Shown here: one piece after another, positions 1 through 15,494 of the stretch | How positions within the stretch are numbered: position 1 is the first letter of the stretch | Layout of the letters: every line of letters starts with the position of its first letter | Virus record (IMG/VR): IMGVR_UViG_2568526635_000004 | Span: 1-15,494 of that record | Direction: 5' to 3' (one strand) | From: a virus | Taxonomy: Duplodnaviria; Heunggongvirae; Uroviricota; Caudoviricetes | Length of the DNA stretch: 15,494 bases | Program-made: the position numbers and the translations under genes | Notes under the pieces: generated by a model | The model's input: only the letters and a program-made list of their open reading frames with translations | What the model was told of the DNA's origin: nothing | The model's database searches: none

Positions 1-12
1 AAGAATTGAAAA

Positions 13-88
13 CCTCAAAACTGACCACACAACTGACCACACATTTCGTTGAAGCTCTACGAACAACGACGAACAATAACAAACAAAA
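13..88. repeat. Left copy of ~76-bp imperfect direct repeat flanking the element (putative attL); contains internal tandem CTGACCACACA x2 and GAACAA motifs phased at 10 bp
   Basis: Sequence 13-88 reappears at 15320-15397 with 2 substitutions and a 2-nt A-run length difference; every gene of the element lies between the two copies. Confidence 0.7.
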
Positions 89-364
89 GGGAAATTTGCT
101 GGCGGTTTTGCTTAACCGTTATCATTTTCCGGCTATCCGCCATGAAGCTGGTGGATGTTTTTTCTATGCAGATTTGCATAGTTTCAAATGGGGTTGGTCG
201 TTATGGGAATTCCCATATCGGCATCACGCCCACCAGCGTGAAGTATTTTTGTAATTTCGCGGGTGTAAAAATTTGACGAGGCGGGCGGTCCCATAAGCAA
301 TAGGTTGTAGGGATTTCGATCCCCCTCCTGAATGCAATTTTTCGTATATATATATACAAAACAG

Positions 365-517
365 TGCGGGTTATGCGGGTTAGCGGGTTATCTTCGCGTG
401 CTAAGTATTTTTTATTCTTTAATATCAATGCCTTAAAAAATAGCGTGTTTAAATATTATCCAAATCGTAACCCGCAAGTCATTCAAAATAACCCGCAAAC
501 ACCCCCCAAATAACCCG
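365..517. repeat. Iteron cluster: 3 tandem forward GCGGGTTA(T) copies (365-372, 374-381, 382-389), an AT-rich spacer, then 3 inverted copies TAACCCGC (467-474, 488-495, 510-517) at ~21-bp spacing; second origin-like or crr-like site
   Basis: Exact 8-mer matches counted directly; the same motif forms the array at 8647-8769 next to the replication gene; a degenerate copy GCGGGTGTA lies at 259-267. Confidence 0.6.
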
Positions 518-763
518 CAAACGCATCAGGAAAGTGGGTCCAGTGATGCCACCGAACGGCTGAATCGGGTAACGTTCTGTTGCCTGGTTGTTGTTTGCGG
601 GTCAGCAATACTGACGCGCAAAGTTAGTTGTATGTGGCTGTGCGTCCACCAGCTACGCCGGAATGGGGTATTCCGTTTCAACGGAACCGGTATGACGAAC
701 ATGATCGCACCTTCTCCCGAAAACGGTGCGACCTCCATAGAGGAAATGCCTATTCAGATCCCC

Positions 764-1118
764 GGTGATTTTCACCATTCAGAATCTGGAGGGTGAGTTT
801 TCCAGTTTTCCCCAATGGGGGATTCTGGAACAATCAACGGGTTAGCGATTAAGCTGGCGAGTAATTAAACTGCGAAAATTTCGTAGTTTGTGACTATCTG
901 AAAGATAGTCGGTTGTTCCGGCCTCAGCCGTTGGCTGTTCCCGAAAATATCAGTCAGTTACGTTAACCGCTGATTTCTGCCTTTGGTGTGAATACCGTCA
1001 CTTTAACCTACGGTAATCGTTCTGCCTCGGTGCGCGTCTCTTCCGTGGTCATTTCGACCATGCACCACACGAAAAGGTGGAGTGTTTATCACCTCCCCTT
1101 CGTGGTGATTTCCACCAT
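764..1118. repeat. Three copies of a 15-bp dyad motif GGT(G/C)ATTT(T/C)(C/G)ACCAT at 764-778, 1047-1061 and 1104-1118; putative protein-binding or hairpin-forming sites
   Basis: Each copy is an inverted repeat (GGTGA/TCACC or GGTCA..GACC); the second and third copies differ by compensatory changes that preserve the dyad; the surrounding ~30 bp is also similar between copies two and three. Confidence 0.5.
810..845. repeat. 36-bp direct repeat, copy 1 (CCCCAATGGGGGATTCTGGAACAATCAACGGGTTAG), contains CCCC-AAT-GGGG hairpin
   Basis: Matches 1218-1253 with 2 mismatches; a second shared segment (TTCCCGAAAATATCA..AGTTAC at ~936-960 versus ~1286-1310) follows each copy. Confidence 0.55.
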
Positions 1119-1217
1119 GCAGCCATCACACCGCCACGCAAAAGGGATTTACCACTACCAGCTATATCCCTCAAATCCACCAATGGTGGAAAAGCCCACA
1201 GCAGGCCGCCCAGCCTC

Positions 1218-1253
1218 CCCCAATGGGGGATTGTGGAAGAATCAACGGGTTAG
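1218..1253. repeat. 36-bp direct repeat, copy 2 (CCCCAATGGGGGATTGTGGAAGAATCAACGGGTTAG)
   Basis: See copy 1 at 810-845. Confidence 0.55.
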
Positions 1254-1303
1254 GCTGGTTTCCCCGATGTTCGCCGCTGGCGAATTTCGAAAATATCAAC
1301 CAG

Positions 1304-1597
1304 TTACCGCCGCAACCGCTCCGGCTTCTTCCACTGGTAAGTCTTTTTCTCGCTCTCCCGGTACATCTGCACGCGGCGACGGTAGGCCAGCAACTCGAGA
1401 ACTCTGGTACGTATATCGCGCATATCCACGCCGCTAAGCTCGATACCGTCACGGCGCATCACCTCAGCCACCACACGCGCGTAATTTTCGGCTATCACGC
1501 TGTCCGGCTGCGTGACCTCCTGTTTGCCTGCTGCCTGGCTGATTCCGGTAACGCGGCGGATTATTTTTAGTAGTTCGGTTTCGCTCATTCTCGTCAT
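1304..1597 (-). CDS. Hypothetical small protein (97 aa) translationally coupled to the end of the large terminase gene
   Basis: ATG at 1597 overlaps the terL stop (ATGA overlap, 1594-1597); alternative ATG at 1588 with GGGG ~10 nt upstream; no recognisable motif; basic C-terminus. Confidence 0.55.
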   Translation of the reverse strand: MTRMSETELLKIIRRVTGISQAAGKQEVTQPDSVIAENYARVVAEVMRRDGIELSGVDMRDIRTRVLELLAYRRRVQMYRESEKKTYQWKKPERLRR

Positions 1598-3255
1598 ACC
1601 CCATCAAACGCCGCAAGCCGCTCTTTGTGGCTGTCGCTCATATCGAATGCAAAATCCTCGTGCTCTGCCTGGAATGTGCCAAACGCCATCAGCGCCGCAA
1701 CGCTCGGGTCTATCTTGTTGGATGATTTTTTCTTGTTCGGCTTGATATTGGCGTTTGCGTCACTCTGCATCACAACATTACTCATTGACCAGGCCAGCAC
1801 CGGATCACCACGATGCACAATCACCTTCCGGTTAACAAAAACTTCGAACGATTTCGCCGCCGGACTGAAACGAAGGTATGTTTGCGGGAACGGCTCCACC
1901 TCAAATCCTGCCCCCTGTAGCTGCGTCCTCAGGTGCGTGGCGTTCCATGTATCGAAGCCCACCAGCCTGATATTGAAATTCTCTGCATCCGCCATGATGT
2001 CATCACGGATACGGTCATAATCAATGCAGTCACCCGGTGTTGTGCGTATCCAGCCCGCCTTTACCCACTGGCGATAGATGGCGCGGTTTTTATTGGCGGG
2101 GTTCTGTAGCTGAAATTCCGGCAGATAGTGACGGGAAACCAGCATAATCTTTTTACCGACCGGAAAGGCATAGCACACGCTGGAAATATCGCTGGTTGAT
2201 GATAAGTCCAGCCCCGCGTAGCACTCCTGCCCGTATAAATCCGCCTCCGCGAACGTTCCGGCGCACTCCGCCCATGCACCGTTACCCATCCACGGCGTAG
2301 CCCCCTGACACCAGATATTGAATCGCTTGGTGAGCATTTCCACCCACTGCGACGGAATACCCCGCGCTTTCTGGATGGTTGAGGCCAGTTTTTCACGATC
2401 GACGGAAACATCGATATTGGGATTCGCCTTTATCCACATCGCCGGATCGTCAACCTCGCTTTCATCATCCAGCTCGTAAATCAGCACGAACATGGATTCG
2501 TTCACCTCTTCACCATCCAGTATCTGGCAGCAATAGTCGTAGTGTTGTTTACAGGCTGAAACAACGTTGCTCCCCGATGTGGTGATGGCAAATAATAATC
2601 CCTCCGGACGCGCCCCCATTCCCAGTTCAAGCGCGGAATAAACCCCGTTGTCAGGGTGCAGGTGATATTCATCCACAATGGCAAGACTCGGGTTTGTACC
2701 TTCAATGGTTGCCGCTTTTGCTGCCAGTGGCTTTAACAGGCTGTTGGTTTTCGGGTGTATCACCTTGTGTGCCTGAATATTTACCCGTTTTCGTAACGGT
2801 CGGGATAAAAGGCACATCTGACGCGCATCATCAAACACGATCCGCGCCTGATCACGACTCACGGCGGCGGTGTAAATATCCTGCTGCCCGTTTTCCATAA
2901 CCAGAAACCAGTTAGCCAGGATAGCAGCGACCGTGGATTTGGCATTTTTTCGCGGTACTTCAATGAATGCGCTGGTGTATTTGCGCCGTCCGGTGGCCTT
3001 AACCTTAAAGCCCAGGATGCACGCAAAGGCGAACTGCTGCCACGGCTCCAGCTCAATGGGGCTACCGCGCATTGCGCCTTTTACGTGCGGGCACACCCTG
3101 GAAAAGGCAATAAACCGCTCCACGACCTCCGGATCGAACGTGTAAAGGGGGTTTTCAAGGTCAGAAAAATACCGTTTAACGGCCTGTTTCAGTCGTTTAC
3201 AGGCCGTAATTTTGCCGTTTTTTACGCCTTCTGCGTACTCATGCCAGGCGGTCAA
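1594..3255 (-). CDS. terL: Phage terminase large subunit (ATPase plus nuclease)
   Basis: 553-aa ORF with Walker A-like segment (PRKNAKST) and overall terminase-like layout; TTG start at 3255 preceded by strong AGGAAGAGGA Shine-Dalgarno; overlaps terS end. Confidence 0.93.
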   Translation of the reverse strand: MTAWHEYAEGVKNGKITACKRLKQAVKRYFSDLENPLYTFDPEVVERFIAFSRVCPHVKGAMRGSPIELEPWQQFAFACILGFKVKATGRRKYTSAFIEVPRKNAKSTVAAILANWFLVMENGQQDIYTAAVSRDQARIVFDDARQMCLLSRPLRKRVNIQAHKVIHPKTNSLLKPLAAKAATIEGTNPSLAIVDEYHLHPDNGVYSALELGMGARPEGLLFAITTSGSNVVSACKQHYDYCCQILDGEEVNESMFVLIYELDDESEVDDPAMWIKANPNIDVSVDREKLASTIQKARGIPSQWVEMLTKRFNIWCQGATPWMGNGAWAECAGTFAEADLYGQECYAGLDLSSTSDISSVCYAFPVGKKIMLVSRHYLPEFQLQNPANKNRAIYRQWVKAGWIRTTPGDCIDYDRIRDDIMADAENFNIRLVGFDTWNATHLRTQLQGAGFEVEPFPQTYLRFSPAAKSFEVFVNRKVIVHRGDPVLAWSMSNVVMQSDANANIKPNKKKSSNKIDPSVAALMAFGTFQAEHEDFAFDMSDSHKERLAAFDGV

Positions 3256-3595
3256 GCTCGTCCTCTTCCTCTGTTTCAGGTGGATTTCTGCGGCGGCTTA
3301 CCGGGTCAAAACCCAGCAAAGAAGCCATTTTGATCATTATTCTTTCTGCGTCAGCCTTTGCGCTCAGGGCGGGGTTTCTGCTCTCGCTGCCCTGACTGTT
3401 AACAATGCTGAACCCGCGCGTGGCAAGGTCTTCGACGGCTTTGCGGTATATGGAGTAGTTAACGCAATACAGCTCCAGATTGCTCCAGTCGGCGGGGGTA
3501 AGGTCTTCCCGTCCGGAAAGCTGGCGCGATTTTTCCTTCCACTGCCTGACCGCGATTTCATCCAGGTAAGCGGGGGCTTTTGGTGGTCTTGCCAT
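3239..3595 (-). CDS. terS: Phage terminase small subunit, P27-family-like
   Basis: N-terminus MARPPKAPAYLDE typical of P27-family small terminases; an in-frame ATG at 3736 with better Shine-Dalgarno would add 47 aa, so the true start is uncertain. Confidence 0.78.
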   Translation of the reverse strand: MARPPKAPAYLDEIAVRQWKEKSRQLSGREDLTPADWSNLELYCVNYSIYRKAVEDLATRGFSIVNSQGSESRNPALSAKADAERIMIKMASLLGFDPVSRRRNPPETEEEDELDRLA

Positions 3596-3883
3596 GTTCT
3601 TTTTTCGCCCAATTATTTTCAAAAAAATTCCCGTGCACAAAAATTTGAGGGGGCGGTCGGTGTCCGGCAGGGACGGTTTCGTCCTGAAAACCACCCCCAC
3701 CCCCTCTGACGGCCTCACCAGCGATTGCGAAAACATTCCATGACCTCGCGGTCACGGTCGGTTAATCGCTTCGCTGTGGTGCGTTTTGTGCGCCCTGTCC
3801 TGTTGGCTTTGTGCTCTGTCTCCTGTGTCTTCCATGTGTCACGCTGCCTTATCAGTCCACGTATCAGCCTGGTTTGCTCCTGT

Positions 3884-4324
3884 TCAGTCATCATCGCCAT
3901 ACATCCAGTCGTTACGGTGTGCCGCCCGTTCTTCCTGCTCGCGATACATGCCCGCTTTACGGTTTGCTTTCGTGGCTGGATCTTCCCGTGTCGTCTTACG
4001 GTTGTGGCACGTCTGGCACAATGCCTGGTGATTCCACTCAGGCCAGAAGAGAACATCACCGCCGCCATTGATGGGAATGATGTGATCCACCACAAGAGCT
4101 GGCGTATAAATCCCCTTAGCCAGACAACGCACGCATAACGGGTTTTTGCTCAGGTACAGGGCGCGGTATTTGTCCCACTGTCGGGAATACCCGCGCGCGC
4201 GGCGGTGTCCCCGTCTGGCATCCTCTGCACGCCATGCAGCCCGCCTGTGCTCTTCACACTTGCCGGACTTCACGCGCTTATTACAGCCAGGCTCAGTGCA
4301 TCGCCTTAATGGTTGCCACGGCAT
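3884..4324 (-). CDS. HNH endonuclease (phage packaging-associated)
   Basis: Cys-rich zinc-finger-like N-terminus (CTEPGCNKRVKSGKC), VVDHIIP and NHQALCQTCHNRKT motifs; ATGA overlap with the upstream connector gene. Confidence 0.9.
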   Translation of the reverse strand: MPWQPLRRCTEPGCNKRVKSGKCEEHRRAAWRAEDARRGHRRARGYSRQWDKYRALYLSKNPLCVRCLAKGIYTPALVVDHIIPINGGGDVLFWPEWNHQALCQTCHNRKTTREDPATKANRKAGMYREQEERAAHRNDWMYGDDD

Positions 4325-4626
4325 CAGTACACCCCTACGTCACGATAAACTGACCAGAGCGCAGAAATAGCCATAGGCAGTTCCGAGTGCTCCACTGGTG
4401 AAACCGCTTCCCGGTTCTCGTACAGGAAAGCGATGTACATCAGGCAACCAACACGCATTGCCGGGGTAAATTCCAGCCCGTCTTCAAAACGTTTCCCGAT
4501 ATGCTTCTGGCAGGCTTCCAGCGCCGCATCGGTATACATTTTCAGAAGTTCGCCTTCACCGGATAAATCATCATCAAGTCGAAGATGTGCCCTGACTTCA
4601 TCAGGTGTAATTCTGGCTTCACTCAT
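4324..4626 (-). CDS. gp6-like head-tail connector / adaptor protein
   Basis: Start MSEARITPDEVRAHLRLDDD resembles gp6-like head-tail connector proteins; ATG at 4626 has AGGGAG Shine-Dalgarno; the six-frame ORF extends to 4713 but that part overlaps the portal gene. Confidence 0.78.
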   Translation of the reverse strand: MSEARITPDEVRAHLRLDDDLSGEGELLKMYTDAALEACQKHIGKRFEDGLEFTPAMRVGCLMYIAFLYENREAVSPVEHSELPMAISALWSVYRDVGVY

Positions 4627-5833
4627 CTTTTCTCCCTTTAATTTCCACAGTCTGTTTCCATGCCTGGCTGAACTCATCACCACCTTCACGCGGCGGCATA
4701 CCCTCACGCTCACGGGCTTCGTTCGGATTCATGATCCCGTTCTTAATCCCTTTCTCATACGTGGCATAACGTTCGGTGGGTGTGGCGCGTAATAAATCGG
4801 CTGAATCAAACTCAACCAGATAACGGGTACCAGGTACGGGAGAAGCCACCAGCAAAGCGGCCTTGATTTGCTGTTCGAAGTTCGCCAGCCACGGGCGCAT
4901 TGTCATGGTCAGAAACGCGCGGCTTGCCTCGCTGAAATTGCTGTAGGTGCTGTTGCTGTATTCCTGCAGAAAAATCGGCGACACGTTGAACATCCTGGCG
5001 ATGTCTTCAATGGAGAAGCGACGGGAGGCCAGCCATTCCGCATCCTGGTTACTCATTCCCAGTTGCTTGTAATCCATGCCCCCTTCAAGGATTGGCGTTT
5101 TTCCGGCATTTTTCGCCCCCTTGTAGCGTTCCAGGGCGTCTAATGCCTGTTTACCTTTCACACCGTCCAGCCATTCGCCTGACGTGATAATCCCTGCCGC
5201 CATCATGCCATCTTTCATAATGCTGGCTCCGTGACGCTGTTGAGCAAGGCCAAGCCCCAGCGCCTCACGGCAAATCGTGACGGGGGAACGCCCCAGAAAG
5301 CCATCATCCGAGGCATAGCGGAGATGCAGAACTTCTTCCTGTAAATACGTGCGCACCGTTCCTGTACAGGGTTCGGTGATGGTATAGCGGTATTTGTGTG
5401 CGCCTGTGCGTTCCGGTACAACACACCCCGGCGCATAAGGATGAAGTGATTTTGGCTGCCCGTCCTGCCCCCACTCAATAACCGCATAGGCGTTACCGTT
5501 CAGCAGGCAGTGACGCATCATTGTGCGTTTAAACTGGTAAGGTGTCTGGCACGAATTAGGCTGCTCATTCAGCAGAATATCTACCGGGTGACTGTCCAGC
5601 CATTCCCGCGCCTCCCTGCCCTTGTCATTACGTACCAGATACAGATAACACGGCATCGTGGCCACCGCCTCAGCGATGACAGAAACCGCATTCATCACTG
5701 CAGGCAATGATTCAGCCGTCCCGGCAGAAACATATTCTCCGGATCCGGTATTCGGTACGCCGGACAGCGCCAGAAAATCATCAATGGACAGGTTACGCTG
5801 CTCGCTTTTTTTACGACTAAAAGGCCACCACAT
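4619..5833 (-). CDS. Phage portal protein, HK97 family
   Basis: ~400-aa ORF with portal-like sequence between protease and connector genes; ATG at 5833 with GGGG Shine-Dalgarno chosen over the upstream TTG at 5923, which would overlap the protease gene by ~90 bp. Confidence 0.88.
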   Translation of the reverse strand: MWWPFSRKKSEQRNLSIDDFLALSGVPNTGSGEYVSAGTAESLPAVMNAVSVIAEAVATMPCYLYLVRNDKGREAREWLDSHPVDILLNEQPNSCQTPYQFKRTMMRHCLLNGNAYAVIEWGQDGQPKSLHPYAPGCVVPERTGAHKYRYTITEPCTGTVRTYLQEEVLHLRYASDDGFLGRSPVTICREALGLGLAQQRHGASIMKDGMMAAGIITSGEWLDGVKGKQALDALERYKGAKNAGKTPILEGGMDYKQLGMSNQDAEWLASRRFSIEDIARMFNVSPIFLQEYSNSTYSNFSEASRAFLTMTMRPWLANFEQQIKAALLVASPVPGTRYLVEFDSADLLRATPTERYATYEKGIKNGIMNPNEAREREGMPPREGGDEFSQAWKQTVEIKGRKDE

Positions 5834-5834
5834 A

Positions 5835-6395
5835 TCACAACCCCGCCAGCTCAGACCAGCGATGACGATTATTTCCTGTCGGACGTAATTCAGGGTGCTG
5901 TGCAAACAACGAACGGTGGGCAATCTCCACGCCAGATTCTGGATAAGCAGGCATCGACGTTATTGTGATTTCACGGAGTTCAGCGGCGGTTACGGTACGC
6001 AGATACGGTTTTTGCGCGATACTCCACTCCTCGCATAATGCGCGAAAACCAAAGCTCATTCCTGTAATGTCGCCACGCTCCACCAGCGTAAGCACATCTT
6101 TTCCAAGCTGGGTATCCGGCGGTGTCAGTTCAAAACGTAACCCGGTGTTATCCTCAGTCAGTACCAGAGTGCCGGATTTGGTGCGCCCCAGCAGTTGGGT
6201 ATAGTCATGCTCATACAGGCAGCGCACATCATTACCCGTCGCCAGATAGTCAGCAAAAGCCCCCGGCGTGAACTGTTCGCGGAATTCGTCCCAGATAATT
6301 TCTGAAAGGCTGTTCCAGCGAACGGCATACCCCACCAGCTTTTTATTGCTGGCGGTCAGTTCAGATGTGCGGATTTCAAAATCGGTATTTTTCAT
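5835..6395 (-). CDS. HK97-family prohead (head maturation) protease
   Basis: 186-aa ORF with typical prohead protease segments (GYAVRWN, HDYTQLLGRT); GGAG Shine-Dalgarno 9 nt upstream of the ATG. Confidence 0.9.
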   Translation of the reverse strand: MKNTDFEIRTSELTASNKKLVGYAVRWNSLSEIIWDEFREQFTPGAFADYLATGNDVRCLYEHDYTQLLGRTKSGTLVLTEDNTGLRFELTPPDTQLGKDVLTLVERGDITGMSFGFRALCEEWSIAQKPYLRTVTAAELREITITSMPAYPESGVEIAHRSLFAQHPELRPTGNNRHRWSELAGL

Positions 6396-6411
6396 CGGTA
6401 TACTCCATAAA

Positions 6412-6438
6412 GCTGAAAAAGGAGGCCGAAGCCTCCTC
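6412..6438 (-). terminator. Rho-independent terminator or attenuator between major capsid and protease genes
   Basis: On the minus strand: AGGAGGC-UUCG-GCCUCCU (7-bp GC-rich stem, UUCG tetraloop) followed by a U-tract; sits 12 nt after the capsid stop codon. Confidence 0.65.
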
Positions 6439-6449
6439 CTTACTCATGA

Positions 6450-7619
6450 CTAGCCAGCTTTCATTTCCAGAATTTTGATGGCGTTTGAATCCACCACACC
6501 ACCGCCCAGATATTTATCCGTGTGGACCTTGTAGAATCCGGGTTCAGTAATGTTGTCCGGTCGGGTGCGAATCCCTGTTACATGATCAACGATGAAATAA
6601 CCACGACTGAAATCGCCAACCGCTAGCGGTGCTTTTCCTGCGCCGATGTCCGGCATGGACTCCAGGCAGTAAACAGGACGACCAAGCAACATATCCGGCG
6701 CACCTTCTTTAAGGCTGTCGCGCCAGATATAATCGCCGTTCTCATTTTTCAGCTTCTGTAGTGTCCCTGCCGTGCCCGAGTTCATCACCCAGACGGCATT
6801 TTTGCGGTATTTCGCTTTCAGCTTGTAGAGAATGTCGATCAGTTCGTCCGCTGTAATGGCGGTTCCACTTGCCGCTACCATTTTTTCAATGGTGCCAAAA
6901 GCGCGGGTTTTGTCACTGGTCGCCGCACGGGTGTAAGCCATGAAGCCTTTCGGCTTGCCGTTACCGTCGCCATTAACAAAATCATCCTCTTCGGTGCTGA
7001 CGAACGTGTCGGCAATTTCGGAGGATAACCAGCCCAGAATATCCACCTCTGAAAAATCCAGGATTTCCTGCGTGGTTTTCGGGTAGGCGTAGATCGGATT
7101 CAGCTTGATGGTTACGCGTTCAATTTTCGGGGTGTTGGTTTCACTGCGTGCGCTGCCTTCTGTGCCTCGTCCTACAGTTGCGCCGCCAGTGGAAACCAGT
7201 TTCTGAAACTCATTTGATTTTGCGGTCTTCACGGTCGCGATCACGCGCATAACACTGTCATCCTGTAGCTGGCGCATGACTTCGCGATCGAGCTCAGGAA
7301 TTACGGTATATCCGCCATCCCTGCCGCTGTCAGTGCTGGTGGACAGTGATCGCACATCTCCGGTTACGATGTAGTTACGCAATTCATCAGATGATAATTT
7401 CTGGATGCCCGTTCCTGGCTTGCTGCGTTCTTCATCAGCCACAGACTCGAGGCGGGAAATTTCTGTGTCGAGAGAATCGGCTTTTGCACGCAGTTCATCA
7501 AACTGTTTGCCCTCGTCATCGTTCAGGCTGCGGTTTTCACTGTCGGCTTTTTCCAGCAGGGATCGCATCTGGTTTTTCAGGGCGGTTTTTTGCTGGCGGA
7601 GTTCGATTAATTTCTTCAT
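6450..7619 (-). CDS. HK97-fold major capsid protein with N-terminal coiled-coil scaffold (delta-like) domain
   Basis: 389-aa ORF; charged coiled-coil-like N-terminal ~100 aa followed by MCP-like body and a C-terminus typical of HK97 capsid proteins. Confidence 0.92.
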   Translation of the reverse strand: MKKLIELRQQKTALKNQMRSLLEKADSENRSLNDDEGKQFDELRAKADSLDTEISRLESVADEERSKPGTGIQKLSSDELRNYIVTGDVRSLSTSTDSGRDGGYTVIPELDREVMRQLQDDSVMRVIATVKTAKSNEFQKLVSTGGATVGRGTEGSARSETNTPKIERVTIKLNPIYAYPKTTQEILDFSEVDILGWLSSEIADTFVSTEEDDFVNGDGNGKPKGFMAYTRAATSDKTRAFGTIEKMVAASGTAITADELIDILYKLKAKYRKNAVWVMNSGTAGTLQKLKNENGDYIWRDSLKEGAPDMLLGRPVYCLESMPDIGAGKAPLAVGDFSRGYFIVDHVTGIRTRPDNITEPGFYKVHTDKYLGGGVVDSNAIKILEMKAG

Positions 7620-7689
7620 GAAGGTTTTCTCGTATTGGTTAAGATTCAGGACGTGAAACCAACACGGAGGGAGCGCCGCCCGACACTCT

Positions 7690-7839
7690 CGGCATCTCGC
7701 AGATCAACCCGGCATCGCGCAGGGGGTCAGGCGGCATTGTGGCGGCTCACGTCTGAGTGCCACACGCCAACATATACATAAAAATCAGTATGTAAACATC
7801 AGCCAGAATCACCGAACAATCTGGAACAACCGCGAACAA
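7690..7839. promoter_or_regulatory. Regulatory region upstream of the head operon: direct repeat CGGCATC(T/G)CGCAG x2 (7690-7702, 7710-7722), dyad TGTGGC-N15-GCCACA (7738-7764) and three GAACAA motifs at exact 10-bp phasing (7814, 7824, 7834)
   Basis: Repeats read directly from the sequence; the region lies between the upstream operon terminator and the capsid start codon. Confidence 0.45.
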
Positions 7840-7856
7840 ATAATTTACAAAACCTG

Positions 7857-7884
7857 AAAAAAAGACCCGGGGTAAATCCGGGCC
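7857..7884 (-). terminator. Rho-independent terminator ending the replication/early operon
   Basis: On the minus strand: 7-bp stem GGCCCGG/CCGGGUC with a 7-nt loop followed by 7 U residues; 10 nt downstream of the 82-aa ORF stop. Confidence 0.75.
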
Positions 7885-7893
7885 TTTATCGCT

Positions 7894-8142
7894 TTACTGT
7901 TTCACGGGATCGCGCATTCTGCGCCTTATTTTCCACAAATATTCGATCATCGCTTCCACCTGCTCACGGTTGGTTGCGAAAATTTCCCCGGTCAGTGAGC
8001 TGCGCAGAAAATCATGATGATCCACAACAAATAACGCATCGGAAGAAAGCAGACGGCGATATTTTTTTGCTGTCGTGGTTTCCAGATCATCAATACCATG
8101 AAACTTTTTATGTTGCTGAACTTCTTCAAATGTCACTGGCAT
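7894..8142 (-). CDS. Hypothetical small protein (82 aa), basic C-terminus
   Basis: ATG at 8142 with AGGGGGA Shine-Dalgarno; followed by a strong terminator; no recognisable motif. Confidence 0.6.
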   Translation of the reverse strand: MPVTFEEVQQHKKFHGIDDLETTTAKKYRRLLSSDALFVVDHHDFLRSSLTGEIFATNREQVEAMIEYLWKIRRRMRDPVKQ

Positions 8143-8159
8143 GTATCCCCCTGTTATCG

Positions 8160-8582
8160 CTAAAAGGGTATGTTATCCCCGTATGGATCATCATTCCCCG
8201 CCTGTTGCTTAGCCCTATTTAGAGCGTCAGTAGCCTGGCCCTGCTGGCCTTTTTTGCCACCAGGTCGCGCCGTTCTGGCACTGATTACGCTGTCTGCGAT
8301 AACCTGCCAGCCCTGCCGCGTTTCCCCGTTCTGGCCTGTCCACTGGCTTACCTGCATGTTACCCGCCACGCTCACCAGCTCGCCTTTGTGGTGTTTTGCC
8401 AGTGCGTCGGCCTGTCTGCCAAACGCCAGAACGGATAACCACATCGTCGCCTGTCCGTCATCTGCCTGATTGCACGGCAGGGGGACAGCCATGCTTGCCA
8501 TAGCCATTTGTGTGCCCTTGCTGGTGGTCTTTAACTGCGGGTCAGCCACCAGCCGCCCGTAAGCTGCTATCTGTGCTGTCAT
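8160..8582 (-). CDS. ssb: Single-stranded DNA-binding protein-like (SSB-like) with acidic C-terminal tail
   Basis: 140-aa ORF with OB-fold-like layout, Gly/Gln-rich linker and a C-terminal DDPYGDNIPF resembling the canonical SSB DDDIPF tail; GGAGAA Shine-Dalgarno. Confidence 0.7.
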   Translation of the reverse strand: MTAQIAAYGRLVADPQLKTTSKGTQMAMASMAVPLPCNQADDGQATMWLSVLAFGRQADALAKHHKGELVSVAGNMQVSQWTGQNGETRQGWQVIADSVISARTARPGGKKGQQGQATDALNRAKQQAGNDDPYGDNIPF

Positions 8583-8646
8583 GCTGTCTGTTCTCCGGTT
8601 TTAACGTTGATAGTTACGCTTGTTTACACCCTTACGGTGAAATTCT

Positions 8647-8769
8647 GCGGGTTATAATCGCACTTTTGCGGGTTATAACTGCCGTTTTGCGGGTTACGTG
8701 CGGGTTATTGATTTCCTTTTTATTCATACAGTTAATGCACTTACACACAGGATAACCCGCATAACCCGC
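8647..8769. repeat. Origin-like iteron array: 4 forward GCGGGTTA copies (8647, 8668, 8689, 8700; 21/21/11-bp spacing), AT-rich spacer, 2 tandem inverted copies (8753-8760, 8762-8769)
   Basis: Exact repeats counted in the sequence; located immediately downstream of the primase/helicase gene, with the AT-rich segment 8709-8750 between the arms. Confidence 0.7.
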
Positions 8770-8793
8770 AACTTTTCACCTCACACAGGGGAG

Positions 8794-10917
8794 TTAATCT
8801 TCTGCCTCAGGCTGGAACATCATCACGTAAAAAACATGCTGCTTACCCCCAATTTTGCCGAGCGCCTTTTTCTTGTAACGGCGATCGTTACCCGCTTCCA
8901 GCATTCCGGCAGCACTCAACGCGCGGGCAAAGTGGGATGGGTTAAATCCCTGTGCGATCTCCCCCTCAAACACATGAGGAAACGTGTAAAAACGGAACTC
9001 ATCATCTTCATTTCTGATACTCCCCTTTCTGTATCCGGCAAGGTCTTTAATCGGTAAATCACGCTCGTCGGTGTTGGGCCACGGAAGGTATCTGCTGAAT
9101 CCGAACGACGCTAAAAAAGCCTCTGCCTGTTCAACCATCTGTTTAAACTCCCTGTTACCCGTGCCGAACTCCTTCACCCAGGCATTAAAATTATGCTGAA
9201 TGGCATCGCGGCATTCCTGCTCATTCCAGCCAGTAACATGACCGGAAAGCACAAGCGCGGCCTCCAGTATGGCGAAACGCTCACCCACGCGGTGGACCTG
9301 CTCGCCGTAGCTCTCCGGTATCAGGTTGCGCCACCGTTCACGGCATGCCCTTACCATGTCCTTTGCCTCCTGCTGGTGGTCTGCCAGCCATTTAACCCAC
9401 TCACGCCCCGCCGCCCCGTGATTTTCTGTCCAGGCATCTTTTAACGCGTCTGCGTGCGCCTTTCCGGTGCTGTATTCGTGAAATTGTGTGGCTTTTTCCA
9501 TCGGCACGTTAAGCAGGCGGACAAGCTGCCCCGCCTTGACTTTTATCCCCTCCGTTTTGAGGAATGTTTCAACGTCCATTTCTCCGGTACTGATTGCCAC
9601 CGTTCGCCAGTGTTTTATCTCCCTGTTGCCGCCGTCCTTCGCCCCCTGTAATTTCCCGGAACCGTTAAACAGCGTATAAGCAGACGTTGACACCTCCCGC
9701 GCGTTTCCGGCCTGGCCTATTTCATCCAGGGGTAACAGCCCGTCGTTGTGTGCCTCTGCCTCGTTGGCGATACCTAACGCTGTGCCGTACCAGGTCAGCC
9801 GCTGCGCGTCCGGCTCTCCCCATAAACTTGATGCGATGTTCTGCGTTGTGGTCTTACCTGCCGATGACTGTTCGAAAAGATGTACCCCGAAGCCGTCAGC
9901 ACCCACCAGCCCGATTAATGGTGCGGATAGCGATACCGCCACACCCAGCATCATGGACGGATTACCACCAGCCAGTCGCGCCACACTGTCGCGCCAGCCC
10001 TCCGCCGTTCCTGCCACGGAATAACCATTAACGGCAGCCGTTTTTCCGGTAAACAGGACTGGCTTTTCGCAATCACCAATGACCGAACCGTCCGGCATGA
10101 TGTACGCGCCAAAATGCCAGCCCGTTGTTGTGCTTAACTGCCATTCCTCATGGTTTCCGCTTAACTGCATCCAGTCAGCCAGGATAGCCCTGTATTTACC
10201 GTTGGTTGTCACGTTCAGTCCGTGGTCTTTCAGCAGCCGCCAGCCGTCACGGTCGCCAATGCCACCGCACGGAACCGCCATCGTGATGACTTCATGGTTT
10301 GCTGGCTTTTTCCAGCGCATCACGCGGTAATGCTCTTTGCCGATTGTCCCCGTTCCCAGTAGCTCAAGCGGGGAGCATAACCACGTTTCAGGCCGGATAA
10401 TTTCGCCTGACTGCTTATCCACTTTTGGCGTTACCCAGAAAACACCATCGGCGCGGCTTTCAACGCGGGGCTTTAATTCATCATCACCCGGGCTTTCTGT
10501 GATTTTTTTCTTTAAGGGCAACACCAGACTTTCCCCGCGCTCGTATTCGTCTTTGAGGCGAGGCAACTGGTCGGATAAATCCGCCGGGCTGGTGTCAGTT
10601 ATCCCCGCGTATTCGTATACGGTCTTCACGCCAGCCACAGCCAGCAACGTGACGATCTGTGTGAGGCTACGTTCAGTGATGTGCCCTGCGCGGTAAATAC
10701 GCACACACTGACGGCTATCATCAATAATTTGATAACCGGTAATATCTTTCAGGTGTTCATCTGACAGAACGACAGGCGGCACATTGTCGGCGGCAATATG
10801 CTTACCTGCCCATTCCTGCCACTCTTTCGCATGGCTCCACGCATCACTACCCGCAAAGATGATAACCTCCGTCATTTTGTCGGCTGGCTGGTGCTTTAAG
10901 TTTGGTGCGCGCTTCAT
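8794..10917 (-). CDS. Replication initiation protein, primase/helicase type (P4 alpha-like, Walker A GKT)
   Basis: 707-aa ORF with a central P-loop (FEQSSAGKTTT) and large flanking domains; ATG at 10917 with GGGGAAAGG Shine-Dalgarno, ATGA overlap with the upstream ORF; the exact family was not verified. Confidence 0.8.
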   Translation of the reverse strand: MKRAPNLKHQPADKMTEVIIFAGSDAWSHAKEWQEWAGKHIAADNVPPVVLSDEHLKDITGYQIIDDSRQCVRIYRAGHITERSLTQIVTLLAVAGVKTVYEYAGITDTSPADLSDQLPRLKDEYERGESLVLPLKKKITESPGDDELKPRVESRADGVFWVTPKVDKQSGEIIRPETWLCSPLELLGTGTIGKEHYRVMRWKKPANHEVITMAVPCGGIGDRDGWRLLKDHGLNVTTNGKYRAILADWMQLSGNHEEWQLSTTTGWHFGAYIMPDGSVIGDCEKPVLFTGKTAAVNGYSVAGTAEGWRDSVARLAGGNPSMMLGVAVSLSAPLIGLVGADGFGVHLFEQSSAGKTTTQNIASSLWGEPDAQRLTWYGTALGIANEAEAHNDGLLPLDEIGQAGNAREVSTSAYTLFNGSGKLQGAKDGGNREIKHWRTVAISTGEMDVETFLKTEGIKVKAGQLVRLLNVPMEKATQFHEYSTGKAHADALKDAWTENHGAAGREWVKWLADHQQEAKDMVRACRERWRNLIPESYGEQVHRVGERFAILEAALVLSGHVTGWNEQECRDAIQHNFNAWVKEFGTGNREFKQMVEQAEAFLASFGFSRYLPWPNTDERDLPIKDLAGYRKGSIRNEDDEFRFYTFPHVFEGEIAQGFNPSHFARALSAAGMLEAGNDRRYKKKALGKIGGKQHVFYVMMFQPEAED

Positions 10918-11228
10918 TTTGCCTTTCCCCGTTCACGAATAATTTCACGTACTGCCTTAATGCGTTCCATTCCTGTAACGCGCATGATTCTGTCGATGTC
11001 GCTTAATTCTGCTGGTGGTGCTTTGCTTACCAGGGTGAACTCCCTGTCAAAGCGCATATGTGACGACACGCAGGGATGCGCATAACCTTCGCGGATATAG
11101 GTCACACGAAAATCATCGACGGTTTTAATCGTTATCGTGCTGCCGTATTTATCCCGGAAAATATCACCGGGGCGGATTTCAGGCCGAGCGTGACCGCTGG
11201 CAGTAAAGCCAGAATTTTTCTTTTTCAT
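10914..11228 (-). CDS. Hypothetical protein (104 aa) coupled to the primase gene
   Basis: ORF with ATG start; its stop overlaps the primase start codon; no recognisable motif. Confidence 0.6.
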   Translation of the reverse strand: MKKKNSGFTASGHARPEIRPGDIFRDKYGSTITIKTVDDFRVTYIREGYAHPCVSSHMRFDREFTLVSKAPPAELSDIDRIMRVTGMERIKAVREIIRERGKAK

Positions 11229-11234
11229 GTTTTT

Positions 11235-11453
11235 TTACTCCAGAGGCAGCTTTTTAGCGGCGAGCTCAATATCAGATGTCAGAGAAACCTGTGTATTTGC
11301 CAGGTCTAACAACAAAGAAATAAGAATTTCTTCTCTGCTATCGGATTTATCGGTGCTAAGGCTGTTCATCCACATATTGACGACTTCCCTGATTTTTTTC
11401 GCAGAGTGCAGGGCTTCAAATGCCAGGTCTTCAATATCATGTTTATTTCGCAT
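11235..11453 (-). CDS. Hypothetical small protein (~72 aa), relatively AT-rich
   Basis: ATG at 11453 preceded by a GGGGG Shine-Dalgarno; the ORF track offers a longer version to 11483; overlaps the stop of the upstream small ORF. Confidence 0.5.
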   Translation of the reverse strand: MRNKHDIEDLAFEALHSAKKIREVVNMWMNSLSTDKSDSREEILISLLLDLANTQVSLTSDIELAAKKLPLE

Positions 11454-11688
11454 AATCGCCCCCGCCATTTTCACAATCAGCAATCAGGATGGCTTTAGCC
11501 TCATTCAGCGCCATATCAGCGGTAAGCTGTGCGTAAGCCAGCGAATGCGGGATTATCGCCCCTGTATATTCCGTCTCTCTGGTAATGTGTTTTTCTGCGG
11601 TTGCTACCGTGCATGAAATATCAATCAGCGCGTGCATCAGCGTTTTGATGGCTTCGGCGGCTGCGTCCGGACGGGTGTTATTGCACAT
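11443..11688 (-). CDS. Hypothetical small protein (~81 aa)
   Basis: ATG at 11688 with GGGGG Shine-Dalgarno, overlapping the stop of the Ash/Icd-like ORF; the six-frame ORF extends further upstream but that part overlaps the neighbouring gene. Confidence 0.5.
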   Translation of the reverse strand: MCNNTRPDAAAEAIKTLMHALIDISCTVATAEKHITRETEYTGAIIPHSLAYAQLTADMALNEAKAILIADCENGGGDYAK

Positions 11689-12217
11689 GGCGCACCCCCT
11701 GACGAATACGGGCGGCGAATACAGCGACACAACCTGACGGGCAATGGTTACGCGCTTCGCGTTCCGTCCAGGCGGTGACGTGGATGATTTGGGACTCTGA
11801 CGCGCCAAAGATGATAAAGCGCCAGATAAAGGCAGTTTGGGAATGTACAAGGGTAGGGATAGTAGCCATGTTGGCAGCCTCTTCGTTAGGTTTAATAAAC
11901 CCACCGCAGGAAACGCCAATTTCGCTGGCGGTGGACTGTACAGGGTTGGCGTAACCGGTTAACGAAGAACCCGGCGCGGATTGCTCCGCCCCCATACAGC
12001 CCACCATTGATAAGGTGTGACTATCCGGCACAAAAAAACACGCAGGGCGCGTGTTGTGCGCTTCGTTAAATACCAGGACGCCAATCCCGGCACCAGATTT
12101 TGCTGGTGCGGGTAAATCATAGCCCTGGCTGGCAGTGGCGATCAACAGGTTTTTTACATCGGGTTTATTCAGGTTGTGCGAGTCCCGCCCTTGCGGGTGT
12201 GTGGTATGATTTAGCAT
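11678..12217 (-). CDS. Ash-family-like protein with C-terminal Icd-like (cell-division-inhibitor-like) segment
   Basis: Segments AKSGAGIGV, FFVPDSH, SMVGCMGAEQ, ANPVQSTASEIGVSCGG recall Ash-family proteins of P4-like elements; the C-terminal FIWRF...TEREAR...FAARI recalls Icd-like peptides (an internal ATG at MATIPTL could yield a ~62-aa product); start at 12217 has a GAGGT Shine-Dalgarno. Assignment is from memory of these families, not from a search. Confidence 0.5.
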   Translation of the reverse strand: MLNHTTHPQGRDSHNLNKPDVKNLLIATASQGYDLPAPAKSGAGIGVLVFNEAHNTRPACFFVPDSHTLSMVGCMGAEQSAPGSSLTGYANPVQSTASEIGVSCGGFIKPNEEAANMATIPTLVHSQTAFIWRFIIFGASESQIIHVTAWTEREARNHCPSGCVAVFAARIRQGVRHVQ

Positions 12218-12314
12218 AGCTACCTCGATACGCTTTCTATCGTTGGTGGTTAGAAGCCCTGCGAGTGGTAACGACACTTGCGGGGCTTTGCATTTATGCA
12301 CCTTGATAACCTCA

Positions 12315-12350
12315 AGGTGTGGCCCACTATATGCTTTAGGTGTGGTCCAC
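12315..12350. promoter_or_regulatory. Two operator-like 13-bp direct repeats AGGTGTGG(C/T)CCAC, each containing the dyad GTGG-N-CCAC, in the divergent control region
   Basis: Repeats at 12315-12327 and 12337-12350; immediately upstream of a TATACT -10-like hexamer (12381-12386) and the plus-strand small gene. Confidence 0.5.
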
Positions 12351-12416
12351 GTCAAGGGTTTTATTTGTGCTTTTTCTGTGTATACTGTCCCCCACCAATC
12401 CAACAGAGGAATAGAA

Positions 12417-12596
12417 ATGGCAACGGGTACAACAAACGCAAAATCACAAGCTCTAAAGGCTCGTGTACCACACGAAATAGTAAACGCCATGGAATCAGTG
12501 AAAGAATCAGGCGAAAGCACATCACAATTCATCATTGCGTCAATGCAAGGCGAGATCAAACGCCGCCAGCGCAGGAAGGCCAAAGAGCAGGAATAG
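12417..12596 (+). CDS. Small ribbon-helix-helix-like (Arc/MetJ-type) DNA-binding protein, candidate repressor
   Basis: 59-aa ORF (MATGTTNAKSQALKARVPHEIVNAMESV...) with GAGGAA Shine-Dalgarno 7 nt upstream; N-terminal basic beta-strand-like segment followed by helices; the only plus-strand gene, divergent from the replication operon. Confidence 0.6.
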   Translation: MATGTTNAKSQALKARVPHEIVNAMESVKESGESTSQFIIASMQGEIKRRQRRKAKEQE

Positions 12597-12729
12597 CCCA
12601 CCAGCAAGCCAGCACATTCACCATAATGACCCTCGGTTAAACCTAGAGTCATTGGTGCAAACCTGACAGATTGCCCACCAGCCAGCAAATCGCTATGATG
12701 TTCGGGCTTATGTTTAGTGTTTTCCCATT

Positions 12730-12758
12730 GGCGACCGCCCCCGGTCGCCTTTGTTTTA
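12730..12758 (+). terminator. Rho-independent terminator on the plus strand
   Basis: Perfect 8-bp stem GGCGACCG/CGGTCGCC with CCCC loop followed by TTTGTTTTA; ~135 nt downstream of the plus-strand small gene. Confidence 0.7.
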
Positions 12759-12776
12759 TGTGCCATATACTCCCCT

Positions 12777-13001
12777 TTACGCTGCCTTGCCTGAATTAAT
12801 GCGATCCCGGCTTTTAACCCATTCCATAACCTCGGACAGCAGCCAACCTACAGAACGACCGCCCAGATTAAGACGTGACGGAAAGCATCCTTTTTTCTCC
12901 AGTTCGTAGCGTGTAGTGCGGCACACTCCTGTTAACTTACGGCATTCATCCTCACGGATTACGCGATCTGATAGTGATTGCGATTGTTTGAGTTGGTTCA
13001 T
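12777..13001 (-). CDS. alpA: AlpA-family transcriptional regulator (excisionase-like helix-turn-helix)
   Basis: SDRVIREDECRKLTGVCRTTRYELEKKGCFPSRLNLGGRSVGWLLSEVMEWV matches the AlpA/phage regulatory protein pattern; ATG at 13001 has a GAGGG Shine-Dalgarno (the ORF track extends to 13037). Confidence 0.85.
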   Translation of the reverse strand: MNQLKQSQSLSDRVIREDECRKLTGVCRTTRYELEKKGCFPSRLNLGGRSVGWLLSEVMEWVKSRDRINSGKAA

Positions 13002-13079
13002 ATAAAAACGCCCTCGTTCGTTATCGTTCGAGAGCATTTTTTATGAGAGAAAATAGGTAAGCAATAAACAAAAAAATAA

Positions 13080-14075
13080 TTATTTTTCTTTATTTATTTT
13101 GTATTCGCTAAGTAATTTATAAATTTTAGGTCTAATTTTTTCTAAAAATGGTATAACTGTTTGTTCAAGCCCGAAACCATCACGCTCACCATTGGGATAA
13201 ATCATGGATGCAAGAACACGCTTTGGGACTCTTCTTTTTGTTCCAAATGTATAAAACTTAGCCAACATCAATAAATCCATAAGCGGTATAATTTTATATT
13301 TTATTATTCTCTCTCTCAAATATCCCCATGCCCGTTTGGGTTCAGGCTCTTCTAAATTGAGTTCTTTTCTCCATATCGGTAATAATTTTTTTAAATCAGA
13401 TAATATCTCATCATCTGTTTTTGTAATATCAAGTGACAAGTGCATTGCATAAGAAAAGCCTTCACTATTAGACTTCATCAATTCAGGCGCAACTGCACTT
13501 AAACTCTCATTTGCCAAAGTAAATAGAAGTTCATCATCATACTCAGATAAATAATCGACATCTTCAGAGCTCAACAATAATGTGCGCTCAGTTCCTGCAC
13601 CCGATGATGGTTTTTTCCAAACATAATTTTCAAGCATTATTCTTCGCAAAGGGACTACGGTTCGAGTTGATGATAACATATGAGGAAAAAAACCTTTATA
13701 CAGTTCTTTTCTTATGTTTTTTTCATAAAACGAATAGTCCGCACCAATATCATCGCCAATAACTGAAGATGCAAATATCTTTCTAAACCGACCAGAAACA
13801 AAAGCAATCTCAGTTTCTATTGATGGAATTTTTGAATTAATAATATCTTTTGTCTCATTCTCATCTTCTGGCAAACTCCTTACATCGATAAAATTCTCAT
13901 ACAAATAAGCCATAAAGTGTTCTTCATCTTCTACAACAAACCCCTTTATAAATCTGTTGTAATCCTCTCTACGCATTAACTGAGTAATCAATTCAAAATC
14001 ACTCATATCGGTAAAAACTTCATACTTCCCCAAATTAAAGCCCAATGCTTCTGCAAAATTTTTAAAAGAAATCAT
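13080..14075 (-). CDS. Hypothetical 331-aa cargo protein, strongly AT-rich, unknown function
   Basis: Uninterrupted ORF whose ATG overlaps the integrase stop (ATGA at 14072-14075); nucleotide composition visibly far more AT-rich than the rest of the element; no recognisable catalytic motif by eye. Confidence 0.8.
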   Translation of the reverse strand: MISFKNFAEALGFNLGKYEVFTDMSDFELITQLMRREDYNRFIKGFVVEDEEHFMAYLYENFIDVRSLPEDENETKDIINSKIPSIETEIAFVSGRFRKIFASSVIGDDIGADYSFYEKNIRKELYKGFFPHMLSSTRTVVPLRRIMLENYVWKKPSSGAGTERTLLLSSEDVDYLSEYDDELLFTLANESLSAVAPELMKSNSEGFSYAMHLSLDITKTDDEILSDLKKLLPIWRKELNLEEPEPKRAWGYLRERIIKYKIIPLMDLLMLAKFYTFGTKRRVPKRVLASMIYPNGERDGFGLEQTVIPFLEKIRPKIYKLLSEYKINKEK

Positions 14076-15292
14076 TTGCTAACCTTCAAAATAACAACAT
14101 TTTCATTATTACCAACTAACACATCGAGACGTTCAACCCATAGATTCAGAGCGTCCCGCTTCGCCTGTAAATAGCGTGAATGGTTATAGGTTTTTTGCTG
14201 ACCAGGCATCTGATGCGCTGTGATGTGCTCCACGATATGCGGATCGACACCTAAATCGTTCAGCATCGTTGTAAACGTGTGGCGAAAGTCATGCAGCGTC
14301 CAGTGTTCCTGGTTAAGCCGCTTATGCGCATTTCGCCCATATTGCGCTACCGTGGTATCTTTTTTCAGTTCTCCGAGTAACAACCCTGTATGCCGGTTCT
14401 GCTCCACCAGCTTCTGAATGAACGGCAAAATGCCATCGGGTATTGGCCTGAATATCGTTACCTTCGTTTTGCTGTGCTCTTTTGGCACTGTCCACAACAT
14501 TTCTTTCAGATCCCATTCTTTGATCTCTGAAAGTCTGACCTCTGCCGTTCTGCACCCGAACACAATCAGCAAGCGCATTAACGCGCTGTAGTAAGGCGCG
14601 AACACATCACCATCAATAGCGCGTAAAATTTCCTTTAATTCGCTGTTGCTGTGCACCCTCTCGCGAATTTCTGCTCTCTTACCCACATCGCTGACGATCA
14701 AATCGTCCAGGGCATTACTGAACGCGTAGCGCCTCCTGCGGCAGAACTTTAGCGCCTGTTTGCAGGTTTGCATGACGTGCCCTGCTGCTACTGGTGCTTT
14801 TTTTCGTACACGGTCAAAACATGCGATCCACTGCCTTGTATCGCATTTATCAAGAGGAATTGCCCCTATATGGCAAATGATGTGCTTATCCATACGTTGC
14901 ACCAGCTTTATGTAGTCTTTGCGGTTATCCTTCGCGTATTCCTCCAGCCAGTAGTTAATCGCCTCCTTTACCGTAACGGGTTTTAGTGATTCCTGTACTG
15001 TGGCGCACAACTCATAACGGGGGTTTTTACCCTCAGCCAGCCATGCCCGGCACTGTGTGCGTTTTTCCCTTGCGGCTTTCAGCGACAATTCCGGATAAGC
15101 CCCCAACTTTAGCCGCTCAGCGGCAACCTCACGGCCTCCCGTTCGATACCGGAAATACCAGGTTAATTTGCCGCCCTTTGAGTGTTTAATCTCCAGCCCG
15201 CCCCCGTCGGAGTAAAAACGCTCTTTTTCTGCCTGGACAGCCGCTAATTTTTTTAACGTCGAATCGCTCAGTTTGTTTAGTGCTTTTCCCAC
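14072..15292 (-). CDS. int: Tyrosine recombinase / integrase, P4 type (N-terminal arm-binding domain plus catalytic domain)
   Basis: 406-aa ORF; N-terminus LSDSTLKKL...GGLEIKHSKGGKLTWYFRYR typical of P4-like integrase arm-binding domains; catalytic HDFRHTF and C-terminal Tyr region; GTG start at 15292 with AAGAGGA Shine-Dalgarno; adjacent to the right direct repeat. Confidence 0.93.
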   Translation of the reverse strand: MGKALNKLSDSTLKKLAAVQAEKERFYSDGGGLEIKHSKGGKLTWYFRYRTGGREVAAERLKLGAYPELSLKAAREKRTQCRAWLAEGKNPRYELCATVQESLKPVTVKEAINYWLEEYAKDNRKDYIKLVQRMDKHIICHIGAIPLDKCDTRQWIACFDRVRKKAPVAAGHVMQTCKQALKFCRRRRYAFSNALDDLIVSDVGKRAEIRERVHSNSELKEILRAIDGDVFAPYYSALMRLLIVFGCRTAEVRLSEIKEWDLKEMLWTVPKEHSKTKVTIFRPIPDGILPFIQKLVEQNRHTGLLLGELKKDTTVAQYGRNAHKRLNQEHWTLHDFRHTFTTMLNDLGVDPHIVEHITAHQMPGQQKTYNHSRYLQAKRDALNLWVERLDVLVGNNENVVILKVSK

Positions 15293-15319
15293 TATCAGAT
15301 CCTCTTTTCAGTCCTCCAG

Positions 15320-15397
15320 CCTCAAAAAACTGACCACACAACTGACCACACATTTTGTTGAAGCTCTACGAACAACGACGAACAACAACAAACAAGA
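15320..15397. repeat. Right copy of the ~76-bp imperfect direct repeat (putative attR), immediately upstream of int
   Basis: See left copy at 13-88. Confidence 0.7.
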
Positions 15398-15494
15398 AAA
15401 CACAATAATACAATATATATCAAATACATACACAAACAACCACGAACAAACCCGAACTGCAAAAAACACTAAATGAGAAAATACGGGTATTTCT

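Follow-up and report, generated by a model that had tools for sequence, protein, structure and literature searches.

The window, by which we mean the whole analysed stretch of 15,494 nt, contains integration, regulatory, replication, head and packaging genes, together with repeats, iterons and structured RNAs (Table 1). Pfam and PHROGs searches backed every gene call in the window; all genes named in the original prediction were present on the minus strand, and its capsid and terminase calls were confirmed. Fourteen of 14 conserved genes were collinear with those of EcCIEDL933 from E. coli O157:H7 EDL933 (NZ_CP008957.1, about 1680329-1695500), the prototype capsid-forming phage-inducible chromosomal island (cf-PICI), with protein identities of 51-94%, and a fifteenth small gene common to both was 43% identical. 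The two share their gene order from int through the gene that follows terL, a size class of about 15.5 kb, GCGGGTTA iterons and the lack of tail and lysis genes. On the other hand, the element lacks the head-closure (Hc1) gene, PerC and several small genes of EcCIEDL933, including a 248-aa ORF adjoining alpA, and carries in addition a C4/isrK RNA module and a DUF6387 gene.

Table 1 Features of the window and their counterparts in EcCIEDL933
Feature	Position (nt)	Strand	Protein identity to EcCIEDL933	Evidence and remarks
70-nt direct repeat, left copy	17-86			Within the element; left junction about 63 nt away
Degenerate second copy of conserved block upstream of terS	253-289			76%
Distal iteron cluster	366-518			GCGGGTTA, three forward and three reverse, AT-rich spacer between
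Non-coding region downstream of packaging operon	802-1307			35-44-nt repeats at 802-845, 927-961, 1210-1253, 1264-1307
Last gene of packaging operon	1304-1597	-	73% (94-aa hypothetical protein)	phrog_1561
TerL	1594-3255	-	94%	Pfam, PHROGs
TerS, 118 aa	3239-3595	-	89%	P27/Terminase_4 family; Pfam, PHROGs
Non-coding blocks upstream of terS	3610-3705	-		3610-3662 and 3693-3705
60-aa gene	3718-3900	-	77% (61-aa gene between HNH and terS)	
HNH endonuclease, packaging machinery	3884-4324	-	84%	Pfam, PHROGs
gp6-like head-tail connector (Ad1)	4324-4626	-	56%	Pfam, PHROGs
Portal protein	4619-5833	-	81%	Pfam, PHROGs
HK97-family prohead serine protease (S78)	5835-6395	-		Pfam, PHROGs
HK97-fold major capsid protein	6450-7619	-	64%	Pfam, E 7e-71
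82-aa gene	7894-8142	-	43% (hypothetical protein)	phrog_1957
Single-strand DNA-binding protein (SSB)	8160-8582	-		Pfam, PHROGs
Proximal iteron cluster	8647-8769			GCGGGTTA, four forward and two reverse, AT-rich spacer between
DUF927 primase/helicase (replication protein)	8794-10917	-	83%	Pfam, PHROGs
DUF4222 protein	10914-11228	-		Conserved upstream of the replication gene; Pfam
Two small genes	11235-11483 and 11443-11688	-		phrog_2196 and phrog_5146; PHROGs
Ash/Icd region	11678-12112	-		Pfam/PHROGs
Icd-like gene, 63 aa	11678-11869	-	81%	
Downstream C4 targets	11879-11920	-		b2, 11913-11920; a2, 11879-11888
C4-type antisense RNA	11924-12011	-		Rfam RF01695, 75.3 bits (gathering score 45)
isrK/c4-a1b1 element	12033-12122	-		Rfam, 80 bits; contains upstream targets a1 and b1
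Sigma-70-like promoter	12326-12355	-		10/12 positions; consensus match only
YlcI/YnfO-family small gene	12417-12596	+		Sole plus-strand gene
AlpA regulator/excisionase	12777-13037	-		Pfam, PHROGs; called as a 74-aa version in relatives
DUF6387 protein	13080-14075	-		Region of 32-41% G+C
P4-type tyrosine integrase with arm-binding domain	14072-15292	-	67%	Pfam, PHROGs
70-nt direct repeat, right copy	15326-15395			Inside the element
att core, 14 nt	15481-15494			ATACGGGTATTTCT; identical to K-12 thiM leader positions within the TPP riboswitch aptamer

The element was found to be integrated in the thiM leader, between thiM and rcnR, whereas EcCIEDL933 occupies roxA/phoQ. The crossover was mapped to the 14-nt core by comparing the sequence with K-12 and occupied sites, and the left junction falls outside the window by 47 nt (plus the core). 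The original prediction had placed the element between two direct repeats. These 70-nt repeats are real and 97% identical, but they lie inside the element, and we rejected them as its junctions in favour of the core in the thiM TPP riboswitch. The left copy contains ACTGACCACAC twice and ACGAACAA twice and is probably an attP arm, these motifs being putative arm-type sites of the integrase. Adjacent to the right copy, int forms a conserved module with the DUF6387 gene and alpA; the DUF6387 protein gave no match to defence systems. A classical PICI occupying this thiM site (locus L086) carries the module with 99.8% identity. In EcCIEDL933, int, alpA and rep are common to classical E. coli PICIs and alpA is required for induction, and AlpA occurs in many cfPICI. 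The proposal that P4-like integration and regulatory genes mark a variant lineage was therefore not borne out, the set of int, alpA and primase being the usual one both in Gram-negative PICIs and in the cf-PICI prototype. As for replication, the predicted origin iterons were recovered, with 12 copies of GCGGGTTA against 0.5 expected by chance. They form two clusters 8 kb apart, whereas EcCIEDL933 has one composite cluster; the proximal cluster is the presumed origin of replication, and the distal one accompanies the DUF927 replication gene in relatives.

The capsid protein matched PDB 9GYI, the solved T=4 capsid of EcCIEDL933, with an E value of 1.7e-155, and the next-best solved capsid was that of the Rhodobacter capsulatus gene transfer agent (PDB 6TB9, E 6e-55). 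Phage HK97 and the gene transfer agent likewise pair a capsid protein of the HK97 fold with an S78 protease, but a small T=4 shell is predicted for the element, its genes are ordered differently and it has no tail genes. The two non-coding blocks upstream of terS showed almost no variation across 68 related loci of many genera and are a candidate cos site. The 60-aa gene probably corresponds, by gene numbering, to gene 1792 of EcCIEDL933, whose mutation reduces transfer, and EcCIEDL933 likewise has related repeats after the last gene of its packaging operon. A scan of 30 ORFs in the window gave no match to tail, baseplate, holin or lysis families, in agreement with the original prediction. The latter had named tail or lysis genes contiguous with the element just outside the window as one finding that would speak against it; five relatives of the element, found at four chromosomal sites, were flanked by core chromosomal genes, without tail or lysis genes. 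Based on the gene order of EcCIEDL933, the capsid match to 9GYI and the tail- and lysis-free flanks of relatives, we conclude with high confidence that the window represents an integrated cf-PICI of Escherichia coli of about 15.5 kb, upholding the earlier reading of a tail-less capsid-forming satellite. Such islands assemble a small capsid of their own, fill it, and take only the tail from a helper phage. Classical Gram-negative PICIs such as EcCICFT073 have int, alpA and replication modules in common with the element but lack a portal, a connector, TerL and a complete capsid gene set, and remodel helper capsids instead.

The predicted full head-building and packaging set was confirmed for capsid, protease, portal, connector, HNH, TerS and TerL, but the Hc1 gene of the prototype was absent from the element and had left no remnant. 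Since the Ad1 gene overlaps the portal stop codon, there is no space for it. This absence is the one notable departure from the prototype, and without Hc1 the element has 10 of the 11 SatelliteFinder core components, corresponding to "Type B". The 'tail piracy' cf-PICIs EcCIGN02175 and KpCIDSM30104, which belong to the same family, are reported to have a connector as well as an adaptor; the element, compared by description, has the connector only. In these two islands, the adaptor and connector genes are reported to set tail specificity and to form a variable hotspot (He et al. 2025). The loss could mean that the element is a cf-PICI by descent that no longer forms infective particles, packaging DNA that it can neither retain nor join to a tail, and persists as a vertically inherited remnant. 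We regard this as unlikely, though it deserves weight, because in EcCIEDL933 every gene of the packaging module but 1792 is essential for transfer and helper copies do not substitute, Hc1 has vanished without trace, and the terS and HNH genes of the close relative UMNF18 are frameshifted, indicating that some copies of the lineage are decaying. However, all other genes in the window are intact, and an intact Hc1-less operon with 100% identical TerL was found at at least four chromosomal sites, with three different replication modules. Among 5426 complete E. coli genomes, 143 had the same portal-Ad1-HNH junction, and the Hc1-less state occurred in 10 of 70 species-level relatives. It was also found in at least seven other genera without being confined to one clade, a pattern that favours loss having happened repeatedly and been tolerated.

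We consider it very improbable that the element is a defective HK97-like prophage from which tail and lysis modules were deleted. Its head and packaging genes do belong to HK97-type families, but the order capsid, protease, portal, Ad1, HNH, TerS and TerL, which to our knowledge is not that of HK97-like phages, is shared by more than 70 Enterobacterales loci. A phage collection gave only four matches, at 75-77% identity, at least two of them satellite-sized or fragmentary records, and the closest Ad1 of a true phage was just 34-40% identical. The int, alpA and replication modules of PICI type and the constant size of about 15.5 kb also speak against a decayed prophage.

Comparison with Rfam models and with known immunity regions indicates that the element does carry a P1/P4-type C4 antisense-RNA immunity module in front of icd. 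Of the 273-nt 'Ash' protein match, about 190 nt fall on the structured RNAs isrK (80 bits) and C4 (75 bits). Two target pairs, a1/b1 and a2/b2, show complementarity to the C4 loops; a2 covers the presumed ribosome-binding site of icd, 10-19 nt before its start codon, and an intrinsic terminator is located at 12037-12055 within the isrK/c4-a1b1 element. The sigma-70-like promoter could drive the C4-icd-replication operon. The same layout of a1/b1, C4 RNA, a2/b2 over the icd translation start and icd is found in the immI region (c4-icd-ant) of phages P1 and P7, but icd is followed there by an antirepressor gene and here by a satellite replication operon. Satellite phage P4 resembles the element in its P4-type integrase, its AlpA-type regulator and an RNA immunity element preceding the replication operon, the Rfam C4/isrK models detecting relatives of P4 CI/seqA; the two separated iteron clusters recall ori and crr of P4. 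Nevertheless, P4 resizes the capsid of P2 whereas the element makes its own, and a P4-like satellite with acquired head genes, which the integrase, AlpA, icd and C4/CI-type RNA might suggest, is scarcely credible: homologues of psu, delta, sid and epsilon were not found in any ORF scanned, the replication protein is of the DUF927 and not the D5_N/DUF5906 alpha type, and SatelliteFinder cleanly separates the P4-like and cfPICI families. The expectation of P4-like regulation was partly right by accident, in that the RNA module is present and was undetectable in EDL933; the variant lineage drawn from it was not supported. Antisense RNAs of the C4 kind have already been reported in Gram-negative PICIs.

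For the cf-PICI favoured here, we infer induction, capsid size, cos position and tail use by homology, and its presumed life cycle follows that of the studied prototype EcCIEDL933. In the quiescent state, the C4 antisense RNA would probably block translation of icd and, with it, of the downstream replication operon. A helper phage would turn on alpA, AlpA and integrase would excise the island, and the DUF927 primase/helicase with SSB would replicate it, starting at the GCGGGTTA iterons. Next, capsid protein, protease and portal would form a small HK97-type head with T=4 geometry, HNH, TerS and TerL would cut and package unit-length DNA at cos, probably just upstream of terS, and the Ad1 connector would dock a helper-derived tail. 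Without Hc1, the island would have to either borrow a head-closure protein from the helper too or close the neck otherwise. The element is an ordinary member of the published E. coli cf-PICI satellite family, and the identical TerL at several sites, together with the recurrence of the Hc1-less junction among E. coli genomes, provides sequence evidence that the head and packaging module has recently been mobile.

All but one of the sizeable genes in the window lie on the minus strand. We compared 30 ORFs with PHROGs and 20 of these also with Pfam, and the two collections supported every gene call of the original prediction, which had listed a complete set from int to TerL. Tail, baseplate, holin and lysis families, which that prediction had held to be absent, had no match among the 30 ORFs (PHROGs; Pfam for 20), and no tRNA gene was found in the window. 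Family membership was judged by the cfPICI model of SatelliteFinder together with the criteria of He et al., which include a size of 10-18 kb and a conserved gene order and which forbid tail, holin and lysis genes. The window carries the integrase, AlpA regulator, primase-replicase, capsid, protease, portal, gp6-like connector (Ad1), HNH, TerS and TerL components. The element measures about 15.54 kb between att cores and is collinear with EcCIEDL933, the studied capsid-forming phage-inducible chromosomal island (cf-PICI) of E. coli O157:H7 EDL933. On gene content and order, the element is an E. coli cf-PICI. The family was described in 2022-2023; SatelliteFinder catalogues about 970 members, in about 13% of Enterobacteriaceae genomes. 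Its published biology, namely helper induction via alpA, island-encoded small capsids, island-specific packaging and a need for nothing but tails from the phage, would carry over to the window element by homology. Each module of the window has a 95-100% identical match elsewhere in E. coli, and at most 83% of the window is found in any single complete genome. The element is a new mosaic within a well-described family, and its lack of a head-closure gene (Hc1) is likely the sole feature of specialist interest.

Genes and RNA matches of the element, with positions in the window, strand and supporting matches
Feature	Position	Strand	Match
P4-type tyrosine integrase	14072-15292	-	PF13356 + PF00589 (arm-binding + catalytic domains); phrog_1, E 2.5e-67
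DUF6387	13080-14075	-	region of 32-41% G+C
AlpA regulator	12777-13037	-	PF05930, E 1.6e-15
c4-a1b1 RNA	12070-12122	-	Rfam, 44.5 bits (slightly under threshold, 46.7)
isrK RNA	12033-12109	-	Rfam, 80 bits (threshold 50)
C4 RNA	11924-12011	-	Rfam, 75.3 bits (gathering score 45)
Icd-like gene	11678-11869	-	NCBIfam
DUF4222	10914-11228	-	Pfam
DUF927 primase/helicase	8794-10917	-	phrog_1139 DNA primase, E 2e-174
SSB	8160-8582	-	Pfam
HK97-family major capsid protein	6450-7619	-	PF05065, E 7e-71
S78 prohead protease	5835-6395	-	PF04586, E 6e-46
Portal	4619-5833	-	PF04860, E 8e-93
gp6-like Ad1 connector	4324-4626	-	TIGR01560, E 1e-19; phrog_40, E 6e-29
HNH endonuclease	3884-4324	-	PF01844
60-aa gene	3718-3900	-	phrog_3173
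P27-type TerS	3239-3595	-	PF05119
TerL	1594-3255	-	PF03354 + PF20441
Final ~94-aa gene	1304-1597	-	phrog_1561

In the chromosome of EDL933, EcCIEDL933 was located in the roxA-phoQ interval. Two other candidates for it were discarded: EDL933 1.72-1.77 Mb holds a lambdoid prophage, the island lying in the next 50 kb, and a phage-collection fragment labelled with host ATCC 43895 is a different element that matches no O157 genome. Along the shared gene order, a comparison with published cf-PICIs that the original prediction had proposed, protein identity between EcCIEDL933 and the window was 51-94%: 67% for int, 69% for AlpA, 81% for Icd, 51% for DUF4222, 83% for the replication protein and 71% for SSB; 64% for capsid, 62% for protease, 81% for portal, 56% for Ad1 and 84% for HNH; and 77% for the 61-aa gene, 89% for TerS, 94% for TerL and 73% for the last gene. 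The best solved-structure match of the window capsid was PDB 9GYI (E 1.7e-155), the cryo-EM model of the 47.5-nm T=4 capsid of EcCIEDL933, which encloses a 15.5-kb genome; next among solved relatives came 6TB9 and 6TBA, capsid proteins of the Rhodobacter capsulatus gene transfer agent (E about 6e-55). In the phage collection, only four records matched the window, at 75-77% DNA identity, and at least two of these were satellite-sized or fragmentary; by this measure true phages are distant from the element. Satellite-sized records (15-16.5 kb) deposited as phages, LR881103.1 and OR544139.1 (Escherichia phage vB_KppS-Ant and Pasteurella phage Pmp8), resemble the portal-capsid region of the window and/or its Ad1 connector. 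A phage donor of Ad1, and hence a candidate helper, was sought in the same collection without yielding a lead, as satellite-like records reached 46-68% identity and true phages 34-40%.

Other assignments were weighed against this one. A classical PICI inserted at the att site of the window (L086) carries an int-DUF6387-alpA module 99.8% identical to that of the window, and the int, alpA and rep of EcCIEDL933 are reportedly the same as in classical E. coli PICIs. The window nevertheless contains a portal and an Ad1 connector, both forbidden in the PICI model. These same identities, together with the reported commonness of AlpA among cfPICI, speak against the suggestion in the original prediction that P4-like integration and control genes may mark a variant lineage. 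A P4-like satellite is defined in SatelliteFinder by int, alpA, alpha, epsilon, psu, delta and sid; the psu-delta-sid operon and epsilon were unmatched in any ORF scanned, and the replication protein is of the DUF927 type, not the D5_N/DUF5906 alpha type. A relative, L093, does have a D5_N/DUF5906 protein beside the same packaging module, whereas the window has none. A prophage remnant was considered and rejected.

Backbones of the cf-PICI and of the classical PICI kind both carry a 100% identical DUF6387 protein alongside the same int and alpA, and in the Klebsiella island ICEKp258.2 a DUF6387 gene adjoins alpA as well. DUF6387 and nine other unassigned ORFs had no defence-system match in PADLOC, and NCBIfam added little. 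DUF6387 may be part of the integration/regulation module, rather than defence cargo.

The original prediction had placed the element between two direct repeats. The repeats are real, being 70-nt copies at 17-86 and 15326-15395 that are 97% identical and hold short sub-repeats, but they are internal and do not form the junctions. When occupied sites were compared by BLAST with the empty thiM site of K-12 (L097), the chromosomal flanks overlapped by 14 nt (L097 1384-1397), which locates the att core; a MAFFT alignment of the K-12 intergenic region with both ends of the window was uninformative. The right core copy in the window (15481-15494) is flush with the window end, the left junction is outside the window, 47 nt and the 14-nt core away from position 1, and the copies in the occupied UMNF18 locus (L001) are at 7940-7953 and 23887-23900. 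The predicted excised unit is about 15.54 kb, and the 70-nt repeats, which lie inside the element and flank attP, are best read as arm repeats. The att core falls inside the thiM TPP riboswitch aptamer (Rfam, L097 1337-1433, 71 bits). The occupied locus of UMNF18 yielded no such aptamer at the Rfam gathering threshold, so that the riboswitch appears to be split by integration. Transcription of the whole island runs towards thiMD, and any effect of the insertion on thiMD expression is speculative.

As the original prediction had pointed out, tail or lysis genes contiguous with the element beyond the window would refute a tail-less satellite, and close relatives were therefore examined. The homologous island of UMNF18 (83% coverage, 96.5% identity) lies between thiM/thiD and rcnR/rcnA. 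Contigs with a 100% identical DUF6387 carry rcnR, rcnA, rcnB and the yeh fimbrial operon beside int, and those with a 100% identical TerL carry thiM/thiD or other core genes past the last packaging gene. Tail and lysis genes adjoined none of these islands. In UMNF18, the closest complete-genome relative, terS and HNH are frameshifted (L001 10984-12068), indicating that some copies of the lineage are decaying.

Between alpA and icd, the minus strand carries a C4 antisense-RNA module. The loop of the C4 hairpin (11960-11969) has complements at 12061-12069 and 11879-11888, and a second segment of C4 (11946-11952) has its own at 12078-12085 and 11913-11920, with complementarities of 8-10 nt. The sites 11879-11888 and 11913-11920 lie just upstream of the icd start (11869), the former 10-19 nt before the start codon. 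The layout also includes a promoter-like site (12326-12355) and the isrK terminator (12037-12055). The module shares with immI of P1/P7 its C4 RNA, the a/b targets on either side of it and a target over the icd translation start. In immI, ant is translationally coupled to icd, whereas in the window small unassigned genes, DUF4222 and the DUF927 replication gene lie downstream. The literature already describes C4 and isrK matches, related to P4 CI and seqA, for Gram-negative PICIs. The Rfam search of EcCIEDL933 gave no match whatever, and the closest relatives at the same att site are without window positions 11722-12163. The C4 segment was present in 222 E. coli genomes, including one cf-PICI at 100% identity, and nhmmer of the C4 region against 80 species-level loci returned six weak matches only, some outside the regulatory module, and so says little on the frequency of the RNA among cf-PICIs. 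A Pfam Phage_ASH match and RefSeq "ash family protein" calls largely overlie the isrK and C4 RNAs (11840-12122, minus strand), and a 362-aa ORF (11678-12766) in frame with icd spans both RNAs; the ash protein annotation may be at least partly an artefact of the RNA locus. A promoter-like site and leader hairpin, GCAAAGCCCCGCAAGTGTC.TTACCACTCGCAGGGCTTCTAACC, are common to window 12216-12330 and EcCIEDL933 (L004, the EDL933 chromosome piece, 12795-12920), the leader having a weak R1162-like antisense match (E 0.25). In EcCIEDL933 the leader runs almost directly into icd, whereas in the window about 390 nt with the C4 module lie between.

The iteron GCGGGTTA was observed in 12 copies, against 0.5 expected. 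The copies form two clusters 8 kb apart, one adjoining the replication gene (8647-8769) and one towards the far end (366-518), whereas EcCIEDL933 has one composite cluster (L004 16194-16500). Each of the four full loci that carry this DUF927 replication gene also has the distal cluster, one of them lying at another att site, and the cluster is absent where the packaging module is shared but the replication gene differs. The distal cluster travels with the replication gene, not with the packaging or integration modules. Split iteron clusters recall the ori and crr of P4, and a role for the distal iterons is speculative.

Two non-coding blocks upstream of terS, 3610-3662 and 3693-3705, were almost invariant in 68 loci, with proteins only 50-90% identical. 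HNH-dependent terminases are of the cos type. Since, according to the cf-PICI literature, the packaging system requires HNH besides TerS-TerL, this conservation points to the two blocks as a candidate cos site. Near the left end, 253-289 is a degenerate (76%) direct copy of 3625-3661 within the conserved pre-terS block, and it lies just inside the point (about 229-232) where many E. coli relatives start aligning. After the last packaging gene, 802-1307 contains 35-44-nt repeats with small palindromes (e.g. CCCCAATGGGGG), and EcCIEDL933 has related repeats (GGTAACTGGTTGATATTTTCG and similar) behind its own copy of that gene (L004 24758-25180). The IMG/VR contigs are mostly prophage calls from isolate genomes; one metagenome contig of about 15.5 kb appears, judged by expected gene positions only, to end past the terL-distal gene and not at the candidate cos, and it is no guide to the packaging ends.

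The original prediction had also credited the element with a full head-building and packaging set. Capsid, protease, portal, Ad1, HNH, TerS and TerL bore this out, but Hc1 was missing. EcCIEDL933 has a 112-aa Hc1 gene (phrog_25) between portal and Ad1; in the window, the portal and Ad1 genes overlap and leave no space for it. Hc1 had no tblastn match in the window, and an HMM built from 62 cf-PICI Hc1 proteins returned nothing at E<=10 among all six-frame window ORFs, the positive controls scoring 137-156 bits. SatelliteFinder designates elements with 10 of the 11 core components "Type B" (459/969 elements); the window would be such a Type B cfPICI with 10/11 components, and its membership would hold under this operational definition, if the "adaptor" of SatelliteFinder is Hc1, as we read it.

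Among species-level relatives, 60/70 had both Hc1 and Ad1 (portal-HNH gap about 640 nt) and 10/70 had Ad1 only (about 300 nt). The Ad1-only loci were scattered rather than clustered, and their nearest relatives mostly carried Hc1, implying several independent losses. The contiguous portal-Ad1-HNH junction of the window was found in 143 of 5426 complete E. coli genomes; about 370 others matched the junction flanks only, and the eight listed among these are all annotated with a head-closure gene between the flanks. Operons that have Ad1 only, are intact and include an identical TerL occupy the thiM, hpt, clpS and phoQ sites, together with DUF927, AAA_25 or D5_N/DUF5906 replication genes, which argues for recent mobility rather than decay. 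In loci L092-L096, the same packaging operon with a 100% identical TerL accompanies three unrelated replication modules at four att sites, indicating free module shuffling among E. coli cf-PICIs.

The gene content, att core, iterons, C4-target complementarity and absence of tail, lysis and Hc1 genes are evident at the level of the sequence. If the element behaves as EcCIEDL933 does, a helper phage would induce alpA, the island would excise and replicate, T=4 capsids would be assembled and filled by cos packaging, and a borrowed tail would be docked through Ad1. In EcCIEDL933, transfer was lost when any gene of the packaging module other than 1792 was mutated, and helper proteins did not compensate; according to He et al., the tails open to a cf-PICI are set by its adaptor and connector genes. 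Of this adaptor/connector pair, only one is present in a sub-lineage that is widespread in E. coli (143/5426 complete genomes, at least four att sites) and whose operon is otherwise intact. We tentatively propose, as a possibility that we regard as rather doubtful, that the window element represents a recurrent, evidently mobile cf-PICI sub-lineage that has dispensed with a head-closure (stopper) protein of its own. If this is true, the Hc1-less islands could not live on stolen tails alone, and would have either to take the head-closure protein of the helper as well, a borrowing that is speculative, or to seal and dock the neck by Ad1 alone, and here the Hc1-less state would be combined with a P1/P4-type antisense-RNA lock on the replication operon. 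Either neck solution would alter the range of usable helpers, and would bear on the release of stable DNA-filled tail-less capsids for cross-species "tail piracy".

Follow-up and report, generated by a model that had tools for sequence, protein, structure and literature searches.

A cluster of six short repeats (iterons) at the left end of an Escherichia coli satellite island, hereafter module A, is probably the displaced second half of a two-module replication origin, a cis-acting site for loading of the island's own Rep protein; we put the probability of this reading at about 0.55. It is drawn from comparative sequence analysis of one 15,494-bp stretch of DNA (hereafter the window) and its relatives, in which we document the anatomy of module A, its match by co-variation to the resident Rep, its sequence constraint and its distribution. 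From these we infer that Rep binds and melts module A and that replication requires it.

The island and its initiator

The window holds a single integrated element between 70-nt direct repeats. Its minus-strand genes encode an integrase, a DUF6387 cargo protein, an Ash-family protein, a DUF4222 protein, a 707-aa DUF927 protein (Rep) and SSB. An HK97-type head and packaging set (i.e. major capsid protein, prohead protease, portal and large terminase) is also encoded, and connector, HNH and P27-family small terminase genes are annotated as well in relatives. This gene set is that of a capsid-forming PICI (cf-PICI) (bioRxiv 10.1101/2022.09.08.507074), and the window is an E. coli-type cf-PICI. 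Related DNA is present in more than 2,000 complete E. coli genomes, with a best match of 96.5% identity over 83% coverage. The features that delimit the element and its initiator are:

17-86: left attachment-site direct repeat (attL side), 70 nt, 97% identity to 15326-15395
8794-10917, minus strand: gene of the Rep initiator (DUF927), 707 aa, Pfam DUF927 at 5.7e-46
14072-15292, minus strand: integrase gene
15326-15395: right attachment-site direct repeat, adjoining the integrase gene

Rep matches PDB entry 8tch, a 'pathogenicity island protein' (4.7e-15), and the SCCmec Cch helicase 5dgk, and by these matches is classed as an MCM-like self-loading helicase-initiator. In SaPIs, Reps of this kind form hexamers that act as self-loading 3'-5' helicases, and their C-terminal winged-helix domain reads iterons; the iterons flank an AT-rich region immediately 3' of rep, and at least two iterons per side, in opposite directions, are the hallmark of such origins (PMC9371898). 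Gram-negative PICI origins have been given the same description, and a rep-ori fragment of EcCICFT073 drives plasmid replication (PMC6092414). Given this placement and this hallmark, the iteron cluster directly 3' of rep (hereafter module B) is the expected origin of the island. The C-terminal ∼110 aa of Rep vary with iteron class; this domain has no NCBIfam match, and its single-sequence AlphaFold2 model has a mean pLDDT of 39.

Two iteron clusters in the window

The 8-mer GCGGGTTA has 12 exact matches in the 15,494 bp, in two clusters of six, against a mean of 0.52 and a maximum of 4 in dinucleotide-preserving shuffles, none of which (0/200) reached 12. The two clusters are composed as follows:

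366-518: module A (left cluster), six exact GCGGGTTA copies
366-373, 375-382 and 383-390, plus strand: three tandem iterons of module A, in steps of 9 and 8 bp
391-467: AT-rich spacer of module A, putative DNA unwinding element, 77 bp, 72.7% A+T (window 49.9%)
468-475, 489-496 and 511-518, minus strand: three spaced iterons of module A, in steps of 21 and 22 bp
8647-8769: module B (rep-proximal origin), directly 3' of rep
8647, 8668, 8689 and 8700 (8647-8707), plus strand: four forward iterons of module B
8708-8752: AT-rich spacer of module B, 45 bp, 68.9% A+T
8753 and 8762 (8753-8769), minus strand: two tandem inverted iterons of module B, 25 bp 3' of the rep stop codon

An earlier, sequence-only reading of this DNA had described the left cluster as three forward tandem and three inverted, phased 8-mers around an AT-rich spacer, far from the initiator gene and near the left attachment repeat. 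The exact-match scan bears out this arrangement, and the cluster lies 8.3 kb from the rep stop codon and ∼280 bp from the repeat at 17-86. The interval then assigned to it (259-517) does contain the iterons, but these fill 366-518 only; 259-365 is occupied by other features, i.e. a phiP27-type cos-like site (about 248-328) and a TA-repeat leader (324-365). The motif had also been expected to be confined to these two loci, which agrees with the chromosomal flanks of related loci, where only isolated single copies of the 8-mer occur.

Modules A and B are separated by 8.1 kb, a stretch that holds ssb and all of the capsid/terminase operon (ssb to terL, about 8 kb). Measured between module centres, the distance is 8,266 bp, and 7,043 bp if the excised circle is followed in the other direction. 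A one-mismatch iteron, GCGGGTCA, occurs at 597-604 (79 bp past module A) and at 8537-8544 (103 bp before module B, within the ssb gene); both copies sit in a similar 22-nt context (TGGT..T..GCGGGTCAGC, 77% identical), and the pairing could be due to chance.

Anatomy and sequence constraint of module A

The reverse complement of module A is collinear with module B: both consist of spaced iterons, an AT-rich spacer and tandem iterons in 8-9 bp steps. The spaced iterons of both modules also share a 12-mer extended consensus (TTTGCGGGTTAY) and a phasing of 21-22 bp, a step that in module A corresponds to about two helical turns. Because of this collinearity, module A reads as a complete, inverted origin-type module and not as a loose set of sites. 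With three forward and three reverse iterons around an AT-rich spacer it shows the PICI/SaPI origin hallmark; the position immediately 3' of rep is held by module B and not by module A.

The spacer of module A contains the least stable 60-mer duplex of the window (401-460) outside the AT-rich cargo region at 13.0-14.1 kb; its instability (z=3.4, 99.5th percentile) compares with z=2.07 for the spacer of module B. An exact IHF core consensus (TATCAATGCCTTA) lies in the module A spacer at 423-435, and the IHF pattern has five matches in the window versus 0.7 expected. The spacer also contains a DnaA box with one mismatch, which on inspection by eye is not conserved in the close relative L003.

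Among 35 unique module A sequences of the GCGGGTTA class, 6 of 48 iteron columns are variable, compared with 79 of 121 non-iteron columns (Fisher 2e-10), which indicates that the iteron columns are under purifying selection. Of 5,426 complete E. coli genomes, 138 contain module A DNA of this class. Twelve matches to it were sampled from RefSeq E. coli: 11 carry no annotated feature and one lies under a hypothetical protein.

The left end of the island

From the outside inwards, the left end consists of the att repeat, a phage-type cos, the TA leader and module A. The two elements between att and the iterons are:

248-328: phiP27-type cos-like site, adjoining module A, 84.5% identity over 81 nt to the 'cos-site' region of phage phiP27 (E=3e-13)
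324-365, plus strand: conserved leader CCTCCTGAATGCAATTTTTCG-(TA)n-CAAAAC, flanking the tandem iterons on their outer side

The 10-nt cos core of phiP27 (GGGGCGGGCG) aligns with GAGGCGGGCG at 278-287, and the 248-328 region also matches the genome termini of Burkholderia phages. A lambda-type cos was rejected: both 190-330 and 3590-3700 gave chance-level local alignment scores against the lambda cos junction. A second, diverged cos-like copy lies at 3625-3661 upstream of terS and is common to the EcCIEDL933-like island; two such sequences recall the cos1 and cos2 reported for EcCICFT073.

The leader is near-palindromic and easily melted, and the equivalent position at module B is taken by the end of rep. 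The leader has 47 matches in IMG/VR, and iterons follow every one of them; a TA-run is also found beside the A modules of Serratia and Tenebrionibacter. A sigma-70 scan found no promoter site at the leader and a regional total of sites at chance level. Rfam gave no RNA match within 1-1600. The leader is identical in islands of another iteron class, and homology between the classes stops exactly at the leader/iteron junction. Replacement of the iterons in place was considered and discarded on alignment, as everything to the right of the leader differs between iteron classes.

Beyond module A, an array of short variable palindromes (e.g. CCCCAATGGGGG, CCACCAATGGTGG and GGTGATTTCCACC) occupies about 650-1310, within the mostly non-coding region between terL and module A, with similar DNA in classic PICIs. 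Three of these palindromes are followed by an exact IHF consensus (AATCAACGGGTTA at 832 and 1240, TATCAACCAGTTA at 1294).

Co-variation of iterons with Rep

Both clusters are present in the close relatives with the same Rep (L001-L004). The islands of E. coli 1002W03 (L005), E. coli F637 (L006) and E. albertii (L008) encode a Rep that is near-identical up to residue ∼600 and then has a different C-terminal ∼110 aa, and they carry GGGACAA-type iterons at both module B and the distal module A. Their end module has the same cos and leader as the window, but GTCCCAC tandem and GGGACAAG spaced iterons. In three Serratia islands (L013-L015) the origin shares TGAACCAAC with a distal module 2.3-6.2 kb off, with a TATATATA leader outermost. 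Distal A and B iterons thus agree in three classes (i.e. GCGGGTTA, GGGACAA and TGAACCAAC).

Across about 100 loci, clusters of the Rep C-terminal region at 72% identity correspond one to one to iteron classes, i.e. GCGGGTTA (49 loci), GAACCA (21), GGGAC (12), TGGGTTA (3), ACCGACAA (3) and ACGGGT (2). This co-variation supports the view that the iterons of module A are those recognized by the island's own Rep. The same pattern upholds the earlier suggestion that the left cluster is a site for the island's initiator, in so far as its iterons change together with the origin iterons and the C-terminal class of Rep.

Further repeat clusters were noted in some relatives. In the Serratia islands L013 (18181-18332) and L014 (16801-16938), a cluster of five to six GGTACGCA repeats in both orientations lies ∼130 bp past the distal A module, followed in L014 by a cluster of GTGGAAAC repeats. 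The Yersinia pekkanenii island (L012) has three composite TGAACCAA iteron clusters within 6 kb (7137-7336, 11719-11918 and 12900-13190) and an unusually long Rep match (10001-12855), which suggests a duplication or insertion in its replication region.

Position of module A among relatives

We compared 107 loci with a relative of Rep, comprising 80 from a Rep-based IMG/VR scan that was blind to module A and loci collected earlier, some of which had been found through module A or its flank. Two arrangements occur next to rep: either module B stands alone, or module A abuts it to form a quasi-palindromic composite. The EcCIEDL933-like island L007 has the composite, as do further contigs, among them ones from E. 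coli, Serratia and Tenebrionibacter. Where 8 kb or more of sequence follow rep, a cognate distal A accompanies 25 of the B-only origins and was not detected with 6, while it accompanies 2 of the abutting origins and was not detected with 26. Abutting and distal A modules are therefore near-exclusive (Fisher 7.8e-9, a descriptive value because the loci are related and no correction for phylogeny was applied).

The distal A modules fall into 17 distinct configurations, 2.3-11.1 kb from rep, all with one relative orientation and with the leader outermost. Some islands (L004 and L006) have two copies. Three more B-bearing E. coli islands, picked from a spread listing of B matches before module A was searched for, all contained it (3/3): at 8.2 kb in E. 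coli 042, at 11.1 kb in a tRNA-Gly island and abutting in the third. In the tRNA-Gly island (L068, 2610-9957), which has the same Rep and iterons, three large hypothetical genes of 2.1-2.8 kb each stand between B and A in place of the capsid genes, and module A is consequently 11.1 kb from rep.

An absolute rule that every island has a cognate A does not hold, as six B-only loci (L010, L082, L089, L092, L123 and L129) show none in the 8-10 kb available. Some of these may be limited by range, since module A can be 11.1 kb off.

The sequence-only reading had attached meaning to the fact that the two clusters bracket the head operon. We abandon this point: the modules abut in many relatives, including the reference-type cf-PICI L007, and the same split is seen in classic PICIs without capsid genes (e.g. 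L003 and L005), whose modules are 2.3-6.8 kb apart. Bracketing of the head operon is thus incidental and an effect of cargo position.

A proposed two-module origin and its alternatives

In the reading that we favour, the origin of this family would consist of two modules: module B, 3' of rep, with tandem iterons, an AT-rich spacer and spaced iterons, and its mirror image, module A, with spaced iterons, an AT-rich spacer, tandem iterons and the TA leader. Module A would either abut B or stand at the far end by cos. After induction, Rep would bind both modules, and A would act in cis, either by giving Rep another place to load and melt the DNA or by enhancing initiation at B, in which case Rep-Rep contacts would loop out the DNA between them. 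The replicon would then need, or strongly benefit from, one cognate A and one cognate B, and the arrangements seen in related elements, nearly all of which retain one cognate A in abutting or distal position, suggest that both modules are needed. The published rep-ori picture is a counterpoint, as module B alone already fits the minimal PICI origin layout, and the matching iterons of A and B could stem partly from repeated duplication of the origin rather than from selection.

A stronger version, which we regard as possible though doubtful, is that enterobacterial PICIs with a DUF927 Rep have an obligately two-part origin, in which two mirror-image half-origins would each load one MCM-like Rep hexamer in a fixed direction and, up to 11 kb apart and with entire gene modules (e.g. 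the capsid operon) between them, would cooperate by Rep-mediated looping. If this were true, recombinant islands that have an orphan A and a different Rep could rely in trans on the Rep of another PICI in the same cell for their replication, i.e. one satellite would depend on another.

Three other roles (i.e. handcuffing, a functionless duplicate and a cos-linked function) are possible but fit the anatomy and distribution of module A less well than a two-module origin does. The first is negative copy-number control, in which A would titrate Rep or handcuff with B or with sister copies, as in P1 incA, F, RK2 or the control sites of V. cholerae chrII. Copy-control arrays such as P1 incA, F incC and those of RK2 are direct repeats that lack an unwinding element and act negatively. 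Like them, module A adds to the minimal origin a further group of origin iterons that would be able to bind the initiator; this role could operate at variable distance and predicts the co-variation with Rep specificity, as does any Rep-binding role. Module A differs from these arrays in having opposed iteron sets around a duplex of low stability and in forming half of a composite origin in relatives. Module A is not an array of direct iteron repeats without an unwinding element: it has the full origin layout, with opposed iterons on either side of a duplex that is the least stable in the window once the AT-rich cargo region is set aside, and in many relatives it abuts B in a quasi-palindromic composite. 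A satellite that amplifies fast after induction also has, we infer, little obvious need of restraint. Handcuffing-type control, one of the roles proposed in the sequence-only reading, is made less likely by the strong unwinding element and the opposed iteron sets, and we consider it an unlikely role.

The second is that module A is a functionless by-product, a duplicated origin segment carried along with the cos/att end during recombination between PICIs. In its favour are four recombinant elements in which the left-end or distal A is non-cognate to the resident origin. In L046 the Rep is a different one, and the repeats at the origin are CCTCTACC-type. The cf-PICIs L048 and L054 have a P4-alpha-like Rep and nine origin repeats of TGTTCACC, the P4 type 1 ori/crr repeat, yet their left module has six GCGGGTTA copies. 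In the Serratia island L009 a GGGATAA composite origin is combined with a distal module of TGAACCAA iterons. Composite origins lie beside rep in L009, L048 and L054. The Rep of L048 (9104-10918) and L054 is chimeric: its first ∼140 aa are as in the window Rep, and the rest, a helicase and C-terminal part, is 49% identical to residues 313-776 of P4 alpha; the TGTTCACC array of L048 (8868-9085) lies beside this gene. Replication modules have evidently been swapped between P4-like and PICI satellites, to judge from these sequences. A left-end A can therefore persist without a cognate Rep, and the end of inter-class homology exactly at the leader implies that the cos/leader end segment and the replication module recombine independently. 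This modular break, the double A copies of L004 and L006 and the B-only loci with no A in range all agree with a by-product. Against it stand the far stronger conservation of iteron columns (6/48 variable versus 79/121), the recurrence of near-exclusive abutting and distal positions across three iteron classes and more than one genus, the invariant orientation in 17 distal configurations and the six exact iterons in module A of the window. Passive carriage is improbable as the explanation of module A.

A packaging-linked role, in which Rep and/or IHF at A would organize the adjacent cos (e.g. by bending, end marking or coupling of late replication to terminase loading) without initiation, is suggested by the cos-like sequence that always lies beside a distal A at the island end, by the same flank in classic PICIs and by the IHF core consensus in the spacer, but it is very unlikely, as about half of the islands have A abutting B by rep and far from cos, the cos-distal end of the EcCIEDL933-like island lacks an A module, and the second island-type cos-like copy (3625-3661, upstream of terS) has no iterons beside it.

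Comparison with known origins

Apart from its position, module A agrees in structure with published PICI and SaPI origins. It has their layout with the island's own iterons, and Rep is homologous to the SaPI-type protein and to Cch. In contrast to the published case of one origin directly 3' of rep (PMC6092414, PMC9371898), the window has a second full module 8 kb off, inverted, with its own TA-repeat leader and beside cos. Our literature search, covering open-access PMC and bioRxiv, found no description of a two-module or split PICI origin and, beyond the papers cited, nothing usable on the iteron motif.

The sequence-only reading had likened the two clusters to the ori and crr sites of phage P4. 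In the P4 record, the same 8-bp type 1 repeats lie at 4314-4585 and 9310-9413, in sites 4.7 kb apart; crr (4291-4590) is directly 3' of the alpha gene and next to attP, and ori spans 9086-9809. Each crr unit, like the modules of the island, contains tandem repeats (with a 9-bp step) and opposed repeats. crr is reportedly required in cis, and alpha is said to bind both ori and crr; crr is also reported to work in either orientation. The island resembles P4 in that (i) six plus six exact GCGGGTTA copies form two separated clusters, as the P4 type 1 repeats do, (ii) one cluster is directly 3' of the initiator gene and the other kilobases away and (iii) both elements are E. coli phage satellites. 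The differences are that (i) crr is made up of two 120-bp direct repeats, whereas A, which has a long AT-rich spacer, occurs as one module and is not duplicated in tandem, (ii) the initiator-proximal site of P4 is crr and the distal one ori, whereas here the proximal site is the accepted ori and (iii) the orientation of module A is invariant. What survives of the P4 analogy is the occurrence of the same repeats at two sites, with a distribution that fits a cis element at variable distance. Homology does not, because Rep is an MCM-like DUF927 helicase that has no significant similarity to P4 alpha in BLASTP. The best reading of this comparison is that module A may resemble P4 ori/crr in function without homology.

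Plasmid R6K offers a second analogy. Its gamma, alpha and beta origins are iteron sites kilobases apart that are required in cis and act at a distance: contacts between initiator molecules loop the DNA between an iteron 'enhancer' and the distant origins. The R6K initiator, pi, is of the Rep_3 type and recruits host DnaB, and the distant origins have only one or half an iteron. Modules A and B would be comparable in being iteron sites kilobases apart on one small replicon, but here the initiator is itself a helicase and module A has six iterons.

PICIs and cf-PICIs are major vehicles of horizontal transfer in Enterobacterales, and their replication is now described as relying on one rep-proximal origin. 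A conserved, Rep-matched second module, abutting or up to 11 kb off, would redefine the minimal replicon and would explain a conserved and nearly always unannotated block at the island end. Such an origin would be a natural system for studying how self-loading MCM-like helicases are positioned for bidirectional replication, and would parallel P4 ori/crr in function with proteins that are unrelated. It could also be of practical use for PICI-based delivery vectors and for predicting the replication compatibility of co-resident satellites.

Other features of the island

The DUF6387 gene (13080-14075, minus strand), between the integrase gene and the regulatory region, has ∼32% G+C in an island of 50% G+C. 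Other genes take its place in relatives, and it is probably a recently acquired accessory cargo gene.

Rfam matches to C4 antisense RNA (75 bits) and isrK (80 bits) lie at 11924-12109 on the minus strand, within or next to the Ash-family ORF, and point to an RNA-based immunity region like that of P4 and P1. In relatives, the corresponding position has annotated Icd-like and YlcI/YnfO genes.

Two close cf-PICI relatives, in E. coli OkiPb01701 (L002) and E. coli 042 (L067), are inserted within the large-terminase gene of a prophage, a configuration described as a 'helper-embedded PICI' (PMC10111431).

Follow-up and report, generated by a model that had tools for sequence, protein, structure and literature searches.

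The stretch of DNA analysed here (the window, 15,494 nucleotides of IMG/VR record IMGVR_UViG_2568526635_000004) corresponds to one integrated satellite, a capsid-forming PICI of about 15.3 kb whose genes all lie on the minus strand. The ends of the island are delimited by a direct repeat of about 80 bp, representing the att sites (about 12-95 and 15318-15400), and in relatives the gene thiM is found directly left of position 1. Pfam, PHROG and NCBIfam matches identify an integrase, AlpA, a DUF927 primase-helicase (8794-10917, minus strand), SSB, an HK97-type capsid protein, a protease, portal, connector and HNH proteins, and the terminases, with a small subunit of the P27 family and a large subunit encoded at 1594-3255 on the minus strand. 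The island carries int-alpA-rep followed by capsid-protease-portal-connector-HNH-terS-terL, is devoid of tail genes and has att repeats at both ends, and this gene order is the one described for proteobacterial capsid-forming PICIs (bioRxiv 10.1101/2022.09.08.507074). The sole integrase has a P4-type domain set (Arm-DNA-bind_3 and Phage_integrase), a P4-type C4/isrK immunity RNA region is also present, and domain and family searches found no pRha-family protein encoded by the island. The packaging operon ends, after the large terminase gene, with a gene for a 97-aa protein (1304-1597, minus strand; phrog_1561). This protein has no match among Pfam, NCBIfam and PDB sequences, and its search against genome contigs gave no confirmed loci; a single-sequence model predicts a three-helix bundle (pLDDT 73), for which a fold search returned no match at E<1. 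A role of the 97-aa protein as the binder of the repeat units described below was considered and dropped, as no sequence or fold match points to binding.

Between the left att site and the 97-aa gene lie three distinct regions. The first is a homolog of the phiP27/HK97-type cos (248-328, minus strand), which shares 84.5% identity with the cos region annotated in phiP27 and includes the predicted cohesive-end sequence CGCCCGCCTC (278-287, minus strand). Linear Burkholderia phage records match the same segment as well, no further than about 115 bp from their termini, and in phiP27 the cos region lies between HNH and terS. A candidate phiP27-type cos is thus located for this island family, near an att end. 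The second region (364-604) is an iteron cluster, in which seven copies of TAACCCGCAA surround an AT-rich core carrying an IHF consensus (423-435). Its layout repeats, in inverted orientation, that of the rep-proximal origin (8645-8771), and it represents the second such cluster of the island. An earlier note had begun the repeat-rich stretch at about position 520, but the segments 511-520 and 595-604 belong to this separate cluster, which overlaps the left edge. The third region, 605-1303, is non-coding DNA after the last gene and fills the slot between the 97-aa gene and the iteron cluster and cos. It had been described as adjoining the terminase genes; the large terminase gene is indeed near, but the gene that abuts the stretch is the 97-aa reading frame following it.

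The stretch shows no sign of coding. Indeed, none of its open reading frames has a Pfam or PHROG match, and the two frames kept open in some relatives (526-738 and 653-778) have variable sites distributed over the three codon positions as 10:10:11 and 13:8:12, with no codon-phase bias. Most related copies have no RefSeq gene annotated over them, in agreement with the original view that no credible reading frame is present. A tRNA scan found none, and when Rfam was searched over 1-1700, no match reached the gathering score and none at E<5 was credible. Promoter-like and terminator-like sites are no more frequent than in shuffled sequence, and both strands of the region fold far better than shuffles (z about -5). 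The suggestion of a structured non-coding RNA has thus gained no positive evidence, as Rfam is empty and promoter-like and terminator-like sites stay at the shuffle level; moreover, rather than an overall architecture conserved together with a promoter and a terminator of its own, relatives have the modules of the stretch reordered or absent. One of these modules, 605-763, is conserved at 84-99% in many related islands and contains a Chi site (646-653, minus strand) inside an invariant stretch of 20 bp.

The rest of the stretch is dominated by a repeat that had been noticed as two 36-bp copies containing a CCCC-AAT-GGGG hairpin. The repeat is real, but the true unit measures 44 bp and is present in four copies, all on the plus strand and aligned without gaps, together with one palindrome-only copy. 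Each unit consists of a 15-nt palindrome, T-NNNCC-NNT-GGNNN-A, a 9-nt spacer and the sequence WATCAANNNNTTR, the IHF consensus. In the first unit (U1, 802-845) the palindrome TTCCCC-AAT-GGGGGA (808-822) is followed by the spacer TTCTGGAAC and the consensus AATCAACGGGTTA at 832-844. The second (U2, 918-961) has the palindrome (T)CAGCC-GTT-GGCTG(T) at 924-938, the spacer and a near-consensus IHF site of the WATCAR variant, TATCAGTCAGTTA, at 948-960. In the third (U3, 1210-1253), TCCCCC-AAT-GGGGGA (1216-1230) precedes the spacer TTGTGGAAG and again AATCAACGGGTTA, here at 1240-1252; the end of this unit, GTTAGGC, is compatible with the integron core pattern GTTRRRY. The fourth (U4, 1264-1307) combines TTCGCC-GCT-GGCGAA (1270-1284), the spacer and the IHF consensus TATCAACCAGTTA at 1294-1306, and extends over the stop codon (1304-1306) of the 97-aa gene. 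The palindrome-only copy (1176-1214, plus strand) has TCCACC-AAT-GGTGGA at 1176-1190, followed by a different tail that begins with AAAGCCCACAGC. U1 and U3 are 89% identical, U4 is a diverged copy (64%) and U2 is related to them. Three copies of the palindrome TCCMCCAATGGKGGA are present (808-822, 1176-1190 and 1216-1230; 0.14 expected), and the repeat tail CGAAAATATCARYCAGTTAC has two copies versus 0 expected. Exact copies of WATCAANNNNTTR number five in 15.5 kb versus 0.7 expected, a count reached in none of 200 shuffles, and four of the five fall within 423-1306, with three in the units and one in the AT-rich core of the adjacent iterons.

Two further symmetric elements lie among the units. 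The 15-bp dyad GGTSATTTYSACCAT has three exact copies, one at 764-778 (GGTGATTTTCACCAT), 24 nt upstream of U1 and part of a conserved module (665-845), and two more at 1047-1061 (GGTCATTTCGACCAT) and 1104-1118 (GGTGATTTCCACCAT). With a fourth copy on the minus strand that has two mismatches (1183-1197), the dyad is found four times versus 0.35 expected, and none of 200 shuffles reaches four. The copies at 1047 and 1104 differ by a compensated swap of G:C to C:G (G>C in one arm, C>G in the other). The other element, GACTATC-TGAAA-GATAGTC, is a perfect hairpin or palindrome at 891-909, within a module that also moves between relatives. The three dyads, the compensatory difference between two of them and the exact hairpin had all been pointed out from the letters of the sequence, and each is borne out here. 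A reading of the dyads as minus-strand mini-ORFs (start ATGGT, encoding M-V-K/E-I/M-T) was rejected, since there is no Shine-Dalgarno sequence and the frames stop after 9-41 codons.

The symmetry of both repeat types was examined in relatives, comprising 68 IMG/VR loci and nine loci of complete E. coli genomes. In the related tails 53 distinct units were collected, with at least 11 stem sequences that are each still complementary. Their palindrome arms pair in 65% of cells versus 48% when shuffled, and at least five of the six possible Watson-Crick pairs are formed in 37 of the 53 units versus 8.7% of shuffled sequences. The covariation score of the unit is 0.403 versus 0.188 (reached in 0 of 500 shuffles), with register 0 above all slid registers. 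Similarly, the dyad family of the relatives comprises 15 distinct variants that are 85.6% paired, with double changes at two positions, and its score of 0.216 versus 0.088 exceeds every shuffle and every slid register. Selection on symmetry, which the earlier note had argued from two dyad copies, is therefore upheld by covariation across related islands for the 15-bp dyad and the 44-nt unit alike. Wobble pairs, counted as a means to infer the transcribed strand, are G:T in 10 cases versus A:C in 4 on the plus strand, a difference that is not decisive. In addition, 111 of 120 IHF-like sites in related tails share the orientation of those in the window (111:9). About half of the related loci have the end of the 97-aa gene inside a composite unit, with an IHF-like site over its stop codon in 27 of 57. 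In some classical PICIs a module with a unit or with a palindrome of the 1176 type is also present upstream of the 97-aa gene. Within an E. coli genome the units occupy at most four places, all in island tails; among 185,579 representative genomes a 20-base unit pattern has only two matches, at chance level, and beyond these no units were found in representative genomes of other species.

The arrangement of the modules is highly variable. Of 5426 complete E. coli genomes, 532 contain pieces of 727-1303, mostly with 90-100% identity, and only one has the arrangement of the window itself. Modules are reordered, as in one relative in which 1176-1307 comes before 989-1182, or replaced, as in another in which a PerC-family regulator and a 96-aa protein take the place of the modules between 844 and 1294. 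Units flank the PerC-family cargo in relatives. The breakpoints of this mosaicism lie in or at IHF cores (841-845, 952/1241, 1252-1255 and 1302-1307), and hybrid units exist that are joined inside the ATCA core. All in all, 605-1303 is a cargo-less form of a hypervariable accessory slot of the capsid-forming PICI, built from short non-coding modules, and the dominant module of the slot is the 44-bp composite site. In relatives, including Shiga-toxin-producing (STEC) strains, the slot for PerC-family regulators is bounded by units, which may explain the gain and loss of cargo.

The same composite site occurs in phage genes. When 96-1303 was compared with 50,697 phage records, the matches were the cos region, one in an unannotated record, and matches of 35-47 bp in roi and anti-repressor genes, which coincide with the units themselves. 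The phage matches of a second, different island tail fall only in Roi-type genes or where no feature is annotated. For these two independent tails, matches beyond the cos homolog and the one unannotated record thus sit in genes annotated as roi, anti-repressor or 'DNA-binding protein', or at the equivalent position in unannotated entries. In 70 roi loci, the best match of U1-U4 lies at one place, on the same strand and in register with the palindrome and IHF segment inside the gene. The identities of U1, U2, U3 and U4 to roi are 34, 29, 37 and 30 of 44 positions, respectively, with a shuffled maximum of 25-27. In particular, U3 matches at 37/44 the roi of Stx and JLK-2012-type phages, which reads TCCTCA-AAT-TGAGGA TTGTGGAAG AATCAATGGGTTAGG. 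The palindrome-only copy resembles instead the sequence TTCCACC-AAT-GGTGGAA AAGCCCACAGC of the Salmonella phage SSU5 ant gene (pRha-like), to whose wing-coding part 1176-1214 is 89.7% identical. Roi has Phage_pRha and ANT domains, the wing of the former being encoded by the unit. Across 80 roi loci the segment exists in about five versions that differ in their palindromes, and the roi of HK022 also carries a unit, with the sole IHF consensus in 10.7 kb.

These phage units provide evidence about the level at which the sequence is constrained. In 17 of 17 distinct roi segments and in HK022, the leucine within the IHF core is encoded by TTA, and TTA accounts for 10.7% of the Leu codons in these roi genes; the fixation of a rare codon thus argues for a constraint at the DNA level rather than on coding. 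The tails contain the 44-nt wing segment and no other roi sequence. In this regard, an origin of the stretch as an antirepressor pseudogene was rejected, as tblastn of Roi and SSU5 Ant matches only wing segments of 13-14 residues; the units are not gene remnants, since nothing else of the roi or ant genes is found. No convincing dyads similar to those of the window were seen in roi loci, and no counterpart was identified for the dyads or for the hairpin at 891-909. Orientation also points to the DNA level: the plus strand of the window units is the sense strand of roi, and the island genes lie on the minus strand. If roi runs with the direction of packaging, as in lambdoid maps, the units are oppositely placed with respect to packaging in phage and island, and protein binding to duplex DNA would be the feature that the two share. 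Roi is reported to recognise a site inside the roi gene that adjoins an IHF site, with IHF stabilising the binding.

Based on these data, the reading tentatively preferred here, which still falls short of being probable, is that the units form an array of DNA-level sites for IHF plus a partner, that the array may sense or soak up the Roi of a helper phage, and that the cores double as crossover points by which cargo is shuffled. The units would act on double-stranded DNA, with IHF bending it at WATCAANNNNTTR and a dimeric partner occupying the neighbouring palindrome. The likeliest partner would be a Roi/Rha-type winged-helix protein of a lambdoid helper phage, which the site array would soak up or sense, and the IHF-bent architecture would be placed by the second origin-like site and cos. 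At the IHF cores, modules and cargo genes would be deleted, duplicated and swapped by crossover. A DNA-level role is favoured because the IHF consensus is kept in units that are only 64% identical and because a rare codon is fixed in roi, and a partner protein beside the IHF bend is suggested by the constant spacing between the palindrome centre and the IHF core. IHF binding at the units is predicted from their sequence; Roi binding and a decoy or sensor role are speculative. A regulatory target for helper sensing had been among the ideas of the earlier note, and it becomes more concrete as the units match phage roi genes. In the cf-PICI papers examined the helper activates the expression of alpA, by a mechanism that is not stated. 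The ways in which Gram-negative PICIs sense helpers or interfere with them are partly known, and a roi-like array would offer a concrete and testable cis element for such cross-talk; if the units only bind IHF, they would be a modest addition to the IHF-associated palindromic repeats.

Some observations count against a DNA-site role. The palindromes, with at least 11 stem types, are so diverse that one protein could not read them all, and stems that vary so freely would be more usual for hairpins than for operators, which is the main weakness of the proposal. The 111:9 orientation bias is not explained by a symmetric DNA-binding role, and needs descent by tandem duplication or counter-selection of inverted copies. 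Moreover, the island has no pRha-family protein, and in some relatives the units are absent or the tail is reduced to 46-128 bp. The IHF-like core could also be partly inherited from the I-N-x-L codons of roi, and the lack of an identified counterpart for the dyads and the 891-909 hairpin likewise speaks against the proposal.

Variable yet compensated stems are typical of RNA hairpins, and the units may act at the RNA level, although such a role is considered unlikely. Read-through of the operon on the minus strand would give a hairpin-rich 3' UTR that stabilises the mRNA as REP elements do, or that silences helper roi through antisense loop-loop pairing. Indeed, the 97-aa gene ends within the first unit, which is hence transcribed, no convincing intrinsic terminator follows the operon, transcripts running with the island genes would be antisense to roi mRNA, and the excess of folding holds for both strands. 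However, besides the lack of Rfam matches even at E<5 and of promoter-like and terminator-like sites above the shuffle level, the excess of G:T over A:C wobbles on the plus strand points to the wrong strand for read-through. The stems are just 5-7 bp long and the complementarity to any single roi allele is 66-84%, and pairing alone would preserve neither the exact IHF consensus nor the rare TTA.

The mosaicism invites a different and equally doubtful explanation, namely that the units are recombination linkers or scars without a dedicated function, recopied by homologous or microhomology recombination among islands and with phage roi genes, and that the window is a remnant of cargo loss. The single genome with the window's arrangement versus 532 with pieces of it, the reordering of modules between relatives, the hybrid units joined in the ATCA core and the existence of islands entirely devoid of units are all in line with this account. 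Neutral relics, however, would not hold the symmetry of the palindromes through compensatory changes, a perfect IHF consensus is unexpected in units that are only 64% identical, and from roi only the 44-nt wing segment is ever present.

A variant of the helper-directed idea, likewise given little weight, is that satellites of this family carry a rapidly evolving set of decoy or sensor sites copied from the roi gene of the helper. Each unit would imitate the Roi/IHF site of a single roi allele, or be antisense to that allele if transcribed, so that the island titrates or reads the regulator of its helper and the shuffling of units tracks helper diversity. If true, this would be a new kind of satellite-helper interaction, in which an operator inside a phage gene is mimicked.

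Much less probable is a role as core-type sites of a site-specific recombinase, in which the palindrome would provide inverted cores and IHF an accessory bend, as in the C'-H' arrangement of lambda attP, for cassette exchange or integration into roi. The geometry of a palindrome with an adjoining IHF site, the location of units at cassette boundaries in one orientation, the presence of the same sequence in a phage gene and the fit of the U3 end to GTTRRRY would agree with it. Nevertheless, breakpoints lie in the IHF core and not at the palindrome centre, whose 3 nt are too short for the overlap region of a tyrosine recombinase, the att of the island is a different repeat of about 80 bp, and the only integrase has the P4-type domain set.

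The initial proposal, by which the repeats are cosB-type binding sites of the small terminase that direct packaging, is close to refuted. The similarity to lambda cosB, whose layout is R3-I1-R2-R1 (PMC9026076), is superficial: both combine repeated protein-binding sites, which are predicted in the window, with an IHF bend near cos, and the region lies about 0.3-1 kb from the cos homolog. However, the repeat stretch begins about 200 bp from this homolog on the HNH side, beyond the iteron cluster, and is thus at the wrong side and distance, and the P27/HK97 and HNH type of terminase uses a single site; indeed, in HK97 the small terminase depends on a single 15-bp site, located at +15 to +29 relative to the cut and on the side of terS (PMC11331095). 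No repeats of this kind surround the cos of phiP27, and the region is not conserved with the terminase. Capsid-forming PICIs with TerS and TerL that are 99-100% identical have tails of 482-3382 bp with differing unit sets, even where TerS is 100% identical; the distances from the 97-aa gene to cos are 482, 543, 695, 792, 836, 842, 1012 (the window), 1205 and 3382 bp. In non-capsid-forming relatives the interval from the 97-aa gene to cos can shrink to 46-128 bp, and some related islands have no units at all. Since identical terminases go with different tails, the units are dispensable for a given terminase.

When compared with other known systems, the proposed array of IHF-plus-partner sites shares features with several of them. 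The neighbouring iterons are reminiscent of the P4 ori/crr pair, in that two clusters of one iteron lie kilobases apart in an element with a C4/isrK immunity RNA region, while the iteron sequence and the DUF927 helicase-primase of the island differ from those of P4. As in the RIB/RIP (BIME-1) elements of E. coli, whose REP palindromes flank an IHF site and which lie at the 3' ends of transcription units, extragenic palindromes and an IHF consensus are repeated after the last gene of an operon, where they may have an architectural function. However, the window units have no REP similarity, contain one palindrome of 15 bp rather than two of about 35 bp, and are confined to satellite tails and roi genes instead of being dispersed over the chromosome. 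Integron attC sites are also imperfect palindromes of variable sequence and kept symmetry that lie in one orientation at the borders of exchangeable cassettes. Unlike the units, which measure 44 bp, have a 15-bp palindrome and are found without an integron integrase, attC sites are 57-141 bp long with an R''/R' core and IntI; in addition, crossovers fall within the IHF core of the units, and each cargo gene has an orientation of its own.

The nearest described relatives are the roi-internal Roi/IHF site of HK022 and the Stx phages and the RIB/RIP class, and arrays of such units in satellite tails are without mention in the literature examined. In the phages, the roi-internal site is a single copy in the coding sequence of the pRha wing, whereas the islands carry non-coding arrays of two to five units (four in the window), and the island studied here has no roi-like gene. 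What the two have in common is the 44-bp layout in register, with up to 37/44 identity, the spacer types TTGTGGAAG, TTTCGAAAA and TTCCGAAAG, and allelic variants of the palindrome.

In the window, the sequence at 248-328, near the attachment end of the island and about 1 kb downstream of terL, is a homolog of the phiP27/HK97-type cos, with predicted cohesive ends at 278-287. It shares 84.5% identity with the annotated cos region of phiP27 and 88.9% identity with linear Burkholderia phage records, in which the matched sequence lies no more than about 115 bp from the termini. Among the related islands, this homolog is the best-conserved piece of the tail, even where the island encodes only the small terminase. 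Another cos-like sequence (GACCGCCCCCTCAAATTTTTGTGCACGGGAATTTTT), which is more diverged, is located on the minus strand at ~3640-3700 between HNH and terS, which is the canonical position, and has the same orientation as the homolog at 248-328. Chi sites (GCTGGTGG) are also abundant, with 17 occurrences in 15.5 kb where shuffles give an expectation of 0.5, examples being those at 147-154 (+), 230-237 (-) and 646-653 (-). The first Chi sites to either side of the cos homolog lie at 147 on the plus strand and at 646 on the minus strand; by our own reading of Chi polarity, both are oriented to stop RecBCD coming in from a cos-cut end.

The slot occupied by the 44-bp composite units, each a 15-bp palindrome, a 9-bp spacer and an IHF consensus, differs in content among islands. 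In a related cf-PICI whose TerS is 100% identical to that of the window (L005), five direct GTCAC repeats with an exact 10-bp spacing (4300-4375) directly follow the 97-aa gene and replace the composite units, so phased repeat arrays of a different type take up the slot in other islands. In further relatives it holds cargo flanked by composite units (L002 2696-3403, L028 4439-5144 and L021 4578-5969), namely a PerC-family regulator and a conserved 96-aa protein, sometimes accompanied by a small ribbon-helix-helix-like protein, and these relatives include STEC isolates. In cf-PICIs the 97-aa gene (phrog_1561; 1304-1597, minus strand) comes after terL, and in classical PICIs it comes after terS. 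Its product is predicted by modelling to fold as a three-helix bundle, and neither structure nor sequence returned a relative of known function; the gene might correspond to 'hypothetical gene 1792', the gene whose removal reduced transfer of EcCIEDL933.

The composite unit also occurs inside roi, a lambdoid phage regulator gene, where it encodes the wing of the pRha domain. The roi genes share 83-100% identity overall, and this segment (codons ~41-56 in the roi loci L082-L161; 4778-4823 in L162, from HK022) exists in several sharply different versions, every one of which is a palindrome plus an IHF consensus. For the Leu in the IHF core, all versions use TTA, a rare codon.

Adjoining Rfam matches to isrK (80 bits) and C4 antisense RNA (75 bits) at 11924-12109 on the minus strand, overlapped by a spurious long ORF matching Phage_ASH, are a P4/P1-type RNA immunity module within a capsid-forming PICI. 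The window has 13 copies of the 10-bp iteron TAACCCGCAA, where 1.2 would be expected. They form two clusters separated by 8 kb, one in the tail (364-604) and one at the rep-proximal origin (8645-8771). The tail cluster reproduces the layout of the origin, inverted: three iterons whose spacing matches between the two clusters, an AT-rich core, and then adjacent iterons in the opposite orientation, an arrangement reminiscent of the paired ori and crr of phage P4.

Follow-up and report, generated by a model that had tools for sequence, protein, structure and literature searches.

The window, by which we mean the whole 15,494-bp stretch of DNA analysed here, carries all of its long open reading frames on the minus strand. 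The genes are given below from the integrase side towards the left end.

14072-15292, minus strand: integrase.
13080-14075, minus strand: 331-aa ORF of low GC content, adjoining the integrase gene.
8794-10917, minus strand: DUF927 primase-type ORF.
8160-8582, minus strand: SSB.
6450-7619, minus strand: HK97-fold major capsid protein (PF05065).
Between the capsid and portal genes, minus strand: S78 prohead protease (PF04586).
Between the protease and connector genes, minus strand: portal (PF04860).
4324-4626, minus strand: single head-tail connector (Phage_connect_1), between the portal and HNH genes.
3884-4324, minus strand: HNH endonuclease, 146 aa (Pfam HNH, E=8.8e-10).
3715-3891, minus strand: small conserved gene, 58 aa (61 aa, 3715-3900, in the PGAP call), matching PHROG phrog_3173 over its full length (E=5e-27).
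3239-3595, minus strand: terS, small terminase of the P27/Terminase_4 family, 118 aa (Pfam Terminase_4, E=4e-23).
1594-3255, minus strand: terL, large terminase, 553 aa (TerL_nuclease, E=1.9e-52; TerL_ATPase, E=4.4e-26; PF03354/PF20441).
1304-1597, minus strand: 97-aa ORF directly 3' of terL (PHROG 1561, E=1e-48).

The window is a capsid-forming phage-inducible island (cf-PICI) of the EcCIEDL933 family, a 15-kb phage satellite. With its integrase and replication module it falls within the size range of these islands (~10-18 kb), and it has a packaging module of its own, in which capsid, protease, portal, connector, HNH, TerS and TerL all gave Pfam matches. The TerS scored 82 bits against the Terminase_4 profile (cut-off 24.7) and bears the PGAP name 'phage terminase small subunit P27 family'. 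The same two TerL Pfam families are matched by HK97 gp2, and the HNH protein (PHROG 144, E=3.6e-45) cross-matched the same HNH PHROGs as HK97 gp74. We took the annotations of the shared part from a 99.5%-identical copy in APEC37, which lies as an island in the clpS-cspD interval; among the annotated genes of that copy there were none for tail or lysis functions, a result that applies to the window outside its specific right end (11678-14075). Among 5,426 complete E. coli genomes, 515 had the HNH-terS region. With the whole window as query, the best match in E. coli covered only 83%, indicating that the integrase-side end is variant-specific. The stretch holding the 331-aa ORF has a GC content of 32-36%, compared to ~52% for the island, and the ORF at 13080-14075 is probably horizontally acquired cargo. 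At the other end, positions 1-1300 have no long conserved ORF and a lower GC content (41-50%), and this segment probably holds the att junction of the island. The 97-aa ORF after terL is kept in relatives, at 93-94 aa in APEC37 and E. fergusonii.

The island resembles the EcCIEDL933 type in its size (~15.5 kb) and in its gene order, which runs from int through the replication genes, capsid, protease, portal and connector to hnh, terS and terL, with no tail genes among those annotated. The hnh-terS-terL order of cf-PICIs is explicit in Alqurainy et al. (bioRxiv 10.1101/2022.09.08.507074). The O157:H7 copies, which are of the EcCIEDL933 type, are ~84.5% identical to the window in the HNH-terS region, whereas the integrase and the cargo end of the window differ from those of the EDL933 type. 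The window also has one connector gene where EDL933-type and E. fergusonii islands (compared over L002 1485-1885 and L395 8946-9577) have two, a head-closure gene (PF05521) and a connector; He et al. 2025 report that the choice of helper tails depends on these adaptor and connector genes. Helper induction and transfer in the island's own small capsids with helper tails have been established experimentally only for EcCIEDL933 and a few others, and this particular island is presumably active as well.

We determined the start of terS by aligning the window with seven relatives of 72-99% identity. ATGGCAAGACCACC was conserved, and the indels upstream of 3595 were not multiples of three. A start at 3736 was rejected, as the in-frame extension was broken by stops or a frameshift in six of the seven relatives. 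The broken extension and the out-of-frame indels upstream place the terS start at 3595. PGAP called the 118-aa TerS in 8/8 annotated relatives.

The segment between the HNH gene and terS contains the small gene at 3715-3891, whose start codon overlaps the HNH stop (ATGACTGA). The ORF was open in every relative, through an in-frame 21-nt indel, and its changes were concentrated at third codon positions. The dN/dS ratio was 0.12-0.37 in seven of eight pairs, the eighth being a near-identical pair with too few changes. The 58-aa product is basic and has two conserved blocks, ..LIRGLIRQRD.. and ..RDREVMECFRNR; its gene is the last before the cos region, that is, the last of the packaged genome. 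We recovered only Escherichia 'hypothetical proteins' in a homology search with the small protein, and a tblastn search against phage records gave no match. The gene is absent from the Pasteurella satellite Pmp8, from SfI and from HK97, and Acinetobacter phage AbIPP1 has an unrelated 72-aa ORF in its position. An E. fergusonii contig of 15.5 kb that carries the small gene was considered as a cos-ended genome and set aside, its ends not being at cos. Mutating each packaging-module gene of EcCIEDL933 abolished transfer, the one exception being 'hypothetical gene 1792', mutation of which reduced transfer severely (10.1101/2022.09.08.507074). The small protein could be the product of this gene; in the accessible text of the cf-PICI papers, a small gene between hnh and terS is otherwise not mentioned.

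Because 3715-3891 is coding, the non-coding segment is confined to the 119 nt at 3596-3714. The first-pass annotation had placed the HNH gene directly upstream of terS and terL and had proposed a noncoding stretch of 3596-3883 for a terS start at 3595, or of 3737-3883 for a start at 3736. The three genes are real and lie on the minus strand, and the start at 3595 on which the longer stretch was premised is right; the small gene intervenes, however, both extents are wrong, and the supposedly noncoding 3737-3883 is mostly coding.

We analyzed the 119-nt region in 148 distinct variants from 236 loci and found that it consists of conserved blocks separated by a variable spacer. Three elements are conserved, namely a G-box at 3681-3706, a C-rich 10-mer at 3650-3659 and, at 3613-3649, a T-tract block. 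The features are as follows, with distances counted from the predicted cut described below.

3596-3714, no strand: whole non-coding region, the likely cos region, with conserved blocks across 148 distinct variants (236 loci).
3613-3638, minus strand: GTGCACGGGAATTTTTTTGAAAATAA, a block that TerS may recognise, located +12 to +37 from the predicted left end.
3639-3649, minus strand: CTCAAATTTTT, the 11 bases with which the packaged left end is predicted to begin and where the contig start of a relative aligns.
3650-3659, minus strand: predicted 10-nt cohesive end, CGACCGCCCC on the gene strand, from the contig gap, SfI and HK97.
3660-3680, no strand: variable spacer, the least conserved stretch of the region, holding the loop and one arm of a hairpin.
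3681-3706, minus strand: G-box GAGGGGGTGGGGGTGGTTTTCAGGAC, -57 to -32 from the predicted right end.

The gene-strand consensus of the 148 variants, numbered from the predicted cut in an alignment whose anchor covers only +2 to +11, reads gGGGtgGGGG..GTTTT.A.Gac at about -54 to -32, then, after the variable spacer, ACC..ccgCC.C up to -1, and CTCAAATTTTT..GCaCgG..aTTTTTTtgAaAatAa from +1 to +37. The G-box was at least 95% conserved in an alignment that was not anchored on the box. The same conserved blocks are carried by the Pasteurella satellite Pmp8, whose TerS is 61% identical to that of the window, and the score of the local alignment of the region between the window and Pmp8 was beaten by 0/500 shuffles.

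The predicted position of the cut comes from a relative recovered as a full-length linear contig. The 15,518-bp metagenomic viral contig IMGVR_UViG_3300022664_000095, present in two pieces (L181, positions 1-14263, and L094, positions 14264-15518), contains the complete island permuted so that it runs from terS to the HNH gene and the small gene. Its TerS is identical to that of the window at 102 of 118 residues (86%), and the DNA is ~75-78% identical. The contig starts with CTCAAATTTTTACGCACGG (first bases CTCAAATTTTT), position 1 aligning to window position 3649, ends in ...GCAAGGCAC (also given as ...CAGGACAAAACCCAAGCCGCAAGGCAC), and is without a terminal repeat. Integrated relatives read GGCAC-CACCCGCCCC-CTCAAATTTTT across the contig junction, in a block without length variation. 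As the integrated relatives are invariant in length here, exactly 10 nt (CACCCGCCCC) are missing between the contig ends, and the counterpart of this 10-mer in the window is CGACCGCCCC at 3650-3659. End-polishing of 3' overhangs in library preparation yields a gap, not a duplication. The cohesive end at 3650-3659 is therefore probably a 3' overhang, and we infer its polarity and exact length in this element. The end mapping rests on this one metagenomic contig of a relative with ~75-78% DNA identity rather than on the element's own DNA. The ends of this one relative with linear ends were neither random nor located in the left non-coding region, the two outcomes that had been named beforehand as speaking against a packaging site at this locus.

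We attempted to recover further linear contigs ending at the site, but two scans of IMG/VR and one metagenome scan gave only integrated or internal copies; the pattern used for the metagenome scan was too degenerate and its matches were mostly unrelated DNA. The apparent ends of L030, L057, L117, L130, L153 and L176 were rejected as storage-chunk boundaries rather than contig ends. A further record, LR881103.1 (vB_KppS-Ant, 16,548 bp), has its first base 22 nt ahead of terS and its last within the G-box block; it omits ~73 nt centred on the predicted cut, which is consistent with the mapped site and not precise. This record, named 'Escherichia phage vB_KppS-Ant', is a cf-PICI recovered from an induced lysate, and terL is followed in it by a gene of 2.3 kb with the annotation of a tape measure protein.

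The record ends of HK97, D3 and EPP-1 and the ends of SfI share the register of the predicted cut. Run-off sequencing of virion DNA of the Shigella phage SfI revealed a 10-nt gap, TGCCCGCCCC (Sun et al. 2013, PMC3636060); these are the last 10 nt of the SfI record, they align with CGACCGCCCC of the window, and they are preceded by CCGGAC, as in the window (CCGGACAC-CGACCGCCCC). SfI further resembles the island in its Terminase_4 TerS (36% identity), in having the HNH gene as the last gene before cos, and in a G-box, GGGGAGGGGCGGG, at -54 to -40. Its left end has a T-run followed by CGCGAAAAATGAAATTTAA, for which the window counterpart is CGGGAATTTTTTTGAAAATAA, and both SfI and EPP-1 carry CGCGAAAAATGAAATTTAA at the position of the 3613-3638 block of the window. 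In contrast to the island, SfI is a complete 38-kb temperate phage with no small gene between the HNH gene and cos, and the two sequences differ enough that cross-recognition cannot be assumed. The assembly of EPP-1 was corrected with PhageTerm by its authors (PMC11043334), and its record begins with CCCCAATTTTT, 5 nt before ATTTTT, in the register of the relative's contig. Taken from homology to SfI and from the contig gap, unique ends with 3' cohesive overhangs of ~9-11 nt are thus indirectly supported for the island.

HK97 shares with the island the order HNH-cos-terS-terL across its circularised junction and a TerL, portal, S78 protease and major capsid of the same Pfam families; it differs in being without a phrog_3173 gene. 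Its cohesive end is a 10-nt 3' overhang (PMC9410871, Fung et al. 2022), and the minimal binding site of its TerS lies at +15 to +29 and consists of G plus an A-tract (PMC11331095, Chechik et al. 2024). The HK97 sequence has a G9 run at -51 to -43 and G plus a T-tract at the TerS site, +15 to +29. When the HK97 junction and the window were compared without gaps, each anchored at its own end, 51 of 125 positions were identical, the best of 121 offsets, and this end-anchored comparison placed CACGGGAATTTTTTT of the window at the position of the HK97 TerS site, +15 to +29. The unanchored local alignment of the HK97 cos with the window was not significant, as 77 of 500 shuffles scored as well. A search of the circularised HK97 genome with an nhmmer profile built on the cf-PICI cos gave no match at cos. 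We therefore treat the HK97 comparison as one of shared architecture and not as demonstrated homology. The TerS proteins of the window and HK97 had no detectable similarity by BLASTP (E=4), so that the HK97 TerS site is transferred by analogy only, and on that analogy TerS would bind at 3613-3638. The proposal of the first-pass annotation that the locus is an HK97-style, HNH-assisted cos module is supported by the contig ends of the relative and by the register of SfI, HK97, D3 and EPP-1. The HNH gene adjoins the terminase genes across cos, with the small gene and the cos region between them.

We considered whether the cut falls at the mapped place with a cohesive end of 9 nt or an offset of 1-2 nt. 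The end of the isolate contig L071 is displaced inwards by 1 nt relative to that of the metagenomic contig, suggesting 9 nt and not 10. The 3' ends of D3 and of the cluster E mycobacteriophages are 9 nt long, which likewise speaks for the shorter length. The 10-nt gap of the metagenomic contig matches, on the other hand, both the 10-nt gap of SfI and the 10-nt overhang of HK97, and we regard a 9-nt or slightly shifted end as rather unlikely, though with a real chance of being correct.

We further analyzed the G-box by searching the region against phage records with blastn, which gave an exact 22-mer, GTCAGAGGGGGTGGGGGTGGTT (window 3710 to 3689), in 152 Mycobacterium phages of ~75 kb, always near the right end. 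In Murphy (NC_021305.1, 75300-76179) the 22-mer ends 38 nt before the genome end, compared to 39 nt before the predicted end in the window. Murphy and the other cluster E-type mycobacteriophages (Kostyavirus) have an HNH gene as the last gene and a Terminase_4 TerS, as in the system of the window. They differ in the host phylum, in their 75-kb genome, in their terminal nucleotides (...CGCTTGTCA), in the location of TerS ~1 kb from the left end, and in having no similarity to the window downstream of the cut.

We compared the last 90 nt of eight records in which the HNH gene either comes last in the genome or has a known association with the terminase. A box of at least 8/10 G, or of 8/10 C where the G-rich strand is the other one, was located between -56 and -40 in 8/8 of these HNH-linked cos phages, as a G-box in HK97, D3, EPP-1, SfI, Murphy and Gordonia phage Mcklovin and as a C-box in Lactococcus sk1 and S. 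thermophilus CHPC919. For D3, Mcklovin, Murphy, sk1 and CHPC919, we took the ends of the linear GenBank records as the genome ends. The box of the window is at -57 to -42. Outside this position, the density of such boxes in HK97 and the window is only 0.25-0.4 per kb, and the last 100 nt of the two controls, lambda and P2, contained none. The location of the box at a shared distance from the ends supports the predicted cut position. Our literature search for a described G-box in HNH cos sites, whose range ended short of the older HK97, D3 and sk1 cos papers, found nothing relevant. The C-rich cohesive-end region GAGGGGGCGG (3647-3656) and the G-box CCACCCCCTC (3697-3706) are inverted repeats, 90% complementary and 40 nt apart, and the same relation is present in SfI (GGGGCGGG vs CCCGCCCC); speculatively, the repeats hint at symmetric recognition.

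The conserved blocks could instead be transcription or translation signals of terS-terL, such as a promoter, terminator or leader, with the packaging site elsewhere, for example in the gene-poor left end. The region lies directly upstream of terS and is A/T-rich near the start codon, a weak terminator-like match is present at 3697-3712, and the left non-coding region was evidently the main candidate of the first-pass annotation. Against this, a search of the gene strand gave no sigma-70-like promoter, and the G-box is without a complementary upstream arm. The blocks moreover keep fixed distances to genome ends, both to those determined physically (SfI and HK97) and to those of linear records (D3, EPP-1 and the mycobacteriophages), and the full-length linear contig of the relative ends at the 3649/3660 site and nowhere else. 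We consider an exclusively regulatory role highly improbable, and a dual role of the region as cos and leader may apply. The segment had been put forward as an alternative packaging-site candidate; a packaging site is supported there, as the best-supported site rather than an alternative.

The GGACG-GTTT-CGTCC hairpin singled out in the first-pass annotation exists (3671-3684), as do the G-rich runs reported with it (G/C runs at 3649-3653, 3694-3698 and 3700-3704). A role of the hairpin as a recognition or cleavage element is suggested by its position, as it falls within the cos region and separates the G-box from the predicted cut, and by its presence in the minimum-energy fold of the 119-nt strand (z = -2.4). 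The structure is nevertheless neither conserved nor above chance: all five pairs were present in only 13 of the 148 variants, 94 variants retained 0-2 pairs, and there was no consistent compensatory pattern. Perfect 5-bp hairpins with loops of 3-6 nt numbered 86 in the window compared to 57 +/- 9 in shuffles. Of its two arms, one belongs to the variable spacer, where conservation is lowest, and the other is within the conserved CAGGAC of the G-box block. A function for this hairpin is accordingly very hard to credit. A second possible hairpin, GTCC/GGAC, was also rejected, all four pairs being present in only 19/148 variants.

Headful (pac) packaging starting near terS without unique cohesive ends is very improbable. 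It would have a precedent in the many PICIs and SaPIs that encode a TerS of their own and package by the pac route (introduction of 10.1101/2022.09.08.507074). Against it, cos systems are recognised by an HNH gene next to those of the terminase in combination with the TerL, portal, protease and capsid families that HK97 also has (Kala et al. 2014, as cited in 10.1101/2022.09.08.507074). The contig of the relative is moreover of unit length with a 10-nt gap rather than terminal redundancy, and cohesive-end concatemers were reported for another cf-PICI (10.1101/2025.02.11.637232).

We conclude with good confidence that 3596-3714 is the cos packaging site of this cf-PICI, our confidence being lower for the details. 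In the mechanism we propose, HNH-assisted cleavage and the position of TerS are taken from the HK97 work, and the requirement for the packaging genes from the genetics of EcCIEDL933. The island would excise and replicate to concatemers, which its own TerS, TerL and HNH would cut at 3596-3714. If it acts as in HK97, TerS would recognise the CACGGGAATTTTTTT block, which falls within 3613-3638 at about +15 to +29, just inside the left end. A staggered cut by TerL and HNH would bracket 3650-3659 (CGACCGCCCC), probably leaving 10-nt 3' overhangs, so that the left end would start at 3649 (CTCAAATTTTT...) and the right end would stop at ~3660. Packaging would then proceed from terS-terL via the attP junction to the side of the HNH gene and the small gene, and the next cos would terminate it. 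The G-box, at about -57 to -32, might serve as a second recognition element, either positioning the HNH/TerL nuclease or acting in cosQ-like termination.

A wider role of the G-box is a tentative suggestion, and we hold it to be possible but doubtful. The box has the approximate consensus GGGGTGGGGG, is present in complementary form in Firmicutes phages, and keeps a fixed distance of ~40-56 nt on the upstream side of the cut. It might be an undescribed, near-universal recognition element of HNH-assisted cos sites in systems as far apart as E. coli satellites and mycobacteriophages, supplying either the missing specificity determinant by which the otherwise non-specific HNH/TerL nucleases are positioned or a cosQ-like termination signal, and the phrog_3173 protein might be a satellite-specific accessory factor acting there.

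The probable cos site is of the known SfV/SfI and HK97-like type, and the finding is largely ordinary. Both the hnh-terS-terL layout and HNH-assisted cos cleavage are published, and there is consequently little new in the arrangement first noticed. A nucleotide-level cos site is absent from the accessible text of the cf-PICI papers. The prediction at this level for a cf-PICI, with the cut at 3650-3659 and the flanking G-box and T-tract, would be usable for constructing packageable plasmids and would help to recognise complete cf-PICI genomes in viromes. It also allows one to ask why island and helper packaging are mutually exclusive. The annotation of the island is corrected in the start of terS and in the conserved small gene that adjoins cos. 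The presence of a G-box at a fixed distance from the cut in very distant HNH-linked cos phages provides a testable candidate for how non-specific HNH/TerL nucleases may achieve site-specific cutting.

Follow-up and report, generated by a model that had tools for sequence, protein, structure and literature searches.

Three GAACAA hexamers set at exact 10-bp intervals upstream of the capsid gene of this phage satellite are best read, from sequence comparison across related islands, as an operator array for the island's own AlpA; we give this reading a probability of about 0.6. The type of array at the capsid promoter appears to track the excision factor that the island encodes, with one AlpA lineage (94 aa) breaking the correlation. 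We infer that AlpA binds these units and activates, rather than represses, transcription from a start that can be placed by promoter prediction. AlpA is the known master switch of Gram-negative PICIs; in the literature searched, no AlpA operator sequence is described for PICIs, nor is the DNA read by AlpA or its route to the capsid genes of capsid-forming PICIs (cf-PICIs). The results supply a candidate operator, built of phased TTGTTC units, and a promoter of fixed geometry.

The window, by which we mean the whole 15,494-nucleotide stretch of DNA analysed, is a cf-PICI with the gene organisation of EcCIEDL933 (10.1101/2022.09.08.507074). It is ~15 kb long, is flanked by att repeats and occupies a specific chromosomal site: the 14-bp att core sits at the thiM riboswitch, and most E. 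coli genomes lack the island. Int, alpA and the primase gene lie at one end in one orientation, in the order int, DUF6387 (overlapping int via ATGA), alpA, Ash-like, DUF4222, DUF927 primase, SSB and an 82-aa ORF. Then, beyond a spacer of 274 nt, comes the island's own HK97-type packaging module of capsid, protease, portal, connector, HNH, terS and terL, with a Pfam match for each gene and 60-93% identity to the module of the O157 islands. Since every long gene is on the minus strand, the spacer upstream of the capsid gene is to be read on that strand, and its motif, GAACAA on the plus strand, is TTGTTC in gene sense. The principal genes are as follows.

14072..15292, minus strand: P4-type tyrosine integrase with an arm-binding N-domain (PF13356 and PF00589)
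12777..13001, minus strand: alpA, 74 aa from the ATG at 13001 (PF05930, 1.6e-15), the proposed reader of the arrays
8794..10917, minus strand: DUF927 primase
6450..7619, minus strand: major capsid gene of HK97 type, which opens the packaging operon (Pfam matches; ATG at 7619)

Lone GAACAA hexamers show no enrichment across the window (13 found, 10.8 expected). Phased pairs behave differently: GAACAA-N4-GAACAA with at most one mismatch is matched 7 times in the whole window vs 0.15 expected, a number reached in 0/200 shuffles, and all matches are on the plus strand, at 61-86, 7814-7839, 15370-15395 and 15434-15449 only. When three units are scored together (at least 14/18; 0.29 windows expected), just four clusters emerge, 7839-7804, 96-51, 15405-15360 and 15469-15424, one in the capsid spacer and the others close to the ends of the island. 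The original prediction had drawn attention to three exactly spaced GAACAA hexamers upstream of the capsid gene, and these indeed start at 7814, 7824 and 7834; it had also put the motif, at the same 10-bp phasing, inside both attachment repeats, which is correct except that the att arrays hold 3-5 units and have AAACAA in third place. A further int-side array, at 15424-15469, had been overlooked. Every array in the window is a run of 3-5 direct repeats that share one orientation and recur at roughly each helical turn. The operators of recombination directionality factors (RDFs) are likewise direct repeats one turn apart, to which RDFs bind highly cooperatively and with little specificity; some RDFs regulate promoters far from att (PMC7498355, PMC3936717). 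The proposed operator is

7814..7839, minus strand: three TTGTTC units in exact 10-bp phase (GAACAA on the plus strand), found in phase and score scans.

The end arrays lie between the att core and the probable integrase sites. The 70-nt repeats at 17-86 and 15326-15395, earlier taken for the att site itself, are arm repeats, one per attP arm, because the 70-mer occurs only in island-bearing genomes (76 of 5426 complete E. coli genomes), in two copies and never as a single empty-site copy, and the empty sites overlap elsewhere. In empty-site genomes the left and right chromosomal matches, taken from the flanks of the related island L001, overlap by 14 bp, ATACGGGTATTTCT, and the 70-mer was rejected as the core in favour of this sequence. 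The left end of the window falls short of the other core copy. Each 70-mer combines two copies of a 12-mer with 3-5 adjoining phased TTGTTy units, so that the two arms contain:

15481..15494: att core ATACGGGTATTTCT, 14 bp, on the thiM riboswitch side (empty-site overlap)
15424..15469, minus strand: distal array of the int-proximal arm, in the interval from the 70-mer to the core, kept in L001 and other loci
15360..15405, minus strand: proximal array of the int-proximal arm, TTGTGT, TTGTTT, TTGTTC, TTGTTC, AGCTTC in 10-bp phase, inside the 70-mer
15328..15352, minus strand: two copies of the 12-mer GTGTGGTCAGTT (gene orientation) beside the int start, with a second such pair at 19-43
51..96, minus strand: array in the other att arm, in the second 70-mer copy (phase and score scans)

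Read inwards, the core (15481-15494), the arrays (15469-15360), the 12-mers (15352-15328) and the int start (15292) follow each other in the order expected of RDF arrays, and a counterpart of the 15360..15405 array precedes int in 13 other genera-level loci. The paired GTGTGGTCAGTT is probably an arm-type site of Int: the doubled 11-12-mer beside int varies with the integrase variant or family, being GGTATCCTATAGGTATCC with the tRNA-Ile integrase, and is the better Int arm-site candidate because it changes with the integrase family.

Near alpA, units in the opposite orientation can be discerned tentatively; they span a terminator-like hairpin and the first alpA codons. EDL933- and CFT073-type islands have a clear inverted array in the int-alpA spacer instead.

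12984..13029, minus strand: tentative inverted-orientation phased units (GAACGA, GAACGA, none, GAACCA, AAACAA), weak, with 2 mismatches each

In the capsid spacer, the triplet is embedded in a compact control region, which begins with a terminator and ends with a predicted promoter. A simple terminator scan of the window did not list the terminator, which folding revealed; one is found at the equivalent position in L001 and L015.

7857..7887, minus strand: intrinsic terminator that ends the 82-aa ORF upstream, with the stem GGCCCGG/CCGGGUC and a U7 run after it (fold of -15.9 kcal/mol)
7840..7851, minus strand: box TTTGTAAATTAT, abutting unit 1 on its upstream side, with a single exact occurrence in the window
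7813-7797, minus strand: 17-nt spacer from unit 3 to the -35, constant across 96 variants
7769..7796, minus strand: predicted sigma-70 promoter, -35 TTTACA 7796-7791, 16-nt spacer 7790-7775, -10 TATGTT 7774-7769

The start would lie near 7762, which would centre the units at about -55, -65 and -75 and extend the array from about -52 to -77. Among 96 unique upstream variants the order of box, three units, 17 nt, -35, 16 nt and -10 is fixed in 92, and the distance from the box to the leader hairpin is 86-87 nt in 92. The box is present in essentially all of them irrespective of unit type. The -10 is TATCTT in 51 and TATGTT in 24 (TATCTT, TATGTT or TATATT in 83), and the -35, weak to very weak, is TTTACT, TTTTCT or TTTACA in 74/96. 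Many lineages have degenerate versions of units 2 and 3.

This layout is common to 13 islands of other Enterobacterales genera, several more E. coli islands and at least 120 IMG/VR contigs. EDL933-type islands have an unrelated 5' UTR and yet keep the box and a perfect triplet, with differing spacers; a triplet with changed spacers is likewise kept in L001, L015-L017 and L021 despite an unrelated downstream UTR. The spacer finds matches in 524 E. coli genomes, in most of which only the ~50 nt of box and triplet match. Box and triplet stand out in these alignments as a clear phylogenetic footprint of an upstream element held in fixed geometry on a weak promoter. A search of a phage database with the control region returned 3 partial matches only, at least one of them in a cf-PICI-sized record; since that database is nearly empty of matches, the region is no late-promoter element of phages at large. 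In the classical PICIs (EcCICFT073, L145), arrays are present in the arms and, in CFT073, in the alpA promoter region, but absent before the capsid-remodelling genes, and the capsid-promoter array is specific to cf-PICIs. The gene directly upstream of the control region differs by island: it is the 82-aa ORF, a PerC-like protein or divergent cargo. The 82-aa ORF and its O157 counterpart (annotated as PerC family) are unrelated, their 25% identity being spurious, and the ORF was rejected as a candidate activator, its position being held elsewhere by unrelated or divergent genes while the triplet persists.

Two further elements of the spacer belong to RNA. The direct repeat (CGGCATCTCGCAG at 7690-7702 and CGGCATCGCGCAG at 7711-7723) and the dyad (TGTGGC 7739-7744, 15 nt, GCCACA 7760-7765) both exist as described, and their proposed role as protein-binding control elements does not stand: both fall past the predicted promoter, within a structured 5' leader. 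Because they are downstream of the predicted start and within a covarying structure, dyad and direct repeat are, on comparative sequence grounds, taken to be parts of a transcribed, conserved leader RNA and not operators. Its predicted helices are

7739..7763, minus strand: P1 hairpin GUGGCACUCAGACGUGAGCCGCCAC, equivalent to the dyad, where the capsid mRNA is predicted to begin (compensatory changes)
7675..7735, minus strand: P2 long-range helix GCCGCCUGAC / GUCGGGCGGC, in which 7735-7726 pairs with 7684-7675 over 10 bp.

Both sub-stems of P1 show compensatory changes in 6 sequences of the Serratia/Yersinia lineage (pair 5/23 from GC to AU, pair 11/16 from AU to CG), and RNAalifold on 65 aligned leaders gives double changes at 9/10 pairs of P2, together with G-U intermediates. 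P2 encloses a variable insert which here contains the direct repeat, CUGCG(C/A)GAUGCCG twice in RNA sense, and in other lineages two small hairpins, each with CUGCGAGA. The window's leader folds with an MFE of -54.7 kcal/mol (z = -2.8). An Rfam search of the leader assigned it to no family, with a sub-threshold rimP-leader match (E = 0.48) as the only hit. Our guess is that the leader combines a 5'-terminal stabilising hairpin with a translational or processing element.

An argument for AlpA comes from about 150 related islands, IMG/VR loci included, in which the class of the capsid array can be compared with the excision factor; all co-variation statistics ignore shared ancestry and linkage. 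Where the factor is a 62/74-aa AlpA, the capsid array is TTGTTC-type in 13 loci, TAC-type in 0 and other in 0. Loci with an excisionase-family protein (TIGR01764) only have a TAC-type array, resembling TTATACCTgaTTCTACCTcaTATTACCT, in 9 cases, a TTGTTC-type array in 1 (with a mis-registered box) and another in 1; the difference between the two sets gives a Fisher p of 1.2e-5, uncorrected for phylogeny. The arms change in parallel: islands with a 62/74-aa AlpA have TTGTTC-type arrays there too, and arm class equals capsid class in 28 of the 31 loci in which both are readable and the capsid class is clear (p = 0.002, ancestry ignored). Excisionase-only islands with a tRNA-Ile integrase carry TACC/TACT units in exact 10-bp phase in their arms, beside GGTATCCTATAGGTATCC, and in L102 TACC-x3 occurs at two sites only in 10.6 kb, the arm and the capsid promoter. 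At 7814-7839, too, the array resembles those of the arms, and both kinds of site switch type with the RDF family, as would befit a dual-purpose RDF. An unbiased test of ORF clusters within 7 kb upstream found none that co-varies with array class better than the RDF, and the best-associated cluster is the excisionase-family protein itself.

The 94-aa AlpA loci are mixed, with 21 TTGTTC-type, 8 TAC-type and 4 other capsid arrays. In this lineage the start of the recognition helix shows some association with array class (SRSS, TAC in 5/8; SRST, TAC in 0/13; p = 0.003), with L139 as an exception. L027 (TAC) and L139 (TTGTTC-type) have an identical AlpA HTH and different capsid arrays; L027 and L039 have near-identical arms and capsid promoters that differ in array type; and L027 and L092 pair TTGTTC-type arms with a TAC-type capsid array. 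A strict co-variation of AlpA helix and unit was rejected as suggestive only, given the L139 exception and the identical arms of L027 and L039. L002 encodes both an AlpA and an excisionase-family protein and has a TAC array in the arm and TTGTTC x3 at the capsid promoter. Such two-RDF islands are rare (3 of 5426 genomes), and L002 may be a recent chimera.

The protein is of a suitable kind. PF05930 membership and relatedness in sequence to the GIsul2 excisionase 8c3t, its closest solved relative (E = 6.8e-8), mark AlpA as a predicted small winged-HTH protein encoded by the element, and the relatedness to 8c3t supports its assignment to the excisionase family. A Foldseek search with a poor AlphaFold model of AlpA (pLDDT 63) returned only this same sequence relative, 8c3t, at a non-significant E-value. 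HTH and wing are invariant across the AlpA homologues of these islands.

Published experiments bear on the arrays. AlpA alone, supplied from pBAD, activates PalpA-lacZ of EcCICFT073 and not Pint-lacZ (Fillol-Salom et al., PMC6092414). By primer mapping, the PalpA insert spans 8128-8583 of L020 and includes a six-unit GAACAA array at 8186-8251. The AlpA-unresponsive Pint insert (~6623-7469 of L020) holds the EcCICFT073 arm array, so a phased array alone is not sufficient for activation. A capsid-like promoter geometry was sought at CFT073 PalpA and set aside as uninformative, the only promoter-like site being ~180 bp from the array. In cf-PICIs, induction and transfer need alpA (10.1101/2022.09.08.507074), reproduction of EcCIEDL933 for purification was driven in an alpA-overexpressing strain, and capsids form without helper phage (10.1101/2025.02.11.637232). 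As capsids form without it, a helper-encoded activator is not needed, and a helper-phage activator was rejected on this ground and on that of the alpA-overexpressing strain.

AlpA monomers would bind the phased units head-to-tail, one per helical turn, as RDFs do. On the arm arrays, between the 14-bp core and the 12-mers of Int, AlpA would bend the DNA and shape the excisive complex; at about -52 to -77, an AlpA filament would activate the capsid promoter through contact with RNA polymerase or by wrapping DNA. Induction of alpA would thereby couple excision to expression of the capsid and packaging operon, and the degeneracy of units 2 and 3 would be explained if specificity is weak and binding nucleates at the best unit. 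One induced protein that both excises the island and turns on its capsid genes would explain the published helper-free cf-PICI capsids. Att arms and late promoters of such satellites could also be annotated better with the help of the motif, and the TTGTTC/TACC switch offers a natural specificity-swap system.

Who else could read the capsid array, or what else could AlpA do there? Another factor, for which a packaging-linked protein, a host protein on the box or curved T-rich DNA come into question, is an unlikely reader, although the likeness to the att arrays would then follow as a general property of phased T-rich DNA, and the invariance of the box across RDF classes, the many lineages with degenerate units 2 and 3, the arm/capsid mismatches of L027 and L092 and the different arrays that go with one HTH in L027 and L139 would find a place. 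This reading has to meet the fact that array class follows the RDF family at both sites (13/0 vs 1/9; 28/31 concordant), that no ORF cluster up to 7 kb upstream beats the RDF and that the directly upstream gene is not conserved. The box itself may have another reader, or may work by way of DNA shape, because it is invariant across RDF classes. Somewhat less probable again is that AlpA binds the array and represses or insulates, silencing the promoter at high AlpA or blocking read-through from the replication operon. Characterised RDF regulation is mostly repressive (Apl at pR/pL, Cox at Pc, int promoters; PMC7498355, PMC3936717), and a terminator stands immediately upstream of the array; against this, the array lies wholly upstream of a weak -35, at a fixed 17 bp and free of promoter overlap, EcCIEDL933 was made to reproduce for purification with an alpA-overexpressing strain (10.1101/2025.02.11.637232), and P2 Cox activates P4 PLL from upstream sites (PMC3936717).

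The original prediction had proposed that one protein, such as AlpA or the integrase, may serve the att arms as well as the control region of the head operon. The AlpA half of this proposal gains from the dependence of array class on the RDF and from the array in PalpA; the integrase half loses ground. Recognition of arms and capsid promoter by the N-terminal arm-binding domain of Int looks improbable even though Int carries an Arm-DNA-bind_3 domain and arm-type Int sites of other phages are, like the arrays here, short direct repeats in both arms, since a separate pair of 11-12-mers beside int changes with the integrase and is the better candidate, an array-bearing PalpA responds to AlpA alone in a plasmid system lacking int (PMC6092414), and the same TTGTTC capsid triplet is kept across integrases that are only 41-66% identical and use different integration sites. 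That the promoter triplet resembles the att arrays by chance or hitch-hiking, with no function, draws on the ordinary frequency of lone hexamers and is effectively refuted by the phased pattern (7 vs 0.15 expected) and its conservation across genera, through changed spacers, in fixed geometry.

With AlpA retained as the preferred reader, the control region could tentatively be seen as a modular cassette, an idea we hold to be rather doubtful: an invariant box, three exchangeable RDF-matched units (TTGTTC where the factor is AlpA, TACC where it is the excisionase-family protein) and a structured leader of ~145 nt that would add control after initiation. If this were so, satellites would rewire the control of their late genes through an exchange of operator units, and the leader would be a new, satellite-specific class of cis-regulatory RNA.

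Among known systems, Pseudomonas aeruginosa AlpA shares the name, a C-terminal HTH and the switching on of a lysis or late-type operon; it is a large protein with an N-terminal segment for the RNAP exit channel, its DNA-contacting residues are numbered 128-142, its single GGGACG element is located between -35 and -10, and its loading onto RNA polymerase takes place during a sigma-dependent pause (PMC9371919). A Q-like antiterminator model of this type was rejected for the island, whose protein has 74 aa and whose phased repeats lie upstream of the -35. Another parallel is lambda Xis, three monomers of which bind X1-X1.5-X2 head-to-tail at ~10-bp spacing and bend an att arm (PMC7498355); Xis sites are confined to a single arm and are not known to act at a late promoter, whereas here both arms and a promoter have arrays. 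The RDF of phage 186, Apl, is dual-purpose: it occupies 5-7 direct repeats with 10-11 bp spacing at att and at a distant promoter region, with weak site specificity, strong cooperativity and spreading (PMC7498355), properties which would explain the degenerate units of the islands. Apl represses pR and pL from between the two promoters, whereas the array here precedes one promoter only, in an arrangement that points to activation.

P2 Cox is a small winged-HTH excision factor that binds direct-repeat arrays about one helical turn apart and, besides its excision role, activates satellite late transcription from upstream sites (PMC3936717). Its boxes are found in P2 attP, at Pe-Pc and upstream of the PLL promoter of satellite P4 (PMC3936717). 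The cox box TTAAAG/CNCA is unrelated to TTGTTC, and AlpA, a PF05930 protein, is no Cox homologue by sequence; moreover, Cox is helper-encoded and acts in trans, whereas the factor proposed here is the satellite's own and its target is the capsid and packaging operon. P4 Vis, CP4-57 AlpA and EcCICFT073 AlpA belong to the same protein family as the AlpA of the window and are reported to be needed for excision and to regulate transcription; in E. coli PICIs, AlpA activates its own gene (PMC6092414, PMC7498355, PMC11773190). By analogy with P2 Cox, 186 Apl and P4 Vis, AlpA would fit as a dual-purpose RDF. Dual roles of this kind are already known; what appears distinctive here is an RDF-matched array, of fixed geometry, placed before the satellite's own capsid operon.

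The capsid operon is preceded by a structured leader RNA, in which a 5'-terminal hairpin (P1) is followed by a covarying long-range helix (P2) that encloses a variable insert. This leader is present in at least 120 IMG/VR contigs and in several genera, has almost no counterpart in the phage database searched, and matched none of the Rfam families. In lineages whose units are TAC-type, a GC-rich palindrome and a T-run lie 5' of the leader hairpin, as exemplified by IMG/VR loci L027, L051, L073 and L092. This element resembles a terminator that overlaps with the -35, which is very weak here (TTTTCT).

7617-7764, minus strand: conserved structured 5' leader of the capsid operon, ~145 nt
TAC-type lineages, unit 3 to -35, 17 nt: GC-rich palindrome, then T-run (CCCCTGTCTCTGATGGGGG-TTTTCTTT)

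A terminator-like hairpin, conserved in L050 and L122, stands directly 5' of the alpA ATG. Across it and the first alpA codons runs a weak series of inverted, phased units (GAACGA, GAACGA,., GAACCA, AAACAA), an arrangement that could bear on helper induction of alpA or on its autoregulation. In EDL933/CFT073-type islands, the int-alpA spacer holds an inverted GAACAA array of four to six units, which falls within the PalpA fragment published as AlpA-responsive (PMC6092414); the window-type island has DUF6387 between int and alpA and no inverted array in this spacer.

within 12984-13040, minus strand: terminator-like hairpin GCTCTCG-N12-CGAGGGC, then GTTTTTAT
L020 (E. coli CFT073) 8186-8251, L016 16249-16294, L015 9684-9709: inverted GAACAA arrays, int-alpA spacer

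Copies of TGCGGGTTAT / ATAACCCGCA form one cluster just 3' of the primase gene and another close to the left end of the window, with related pairs at the equivalent place in L001 and L002, and may be replication-origin iterons. A 44-nt repeat with the pattern CCAG..CCCCAATGGGGG..ATCAACGGGTTAG lies 3' of terL, recurs five times in L001 (1603-2158) and resembles units at the EcCICFT073 right end; these repeats may be cos or terminase-binding elements.

365-382, 483-520, 8636-8655, 8686-8709, 8753-8780: TGCGGGTTAT / ATAACCCGCA copies, direct and inverted
802-845, 927-961, 1210-1253, 1264-1307: 44-nt repeat, three to four copies

The right end of the window coincides exactly with the att core (15481-15494), while its left end (1-16) lies ~50-60 nt into the island arm, so that the window lacks one copy of the core and a portion of that arm.

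At 14072-14075, the stop codon of the integrase gene shares an ATGA with the start codon of DUF6387, the same overlap with integrase as in iolg ("integrase-overlapping gene") of Vibrio PICMI satellites, which is needed for their excision (PMC10803314). Classical PICIs with lambda-type capsid-remodelling genes carry RDF arrays in their att arms, and none precedes the capsid-remodelling genes (L020 14209-14462; L145 5744-5960). By contrast, cf-PICIs have arrays at the capsid promoter as well, and the promoter array is thus a cf-PICI feature.

Follow-up and report, generated by a model that had tools for sequence, protein, structure and literature searches.

The analyzed stretch of DNA (hereafter referred to as the window) has a length of 15,494 bp and carries an element of 15,309 bp, the att sites of which are marked by 70-nt direct repeats. 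No tRNA gene was found at the ends of this island. All of its genes are located on the minus strand, and their coordinates, together with those of the repeats and of the putative origin features, are collected in Table 1.

Table 1. Genes, att repeats and putative origin features distinguished within the window.
Feature	Coordinates	Strand	Remarks
att direct repeat, island end beside U2	17-86	+	97% identical to 15326-15395
TATATATA element, outer edge of U2	338-361		found beside U2 in all genera inspected, also where the origin is contiguous
putative origin unit U2, displaced by 8.1 kb	366-518	-	iteron geometry and homology to U2 of the Sakai island
A+T-rich spacer of U2	391-467		73% A+T; holds the IHF consensus and TTATCCAAA
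TerL	1594-3255	-	
TerS	3239-3736	-	
HNH endonuclease	3884-4324	-	
head-tail connector	4324-4713	-	
portal	4619-5923	-	
prohead protease	5835-6395	-	
major capsid protein	6450-7619	-	
ssb	8160-8582	-	first gene of the block separating U1 from U2; Pfam SSB, E = 1.2e-16
putative origin unit U1	8647-8769	-	iteron positions; same geometry past the rep stop in loci with more than ten iteron sequences
A+T-rich spacer of U1	8708-8752		candidate melting region; 69% A+T and low duplex stability
C-terminal ~106 codons of rep	8797-9114	-	exchangeable specificity module, presumed iteron-binding domain; break of homology with E. albertii
707-aa DUF927 Rep-type helicase (rep)	8794-10917	-	presumed initiator; Pfam, PDB and phrog matches
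DUF4222	10914-11228	-	
Ash-domain protein	11678-12766	-	
AlpA	12777-13037	-	
DUF6387 gene	13080-14075	-	low GC
tyrosine integrase (int)	14072-15292	-	
att direct repeat, island end beside int	15326-15395	+	70-nt repeat

According to the published criteria, cf-PICIs are elements of about 10-18 kb comprising int, regulation and replication modules, as well as genes for capsid, protease, portal, connector, HNH, TerS and TerL, and devoid of tail and lysis genes (10.1101/2025.02.11.637232). The size of the island and its gene set, as read from the sequence, fit these criteria, and a related island of the same type is carried by E. coli O157:H7 Sakai (locus L002). The window most probably represents a 15.3-kb capsid-forming PICI-type satellite of E. 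coli, and this assignment is a part of the explanation that we consider the best for the features described below.

Several other properties of the island were noted. The DUF6387 gene, placed between int and alpA, has a G+C content of 30-35%, compared with approximately 52% for the rest of the island, which suggests that it is a recently acquired cargo at a variable slot; other genes occupy this slot in loci L001 and L002. A 44-nt repeat is present in three copies (802-845, 1210-1253 and 1264-1307, the latter two being 89% and 64% identical to the first), each holding a match to the IHF consensus, in a stretch of poor coding character that separates U2 from the head-tail genes; the whole region 500-1300 is characterized by such odd repeats and by no clear genes. 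The commonest 8-mer of the window is Chi, GCTGGTGG, found in 17 copies against 0.5 in shuffled sequences. Twelve of these are on the coding (minus) strand, and the sites include 230, 646, 1959, 4846, 6080, 6332, 8546, 9903 and 9965. Chi is present in 14 copies in each of L001 and L002 (loci of 24.6-24.8 kb, chromosomal flanks included).

Iteron clusters and the adjacent helicase gene

The octamer GCGGGTTA is present in 12 exact copies in the window, all of them within two clusters of six copies each, and both clusters lie inside the att repeats. In 200 dinucleotide-preserving shuffles of the window its mean count was 0.52 and the maximum was 4, i.e., none of the shuffled sequences reached 12. 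Eleven of the 12 copies extend to the 9-mer TGCGGGTTA, which constitutes the full repeat.

The cluster designated U1 had been described in the earlier note as an origin-like array, composed of four forward copies at two-helical-turn spacing, an AT-rich stretch and two inverted copies. All six copies were found exactly where they had been placed, i.e., forward (+) at 8647, 8668, 8689 and 8700, and inverted (-) at 8753 and 8762. The proposed spacing holds for the first three forward copies (21 and 21 bp), but not for the fourth, which follows after 11 bp, approximately one helical turn. The AT-rich stretch was also confirmed: the U1 spacer contains 69% A+T, compared with 50% for the window, and falls within the least stable approximately 2% of 40-bp duplex windows. 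When read from the rep stop, U1 consists of two tandem iterons (8762 and 8753), a spacer of 45 bp and four opposite iterons (8700, 8689, 8668 and 8647) spaced by 11, 21 and 21 bp. The distance from the stop codon of the 707-aa ORF (8794-8796, minus strand) to the unit is 24 bp, and 64 bp separate the other end of the unit from the start of ssb. Neither the IHF consensus nor a DnaA box was found in the U1 spacer, nor any DnaA box elsewhere in U1, and within 8400-9000 there were no promoter-like or terminator-like sites above chance.

The second cluster, U2, was missed in the earlier note; the array at 8647-8769, although real, would be only the proximal half of a two-unit origin. On the given strand, U2 opens with three forward copies in tandem, followed by a spacer of 77 bp and then by three inverted copies at intervals of 21-22 bp; with rep as the reference, its order is three iterons spaced by 22 and 21 bp (511, 489 and 468), the spacer, and three opposite tandem iterons (383, 375 and 366). 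All six 8-mers exactly match the iteron of the resident Rep. The two clusters reproduce exactly the U1 and U2 patterns of the related loci described below; their relative orientation is preserved, and U2 follows 8,135 bp further in the rep direction. Outside the low-GC gene, no 40-bp duplex of the island is less stable than 402-441 in the spacer of U2, and the next in instability are the U1 spacer and the TATATA element beside U2.

The spacer of U2 also contains an exact IHF consensus (TATCAATGCCTTA) at 423-435 and a DnaA box with one mismatch (TTATCCAAA) at 456-464. Moreover, a pair of cos-like sequences, AAAAATTTGA.G.GGCGG.CGGT, 76% identical over 37 nt, was found at 253-289, beside U2 and near the att repeat, and at 3625-3661, between the HNH gene and terS. 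The segment 214-362 of the window shares 87% identity with the terminal part of a non-capsid E. albertii island (L004 14579-14725).

The 707-aa protein encoded next to U1 matches Pfam DUF927 (E = 5.7e-46) and phrog_1139 (E = 2e-174), and comparison with PDB indicated the 'pathogenicity island protein' 8tch (E = 4.7e-15) and, weakly, Cch (5dgk, E = 2.4e-3). These similarities support a presumed role of this protein as a helicase-initiator. Of the 'primase/helicase' label used in the earlier note, the helicase component is thus supported, but the 'primase' component is not endorsed. Relatives of about 900 aa possess a Zn-ribbon and a Toprim primase domain (CPxCGG..., AEG[IL]ATA, AADND), whereas the 144-residue N-terminus of the 707-aa form is unrelated to theirs and lacks Zn-ribbon and Toprim; a BLASTP comparison with the Zn-ribbon/Toprim part of a 900-aa relative gave no similarity before residue 145. 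Residues 1-144 match only phrog_2850 (of unknown function) and, weakly, phrog_864.

For the C-terminal domain, a sub-threshold match to Pfam HTH_56 ('Cch helix turn helix', E = 1.3e-3) was obtained, and the AlphaFold model of the last 143 residues, based on a 15-sequence alignment, has a pLDDT of 47, too low a value to establish a fold. A profile search with this domain alone against PDB sequences gave no match, and an analogous protein search returned gene fragments only, with no new domain contexts; these fragments were used in the alignment of the domain.

Putative origin organization in related loci

For the comparative analysis, 80 Enterobacterales loci encoding relatives of the 707-aa protein were collected in a scan of one genome per species. 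It was revealed that nearly all of them carry a 7-mer repeated up to 12 times within 450 bp past the rep stop, the first iteron being located at +22 to +31 bp (approximately 26 bp) in 20 related loci. In this family U1 begins with a tandem of two or three copies, continues with an A+T-rich spacer of 52-66 bp and ends with four opposite copies spaced by 11, 21 and 21 bp; in the contiguous form a gap of 45-70 bp leads to U2, in which three copies spaced by 22 and 21 bp are separated by a spacer of 52-86 bp from three opposite copies in tandem. This geometry is constant although the iteron sequence varies, with more than ten different iteron sequences recorded.

The sequence of the iteron tracks the last approximately 35 residues of the protein. 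The tail KKKAL..GGKQH was paired with the core GGGTTA in all eight loci that carry it, QRKSPR..RQ with TGGTTCA in 37 of 38 loci and GRVRE.GRQ with GAGACAAC in five of five, while further tails pair with GGGACAA, CGGTTCA, TGTGTCA, GGTACAAC or GGGATAA. In one E. coli island, whose ssb is 93% identical but whose primase belongs to a different family, GCGGGTTA is absent and TCTACC(C/T) repeats occupy the corresponding position. On the basis of the position of the array, its layout and this sequence comparison, its reading as an initiator-specific origin of the SaPI/PICI type is supported.

Seventy-six of the loci could be assessed for the arrangement of the two units, the contiguous form being defined as about 12 iterons (nine or more) in two adjacent units. 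This form was found in 40 loci, and in 32 others the proximal half only was present near rep. In six of the latter (L004, L022, L030, L036, L037 and L058) a clear U2 was identified 2.3-9.0 kb downstream; since the search for distal units allowed one mismatch and gave some doubtful matches, only these six, with clear U2 geometry, were counted. In many loci with U1 only, no U2 was found within the 10-kb flank; it may therefore be that U1 is sufficient by itself, with U2 being dispensable or serving some other purpose.

In the Sakai island, a homologue of window positions 347-500 (L002 11793-11946, 80% identity) directly abuts U1 (L002 11812-12125). As the same unit lies 8 kb away in the window, the putative origin of the analyzed island appears to be split, and the 8.1 kb between U1 and U2 are occupied by ssb and the complete capsid and packaging module. 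A census of 5,426 complete E. coli genomes revealed the split-type ssb-U1 junction in 133 genomes, the distal U2 in 133 and the contiguous form in 140. In spot checks of TUM1881, AH19B041 and JP538, U1 and U2 were 8-9 kb apart and on the same strand. The split form, with matched motifs, is present also in other genera. Among the E. coli genome matches, those retaining rep start at 8645, i.e., at the first iteron, and those retaining ssb stop at 8615; these module borders agree with the comparative evidence for the origin.

The most informative case is the E. albertii island L004, in which rep is 93.6% identical over 9115-10919; the homology ends at 9115, and the last approximately 106 codons differ. 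U1 of this island is made of GGGACAAG, with the iteron GGGACA(A/G), and in its U2, located 2.3 kb downstream, GGGACA occupies the same positions. At the same time, the flank of U2 (TATATATA up to the cos-like sequence) is 87% identical to 214-362 of the window, and ssb is 86% identical. Both units co-vary with the C-terminal tail of the protein, and L004, in which tail, U1 and U2 have switched together against a conserved background, is the strongest single piece of evidence obtained in this work.

Two further observations concern the borders of the units. In every lineage inspected, and whatever the iteron, a TATATA(TA) sequence is located 8-15 bp past the last tandem iteron of U2; it was seen at L002 11793-11803 and just after U2 in the six loci with a distal unit listed above, and an unwinding start or a promoter was considered as its role. 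In islands with the contiguous origin, an 83-aa gene separates the origin from ssb (L002 11527-11778; L003 12419-12670), and in the window a 30-bp junction (8615-8645) stands in place of this gene and U2.

Putative functioning of the two-unit origin

Taken together, these data indicate that the 707-aa protein is probably an initiator of the SaPI-Rep/Cch type, and that 8647-8769 and 366-518 are probably the units U1 and U2 of one island origin. According to this model, which is built from sequence comparison, the variable C-terminal tail of Rep would recognize the 9-bp iteron at both units. Once the island is induced and excised, Rep would attach to U1 and U2, open their A+T-rich spacers and self-load as a hexamer, in the way proposed for the Reps of SaPIs, and two units would give two hexamers and, consequently, bidirectional replication. 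The assumption of one hexamer per unit comes solely from the count of six: a unit has as many iterons as a hexamer has C-terminal domains, and such a stoichiometry is thereby suggested. The binding and the melting, like the single hexamer per unit and the cooperation between U1 and U2, are what we infer for this system. It may also be tentatively proposed that the origin of the whole DUF927-Rep family is a two-module device with one hexamer per module, capable of working, and of co-evolving with the tail, across 2-9 kb of cargo.

It is conceivable, but rather unlikely, that U1 and U2 are independent, redundant origins that fire separately and do not cooperate. Autonomy of the units would be in line with three observations: iterons of both orientations surround an unstable spacer in U1 as well as in U2, U1 was the only unit within reach in many relatives, and the origins of SaPIs sometimes contain only six iterons (PMC9371898). 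The 2+4 and 3+3 geometries, however, are separately conserved in every lineage, so the units are not duplicates of each other, and in L004 both were retained and switched together. A role of U2 as a control locus is improbable. Such a locus might titrate Rep or handcuff with U1, as incA of P1 or the additional iterons of iteron plasmids may serve to illustrate, or it might be an enhancer that never melts, with the function of crr in P4 as the term of comparison. The presence of the same iterons far from the initiator-proximal unit, and the comparable two-site arrangement of P4, would speak for it; yet no segment of the core island melts more easily than the spacer of U2, its IHF consensus and DnaA-box-like sequence fit an opening site better than passive titration, and U2 directly abuts U1 in 40 of the 76 assessable relatives.

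Two further explanations seem very improbable. In one of them, U1 would be an operator or promoter of the ssb-packaging operon and U2 a set of accessory sites for terminase or cos, bound by a regulator or TerS and not by Rep. U1 is indeed upstream of ssb, and U2 adjoins the cos-like sequence at 253-289, which resembles that between HNH and terS. The lack of promoter-like and terminator-like signals in 8400-9000, combined with the co-variation of the iteron and the Rep tail across genera, argues against an operator or terminator; moreover, L004 keeps the cos-like flank and changes the iterons, and the Sakai homologue of U2 is located beside rep, far from terS and cos. The segment 366-518 could also be a relic of a second, decayed tandem island with no part in the biology of the element, given that 112-362 is similar to the terminus of another, non-capsid island and that 500-1300 has the odd repeats and no clear genes. 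The cluster is, however, within the att repeats, its six 8-mers exactly match the resident iteron, and the same layout is shared by about 133 genomes of E. coli and occurs also in other genera. Furthermore, U2 is absent from its usual place beside U1, which means that the two halves are complementary and not duplicated, and this also speaks against a relic.

The preferred reading, i.e., one origin of two units, has to be viewed in the light of what is already known of such islands. Taken alone, the array is an ordinary, expected PICI origin. In the searchable open-access text no description of a cf-PICI origin was found, and nothing usable was retrieved for the iteron sequence itself or for a description of P4 crr. 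What the present analysis adds, and was not found in the searchable literature, is the fixed two-unit, 12-iteron plan, the map of tails to iterons and the recurrent split across 2-9 kb. The plan is constant across more than ten specificity classes, and the tails of about 35 residues paired with iterons of 7-9 bp, together with the natural tail swaps, constitute a dataset on how helicase-initiators read DNA. Such pairing could be used to predict which satellites cross-replicate or exclude each other. The split form (about 133 of 5,426 complete E. coli genomes) can be regarded as a natural experiment in which the halves were placed 8 kb apart, and it bears on the question of whether they cooperate at a distance, as P4 ori and crr do, or act alone. 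If the two-module proposal is true, a long-range bipartite origin arose independently of P4 ori/crr, and self-loading helicases of this kind need no head-to-head double hexamer at one site.

Comparison with known replication systems

In iteron plasmids, such as pPS10, RK2, F and P1, initiators of the Rep_3 (WH1-WH2) type recruit the host DnaB, and the origin is a one-sided array of direct repeats of approximately 17-22 bp beside DnaA boxes and a DUE; some of these plasmids have extra iteron clusters outside the origin. The island shares with them repeated initiator sites phased by about two helical turns beside an A+T-rich unwinding region, but its repeats of 8-9 bp form inverted sets around a spacer and not a one-sided tandem array. 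A plasmid origin of the Rep_3 type was rejected, as no such Pfam domain was found in the island, its repeats are of 8-9 bp in inverted sets and U1 is devoid of DnaA boxes. The iteron-origin reading proposed in the earlier note gained support from position, layout and comparison; this support does not extend to a classic plasmid type with a Rep_3 initiator.

Much closer counterparts are the SaPI and PICI families, in which the origin is directly 3' of rep and the iterons surround an A+T-rich region (PMC6092414, PMC9371898). The Reps of SaPIs are self-loading hexameric helicases that bind the iterons with a C-terminal winged-helix domain, and their 6-12 iterons follow rep closely, being divided equally between the two sides of an A+T-rich center (PMC9371898). 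Gram-negative PICIs show the same origin organization, and the rep-ori segment of EcCICFT073 drives plasmid replication (PMC6092414); rep and ori are sufficient for autonomous replication in both EcCICFT073 and SaPIs (PMC6092414). As in the Pri-Rep-ori replicons of SaPIbov1, SaPI1, SaPI5 and EcCICFT073, the presumed initiator of the island is a DUF927 helicase homologous to a solved SaPI protein, the putative origin is directly 3' of its gene, an A+T-rich region is enclosed by short iterons of both orientations, and the specificity is assigned to the C-terminal domain. The number of iterons, 4 + 2 copies in U1 and 12 when U2 is counted, also corresponds to the range of 6-12 in SaPIs and PICIs. 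The differences concern the length of the iterons (8-9 bp, as opposed to the penta- and hexanucleotides described for SaPIs), the presence in the family of two units of fixed and unlike geometry (2+4 and 3+3), here 8.1 kb apart, and the lack of a recognizable primase domain in the 707-aa protein. Cch of SCCmec, an MCM-like DUF927 helicase, belongs to the same helicase family (weak match to 5dgk), and the C-terminal region of the island protein weakly matches HTH_56.

The arrangement of the two units finds its nearest parallel in phage P4, where, according to the GenBank annotation, crr (4291-4590) is located directly after alpha, and ori (9086-9809), with the same type-1 repeats, 4.7 kb away. 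In both elements, one type of iteron is grouped in two clusters separated by kilobases, one of them directly after the initiator gene, and the initiator is a single multifunctional satellite protein. The iteron itself, the copy numbers and the geometry of P4 are unlike those of the island. An initiator of the alpha family was considered and rejected: there was no tblastn match to P4, and hhalign gave probabilities of 0.06% (C-terminal domain) and 0.28% (full-length protein). As alpha is not detectably related to the 707-aa protein, the split origin of the island would not be a member of the P4 family. To our knowledge, the split arrangement is the only known form in P4, whereas in the family of the analyzed island the contiguous and split forms coexist among close relatives.

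Follow-up and report, generated by a model that had tools for sequence, protein, structure and literature searches.

A P1/P4-type antisense-RNA switch as the probable control of replication genes in a capsid-forming PICI

Upstream of its primase gene, a 15,494-nucleotide stretch of caudoviricete virus DNA (IMG/VR record IMGVR_UViG_2568526635_000004, here called the window; GC content 50%) carries a run of small open reading frames (ORFs), the first of which joins an Ash-like and an Icd-like segment. Is that first gene a fusion, or does its Icd-like part have a start of its own, and what are the genes between it and the primase? The answer is largely ordinary. The 'Ash' half of the gene consists of two known small regulatory RNAs, as in P1 and P4, and the genes behind these RNAs are real small proteins of known families. 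We class the element as a capsid-forming PICI (cf-PICI); positions 10914-12217 as a whole are probably the 5' end of its replication operon, governed by an antisense-RNA immunity switch of the P1/P4 type.

All four ORFs predicted ahead of the primase are present on the minus strand; the first has 179 aa (11678-12217), and those of 81, 72 and 104 aa follow it (Table 1). The overlapping stop and start codons ascribed to the series occur at three of four junctions, namely icd/orf81, orf81/orf72 and, as ATGA, the DUF4222 gene/primase, whereas orf72 and the DUF4222 gene are separated by a gap of 6 nt. A P4-like element, as the original prediction had it, was not borne out. Judged from gene content and layout, the element is classed as a cf-PICI: a Pfam search of the whole window found int, alpA and the primase together with capsid, protease, portal, connector, HNH, TerS and TerL genes of its own, and no tail genes. 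This layout matches the published description of cf-PICIs (cf-PICI preprint), and Sakai Sp7 has the same one.

Table 1. Features of the switch region and the operon behind it (window coordinates)
Feature	Position	Strand	Evidence or remark
Primase/helicase, DUF927	8794-10917	-	Pfam DUF927, 158 bits; PHROG 1139 (DNA primase)
DUF4222 protein, 104 aa, RgdR (ECs1581) homologue	10914-11228	-	Pfam PF13973, 67.2 bits; ECs1581 similarity
orf72, divergent family	11235-11453	-	GC 41.6%; ATG overlaps orf81 stop by 11 nt
orf81, predicted two-helix hairpin protein	11443-11688	-	AF2 model, pLDDT 83; ATG overlaps icd stop by 11 nt
Icd/Kil-like ORF (icd), 63 aa	11678-11869	-	NCBIfam NF033153, 59.7 bits (cutoff 25)
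icd Shine-Dalgarno (SD), GAAGAGG	11884-11878	-	Overlapped by b2; 8 nt before icd ATG 11869
icd leader with C4 target boxes	11878-11919	-	a2, 11919-11913; b2, 11888-11881
C4/CI-like antisense immunity RNA	11924-12011	-	Rfam RF01695, 75.3 bits (gathering 45); full-length match, 1-87
C4 box a'	11952-11946	-	Single-stranded stretch
C4 box b'	11967-11960	-	Hairpin-2 loop
isrK/seqA-like RNA	12033-12109	-	Rfam RF01394, 80 bits (gathering 50)
isrK 3' intrinsic terminator	Hairpin 12055-12037, U run to ~12030	-	Terminator scan
isrK target box b1	12068-12061	-	Pairing with C4
isrK target box a1	12084-12078	-	Pairing with C4
Sigma-70-like promoter, TTGATC-18 nt-TATGAT	12116-12145	-	Consensus scan; predicted
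Eta-like open frame, 362 codons	11678-12766	-	In frame with icd; ORF list; domain order
ylcI/ynfO-family gene	12417-12596	+	NCBIfam NF041551, 67 bits; wholly inside Eta-like frame
ylcI terminator-like hairpin	12730-12749	+	Terminator scan
AlpA-family gene	12777-13037	-	Pfam Phage_AlpA, 57 bits

The three genes between icd and the primase behave as coding sequences, with changes enriched at the third codon position (64/75/106, 123/99/155 and 118/118/176 over positions 1 to 3). None of them had been credited with a recognisable function. That still describes orf81 and orf72, which have no assigned function, but not the 104-aa ORF, a member of the DUF4222 family that includes the characterised protein RgdR (51% identity with ECs1581 over 71 aa, E 2e-23). 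The DUF4222 protein is predicted to form an SH3/Tudor/KOW-like barrel followed by C-terminal helices. Homologues of orf81 fall into more than 175 clusters, all named hypothetical, and neither fold nor PDB comparisons gave an informative match. The gene orf72 is AT-rich, as expected (its GC content compares with 50% for the window), and is 34% identical to Sakai ECs1580, which occupies the same position; a member of its family lies directly upstream of DUF4222 in 54 loci (jackhmmer, local ORFs). Both genes are members of an array of cassettes that varies between loci and is translationally coupled: the interval from icd to DUF4222 takes 32 architectures, and the orf81 cassette occurs in about half of the related loci. 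DUF4222 itself stands almost always directly before the primase, with overlapping stop and start codons.

Might these three genes be effectors of helper manipulation or host takeover, as first suggested, and stand outside the replication module? So variable an array is what would be expected of accessory or arms-race genes, RgdR alters host LEE/T3SS expression and motility, and P4 has its helper derepressor, epsilon, at the equivalent position. Searches, however, linked none of the three to epsilon or to a family with a defence or anti-defence role, and a replication-linked function would explain the almost invariable union of DUF4222 with the primase no less well. The RGD tripeptide (R20) that RgdR needs for T3SS activation (review PMC10877973) is also not RGD here but R19-P20-G21-D22, with P20 nearly invariant in the family. 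We regard an effector role for the three as rather unlikely.

The first gene does hold Ash-like and Icd-like segments in one frame. Profile searches matched both families, as proposed: Pfam Phage_ASH (PF10554) covers aa 36-126 of the 179-aa ORF with 58.3 bits (gathering threshold 26), and NCBIfam phage_ICD_like covers aa 130-173 with 57 bits. The Ash half did not hold up as one partner of a fusion: its extent is that of the isrK and C4 RNA families, both here and in P4, it shows RNA covariation and it lacks codon-position bias. Variable columns at the three codon positions number 25/24/25, 14/15/13 and 15/14/16 in the Ash part, compared with 10/9/26 in the adjacent icd. Such flat codon positions, with conservation that tracks RNA helices, argue strongly against Phage_ASH as a protein domain under amino-acid selection.

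The C4 fold, a long outer stem around two hairpins, is predicted by RNAalifold from 14 sequences with 25 pairs, 13 of which show compensatory changes; P4 CI scores 74.9 bits against the same RF01695 model. Covariation extends to the target boxes. Across 12 haplotypes, a'/b' pair with a1/b1 in 98.3% of cells and with a2/b2 in 100%, in each case with double changes at 11 of the 15 pairs, whereas slid controls give 21-52%. The boxes come in five a-types and at least six b-types, and duplex energies average -32/-28 kcal for cognate combinations against -20 for non-cognate ones. Within the whole window the b box is found only as b1 and b2, plus its complement at b'. In the minimum-energy fold of the full leader, a1/b1 are paired with C4 in cis. 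Matches to C4 and isrK have been described in Gram-negative PICIs (PMC10111431), and IsrK is a seqA homologue (PMC4825925). Both hexamers of the candidate leader promoter are kept in all 33 aligned loci, and the transcription start that it predicts (~12109) is the first base of the isrK match; the scan found three sites against 3.8 expected, and promoter and terminator alike are pattern matches. Analogues of this promoter are PLE in P4 and P1c4/P2c4 in P1.

The first gene proper turns out to be an Icd/Kil-like ORF of 63 aa, the first to be translated downstream of the leader promoter. The alternative of an internal-start product, raised alongside the fusion, is the one that stood: SD and ATG are invariant, and PGAP annotates the 63-aa icd by itself in near-identical loci, including one that is 99% identical. 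Its nesting in a longer frame mirrors that of P4 kil in eta, and P4 Kil scores 76.1 bits with the same NF033153 model. By BLASTP the window's Icd aligns with neither P4 Kil nor Sakai ECs1579, and its presumed homology with these proteins rests on the shared HMM.

The nearest precedents frame how such a region may work. In P1, immI as annotated has the same order of elements (a1/b1, c4, a2/b2, icd), with boxes of 7 nt (a) and 8 nt (b), a b2 whose end lies some 10 nt ahead of the icd ATG, as here, an RNA of the same family (RF01695) and an Icd protein that, like the window's, falls in NF033153. The gene downstream in P1 is the antirepressor ant, whereas here a small-ORF array and then the primase follow; the P1 icd frame is closed 33 nt upstream, whereas the window's stays open for 897 nt; and, unlike in P1, the a1/b1 region here scores as isrK and has its own terminator. 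The P4 immunity region (PLL - vis(orf88) - eta/kil with seqA, CI RNA and seqC - epsilon - orf151 - orf106 - alpha primase) resembles the window in that a long ORF encloses a C4-type RNA and an isrK-type seqA and finishes, at its 3' end, as the Icd-like Kil, in that this ORF starts at the end of an alpA/vis homologue, and in that a primase closes the operon. The Eta-like frame has 214 codons in P4 but 362 here, where it contains a convergent ylcI, and the distance between isrK and C4 is about 107 nt in P4 but 21 nt here. The window has no homologues of epsilon, orf151 or DUF5375, its primase is of the DUF927 type and, unlike P4, the element has capsid and terminase genes of its own.

In the isrK-orf45-anrP region of Salmonella Gifsy-1 (PMC4825925), as in the window, there is an isrK RNA with a terminator, an ORF of conserved nucleotides and variable peptide overlies a C4-like RNA, the next gene is translationally coupled, and isrK pairs in cis with the region downstream. 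In that full prophage, IsrK acts in trans to switch on an antiterminator-regulator cascade (PMC4825925) in which, unlike in the window, neither an Icd nor a primase operon takes part. Finally, the RgdR locus of E. coli O157 Sakai Sp7 (OI-51; cf-PICI of the EcCIEDL933 type) has its gene in the same position before the primase, with the ATGA overlap and an orf72-family gene upstream, but its 63-aa ORF is unalignable with the window's Icd. The C4/isrK match is absent upstream of the equivalent genes in some related loci, including this cf-PICI prototype region in Sp7, and the switch is thus optional for this type of element.

From these parts we infer how the operon would be controlled. In the uninduced state, the promoter would act constitutively, most transcripts would end at the isrK/seqA-like terminator, and read-through would yield the C4/CI-like RNA. 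Its b' and a' boxes would then pair with a2/b2 in the leader and, with b2 covering the SD, icd would go untranslated. As orf81, orf72, the DUF4222 gene and the primase would need translational coupling, and the untranslated leader would be prone to termination, the whole operon would be off. The isrK boxes a1/b1, which carry the same sequences, may pair with C4 in cis within the full-length leader. On helper infection, by analogy with P4 eta, transcription would enter from upstream through alpA, which is the probable entry point for helper-activated transcription into the Eta-like frame; cf-PICI induction requires alpA (cf-PICI preprint). Ribosomes would begin at ATG 12766 and translate through antisense ylcI, isrK and C4 into icd. 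Neither C4 nor termination would then affect a transcript translated in this way, which would allow expression of the cassette genes and of the DUF927 primase, the gene that the switch would ultimately control. The same logic has been described for P4, in which translation of eta or kil prevents termination (PMC10111431).

This scheme gives a role to the long open frame. The 179-aa ORF (ATG 12217) is the 3' half of a 362-codon frame whose own ATG lies 10 nt past the alpA stop, behind the SD AGGGGAG. The frame spans antisense ylcI, the promoter, isrK and C4; its domains run from Phage_ASH to ICD-like, as in P4 Eta, and its substitutions are flat over codon positions, as in P4 eta/kil. An ATG with an SD just past the alpA stop is conserved in four junction classes. 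The leader has no stops in the icd frame across 12 haplotypes; its other two frames hold 56 and 13. Among 53 distinct loci, the frame runs without interruption to a point no more than 90 nt from the alpA stop in 23, and the other two frames in none; in 30 it is not continuous to alpA. Over 36 distinct ylcI alleles, the wobble-sharing antisense frame likewise has no stops, compared with 101 and 125 for the remaining frames, whereas synonymous recoding of the ylcI proteins predicts 20.8 +/- 3.9 (minimum 11 in 500 trials). In 26 of these alleles the stop-free frame stands in the relation that joins icd; the other ten are not in frame and are also stop-free. Transcription of ylcI converges on the proposed long transcript.

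We tentatively suggest, short of favouring it outright, that the 362-codon frame is a 'translated track', kept free of stops by selection while its peptide is not selected, with the sole job of carrying ribosomes from alpA through ylcI, the terminator and the immunity region. That it is instead a functionless by-product of composition, arising from GC-rich structured RNA and the amino-acid make-up of ylcI, such that function lies in the RNAs and the 63-aa Icd alone, seems to us improbable. The loci without continuity to alpA would fit such a by-product, as would the near absence of Tyr from ylcI, and the stop-free state of every allele, even of those out of frame with icd, points to a property of ylcI itself. 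Recoding, however, predicts many stops where none is observed, P1 has C4 and icd and yet a frame that closes so soon upstream, and most ylcI alleles fall in the one relation that joins icd. The open stretch also crosses intergenic DNA; in four junction classes unrelated to one another it ends within 10-57 nt of the stop of alpA, each time with an ATG.

Less probable again, and in our view very unlikely, is a genuine two-domain regulatory protein of 179 or 362 aa, a member of the 'Bro network' to which the RNA matches would be secondary: several PHROG 'transcriptional regulator' families match besides Phage_ASH, conservation keeps the frame open, ATG 12217 and ATG 12766 each have an SD-like sequence ahead of them, and P4 Eta is reportedly translated, but against this the substitutions in the Ash part are flat where those in icd are not, the changes compensate RNA helices and intermolecular boxes while radically altering the peptide, the upstream 218 aa are Cys/Ser/Arg-rich, match no domain and lie antisense to ylcI, and in near-identical loci the 'ash family protein' is flagged by PGAP as a pseudogene, an incomplete one.

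If the translated track is real, helper-induced transcripts would escape both C4 repression and termination, and ylcI would be constrained to stay free of stops on its opposite strand. It would then amount to a general design rule for the regulatory regions of enterobacterial PICIs, one that extends the principle of P4 eta.

The gene cluster upstream of the primase is real, but known biology accounts for most of it. Going by sequence, we read the locus as an antisense-RNA immunity leader of the P1/P4 type in which an Icd/Kil gene is nested; behind it come an array of coupled cassettes, an RgdR-family protein and the primase. All four consecutive small genes of the original prediction were found where it had placed them, on the minus strand, and the 72-aa ORF is AT-rich as described (GC 41.6%); the 179-aa ORF makes up just the 3' half of an open frame of 362 codons that was called mechanically. 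The claim that overlapping codons join these genes held for three junctions (11 nt, 11 nt and ATGA) but not between the 72-aa and 104-aa ORFs, which are separated by a 6-nt gap.

Judging by its genes, the element is an E. coli capsid-forming PICI (cf-PICI). Pfam matches in the window comprise integrase, DUF6387, AlpA, primase, SSB, HK97-type capsid, prohead protease, portal, connector, HNH, TerS and TerL, and near-identical chromosomal loci bear the same annotation. The gene layout is the same as that of Sakai Sp7 (OI-51, EcCIEDL933 type) and agrees with the published cf-PICI description. Between integrase and alpA lies the DUF6387 ORF, whose GC content is 32% against a window mean of 50% and which looks like acquired cargo; PADLOC assigned no defence family to it or to any of the small proteins.

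Features of the immunity and cassette region and its surroundings
Feature	Position	Strand	Basis
DUF927 primase	8794-10917	-	ORF call and Pfam
104-aa ORF (DUF4222)	10914-11228	-	ORF call
72-aa ORF (orf72)	11235-11453	-	ORF call
81-aa ORF (orf81)	11443-11688	-	ORF call
63-aa Icd/Kil-like ORF (icd)	11678-11869	-	NF033153, 59.7 bits
179-aa ORF	11678-12217	-	ORF call
Long frame (362 codons)	11678-12766	-	Mechanical ORF
Phage_ASH match (aa 36-126)	12112-11840		Pfam
C4 antisense RNA	12011-11924		Rfam, gathering threshold, 75 bits
isrK	12109-12033		Rfam, gathering threshold, 80 bits
a' and b' (C4)	11952-11946; 11967-11960		Hypervariable
a1 and b1 (isrK)	12084-12078; 12068-12061		Complements of a', b'
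a2 and b2 (icd leader)	11919-11913; 11888-11881		Complements of a', b'
Sigma-70-like promoter	12145-12116		Pattern match
Second promoter-like site	12326-12355	-	10/12 matches
ylcI	12417-12596	+	
Terminator-like strong hairpin and T run	12730-12749	+	Predicted
DUF6387 ORF (331 aa)	13080-14075	-	

The 179-aa ORF had been taken for either an Ash/Icd fusion or an internal-start product, and profile searches returned both families, Phage_ASH (Pfam) and NF033153 (NCBIfam). A real fusion protein is nevertheless disfavoured. The extent of the Phage_ASH match is exactly that of the isrK and C4 RNAs plus the icd leader, and when variable columns were counted per codon position in 33 distinct aligned homologous loci, icd gave 10/9/26 whereas three Ash segments gave 25/24/25, 14/15/13 and 15/14/16. 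Because these counts are flat in the Ash part and rich in position 3 in the 63-aa Icd-like ORF, we infer that amino-acid selection acts on the latter and not on the former. The fusion reading is therefore wrong, and the internal-start reading, a nested ORF with its own NF033153 match, is right. Homology of Icd to P4 Kil is suggested by the NCBIfam HMM only, which Kil matches at 76 bits; BLASTP aligned the window Icd with neither P4 Kil nor Sakai ECs1579, and tblastn of Icd on phage genomes gave a single match.

In P4, too, C4 (8507-8420) and isrK (8692-8615) lie within the historic 'cI gene product'/eta ORF, and a Phage_ASH match likewise spans both. The C4 and isrK models detect relatives of P4 CI and seqA and also match Gram-negative PICIs (PMC10111431), and IsrK has been called a structural homologue of P4 seqA (PMC4825925). 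PGAP labels the RNA region of two related loci (L001 and L002) 'ash family protein', incomplete or pseudogene, and a 2026 survey (PMC13612085) describes ash in PICIs as a helper-prophage derepressor gene; the label and that reading both seem to be annotation transferred to what is an RNA locus. Calls of 'ash family protein' in PICIs and P4-like elements, which are frequent and often flagged as pseudogenes, overlie C4/CI and isrK/seqA RNAs, and should be read as the RNA immunity locus.

The putative switch has the following parts. By pattern match, a sigma-70-like promoter (TTGATC-18 nt-TATGAT), kept in all aligned loci, has its predicted start at the first base of isrK, which ends in a hairpin and U run, a predicted terminator. 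RNAalifold on 14 sequences folds C4 into an outer stem with two hairpins, 13 of the 25 pairs showing compensatory changes. Hypervariability in C4 falls in the loop of hairpin 2 (b') and then in a single strand (a'), and both have complements in isrK and in the icd leader. Across 12 haplotypes, pairing is kept in 98.3% (a1/b1) and 100% (a2/b2) of cells, against 21-52% in slid controls, with double changes at 11 of 15 positions in each box set, and cognate duplexes are ~10 kcal/mol stronger than non-cognate ones. The b2 box overlaps the icd Shine-Dalgarno (SD) sequence, which is invariant, as is the ATG (11869), despite variation in b2. The P1 annotation has the same layout (a1, 7 nt; b1, 8 nt; c4; a2; b2; icd). 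Folding of the 250-nt leader gives z = -4.1, and its minimum-energy structure pairs a1/b1 with C4 in cis, an arrangement similar to 'structure A' at the Salmonella locus (PMC4825925). Close relatives combine at least five a-types and at least six b-types differently; as these form combinatorial specificities, hetero-immunity groups are predicted among co-resident satellites.

The ylcI-isrK intergenic region holds another promoter-like site (TTGACG-18 nt-TATAGT), with a higher score but conserved in a subset of loci only. It could drive expression of the 179-aa frame, whose ATG (12217) is preceded by a GAGG SD of its own. Upstream of the gene in the icd position, Rfam found no C4/isrK match in many relatives (the L039-L082 group of compared loci) or in Sakai Sp7 (L084, 19711-24000). 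Some related satellites have two tandem immunity modules, as in L033 (2743-2830 and 3220-3308); C4 lies downstream, not upstream, of the first icd-like gene in L070, L071 and L072, L016, L025 and L010 show an 'icd > icd' order, and in L011 a c4-a1b1 match follows icd.

Substitutions in orf81, orf72 and DUF4222 are enriched at codon position 3. The view that none of the three has a recognisable function stands for two, but the third, DUF4222, belongs to the RgdR family. orf81 represents a conserved hypothetical family with a predicted two-helix hairpin; Foldseek of its model against viral structures gave no informative fold match (nothing below E = 0.4), and PDB sequence searches with all three proteins gave no meaningful match. 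tblastn of orf72 against phage genomes found no match. Its confinement to 3 loci in plain tblastn was overturned by an iterative profile search, which places a member of the family immediately before DUF4222 in 54 loci, one of these members being ECs1580.

The icd-to-DUF4222 interval is a variable array of 1-4 small ORFs in 32 architectures, with stereotyped 8- or 11-nt overlaps and an SD 6 nt upstream of each ATG; the array genes are probably coupled by translation. Among the small-ORF junctions in 58 related loci, 59 are 8-nt overlaps, 35 are 11-nt overlaps and 38 are 5-6-nt gaps. Overlaps of 11 nt are near-constant in sequence, AGGAGGTGCGCC-ATG-TGCAATAA (in the window at 11443-11453 and 11678-11688), and the junction sequence recurs at cassette borders in BLAST matches; cassettes may be shuffled via such homologous junctions. 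The RgdR family ties carriage of a satellite to the regulation of host virulence, and the small ORFs otherwise add little.

Although the Ash part seems free of amino-acid selection, the long frame is kept open. In 32 of 33 loci it has no stop for 345 nt or more upstream of the start codon of icd, and across 12 leader haplotypes the icd frame holds no stop, the two alternative frames 56 and 13. Of 53 distinct loci, 23 have it open for 650-2271 nt, so that it ends no more than 90 nt from the alpA stop; it is not continuous to alpA in 30, and the other frames are open to alpA in none (median open lengths 885 nt for the icd frame, 22 and 89 nt for the others). All loci analysed come from related E. 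coli and Shigella, so none of the locus counts given here stands for independent events. The frame is kept from the alpA stop to icd in L039, L042, L063, L075 and L077, though these loci have no upstream C4/isrK match. Four unrelated classes of junction have an ATG 10-57 nt past the alpA stop, the window reading TAA-AGGGGAG-TAT-ATG. The predicted peptide is Cys/Ser/Arg-rich and, upstream of Ash, has no domain match.

The long frame also runs antisense through ylcI, with third codon positions in common. This frame has no antisense stop in any of 36 distinct ylcI alleles (the other frames have 101 and 125), against 20.8 +/- 3.9 expected from synonymous recoding of the same proteins, and is in frame with icd in 26 of them. 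P1, as a control, has C4 and icd, yet its frame is open for just 33 nt upstream. A chance open frame is thus disfavoured. The window frame agrees with what is reported for P4 Eta, which starts where the alpA homologue ends, spans seqA and CI and has Kil nested 3'; eta translation is reported to prevent immunity-specific termination (PMC10111431). The published cf-PICI description has alpA as required for induction.

The ylcI/ynfO alleles compared (L001-L082) are 32-100% identical. YlcI looks by eye like a ribbon-helix-helix protein, and a search for functional literature on it found none. The predicted hairpin lies after ylcI, just before the alpA stop; therefore ylcI transcription would converge on the long leftward transcript, to whose 5' portion it is fully complementary.

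Only one feature merits an experiment: the conserved open frame, together with the stop-free ylcI antisense strand that comes with it. Its conservation provides a directly testable case of an ORF that may be kept for the act of translation and not for its product, one in which the antisense gene, ylcI, would be constrained too.

Follow-up and report, generated by a model that had tools for sequence, protein, structure and literature searches.

A ribbon-helix-helix protein as the probable repressor in the P4-like control region of a PICI-type phage satellite

The product of a ylcI-like gene, a 59-aa ribbon-helix-helix (RHH) protein, is probably (at a probability of about 0.72) the missing repressor of a PICI-type phage satellite of enteric bacteria, and together with its binding sites would form the control switch of the element in a P4-like layout. 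We infer both repression and autoregulation from the positions of the sites alone. The gene lies in a stretch of 15,494 nt (15.5 kb; hereafter the window, to which all positions refer). The global repressor of Gram-negative PICIs is called "unclear" in the literature, with none known (PMC6092414). The 2018 founding paper on Gram-negative PICIs presents AlpA as an activator, and this activator is helper-induced (PMC6092414). In the searchable literature, no paper linking RHH repressors to satellites was found, nor any functional study of YlcI, YnfO or DUF3950.

The satellite and its distribution

By gene content, the window is a capsid-forming PICI (cf-PICI), and its control region resembles that of P4. 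Pfam matches identify int, alpA and primase genes as well as the element's own capsid, protease, portal, connector, HNH, TerS and TerL genes, while no tail or lysis families are detected among the tested window ORFs. A PADLOC search of the AT-rich DUF6387 gene and small ORFs gives no match. The control module is common: window positions 12300-12600 have a match in 902 of 5426 complete E. coli genomes, and the module is noted in islands of O157:H7 and Nissle 1917 and across Enterobacterales. A tblastn search of 50,697 phage records with the 59-aa protein returns no match; thus, P4 itself appears to be without a ylcI homolog. The comparisons below draw on about 80 (81) related loci, with 34 cluster representatives used for consensus and 41 for the immunity RNAs isrK and C4.

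The ylcI-like gene and its protein

The gene and its 3' region comprise the following features.

12417..12596, plus strand: ylcI-like gene, the proposed repressor, encoding the 59-aa RHH protein
12597..12729, plus strand: 3' untranslated stretch of ylcI, 133 nt; the minus strand here encodes codons ~13-57 of a long ORF
12730..12758, plus strand: intrinsic terminator after ylcI, with an 8-bp stem, 4-nt loop and T-run

The ORF extends from an ATG at 12417 to a TAG at 12594-12596 and is preceded by a Shine-Dalgarno (SD) sequence, GAGGAA, at 12406-12411; an upstream SD is present in 31 of the 34 cluster representatives. Every other gene with a family match lies on the minus strand, and the divergence of the small gene from the replication operon, as the preliminary description had it, is borne out. 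The protein belongs to NCBIfam YlcI_YnfO_N (NF041551), which it matches over residues 9-50 with 67.4 bits (cut-off 30), and RefSeq assigns the YlcI/YnfO name to its relatives. The Pfam search of the window protein gives no match at E <= 0.1, and hence no membership of DUF3950 (PF13132), to which K-12 YlcI scores 72.8 bits; PHROG 949 is common to both proteins. The structural model is confidently of the RHH fold, with the strand-helix-helix order and the G-x-S/T/N turn before helix 2 that mark the RHH (Arc/MetJ/CopG) superfamily. The protein comprises only the RHH domain and a basic tail. A profile search of PDB sequences finds nothing below E = 0.7. By family match and model, the plus-strand ORF is thus assigned to a YlcI/YnfO-family protein with a predicted RHH fold, and the 59-aa RHH-like gene first proposed from the bare sequence is real.

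The terminator begins 133 nt past the stop codon, in agreement with the ~135 nt given earlier for an 8-bp-stem terminator. Its stem (12730-12737/12742-12749) has G-C at 7 of 8 pairs and is followed by TTTGTTTTAT. A terminator-like hairpin of the plus strand occurs 3' of ylcI in 47 of 81 loci, and a related hairpin, GGCGRCC...GGYCGCC-TTTGTTTTA, is noted in four of the loci (L003, L038, L040 and L090).

In another reading, the RHH protein would be mainly antitoxin-like: by direct contact it would neutralise the toxic Icd/kil-like protein, or a different small protein, and its DNA binding would amount to conditional autoregulation only, as for type II toxin-antitoxin systems. This is decidedly improbable for the window. 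There is no co-transcribed toxin gene, and the window has no plus-strand partner ORF of the kind expected of a type II toxin-antitoxin pair; the gene is followed by its untranslated stretch and then the terminator. The protein has no toxin-binding extension, and of the three sites described below, two belong to the divergent promoter and not to that of the gene itself.

Promoters and operator sites

The control region between ylcI and the leftward operon includes two promoters, three operator sites and an inverted repeat.

12326..12355, minus strand: leftward promoter (P4 PLE-like), with -35 TTGACG at 12355..12350, an 18-nt spacer and -10 TATAGT at 12331..12326
12381..12386, plus strand: inferred -10 TATACT of the rightward (ylcI) promoter, with a weak -35 and a T-rich spacer
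12317..12327, no strand assigned: operator site 1, GTGTGGCCCAC, overlapping the final 2 bases of the leftward -10 along with the predicted start of the leftward transcript
12340..12350, no strand assigned: operator site 2, GTGTGGTCCAC, abutting or overlapping the leftward -35 and covering the first 10 nt of the spacer
12385..12395, no strand assigned: operator site 3, degenerate, CTGTCCCCCAC, overlapping the end of the rightward -10 and the predicted ylcI start
12299..12319, minus strand: 8-bp inverted repeat, CACCTTGA/TCAAGGTG, where the leftward transcript is predicted to begin

The leftward promoter matches the scan consensus at 10 of 12 positions, and the complement of its -35 (NTCAA) keeps a constant position in 79 of 81 loci. 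It drives the icd/kil-like gene, DUF4222, the primase and the genes downstream. The rightward promoter is not called by the scan because its -35 is weak, and for this reason it is rated as predicted; the TATACT hexamer is found at -36..-31 in 24 of the 34 cluster representatives, with near variants in the others. Inverted repeats akin to that at 12299..12319 occur in many loci.

The preliminary description had noted two 13-bp repeats, each containing GTGG-N-CCAC, and placed them over the promoter of the small gene. The repeats are confirmed as AGGTGTGGCCCAC (12315-12327) and AGGTGTGGTCCAC (12338-12350), which match AGGTGTGGNCCAC exactly and are spaced 23 bp apart; GTGGNCCAC has no further occurrence in the 15.5-kb window. 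Their placement is different, as both overlie the leftward promoter, one at the -10/+1 and the other at the -35/spacer. Approximately 0.002 matches are expected by chance (own arithmetic, for 12 specified bases matched exactly once in the 31 kb of two strands), while a shuffle test of the 13-mer with two mismatches allowed finds 3 copies where 1.06 are expected, which alone is not significant.

Comparison among the loci reduces the conserved unit to an 11-bp GTG-N5-CAC, the GTGG-N-CCAC form being peculiar to the core of the window element. The earlier pair of operator dyads stands as two of three copies, the third, on the gene's own promoter, having been overlooked. Relative to the ylcI ATG, the three sites are positioned at -77 (site 2), -32 (site 3) and -99..-112 (site 1) in 79 loci. 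Sites 2 and 3 hold their positions in nearly all loci, and site 3 usually matches site 2 at 9-10 of 11 positions; the position of site 1 is occupied in about 80 loci, with a core that matches site 2 of the same locus. The consensus of the control region is AAGTG....CCAC.TCAA...(T-rich)...GTATACTG....CCACC. The location of site 3 suggests that ylcI is autoregulated. In the window, sites 3 and 2 are identical at 7 of 11 positions, and autoregulation may be weak here because of the 4 that differ.

Binding to these sites could also serve a purpose other than repression, with the protein activating or modulating transcription as a roadblock. Divergent, back-to-back promoters are arranged in the same way as Pant/Pmnt of phage P22, where Mnt stimulates its own promoter by shutting the competing divergent one; three bound dimers would, in addition, lie in the path of polymerase reading through from alpA and might stall it. 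Such a role is unlikely as a replacement for repression, since site 3 covers the -10/+1 of the gene's own promoter, a repressing position, and it is in large part compatible with the repressor model, repression of the leftward promoter being common to the two.

Covariation of operators and protein

The N5 core of the operators is uniform within an element, differs between elements and tracks residues 12-14 of the protein's beta-strand. Measured to site 2 of the same locus, the mean distance amounts to 0.63 (site 1) and 1.68 (site 3), versus 3.7 and 4.3, respectively, when site 2 is taken from a locus of another type. The beta-strand is the DNA-reading part of RHH proteins. Within it, residues 12-14 have the highest entropy (2.6-3.1 bits) and are located between the invariant S10 and R16. 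The invariance of these two residues parallels that of the outer GTG/CAC, while residues 12-14 co-vary with the core, a pattern that would, indirectly, fit base reading in the major groove by the paired strands of a putative dimer. A total of 29 beta-strand 5-mers map almost one-to-one onto operator cores. With the rest of the protein as the control, the partial Mantel r between operator and beta-strand is 0.26, a value reached by none of 2000 permutations. The rest of the protein correlates with the operator as well (partial r 0.22), and part of the covariation is linkage, because the operators and ylcI are less than 100 bp apart. Prediction from the beta-strand alone gave GTGTCAGCCAC for locus L090 and GTGTGGCCCAC for locus L091, and both were found, in three copies each.

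Natural exchanges point the same way. The window and locus L001 are 83-100% identical (30-nt blocks), mostly 93-100%, over the flanks at 11614-12243, which spans the whole icd/ASH/isrK/C4 ORF, and 12591-12950, which spans the 3' untranslated region (UTR) and most of alpA. The intervening segment, 12244-12590, is mostly 43-73% identical, and the operators differ, those of the L001 type being GTGTCGGACAC, another specificity class than that of the window. L001 and L002 encode an identical AlpA protein and have different operators, while the breakpoint between the window and L090 falls inside ylcI at about codon 37. By these alignments, the operators and ylcI move between elements as one cassette, with near-identical elements having swapped only the operators and the gene. 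Thus, the proposal that the dyads are operators of the small gene is upheld by covariation of site and beta-strand over about 80 loci and by joint travel of site and gene.

A different factor may in principle bind the sites, be it AlpA, the Icd/kil-like protein, a host protein or a peptide of the antisense eta-like ORF, with the RHH protein acting elsewhere, for example in partnership with another protein or in a packaging-related role like the K-12 paralogs next to nohD. K-12 ylcI indeed adjoins nohD, a terminase gene, without such sites upstream, and the swapped cassette includes a segment of the eta-like ORF, which makes that segment a formally possible determinant of specificity. The overall reading is nevertheless distinctly unlikely. 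Elements whose operators differ have the same, or very nearly the same, AlpA and complete icd/ASH ORF, and a host factor is unable to account for cores that are specific to the element. The antisense peptide has no family match and its frame is under weaker, atypical constraint (0.54 vs. 0.60 amino-acid identity, with codon position 1 more conserved than position 2), whereas the variation of the RHH protein is concentrated in the beta-strand. The RHH protein is thus preferred as the factor that reads the sites. Since the region upstream of K-12 ylcI has no GTG-N5-CAC repeats, the operator architecture is specific to the satellite subfamily, and the function may not be family-wide, K-12 YlcI being a distant paralog.

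The antisense eta-like ORF and immunity RNAs

The minus strand of the region includes the following features.

12777..13037, minus strand: alpA (P4 vis-like), convergent with ylcI; Pfam Phage_AlpA, 57.2 bits
11678..12766, minus strand: eta-like long ORF of 362 aa, with SD AGGGGAG at 12776..12770 and ATG at 12766
11678..12217, minus strand: nested kil/icd-like ORF with ATG at 12217, SD GAGGT and an Icd-like C-terminus
12033..12109, minus strand: isrK, relative of P4 seqA; Rfam, 80 bits (gathering score 50)
11924..12011, minus strand: C4 antisense RNA of the P4 CI/P1 C4 immunity type; Rfam, 75.3 bits (gathering score 45)

The eta-like ORF has its start 10 nt beyond the stop codon of alpA, crosses ylcI and the operator/promoter region in antisense, and ends as the nested icd/kil-like ORF, which matches NCBIfam phage_ICD_like (56.8 bits) and Pfam Phage_ASH and overlaps both immunity RNAs in its middle. 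The arrangement is that of a P4-type eta/kil region: a long ORF (11678-12766) with a nested ATG (12217), an internal promoter (12355..12326), and a CI-type RNA (C4) and seqA-type target (isrK) inside. The assignment of isrK as a relative of P4 seqA follows PMC10111431. Among 41 representative loci, just two, namely the window and L001, retain the isrK and C4 RNAs; the preliminary description had passed over these Rfam matches, which lie just left of the region it described. The segment exchanged between elements also encodes part of the eta-like ORF.

Comparison across loci provides strong evidence that the eta-like frame is selected to stay open. No stop codon interrupts it over the length of ylcI in 78 of 81 loci, and in 62 of 81 it also continues unbroken through the 190-nt control region, compared to 0-12 loci for the other five frames. 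Its start is within -17..+13 nt of the stop of the upstream gene in about 50 of 60 loci. Its translation is presumed to proceed from the alpA transcript. These properties, among them a good SD and ATG directly after alpA, would also be expected if the minus-strand ORF encoded the real protein and the plus-strand ORF and repeats were by-products. Codon-position tests are weakened by the wobble positions that the two frames share, and the third-position test is uninformative for the choice of strand for the same reason; the comparison instead relied on which of positions 1 and 2 is the more conserved, together with the amino-acid identities given above. By these measures, position 2 is the most conserved in the ylcI frame, as expected of the primary coding frame. 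The plus-strand protein is a member of a curated family and is confidently modelled as RHH, and its gene is equipped with an SD, a -10 and a terminator, whereas the N-terminal half of the minus-strand ORF varies greatly in length between loci and its first 184 aa have no match in a PHROG search. In P4, moreover, it is the act of translating eta that matters, according to PMC10111431. That ylcI is a mere by-product is hence hardly probable at all. The earlier text had set translation of the minus-strand ORF against the small gene; the frame is kept open, yet by comparison of loci and analogy to P4 eta, the two genes probably co-exist, with the eta-like ORF not replacing ylcI.

Noncoding candidates on the plus strand

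The 3' UTR (12597-12730) had been put forward as the source of a small RNA, a candidate that finds no support. The stretch has no Rfam match even at E <= 1, and its fold z-score (-3.45) is mostly due to the terminator. L001 has a 100% identical copy, with a 250-bp insertion between that copy and ylcI, and the related elements H2-H5 part from the window sequence after 12616. The stretch forms part of the flank on the alpA side and of the 5' end of the long minus-strand ORF, and shows no sign of a conserved small RNA.

A separate candidate is located on the other side of the operators.

12253..12298, plus strand: conserved hairpin (12253-12288) and T-rich tail, resembling an intrinsic terminator in the leftward leader
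12202..12241, plus strand: candidate promoter and 5' part of a cis-antisense RNA, with TG-n-TATGAT at 12202-12210, predicted start at ~12217 and hairpin at 12227-12241

The hairpin at 12253-12288 has compensatory changes in 14 of 17 pairs, and 88.9% of its cells are paired, versus 31-45% in slid controls, a level reached by 0 of 500 shuffles. These counts refer to a structure specified by hand, as RNAalifold on a plain MAFFT alignment of the leader gives a poor consensus. The structure fits an RNA of the plus strand, because the minus-strand reading has 60 A-C cells and 3 G-U cells; positions 5-9 past the stem are mostly T. Upstream, a TAnnnT hexamer is at a fixed position in 32 of 32 representatives, though the icd/kil codons it overlaps vary, and the small hairpin at 12227-12241 covaries. 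Thus, an antisense RNA of ~12217-12298 with a conserved plus-strand terminator is a candidate product of this region.

Proposed switch and related systems

In the repressor model, dimers of the protein would insert a beta-ribbon into the major groove, with S10 and R16 reading the outer GTG/CAC and residues 12 and 14 reading the core. Occupation of sites 1 and 2 would shut RNA polymerase out of the leftward promoter, so that neither the toxic icd/kil-like gene nor the genes for replication and packaging would be expressed, while the imperfect site 3 would mediate negative autoregulation. Helper phage induction turns on alpA, a known step, and transcription from the alpA promoter would then run through the convergent repressor gene, with alpA-coupled translation of the eta-like ORF shielding the transcript from Rho in the manner of P4. 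Such read-through would bypass the repressed promoter and at the same time halt repressor synthesis by collision and antisense pairing, and thereby flip the switch. The isrK and C4 RNAs of the window would add a second, termination-based layer of the P4 type; the two layers must be balanced, because full leftward repression would leave the C4 immunity RNA unmade.

A broader scheme, tentative and somewhat doubtful, is a nested switch of three layers that is undescribed for phage satellites. The first layer would be a family of 59-62-aa RHH immunity repressors with at least 20 interchangeable specificities, readable from residues 12-14, which would represent the long-sought master repressor of Gram-negative PICIs. 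In the second, helper-induced alpA transcription would erase the repressor and bypass the operators in one act, because ylcI is embedded antisense in the eta-like ORF. The third would be the ~80-nt cis-antisense RNA (~12217-12298, plus strand) with its conserved -10 and own terminator, which in most elements would present an anti-SD hairpin, block translation of the icd/kil-like ORF, and replace the P4 CI RNA in the majority of elements, namely those without isrK/C4.

Several known systems share parts of this design. The immI region of P22 includes the RHH repressors Mnt and Arc, the divergent Pant/Pmnt promoters and the sar antisense RNA. No sequence similarity is detected between Mnt/Arc and the 59-aa protein, and the systems differ in their operators (one of 17-21 bp in P22, three separate 11-bp sites in the window), in what is controlled (an antirepressor in P22, the replication and packaging operon in the window) and in the location of the repressor gene, which in the window is antisense inside a long ORF. 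In P1, the promoter of the immI operon is controlled by the C1 repressor, whereas the candidate in the window is an RHH protein; the P1/P7 immI (C4 RNA-icd-ant) is similar in that a C4-type RNA and then an icd-like ORF are part of one transcript. The window shares with P4 (PLL-vis-eta/kil-PLE-seqA-CI) the order of alpA/vis and a translationally coupled long ORF, which has an internal promoter, ends as a nested short toxic ORF, and includes isrK (seqA-like) and C4 (CI-like). By contrast, P4 immunity is RNA-only, while the window has a protein repressor gene and operators embedded antisense in the eta-like ORF. CopG (pMV158) and Omega (pSM19035) are only 10-16% identical to the window protein and differ in binding site (11-bp GTG-N5-CAC here) and genetic context. 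The Stl (Rpr) repressors of SaPIs and Gram-positive PICIs are similarly divergent from the xis/replication operon and have many allelic specificities (PMC6092414). Stl, a large helix-turn-helix protein, loses its activity when it binds helper-phage proteins, whereas the 59-aa RHH protein of the window has no obvious sensor domain and belongs to an element type where induction is known to occur via AlpA expression.

PICIs spread virulence, resistance and anti-phage genes. If the repressor model is true, a conserved and common RHH repressor module would fill the repressor gap of the Gram-negative PICIs and provide a function for the uncharacterised YlcI/YnfO family. The module would also supply a natural set of at least 20 small repressor/operator pairs that are orthogonal and whose recognition code can be read, and would be a clean case of an antisense-nested gene in a frame selected for its translation and not for its product.

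Gene content of the element

The minus strand holds every family-matched gene of the window save one. The minus-strand family matches are:

14072-15292, minus strand: integrase
13080-14075, minus strand: DUF6387 gene, AT-rich
12777-13037, minus strand: alpA
Minus strand: Icd/ASH-like ORF
Minus strand: DUF4222
8794-10917, minus strand: DUF927 primase
Minus strand: SSB
Minus strand: major capsid, prohead protease, portal and head-tail connector
Minus strand: HNH, TerS and TerL

This gene content is that of a capsid-forming PICI (cf-PICI), as given in the cf-PICI paper. The DUF6387 gene (GC ~0.32) lies between int and alpA, the slot of accessory cargo in related islands, and has no match in PADLOC. 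The Rfam int-alpA RNA (RF02996) is found in many related islands of other genomes (loci L007, L012, L020, L028, L034, L040, L042, L043, L050, L068, L078 and L081); nothing reaches the gathering score for this RNA in the window, where the DUF6387 gene fills the int-alpA interval.

The ylcI-like gene and its product

The small plus-strand gene of the preliminary description is real and RHH-like. The ORF at 12417-12596 (plus strand) encodes 59 aa and is preceded by the SD sequence GAGGAA (12406-12411). The protein matches NCBIfam YlcI_YnfO_N at 67.4 bits (cut-off 30) and PHROG 949, a family without assigned function, while a Pfam search with it returned nothing. Its 55 homologs are chiefly from Enterobacterales, and the family is small, as it forms just 90 clusters (50% identity) out of 1.84 billion representatives. 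Residues R16, P18, E33, F38 and E46-R50 are invariant in the homolog alignment, and the AlphaFold model built with this alignment as input (pLDDT 90.6) is extended at 1-18, followed by helices at 19-28 and 35-58, which upholds the RHH-like assignment. The terminator is likewise as described, with a stem at 12730-12737/12742-12749 and then a T-run, beginning 133 nt past the stop codon.

Extended or duplicated versions of the repressor may exist, since the RefSeq annotation of E. coli Nissle 1917 includes a 101-aa YlcI/YnfO variant (locus L094, 7081-7386) and several library representatives of 100-114 aa hit the profile in two stretches. In L001 (E. coli NZ_CP076279.1), a 250-bp insertion directly after ylcI (4698-4950) carries a 64-aa plus-strand ORF of phrog_21027, a family without assigned function. 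A small ORF is likewise found downstream of ylcI in another related locus (L009), and such ORFs may be partner genes in some cassettes.

Operator sites and the leftward promoter

The paired 13-mers are located at 12315-12327 and 12338-12350 with a spacing of 23 bp, and GTGGNCCAC is absent elsewhere in the window. These dyads were placed on the promoter of the small gene; they do cover a promoter, but it is the divergent leftward one, as the promoter scan detects a good sigma-70-type minus-strand promoter (TTGACG-18-TATAGT) at 12355..12326. Site 2 lies over the leftward -35 and spacer, and site 1 over the leftward -10 and +1. The two-site picture is also incomplete, as a third site (at -32) was missed. 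A perfect 8-bp inverted repeat, CACCTTGA/TCAAGGTG, occurs at 12299-12319, where the leftward transcript is predicted to begin, and many related loci have similar repeats.

The comparison covers ~80 distinct loci, from gene look-ups plus a scan that took a single genome from each species. The synteny in loci with inspected flanks is int, accessory gene, alpA (minus strand), ylcI (plus strand), small ORFs, DUF4222 and primase. Within the 125 nt upstream of each ylcI gene, from which the architecture was read, the layout is fixed: site 2 is at -77, site 3 at -32 and site 1 at -99 to -112. The upstream consensus is AAGTG....CCAC.TCAA...(T-rich)...GTATACTG....CCACC, in which the leftward -35 is the complement of NTCAA and the rightward -10 is TATACT. 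Each site is an 11-bp GTG-N5-CAC, with an N5 core that is identical within a locus (in either orientation) and different between loci (e.g., TGGCC, GACTC, TCAGC, TCGGA, TATTT, AATCG, AACAC and TTGAA). Site 1 lies at a mean distance of 0.63 from site 2 of the same locus, and site 3 at 1.68; measured against site 2 of an other-type locus, the means are 3.7 and 4.3, respectively. The positions of the sites on -35, -10 and +1 argue for probable repression and autoregulation.

YlcI as the proposed specificity determinant

The operator core follows the five residues between the invariant K9-S10 and R16 of YlcI. The 29 distinct 5-mers of these residues are near one-to-one with operator cores, and strand positions 12-14 vary most (2.6-3.1 bits). 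The strand has a partial Mantel r of 0.26, and the remainder of the protein one of 0.22; given the latter value, linkage alone could give part of the signal, and thus three further tests weigh more: a prediction, cassette swaps and the site positions given above. Operators predicted from the beta-strand alone, GTGTCAGCCAC for L090 and GTGTGGCCCAC for L091 (two related loci), are both present in three copies each. The window and L001 are 83-100% identical per 30-nt block (mostly 93-100%) in the flanks 11614-12243, which holds the whole icd/ASH/isrK/C4 ORF, and 12591-12950, which holds the 3' UTR and most of alpA, whereas identity is mostly 43-73% in the segment 12244-12590, where operators and YlcI both differ. 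Similarly, L001 and the related locus L002 have an identical AlpA protein and different operators, and the breakpoint between the window and L090 falls within ylcI, around codon 37. These cassette swaps exclude AlpA, the Icd-like protein and host factors as specificity determinants.

The earlier observation of gene, repeats and terminator is confirmed, and the proposed switch of an RHH repressor with its operators stands in its core, with strong comparative evidence behind the predicted mechanism; the promoter under the dyads, the third site, the 3'-UTR small RNA and the role of the long minus-strand ORF are the parts that were mistaken or missing.

The long minus-strand ORF

The frame of the eta-like minus-strand ORF (11678-12766) shares wobble positions with ylcI and is open across it in 78 of 81 distinct sequences. 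In most loci, this frame is open for at least 300 nt across the "intergenic" control region into the first leftward ORF. No stop interrupts this frame within the 190 nt ahead of the ylcI ATG in 62 of 81 loci, or 37 of 48 clusters, compared to 0-12 loci for the other five frames. In about 50 of 60 loci, the nearest in-frame start codon falls between -17 and +13 nt relative to the stop codon of the preceding gene, and the junction in the window reads TAA-AGGGGAG-TAT-ATG. The length of the ORF differs widely among loci, and its N-terminal 184 aa have no match in PHROG.

This arrangement matches eta/kil of phage P4, in which eta encloses a constitutive promoter and Kil is the nested short form, while full-length Eta is translated solely from the late promoter further upstream, in coupling with the alpA homolog, and its translation prevents termination (PMC10111431). 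The open frame and the P4 likeness together point to a minus-strand ORF that is real in the sense of selection for an open, translated frame, beside ylcI and not instead of it. Translation of this ORF had been set against the small gene; the two frames instead co-exist. Codon-position differences in the overlap are 15929/11288/30645, and amino-acid identity is 0.60 in the plus frame versus 0.54 in the antisense frame; the primary constraint is carried by the plus frame. The minus-strand ORF is a probable partner of the small gene and not its rival.

RNAs of the control region

The small RNA suggested for the ylcI 3' UTR finds no conserved-RNA signal in that stretch. A 17-nt direct repeat, ATWGCCCACCAGCMAGC, occurs there at 12593-12609 and 12670-12686 (77 bp apart); it lies in the flank common with L001, which has another operator type, and is thus unrelated to YlcI specificity. 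That it represents AlpA or Int sites is a guess.

The leftward leader has two strongly covarying hairpins, with compensatory changes in 14 of 17 pairs and 88.9% of cells paired versus 31-45% in slid controls; the observed values were attained in 0 of 500 shuffles. Read on the minus strand, mismatches are 60 A-C versus 3 G-U, and thus the structure fits a plus-strand RNA, on which strand the T-run comes after the structure:

12227-12241, plus strand: small hairpin of a candidate antisense RNA, with an anti-SD loop in most elements
12253-12288, plus strand: hairpin of the candidate antisense RNA, then T-run

A plus-strand, -10-like TAnnnT hexamer holds a fixed place upstream of the hairpins in 32 of 32 representatives, while the underlying icd/kil codons are variable; in the window it is TG-G-TATGAT (12202-12210). 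The region 12202-12298 includes the invariant TGGTTAGA and has no match in Rfam. This pattern suggests a candidate cis-antisense RNA of ~80 nt (~12217-12298, plus strand) over the icd/kil-like translation start.

Distribution and the P4-type immunity layer

The gene-plus-operator stretch (window 12300-12600) is matched in 902 of 5426 complete E. coli genomes, and the module is present in an O157:H7 PICI beside cspD and in a Nissle 1917 PICI. The distantly paralogous YlcI of K-12 (DLP12; divergent from nohD) has no GTG-N5-CAC sites. The cf-PICI paper tested alpA alone, and PMC10111431 gives the eta/CI parallels with a ylcI-like gene absent from its account. Neither a functional study of YlcI/YnfO nor a description of the RHH repressor was found in the searchable literature, which is not proof of absence.

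Immediately to the left of the control region flagged earlier, two Rfam matches relate the window to P4 immunity:

12109-12033, minus strand: isrK, 80 bits
12011-11924, minus strand: C4 antisense RNA, 75 bits

These models pick up relatives of P4 seqA and the CI immunity RNA (PMC10111431). At 11924-12109, the Pfam Phage_ASH match of the minus-strand ORF overlies both, and the 'Ash protein family' may for the most part reflect RNA genes translated inside the eta-like frame. Both RNAs occur in 1 of 40 representative related loci, L001, such that only the window and L001 are carriers among 41 representative ylcI loci; in most other loci a short Icd-like protein is encoded by the first leftward ORF, immediately behind the leader. 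L090 (E. coli CP028739.1), otherwise near-identical, is without the ~320 bp (window 11849-12168) that hold isrK and C4. P4-type RNA immunity thus looks like an optional extra beside the RHH module, and on this comparison the RHH cassette is the conserved core, with the P4-type RNAs an accessory layer in the window.

What the first reader, a model, noticed from the sequence alone, without database searches (positions are those of the whole stretch)
13080..14075. AT-rich 331-aa orphan cargo gene inserted between int and alpA, translationally coupled to the integrase
Its base composition is visibly far more AT-rich than every neighbouring gene, implying recent acquisition from a different source. 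It sits where int and alpA are normally adjacent, its start codon overlaps the int stop (ATGA), and I see no known catalytic motif. Integrase-proximal cargo in satellites is a known location for anti-phage or helper-interference genes, so this is the best candidate in the window for an undescribed single-gene defence or competition function.
Basis: partly seen in the sequence, partly recalled or inferred. Interest (0 to 1): 0.78.

Follow-up and report, generated by a model that had tools for sequence, protein, structure and literature searches.

The report
Integrase-coupled DUF6387 gene of a satellite
The AT-rich gene between the integrase and alpA of this E. coli phage satellite is real but is not an orphan: it belongs to a large family (DUF6387) that, in every island examined, sits directly upstream of alpA in a swappable slot, and its unknown function looks more tied to the island's own excision/induction switch than to stand-alone phage defence.

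Summary
In detail: a 331-aa ORF (13080-14075, minus strand), GC 0.32 against about 0.49 in its flanks, with its ATG overlapping the int stop (ATGA). The protein is not an orphan: it matches Pfam DUF6387 (92 bits), a family of about 1,276 clusters at 50% identity. In about 30 non-redundant loci, a DUF6387 gene is always followed directly by alpA. These loci include satellites with different replication and capsid modules, EARL-type genomic islands and remote metagenome contigs. In most, int lies directly upstream with a 4-nt overlap. Low GC is a property of the slot in every element, so it does not show recent acquisition. Synonymous divergence does show that this cassette is 5-10 times younger than its int and alpA flanks. 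The slot is facultative. Near-identical int/alpA backbones carry long DUF6387, short DUF6387, an unrelated 257-264-aa family, or nothing. The anatomy matches the "integrase-overlapping gene" (iolg) described in Vibrio PICMI satellites, where deletion abolished excision. No defence-system, structural or catalytic match was found. Best reading (0.45): a facultative int-operon protein acting with AlpA/Int in excision or induction. Main rival (0.30): single-gene defence or competition. It is a new member of a known kind, and of moderate interest.

The parts
13080..14075 (-). DUF6387-family gene (331 aa, 'long' subtype) occupying the int-alpA slot. It has a conserved N-terminal motif (aa 1-45), an acidic variable middle (aa 49-212, pI 4.6) and a conserved basic C-terminal domain (aa 213-331, pI 9.7).
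   Evidence: ORF; PF19924 at 92 bits; alignments; domain charge and conservation; AF2 model is all-alpha with pLDDT 73.
14072..14075 (-). ATGA stop/start overlap between int and the slot gene (translational coupling).
   Evidence: Sequence. The same ATGA or GTGA junction occurs in L004, L008, L014, L018, L021, and in the unrelated slot family in L002 and L003.
14072..15292 (-). Tyrosine integrase with an arm-type DNA-binding domain; first gene of the int-slot operon.
   Evidence: PF13356 and PF00589. It is 97-98% identical to the integrases of sister islands that carry different slot genes.
13023..14071 (-). Swappable cassette: the slot ORF plus about 57 nt of 3' spacer. There is no nucleotide homology to sister islands inside it, and 91-98% identity outside it.
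   Evidence: blastn breakpoints against L002 and L003.
13004..13041 (-). Conserved terminator-like hairpin (A-run, 13-bp stem, T-run) ending 2 nt before the alpA ATG. The alpA Shine-Dalgarno sequence (GAGGG) lies in its 3' arm.
   Evidence: RNAfold gives -17.2 kcal/mol. The 96-nt context folds with z = -5.4. Across 12 distinct sequences, 96.8% of cells pair against 40-67% in slid controls, and 3 pairs show changes on both sides.
12777..13001 (-). alpA (AlpA-family regulator/excisionase, 74 aa from the RefSeq-type start). It is the invariant downstream neighbour of DUF6387 genes.
   Evidence: PF05930; annotation of L001; context tables.
15326..15395 (.). att direct repeat next to int; 97% identical to the copy at 17-86.
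   Evidence: Family D2; the same 70-nt repeat is also present in L001.
17..86 (.). att direct repeat at the far end of the ~15.3-kb island.

Best explanation
The gene is an 'integrase-overlapping gene' (the iolg class described in PICMI satellites) of the DUF6387 family. It is the last gene of the int operon. It is made together with Int while the satellite is integrated, through a stop/start overlap. A terminator-like hairpin insulates it from alpA. I propose that its product is a soluble, non-enzymatic helical protein that works with AlpA and/or Int in the satellite's own excision, integration or induction switch. It would act as a facultative modulator or specificity factor, not as an obligatory catalytic partner. 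The conserved basic C-terminal domain would contact DNA or AlpA/Int, and the acidic, fast-changing middle region would provide specificity. Shown here: family membership, operon anatomy, invariant DUF6387->alpA synteny, the facultative and swappable nature of the slot, and the young age of this allele. Inferred: any physical interaction, DNA binding, and an effect on excision or induction.
For: (1) In every locus with sequence downstream of a DUF6387 gene (about 30 non-redundant), alpA follows directly on the same strand. This holds at 25-48% identity, in satellites with four different replication modules and three capsid types, in EARL-type islands where no co-oriented int lies upstream (L015, L038), and in remote metagenome contigs. 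(2) Published gene tables show the same adjacency in ICEKp258.2 (PMC10763509) and a Serratia island ordered DUF6387->AlpA->recombinase (PMC9964261). In ROD21-like islands the RDF 'is accompanied by an 843 bp gene of unknown function' (PMC6035254). (3) The 4-nt overlap with int is conserved. (4) Identical anatomy is described for PICMI iolg: ATGA overlap, position between int and alpA, 13 unrelated families. Deleting iolg abolished excision, and the authors propose an Int/IOLG/AlpA excision complex (PMC10803314). (5) Many DUF6387 satellites carry the PICMI att sequence (the fis 3' end) just upstream of int. (6) The family is essentially absent from phage genomes and plasmids, from PADLOC and from NCBIfam. 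I never saw it outside this module, which is unlike promiscuous defence genes. (7) The architecture is a conserved basic C-terminal domain, with R236 and D267 invariant in 163 representatives, plus a variable acidic middle. There are no transmembrane segments and no enzyme domain.
Against: The slot is dispensable in nature. An integrase 96.8% identical occurs with a slot gene (L025) and without one (L022/L023, a 410-nt non-coding gap). A complete fis-site element (L077) has only 211 nt between int and alpA. Near-identical int/alpA backbones carry unrelated slot families (hhalign probability <1%). The identical slot protein WP_000775337.1 pairs with integrases only 68% identical. These facts argue against a tight Int-specific partnership. 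Recent variation in this allele is mostly amino-acid changing (13 such codons against 4 synonymous; int has 9 against 46; Fisher p = 9e-6). That pattern resembles arms-race genes, although dN/dS is known to be inflated at such short divergence. No DNA-binding fold or similarity to AlpA was detected. The PICMI deletion was complemented only with int and iolg together, so a polar effect is not excluded. I could not test whether any PICMI IOLG is a DUF6387 protein.
Confidence: 0.45

Rival explanations
1. Single-gene anti-phage defence, helper interference or anti-competitor function. The int-proximal slot would be a hotspot for accessory cassettes that are expressed constitutively from the int transcript in the integrated state, protecting the host and satellite from non-helper phages or rival satellites.
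For: The slot is a true hotspot: it holds unrelated families on near-identical backbones, with precise cassette breakpoints. Discrete alleles show >=99% internal identity. This allele is younger than its flanks and varies mostly by amino-acid changes. Low GC is typical of accessory or defence cargo. Co-expression with int suits a gene needed in the quiescent state. Integrase-adjacent defence hotspots are established for P4-like satellites (Rousset et al. 2022, PMC9122126; position recalled from my own knowledge). PICMI satellites do encode a defence gene, up2, although at another position (PMC10803314).
Against: There is no PADLOC match at E<=10, no enzymatic or known effector domain, and no structural match. 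A family of 1,276 clusters was seen only directly upstream of alpA, and almost never in phages or plasmids. Known defence genes usually appear in many contexts. In EARL islands the gene is among the conserved backbone genes together with int and the RDF (PMC6035254, PMC10763509).
Confidence: 0.3
2. The DNA matters more than the protein. The slot would be an AT-rich insulator and regulatory spacer that carries the alpA promoter and operator and possibly nucleoid-protein binding sites. The ORFs within it would be weakly selected passengers.
For: Slot-less islands keep a 211-410-nt non-coding gap that is equally AT-rich (GC 0.33-0.40). All slot fillers are AT-rich whatever their family. The region conserved upstream of alpA is only about 21 nt plus the hairpin, so any alpA promoter must lie within the cassette. 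pN/pS is about 1 among recent copies.
Against: Long-term protein conservation is clear: a three-motif signature and invariant R236 and D267 across 163 representatives at 25-50% identity. The ORF is intact in all four islands and in all surveyed homologues. The stop/start overlap with int is conserved. These are signatures of a translated, selected protein.
Confidence: 0.1
3. Obligatory excision cofactor: a strict reading of PICMI iolg, with a third essential subunit of the Int/AlpA excisive complex.
For: The PICMI115 iolg deletion abolished excision, packaging and transfer (PMC10803314). The anatomy is identical here. DUF6387 identity partly tracks int identity (Spearman rho 0.72).
Against: Natural slot-less islands exist with near-identical integrases, as does the complete slot-less element L077. 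Three of 35 PICMI subfamilies lack such a gene. Unrelated families are interchangeable on the same int/alpA. Reassortment occurs within the family: int 85% identical against DUF6387 35%.
Confidence: 0.07

Closest known systems
iolg, the 'integrase overlapping gene' of PICMI satellites of Vibrionaceae (Barcia-Cruz et al. 2024, PMC10803314)
   Same: It lies between int and alpA and overlaps the int stop, most often as ATGA. It has unknown function and many unrelated families fill the same slot. Some elements lack it. Many DUF6387 satellites use the same att site, the 3' end of fis.
   Different: The host clade differs (Enterobacterales, not Vibrionaceae), as does the satellite type (15-kb capsid-forming PICI, not a 6-kb minimalist island). 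This island integrates next to rcnR, not fis. A requirement for excision has not been tested for DUF6387.
The conserved '843 bp gene of unknown function' beside the RDF in EARL/ROD21-like genomic islands; ORF28 of ICEKp258.2 (PMC6035254, PMC10763509)
   Same: It is the same Pfam family (annotated DUF6387 in ICEKp258.2), lies directly upstream of the AlpA-type RDF on the same strand, and is uncharacterised.
   Different: In EARL islands it sits at the island end opposite to int, so it is not translationally coupled to int. It falls in the int-alpA interval only after circularisation. Those islands are mobilisable and pilus-bearing, not phage satellites. L015 shows it is not AT-rich there (GC 0.44 against 0.43 for the locus). 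It is only about 25% identical to the window protein.
Integrase-adjacent defence hotspots of P4-like satellites (Rousset et al. 2022, PMC9122126)
   Same: Both are variable cassette positions next to a P4-type integrase in a phage satellite, with rapid allele turnover.
   Different: P4 hotspot cargo consists of recognisable defence systems that also occur elsewhere in genomes. DUF6387 matches no known defence model and was seen only next to alpA.
Stl-type master repressors of SaPIs (functional analogy only, from my own knowledge)
   Same: Both are int-adjacent genes expressed in the quiescent state, with highly divergent or unrelated alleles between otherwise similar islands. Such an arrangement could set helper specificity.
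   Different: There is no sequence or fold similarity. No HTH was detected. Stl is always present and divergently transcribed from the lytic operon, whereas here the slot can be empty.
yfjH of the E. coli K-12 cryptic prophage CP4-57, the archetypal AlpA locus
   Same: It is an AT-rich gene of unknown function and similar size (318 aa) lying between intA and alpA.
   Different: It is on the opposite strand, is not coupled to int, and is not a DUF6387 member.

Membership tests
Pfam PF19924 (DUF6387) | Whole-protein score above the curated gathering threshold, with near full-length coverage of the model | tested here: met
   92.1 bits against a cutoff of 28.9; residues 13-314 match model positions 14-247 of 258. 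RefSeq annotates the 99%-identical copies as 'DUF6387 family protein'.
Pfam PF19924 (DUF6387) | Family signature motifs (LLPxWRxxL, YxIIPLxDL, QTIxPF) and the N-terminal F..Y..Q..R motif | tested here: met
   The window protein has LLPIWRKELN, YKIIPLMDL and QTVIPFLEK, and also F13, Y18, Q32 and R36. R236 and D267 are invariant in 163 representatives.
iolg class (integrase-overlapping gene, PICMI) | Start codon overlaps the int stop by 1, 4 or 13 nt (ATGA is the commonest form) | tested here: met
   ATGA at 14072-14075.
iolg class (integrase-overlapping gene, PICMI) | Located between int and alpA, co-oriented with both | tested here: met
   the same order holds in about 30 loci.
iolg class (integrase-overlapping gene, PICMI) | Required for helper-induced excision | not testable with these tools
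   This needs genetics. Natural slot-less relatives suggest it is not universally required.
iolg class (integrase-overlapping gene, PICMI) | Sequence homology to one of the 13 PICMI IOLG/ICG families | not tested
   The supplement gives only locus tags, and the sequences could not be fetched. 'DUF6387' does not occur in the paper or its supplements.
Capsid-forming PICI (cf-PICI) as the host element | int, alpA and primase, plus its own capsid, protease, portal, connector, HNH, TerS and TerL; no tail or lysis genes; about 10-15 kb; bounded by att repeats | tested here: met
   Pfam hits; 70-nt direct repeats 15.3 kb apart. Induction by a helper phage is not testable here.
Known anti-phage defence systems (PADLOC-DB v2) | Match to any defence-protein model | tested here: not met
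   No family matched at E<=10.
Recombination directionality factor / excisionase (Xis/AlpA-type winged helix) | Sequence or profile similarity to AlpA/Xis, or a small basic HTH protein | tested here: not met
   hhalign of the DUF6387 profile against an AlpA profile gave probability 0.05%. The protein is 331 aa with overall pI 5.5. No HTH Pfam hit.
Any solved or predicted viral fold | Significant structural match of the AF2 model | tested here: not met

The most novel reading that the evidence does not exclude
The int-alpA slot proteins (DUF6387, the unrelated 257-264-aa family, and the PICMI IOLGs) would be the long-sought helper-sensing or specificity layer of Gram-negative satellites. They would be made constitutively with Int, and each allele would recognise a different phage cue and license AlpA-dependent induction. 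This could work by relieving the terminator/SD-sequestering hairpin in front of alpA, or by joining the excisive complex. That would explain why alleles are diverse, swappable, fast-evolving and always glued to alpA. Functionally this would be a Gram-negative counterpart of the SaPI Stl system.
Probability: 0.15. Interest if true: 0.75.

Novelty: new member of a known kind. Interest (0 to 1): 0.4.

Why it matters
Three literatures each mention a nameless gene beside alpA without connecting them: PICMI iolg, the 'conserved 843-bp gene' of EARL/ROD21 islands (including ICEKp258.2 of the epidemic Klebsiella ST258), and PICI/cf-PICI maps that draw int and alpA as adjacent. This analysis shows that many of these genes belong to one large family, DUF6387, whose only invariant feature is that it directly precedes alpA. 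It also shows that E. coli offers natural near-isogenic islands with four slot states: long DUF6387, short DUF6387, an unrelated family, and empty. That makes the open question raised by the PICMI authors (how AlpA, Int and 'probably IOLG' interact) directly testable in a tractable host. It would also decide between a life-cycle role and a defence role for a gene class found in hundreds of E. coli genomes. The gene itself is not a surprise to a specialist, and no mechanism is established, so the interest is moderate.

Full report
1. THE OBSERVATION. The window contains a 331-aa ORF on the minus strand at 13080..14075. Its ATG overlaps the TGA of the upstream integrase gene (14072..15292) as ATGA, and a GAAGG motif lies 7 nt before the ATG. 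GC is 0.324 (GC3 0.253), against 0.487 for int, 0.479 for alpA and 0.501 for the window. The flanking genes are a P4-type tyrosine integrase (PF13356 and PF00589) and an AlpA-family protein (PF05930). The rest of the window encodes DUF4222, a DUF927 primase, SSB, an HK97-type capsid, a prohead protease, a portal, a connector, HNH, TerS and TerL, all on the minus strand. A 70-nt direct repeat bounds the element at 17-86 and 15326-15395. This is a complete ~15.3-kb capsid-forming PICI-type satellite. In its closest relatives it lies next to rcnR in E. coli.

2. NOT AN ORPHAN. The protein matches Pfam PF19924 (DUF6387) at 92 bits, against a cutoff of 28.9. A word-indexed search found homologues at 25-49% identity in Cronobacter, Citrobacter, Pectobacterium, Providencia and Rahnella. 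An exhaustive profile search found 1,276 clusters (50% identity) at E<=1e-3 and 453 at E<=1e-10. Named members come from Yersinia and Serratia, and an unnamed cluster includes a TARA marine metagenome sequence. PADLOC and NCBIfam gave nothing, and PHROGs gave only a family of unknown function. The family is nearly absent from deposited phage genomes (2 marginal records) and from plasmids (4 records, at least one of them an island or satellite).

3. WHAT THE PROTEIN LOOKS LIKE. It is soluble, with no hydrophobic segment, and all-alpha in an AlphaFold2 model of moderate confidence (pLDDT 73; the N-terminal 40 and C-terminal ~80 residues score about 90).
- A short N-terminal motif is conserved (P/W/F13/Y18/Q32/R36).
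- The middle is acidic (pI 4.6) and poorly conserved. In this 'long' subtype it carries an insertion (about residues 61-120) that is gapped in most of the family.
- The C-terminal domain is basic (pI 9.7) and well conserved. It carries LLPxWRxxL, YxIIPLxDL and QTIxPF, and R236 and D267 are invariant in 163 representatives.
- Longer members show no informative domain fusion.

4. GENOMIC CONTEXT: THE DECISIVE PATTERN. I collected loci through exact-protein look-ups, annotated records, IMG/VR and metagenome scans. I annotated them with HMMs built from the Int, DUF6387 and AlpA sequences gathered here.
- Wherever sequence continues downstream of a DUF6387 gene, alpA follows directly on the same strand. 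This covers about 30 non-redundant loci.
- The elements include satellites whose replication genes are DUF927, DUF5906, D5_N/Pox_D5 or AAA_25. Their capsids are HK97-type, lambda-E-type or protease-fused.
- They also include a Xenorhabdus contig, a Salmonella houtenae island at tRNA-Leu, an element at the ssrA/smpB site, and remote metagenome contigs whose integrases are only distantly related (L055, L056, L058, L059).
- In most loci int lies directly upstream, with a 4-nt ATGA/GTGA overlap.
- In two loci (L015, an EARL-type island beside mtfA, and L038) no co-oriented int lies upstream, but alpA is still the next gene.
- The literature agrees. ICEKp258.2 of Klebsiella ST258 ends with AlpA and a 'DUF6387 family protein' (PMC10763509). 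A Serratia island has DUF6387->AlpA->recombinase (PMC9964261). [quoted passage not shown]
The invariant partner of DUF6387 is therefore alpA, and coupling to int is the usual arrangement in satellites.

5. THE SLOT IS A FACULTATIVE, SWAPPABLE CASSETTE POSITION. Of 5,426 complete E. coli genomes, 554 match the int/alpA region, but only 3 carry this gene.
- Sister islands with int 97-98% identical carry one of two alternatives. One is a 'short' DUF6387 (284 aa, 36% identical; 50 genomes). The other is an unrelated family of 257-264 aa (55 and 11 genomes for two alleles). The unrelated family also overlaps the int stop by ATGA and is also AT-rich.
- Profile-profile comparison gives <1% probability of homology between the two families.
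- Homology between the window and these islands stops at 14072-14082 and resumes at 13022. The exchanged unit is therefore the ORF plus about 57 nt.
- Islands at the cspD/yljB site show the slot can be empty. L023 (no slot gene, a 410-nt non-coding gap at GC 0.33) and L025 (257-aa slot gene) have integrases 96.8% identical except for the last ~20 residues.
- The L025 slot protein is 100% identical to that of L003. L003 has an integrase only 68% identical and a different att site, yet it shares the same integrase tail and a 97%-identical alpA. The block made of the int 3' tail, the slot gene and alpA thus moves between integrase lineages.
- An unbiased pull of fis-site satellites from IMG/VR gave slots holding DUF6387 (L076), the alternative family (L075, and weakly L071), or nothing. 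The empty cases were L068 and the complete 9.4-kb element L077, which has both att repeats.
- K-12 CP4-57 also has an AT-rich unknown gene (yfjH) between intA and alpA, but it is on the other strand and unrelated. EcCIMP1 also has a small unknown gene between int and alpA (PMC11773190).

6. BASE COMPOSITION AND AGE. Low GC is not peculiar to this copy. DUF6387 genes that lie between int and alpA have GC 0.28-0.38, against 0.36-0.57 for their own int, in eight loci from different genera. The unrelated family has 0.32-0.38. AT-richness persists across 25-48% protein divergence, so it cannot be read as a sign of recent arrival.
- A better clock is synonymous divergence among the four islands that carry this allele (window, L001, L060, L061). 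Their downstream replication and packaging modules all differ.
- pS is 0.005-0.020 for the DUF6387 gene, 0.04-0.12 for int and 0.02-0.17 for alpA.
- Variable codons are 4 synonymous and 13 amino-acid changing in DUF6387, against 46 and 9 in int (Fisher p = 9e-6).
The cassette is therefore much younger than the backbones it sits in, and its recent changes are mostly replacements. All four copies are intact. This pattern fits diversifying or relaxed selection. dN/dS is known to be inflated at such low divergence, and the deep conservation of the C-terminal domain shows long-term purifying selection.

7. COUPLING TO ALPA. Directly before the alpA ATG (13001) lies a conserved hairpin at 13004-13041: an A-run, a 13-bp stem with a GC core, a T-run, then 2 nt and the ATG. 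The alpA Shine-Dalgarno sequence (GAGGG) is in the 3' arm.
- It folds at -17 kcal/mol, and the 96-nt context has z = -5.4.
- In 12 distinct sequences 96.8% of cells pair, against 40-67% in slid controls, and three pairs carry compensatory double changes.
- Among slot-bearing Enterobacteriaceae-type satellites with either slot family, 22 of 24 tested have it. My search did not detect it in L036 or L075.
- It is absent from the slot-less islands and from the more remote loci.
It looks like the terminator of the int-slot operon, and it would also mask the alpA ribosome-binding site on any read-through transcript. AlpA is reported to activate its own promoter (PMC10111431). Any such promoter must lie inside the variable cassette or start within the hairpin. 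This part is inference from sequence.

8. COMPARISON WITH WHAT IS KNOWN. The anatomy is that of iolg, the 'integrase overlapping gene' of Vibrio PICMI satellites.
- It lies between int and alpA with ATGA as the commonest overlap, and 13 unrelated families of unknown function fill the slot. Three of 35 subfamilies have no such gene.
- Deleting iolg in PICMI115 abolished excision, packaging and transfer. The deletion was complemented with int and iolg together. The authors propose that constitutive Int and IOLG, plus phage-induced AlpA, form the excision complex (PMC10803314).
- The PICMI att repeat (AATACGGCATGAA..., the 3' end of fis) lies 160-200 bp upstream of int in 15 of my DUF6387 locus entries. 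This agrees with the known class of enterobacterial 'fis PICIs' (PMC10111431). The window's island uses a different site.
- I could not test whether any PICMI IOLG is a DUF6387 protein.
- The library search for 'DUF6387' returned only the two gene tables cited above.

9. VERDICT. The gene is a real, translated, selected member of a large but uncharacterised family. It occupies a described but unexplained position. Strict linkage to alpA across unrelated elements, absence from other contexts and from defence catalogues, non-enzymatic architecture and the PICMI genetics favour a role in the element's own recombination or induction switch (0.45). The facultative, swappable, fast-changing nature of the slot keeps a defence or competition role alive (0.30). 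It also argues against an obligatory excision subunit (0.07). A mainly DNA-level role as an insulator or promoter carrier is a minor possibility (0.10). Novelty: a new member of a known kind. Interest: about 0.4. The value lies in linking three literatures and in pointing to a natural allelic series in E. coli that makes the question testable.

Noticed in passing
window 13004-13041 (minus strand), ending 2 nt before the alpA ATG at 13001: A conserved intrinsic-terminator-like hairpin (A-run, 13-bp stem, T-run) holds the alpA Shine-Dalgarno sequence in its 3' arm. Its arms covary across satellites. It occurs after both unrelated slot families and is absent from slot-less islands. It may terminate the int-slot operon and gate alpA expression.
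   Followed up: yes
window 11924-12011 and 12033-12109 (minus strand): Rfam matches to C4 antisense RNA (75 bits) and isrK (80 bits) point to a P4/P1-like RNA immunity region downstream of alpA. They coincide with the 'Phage_ASH' Pfam hit inside a 362-aa ORF (11678-12766). That ORF is probably not a real protein over its full length, because relatives annotate small genes there instead.
   Followed up: partly
window 17-86 and 15326-15395: A 70-nt direct repeat (97% identical) bounds the 15.3-kb island. It contains an internal doubled ACTGACCACACA motif that could be an integrase arm-type or accessory-protein site. The same repeat flanks the related island in L001.
   Followed up: partly
L003 against L025 against L023 (E. 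coli islands at the rcnR and cspD/yljB sites): The last ~20 codons of int, the slot gene and alpA move together as one block between integrase lineages that are only 68% identical. The integrase C-terminal tail is therefore part of the exchanged cassette.
   Followed up: partly
window, L001, L060, L061: The same int-DUF6387-alpA triad (at least 97.5% nucleotide identity) heads four satellites with different downstream modules. These are: DUF927 primase with a full HK97 head and packaging set; DUF927 primase with ProQ/PerC; P4-family primase with ProQ/PerC; and RepA helicase with lambda-type capsid and decoration genes. This is strong modular mosaicism at one att site.
   Followed up: partly
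L005 6001-7678, L007, and L011 5638-7315 (Providencia): Two DUF6387 paralogues sit in tandem between int and alpA. The second overlaps the end of the first by 17 nt in the called genes (L005 6851-6867).
   Followed up: no
window 802-845, 1210-1253, 1264-1307: Three copies of a 44-nt repeat (64-89% identical) lie just beyond the terminase large-subunit gene, near the att-distal end. They could be a packaging (cos/pac) or regulatory site.
   Followed up: no
window 8643-8684: Two tandem 21-nt repeats (TTCTGCGGGTTATAATCGCAC) lie between the SSB gene and the primase gene. They are candidate origin iterons.
   Followed up: no
L058 1272-2149, and the Serratia island in PMC9964261: In some elements the order is DUF6387->alpA->integrase/recombinase, so a recombinase gene follows alpA. 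This shows that linkage to alpA is kept when the position of int changes.
   Followed up: no
L062 (E. coli K-12 CP4-57) 3145-4101: yfjH is an uncharacterised AT-rich 318-aa gene lying between intA and alpA on the opposite strand. It is unrelated to DUF6387. The int-alpA interval is therefore occupied even in the archetypal AlpA locus.
   Followed up: partly
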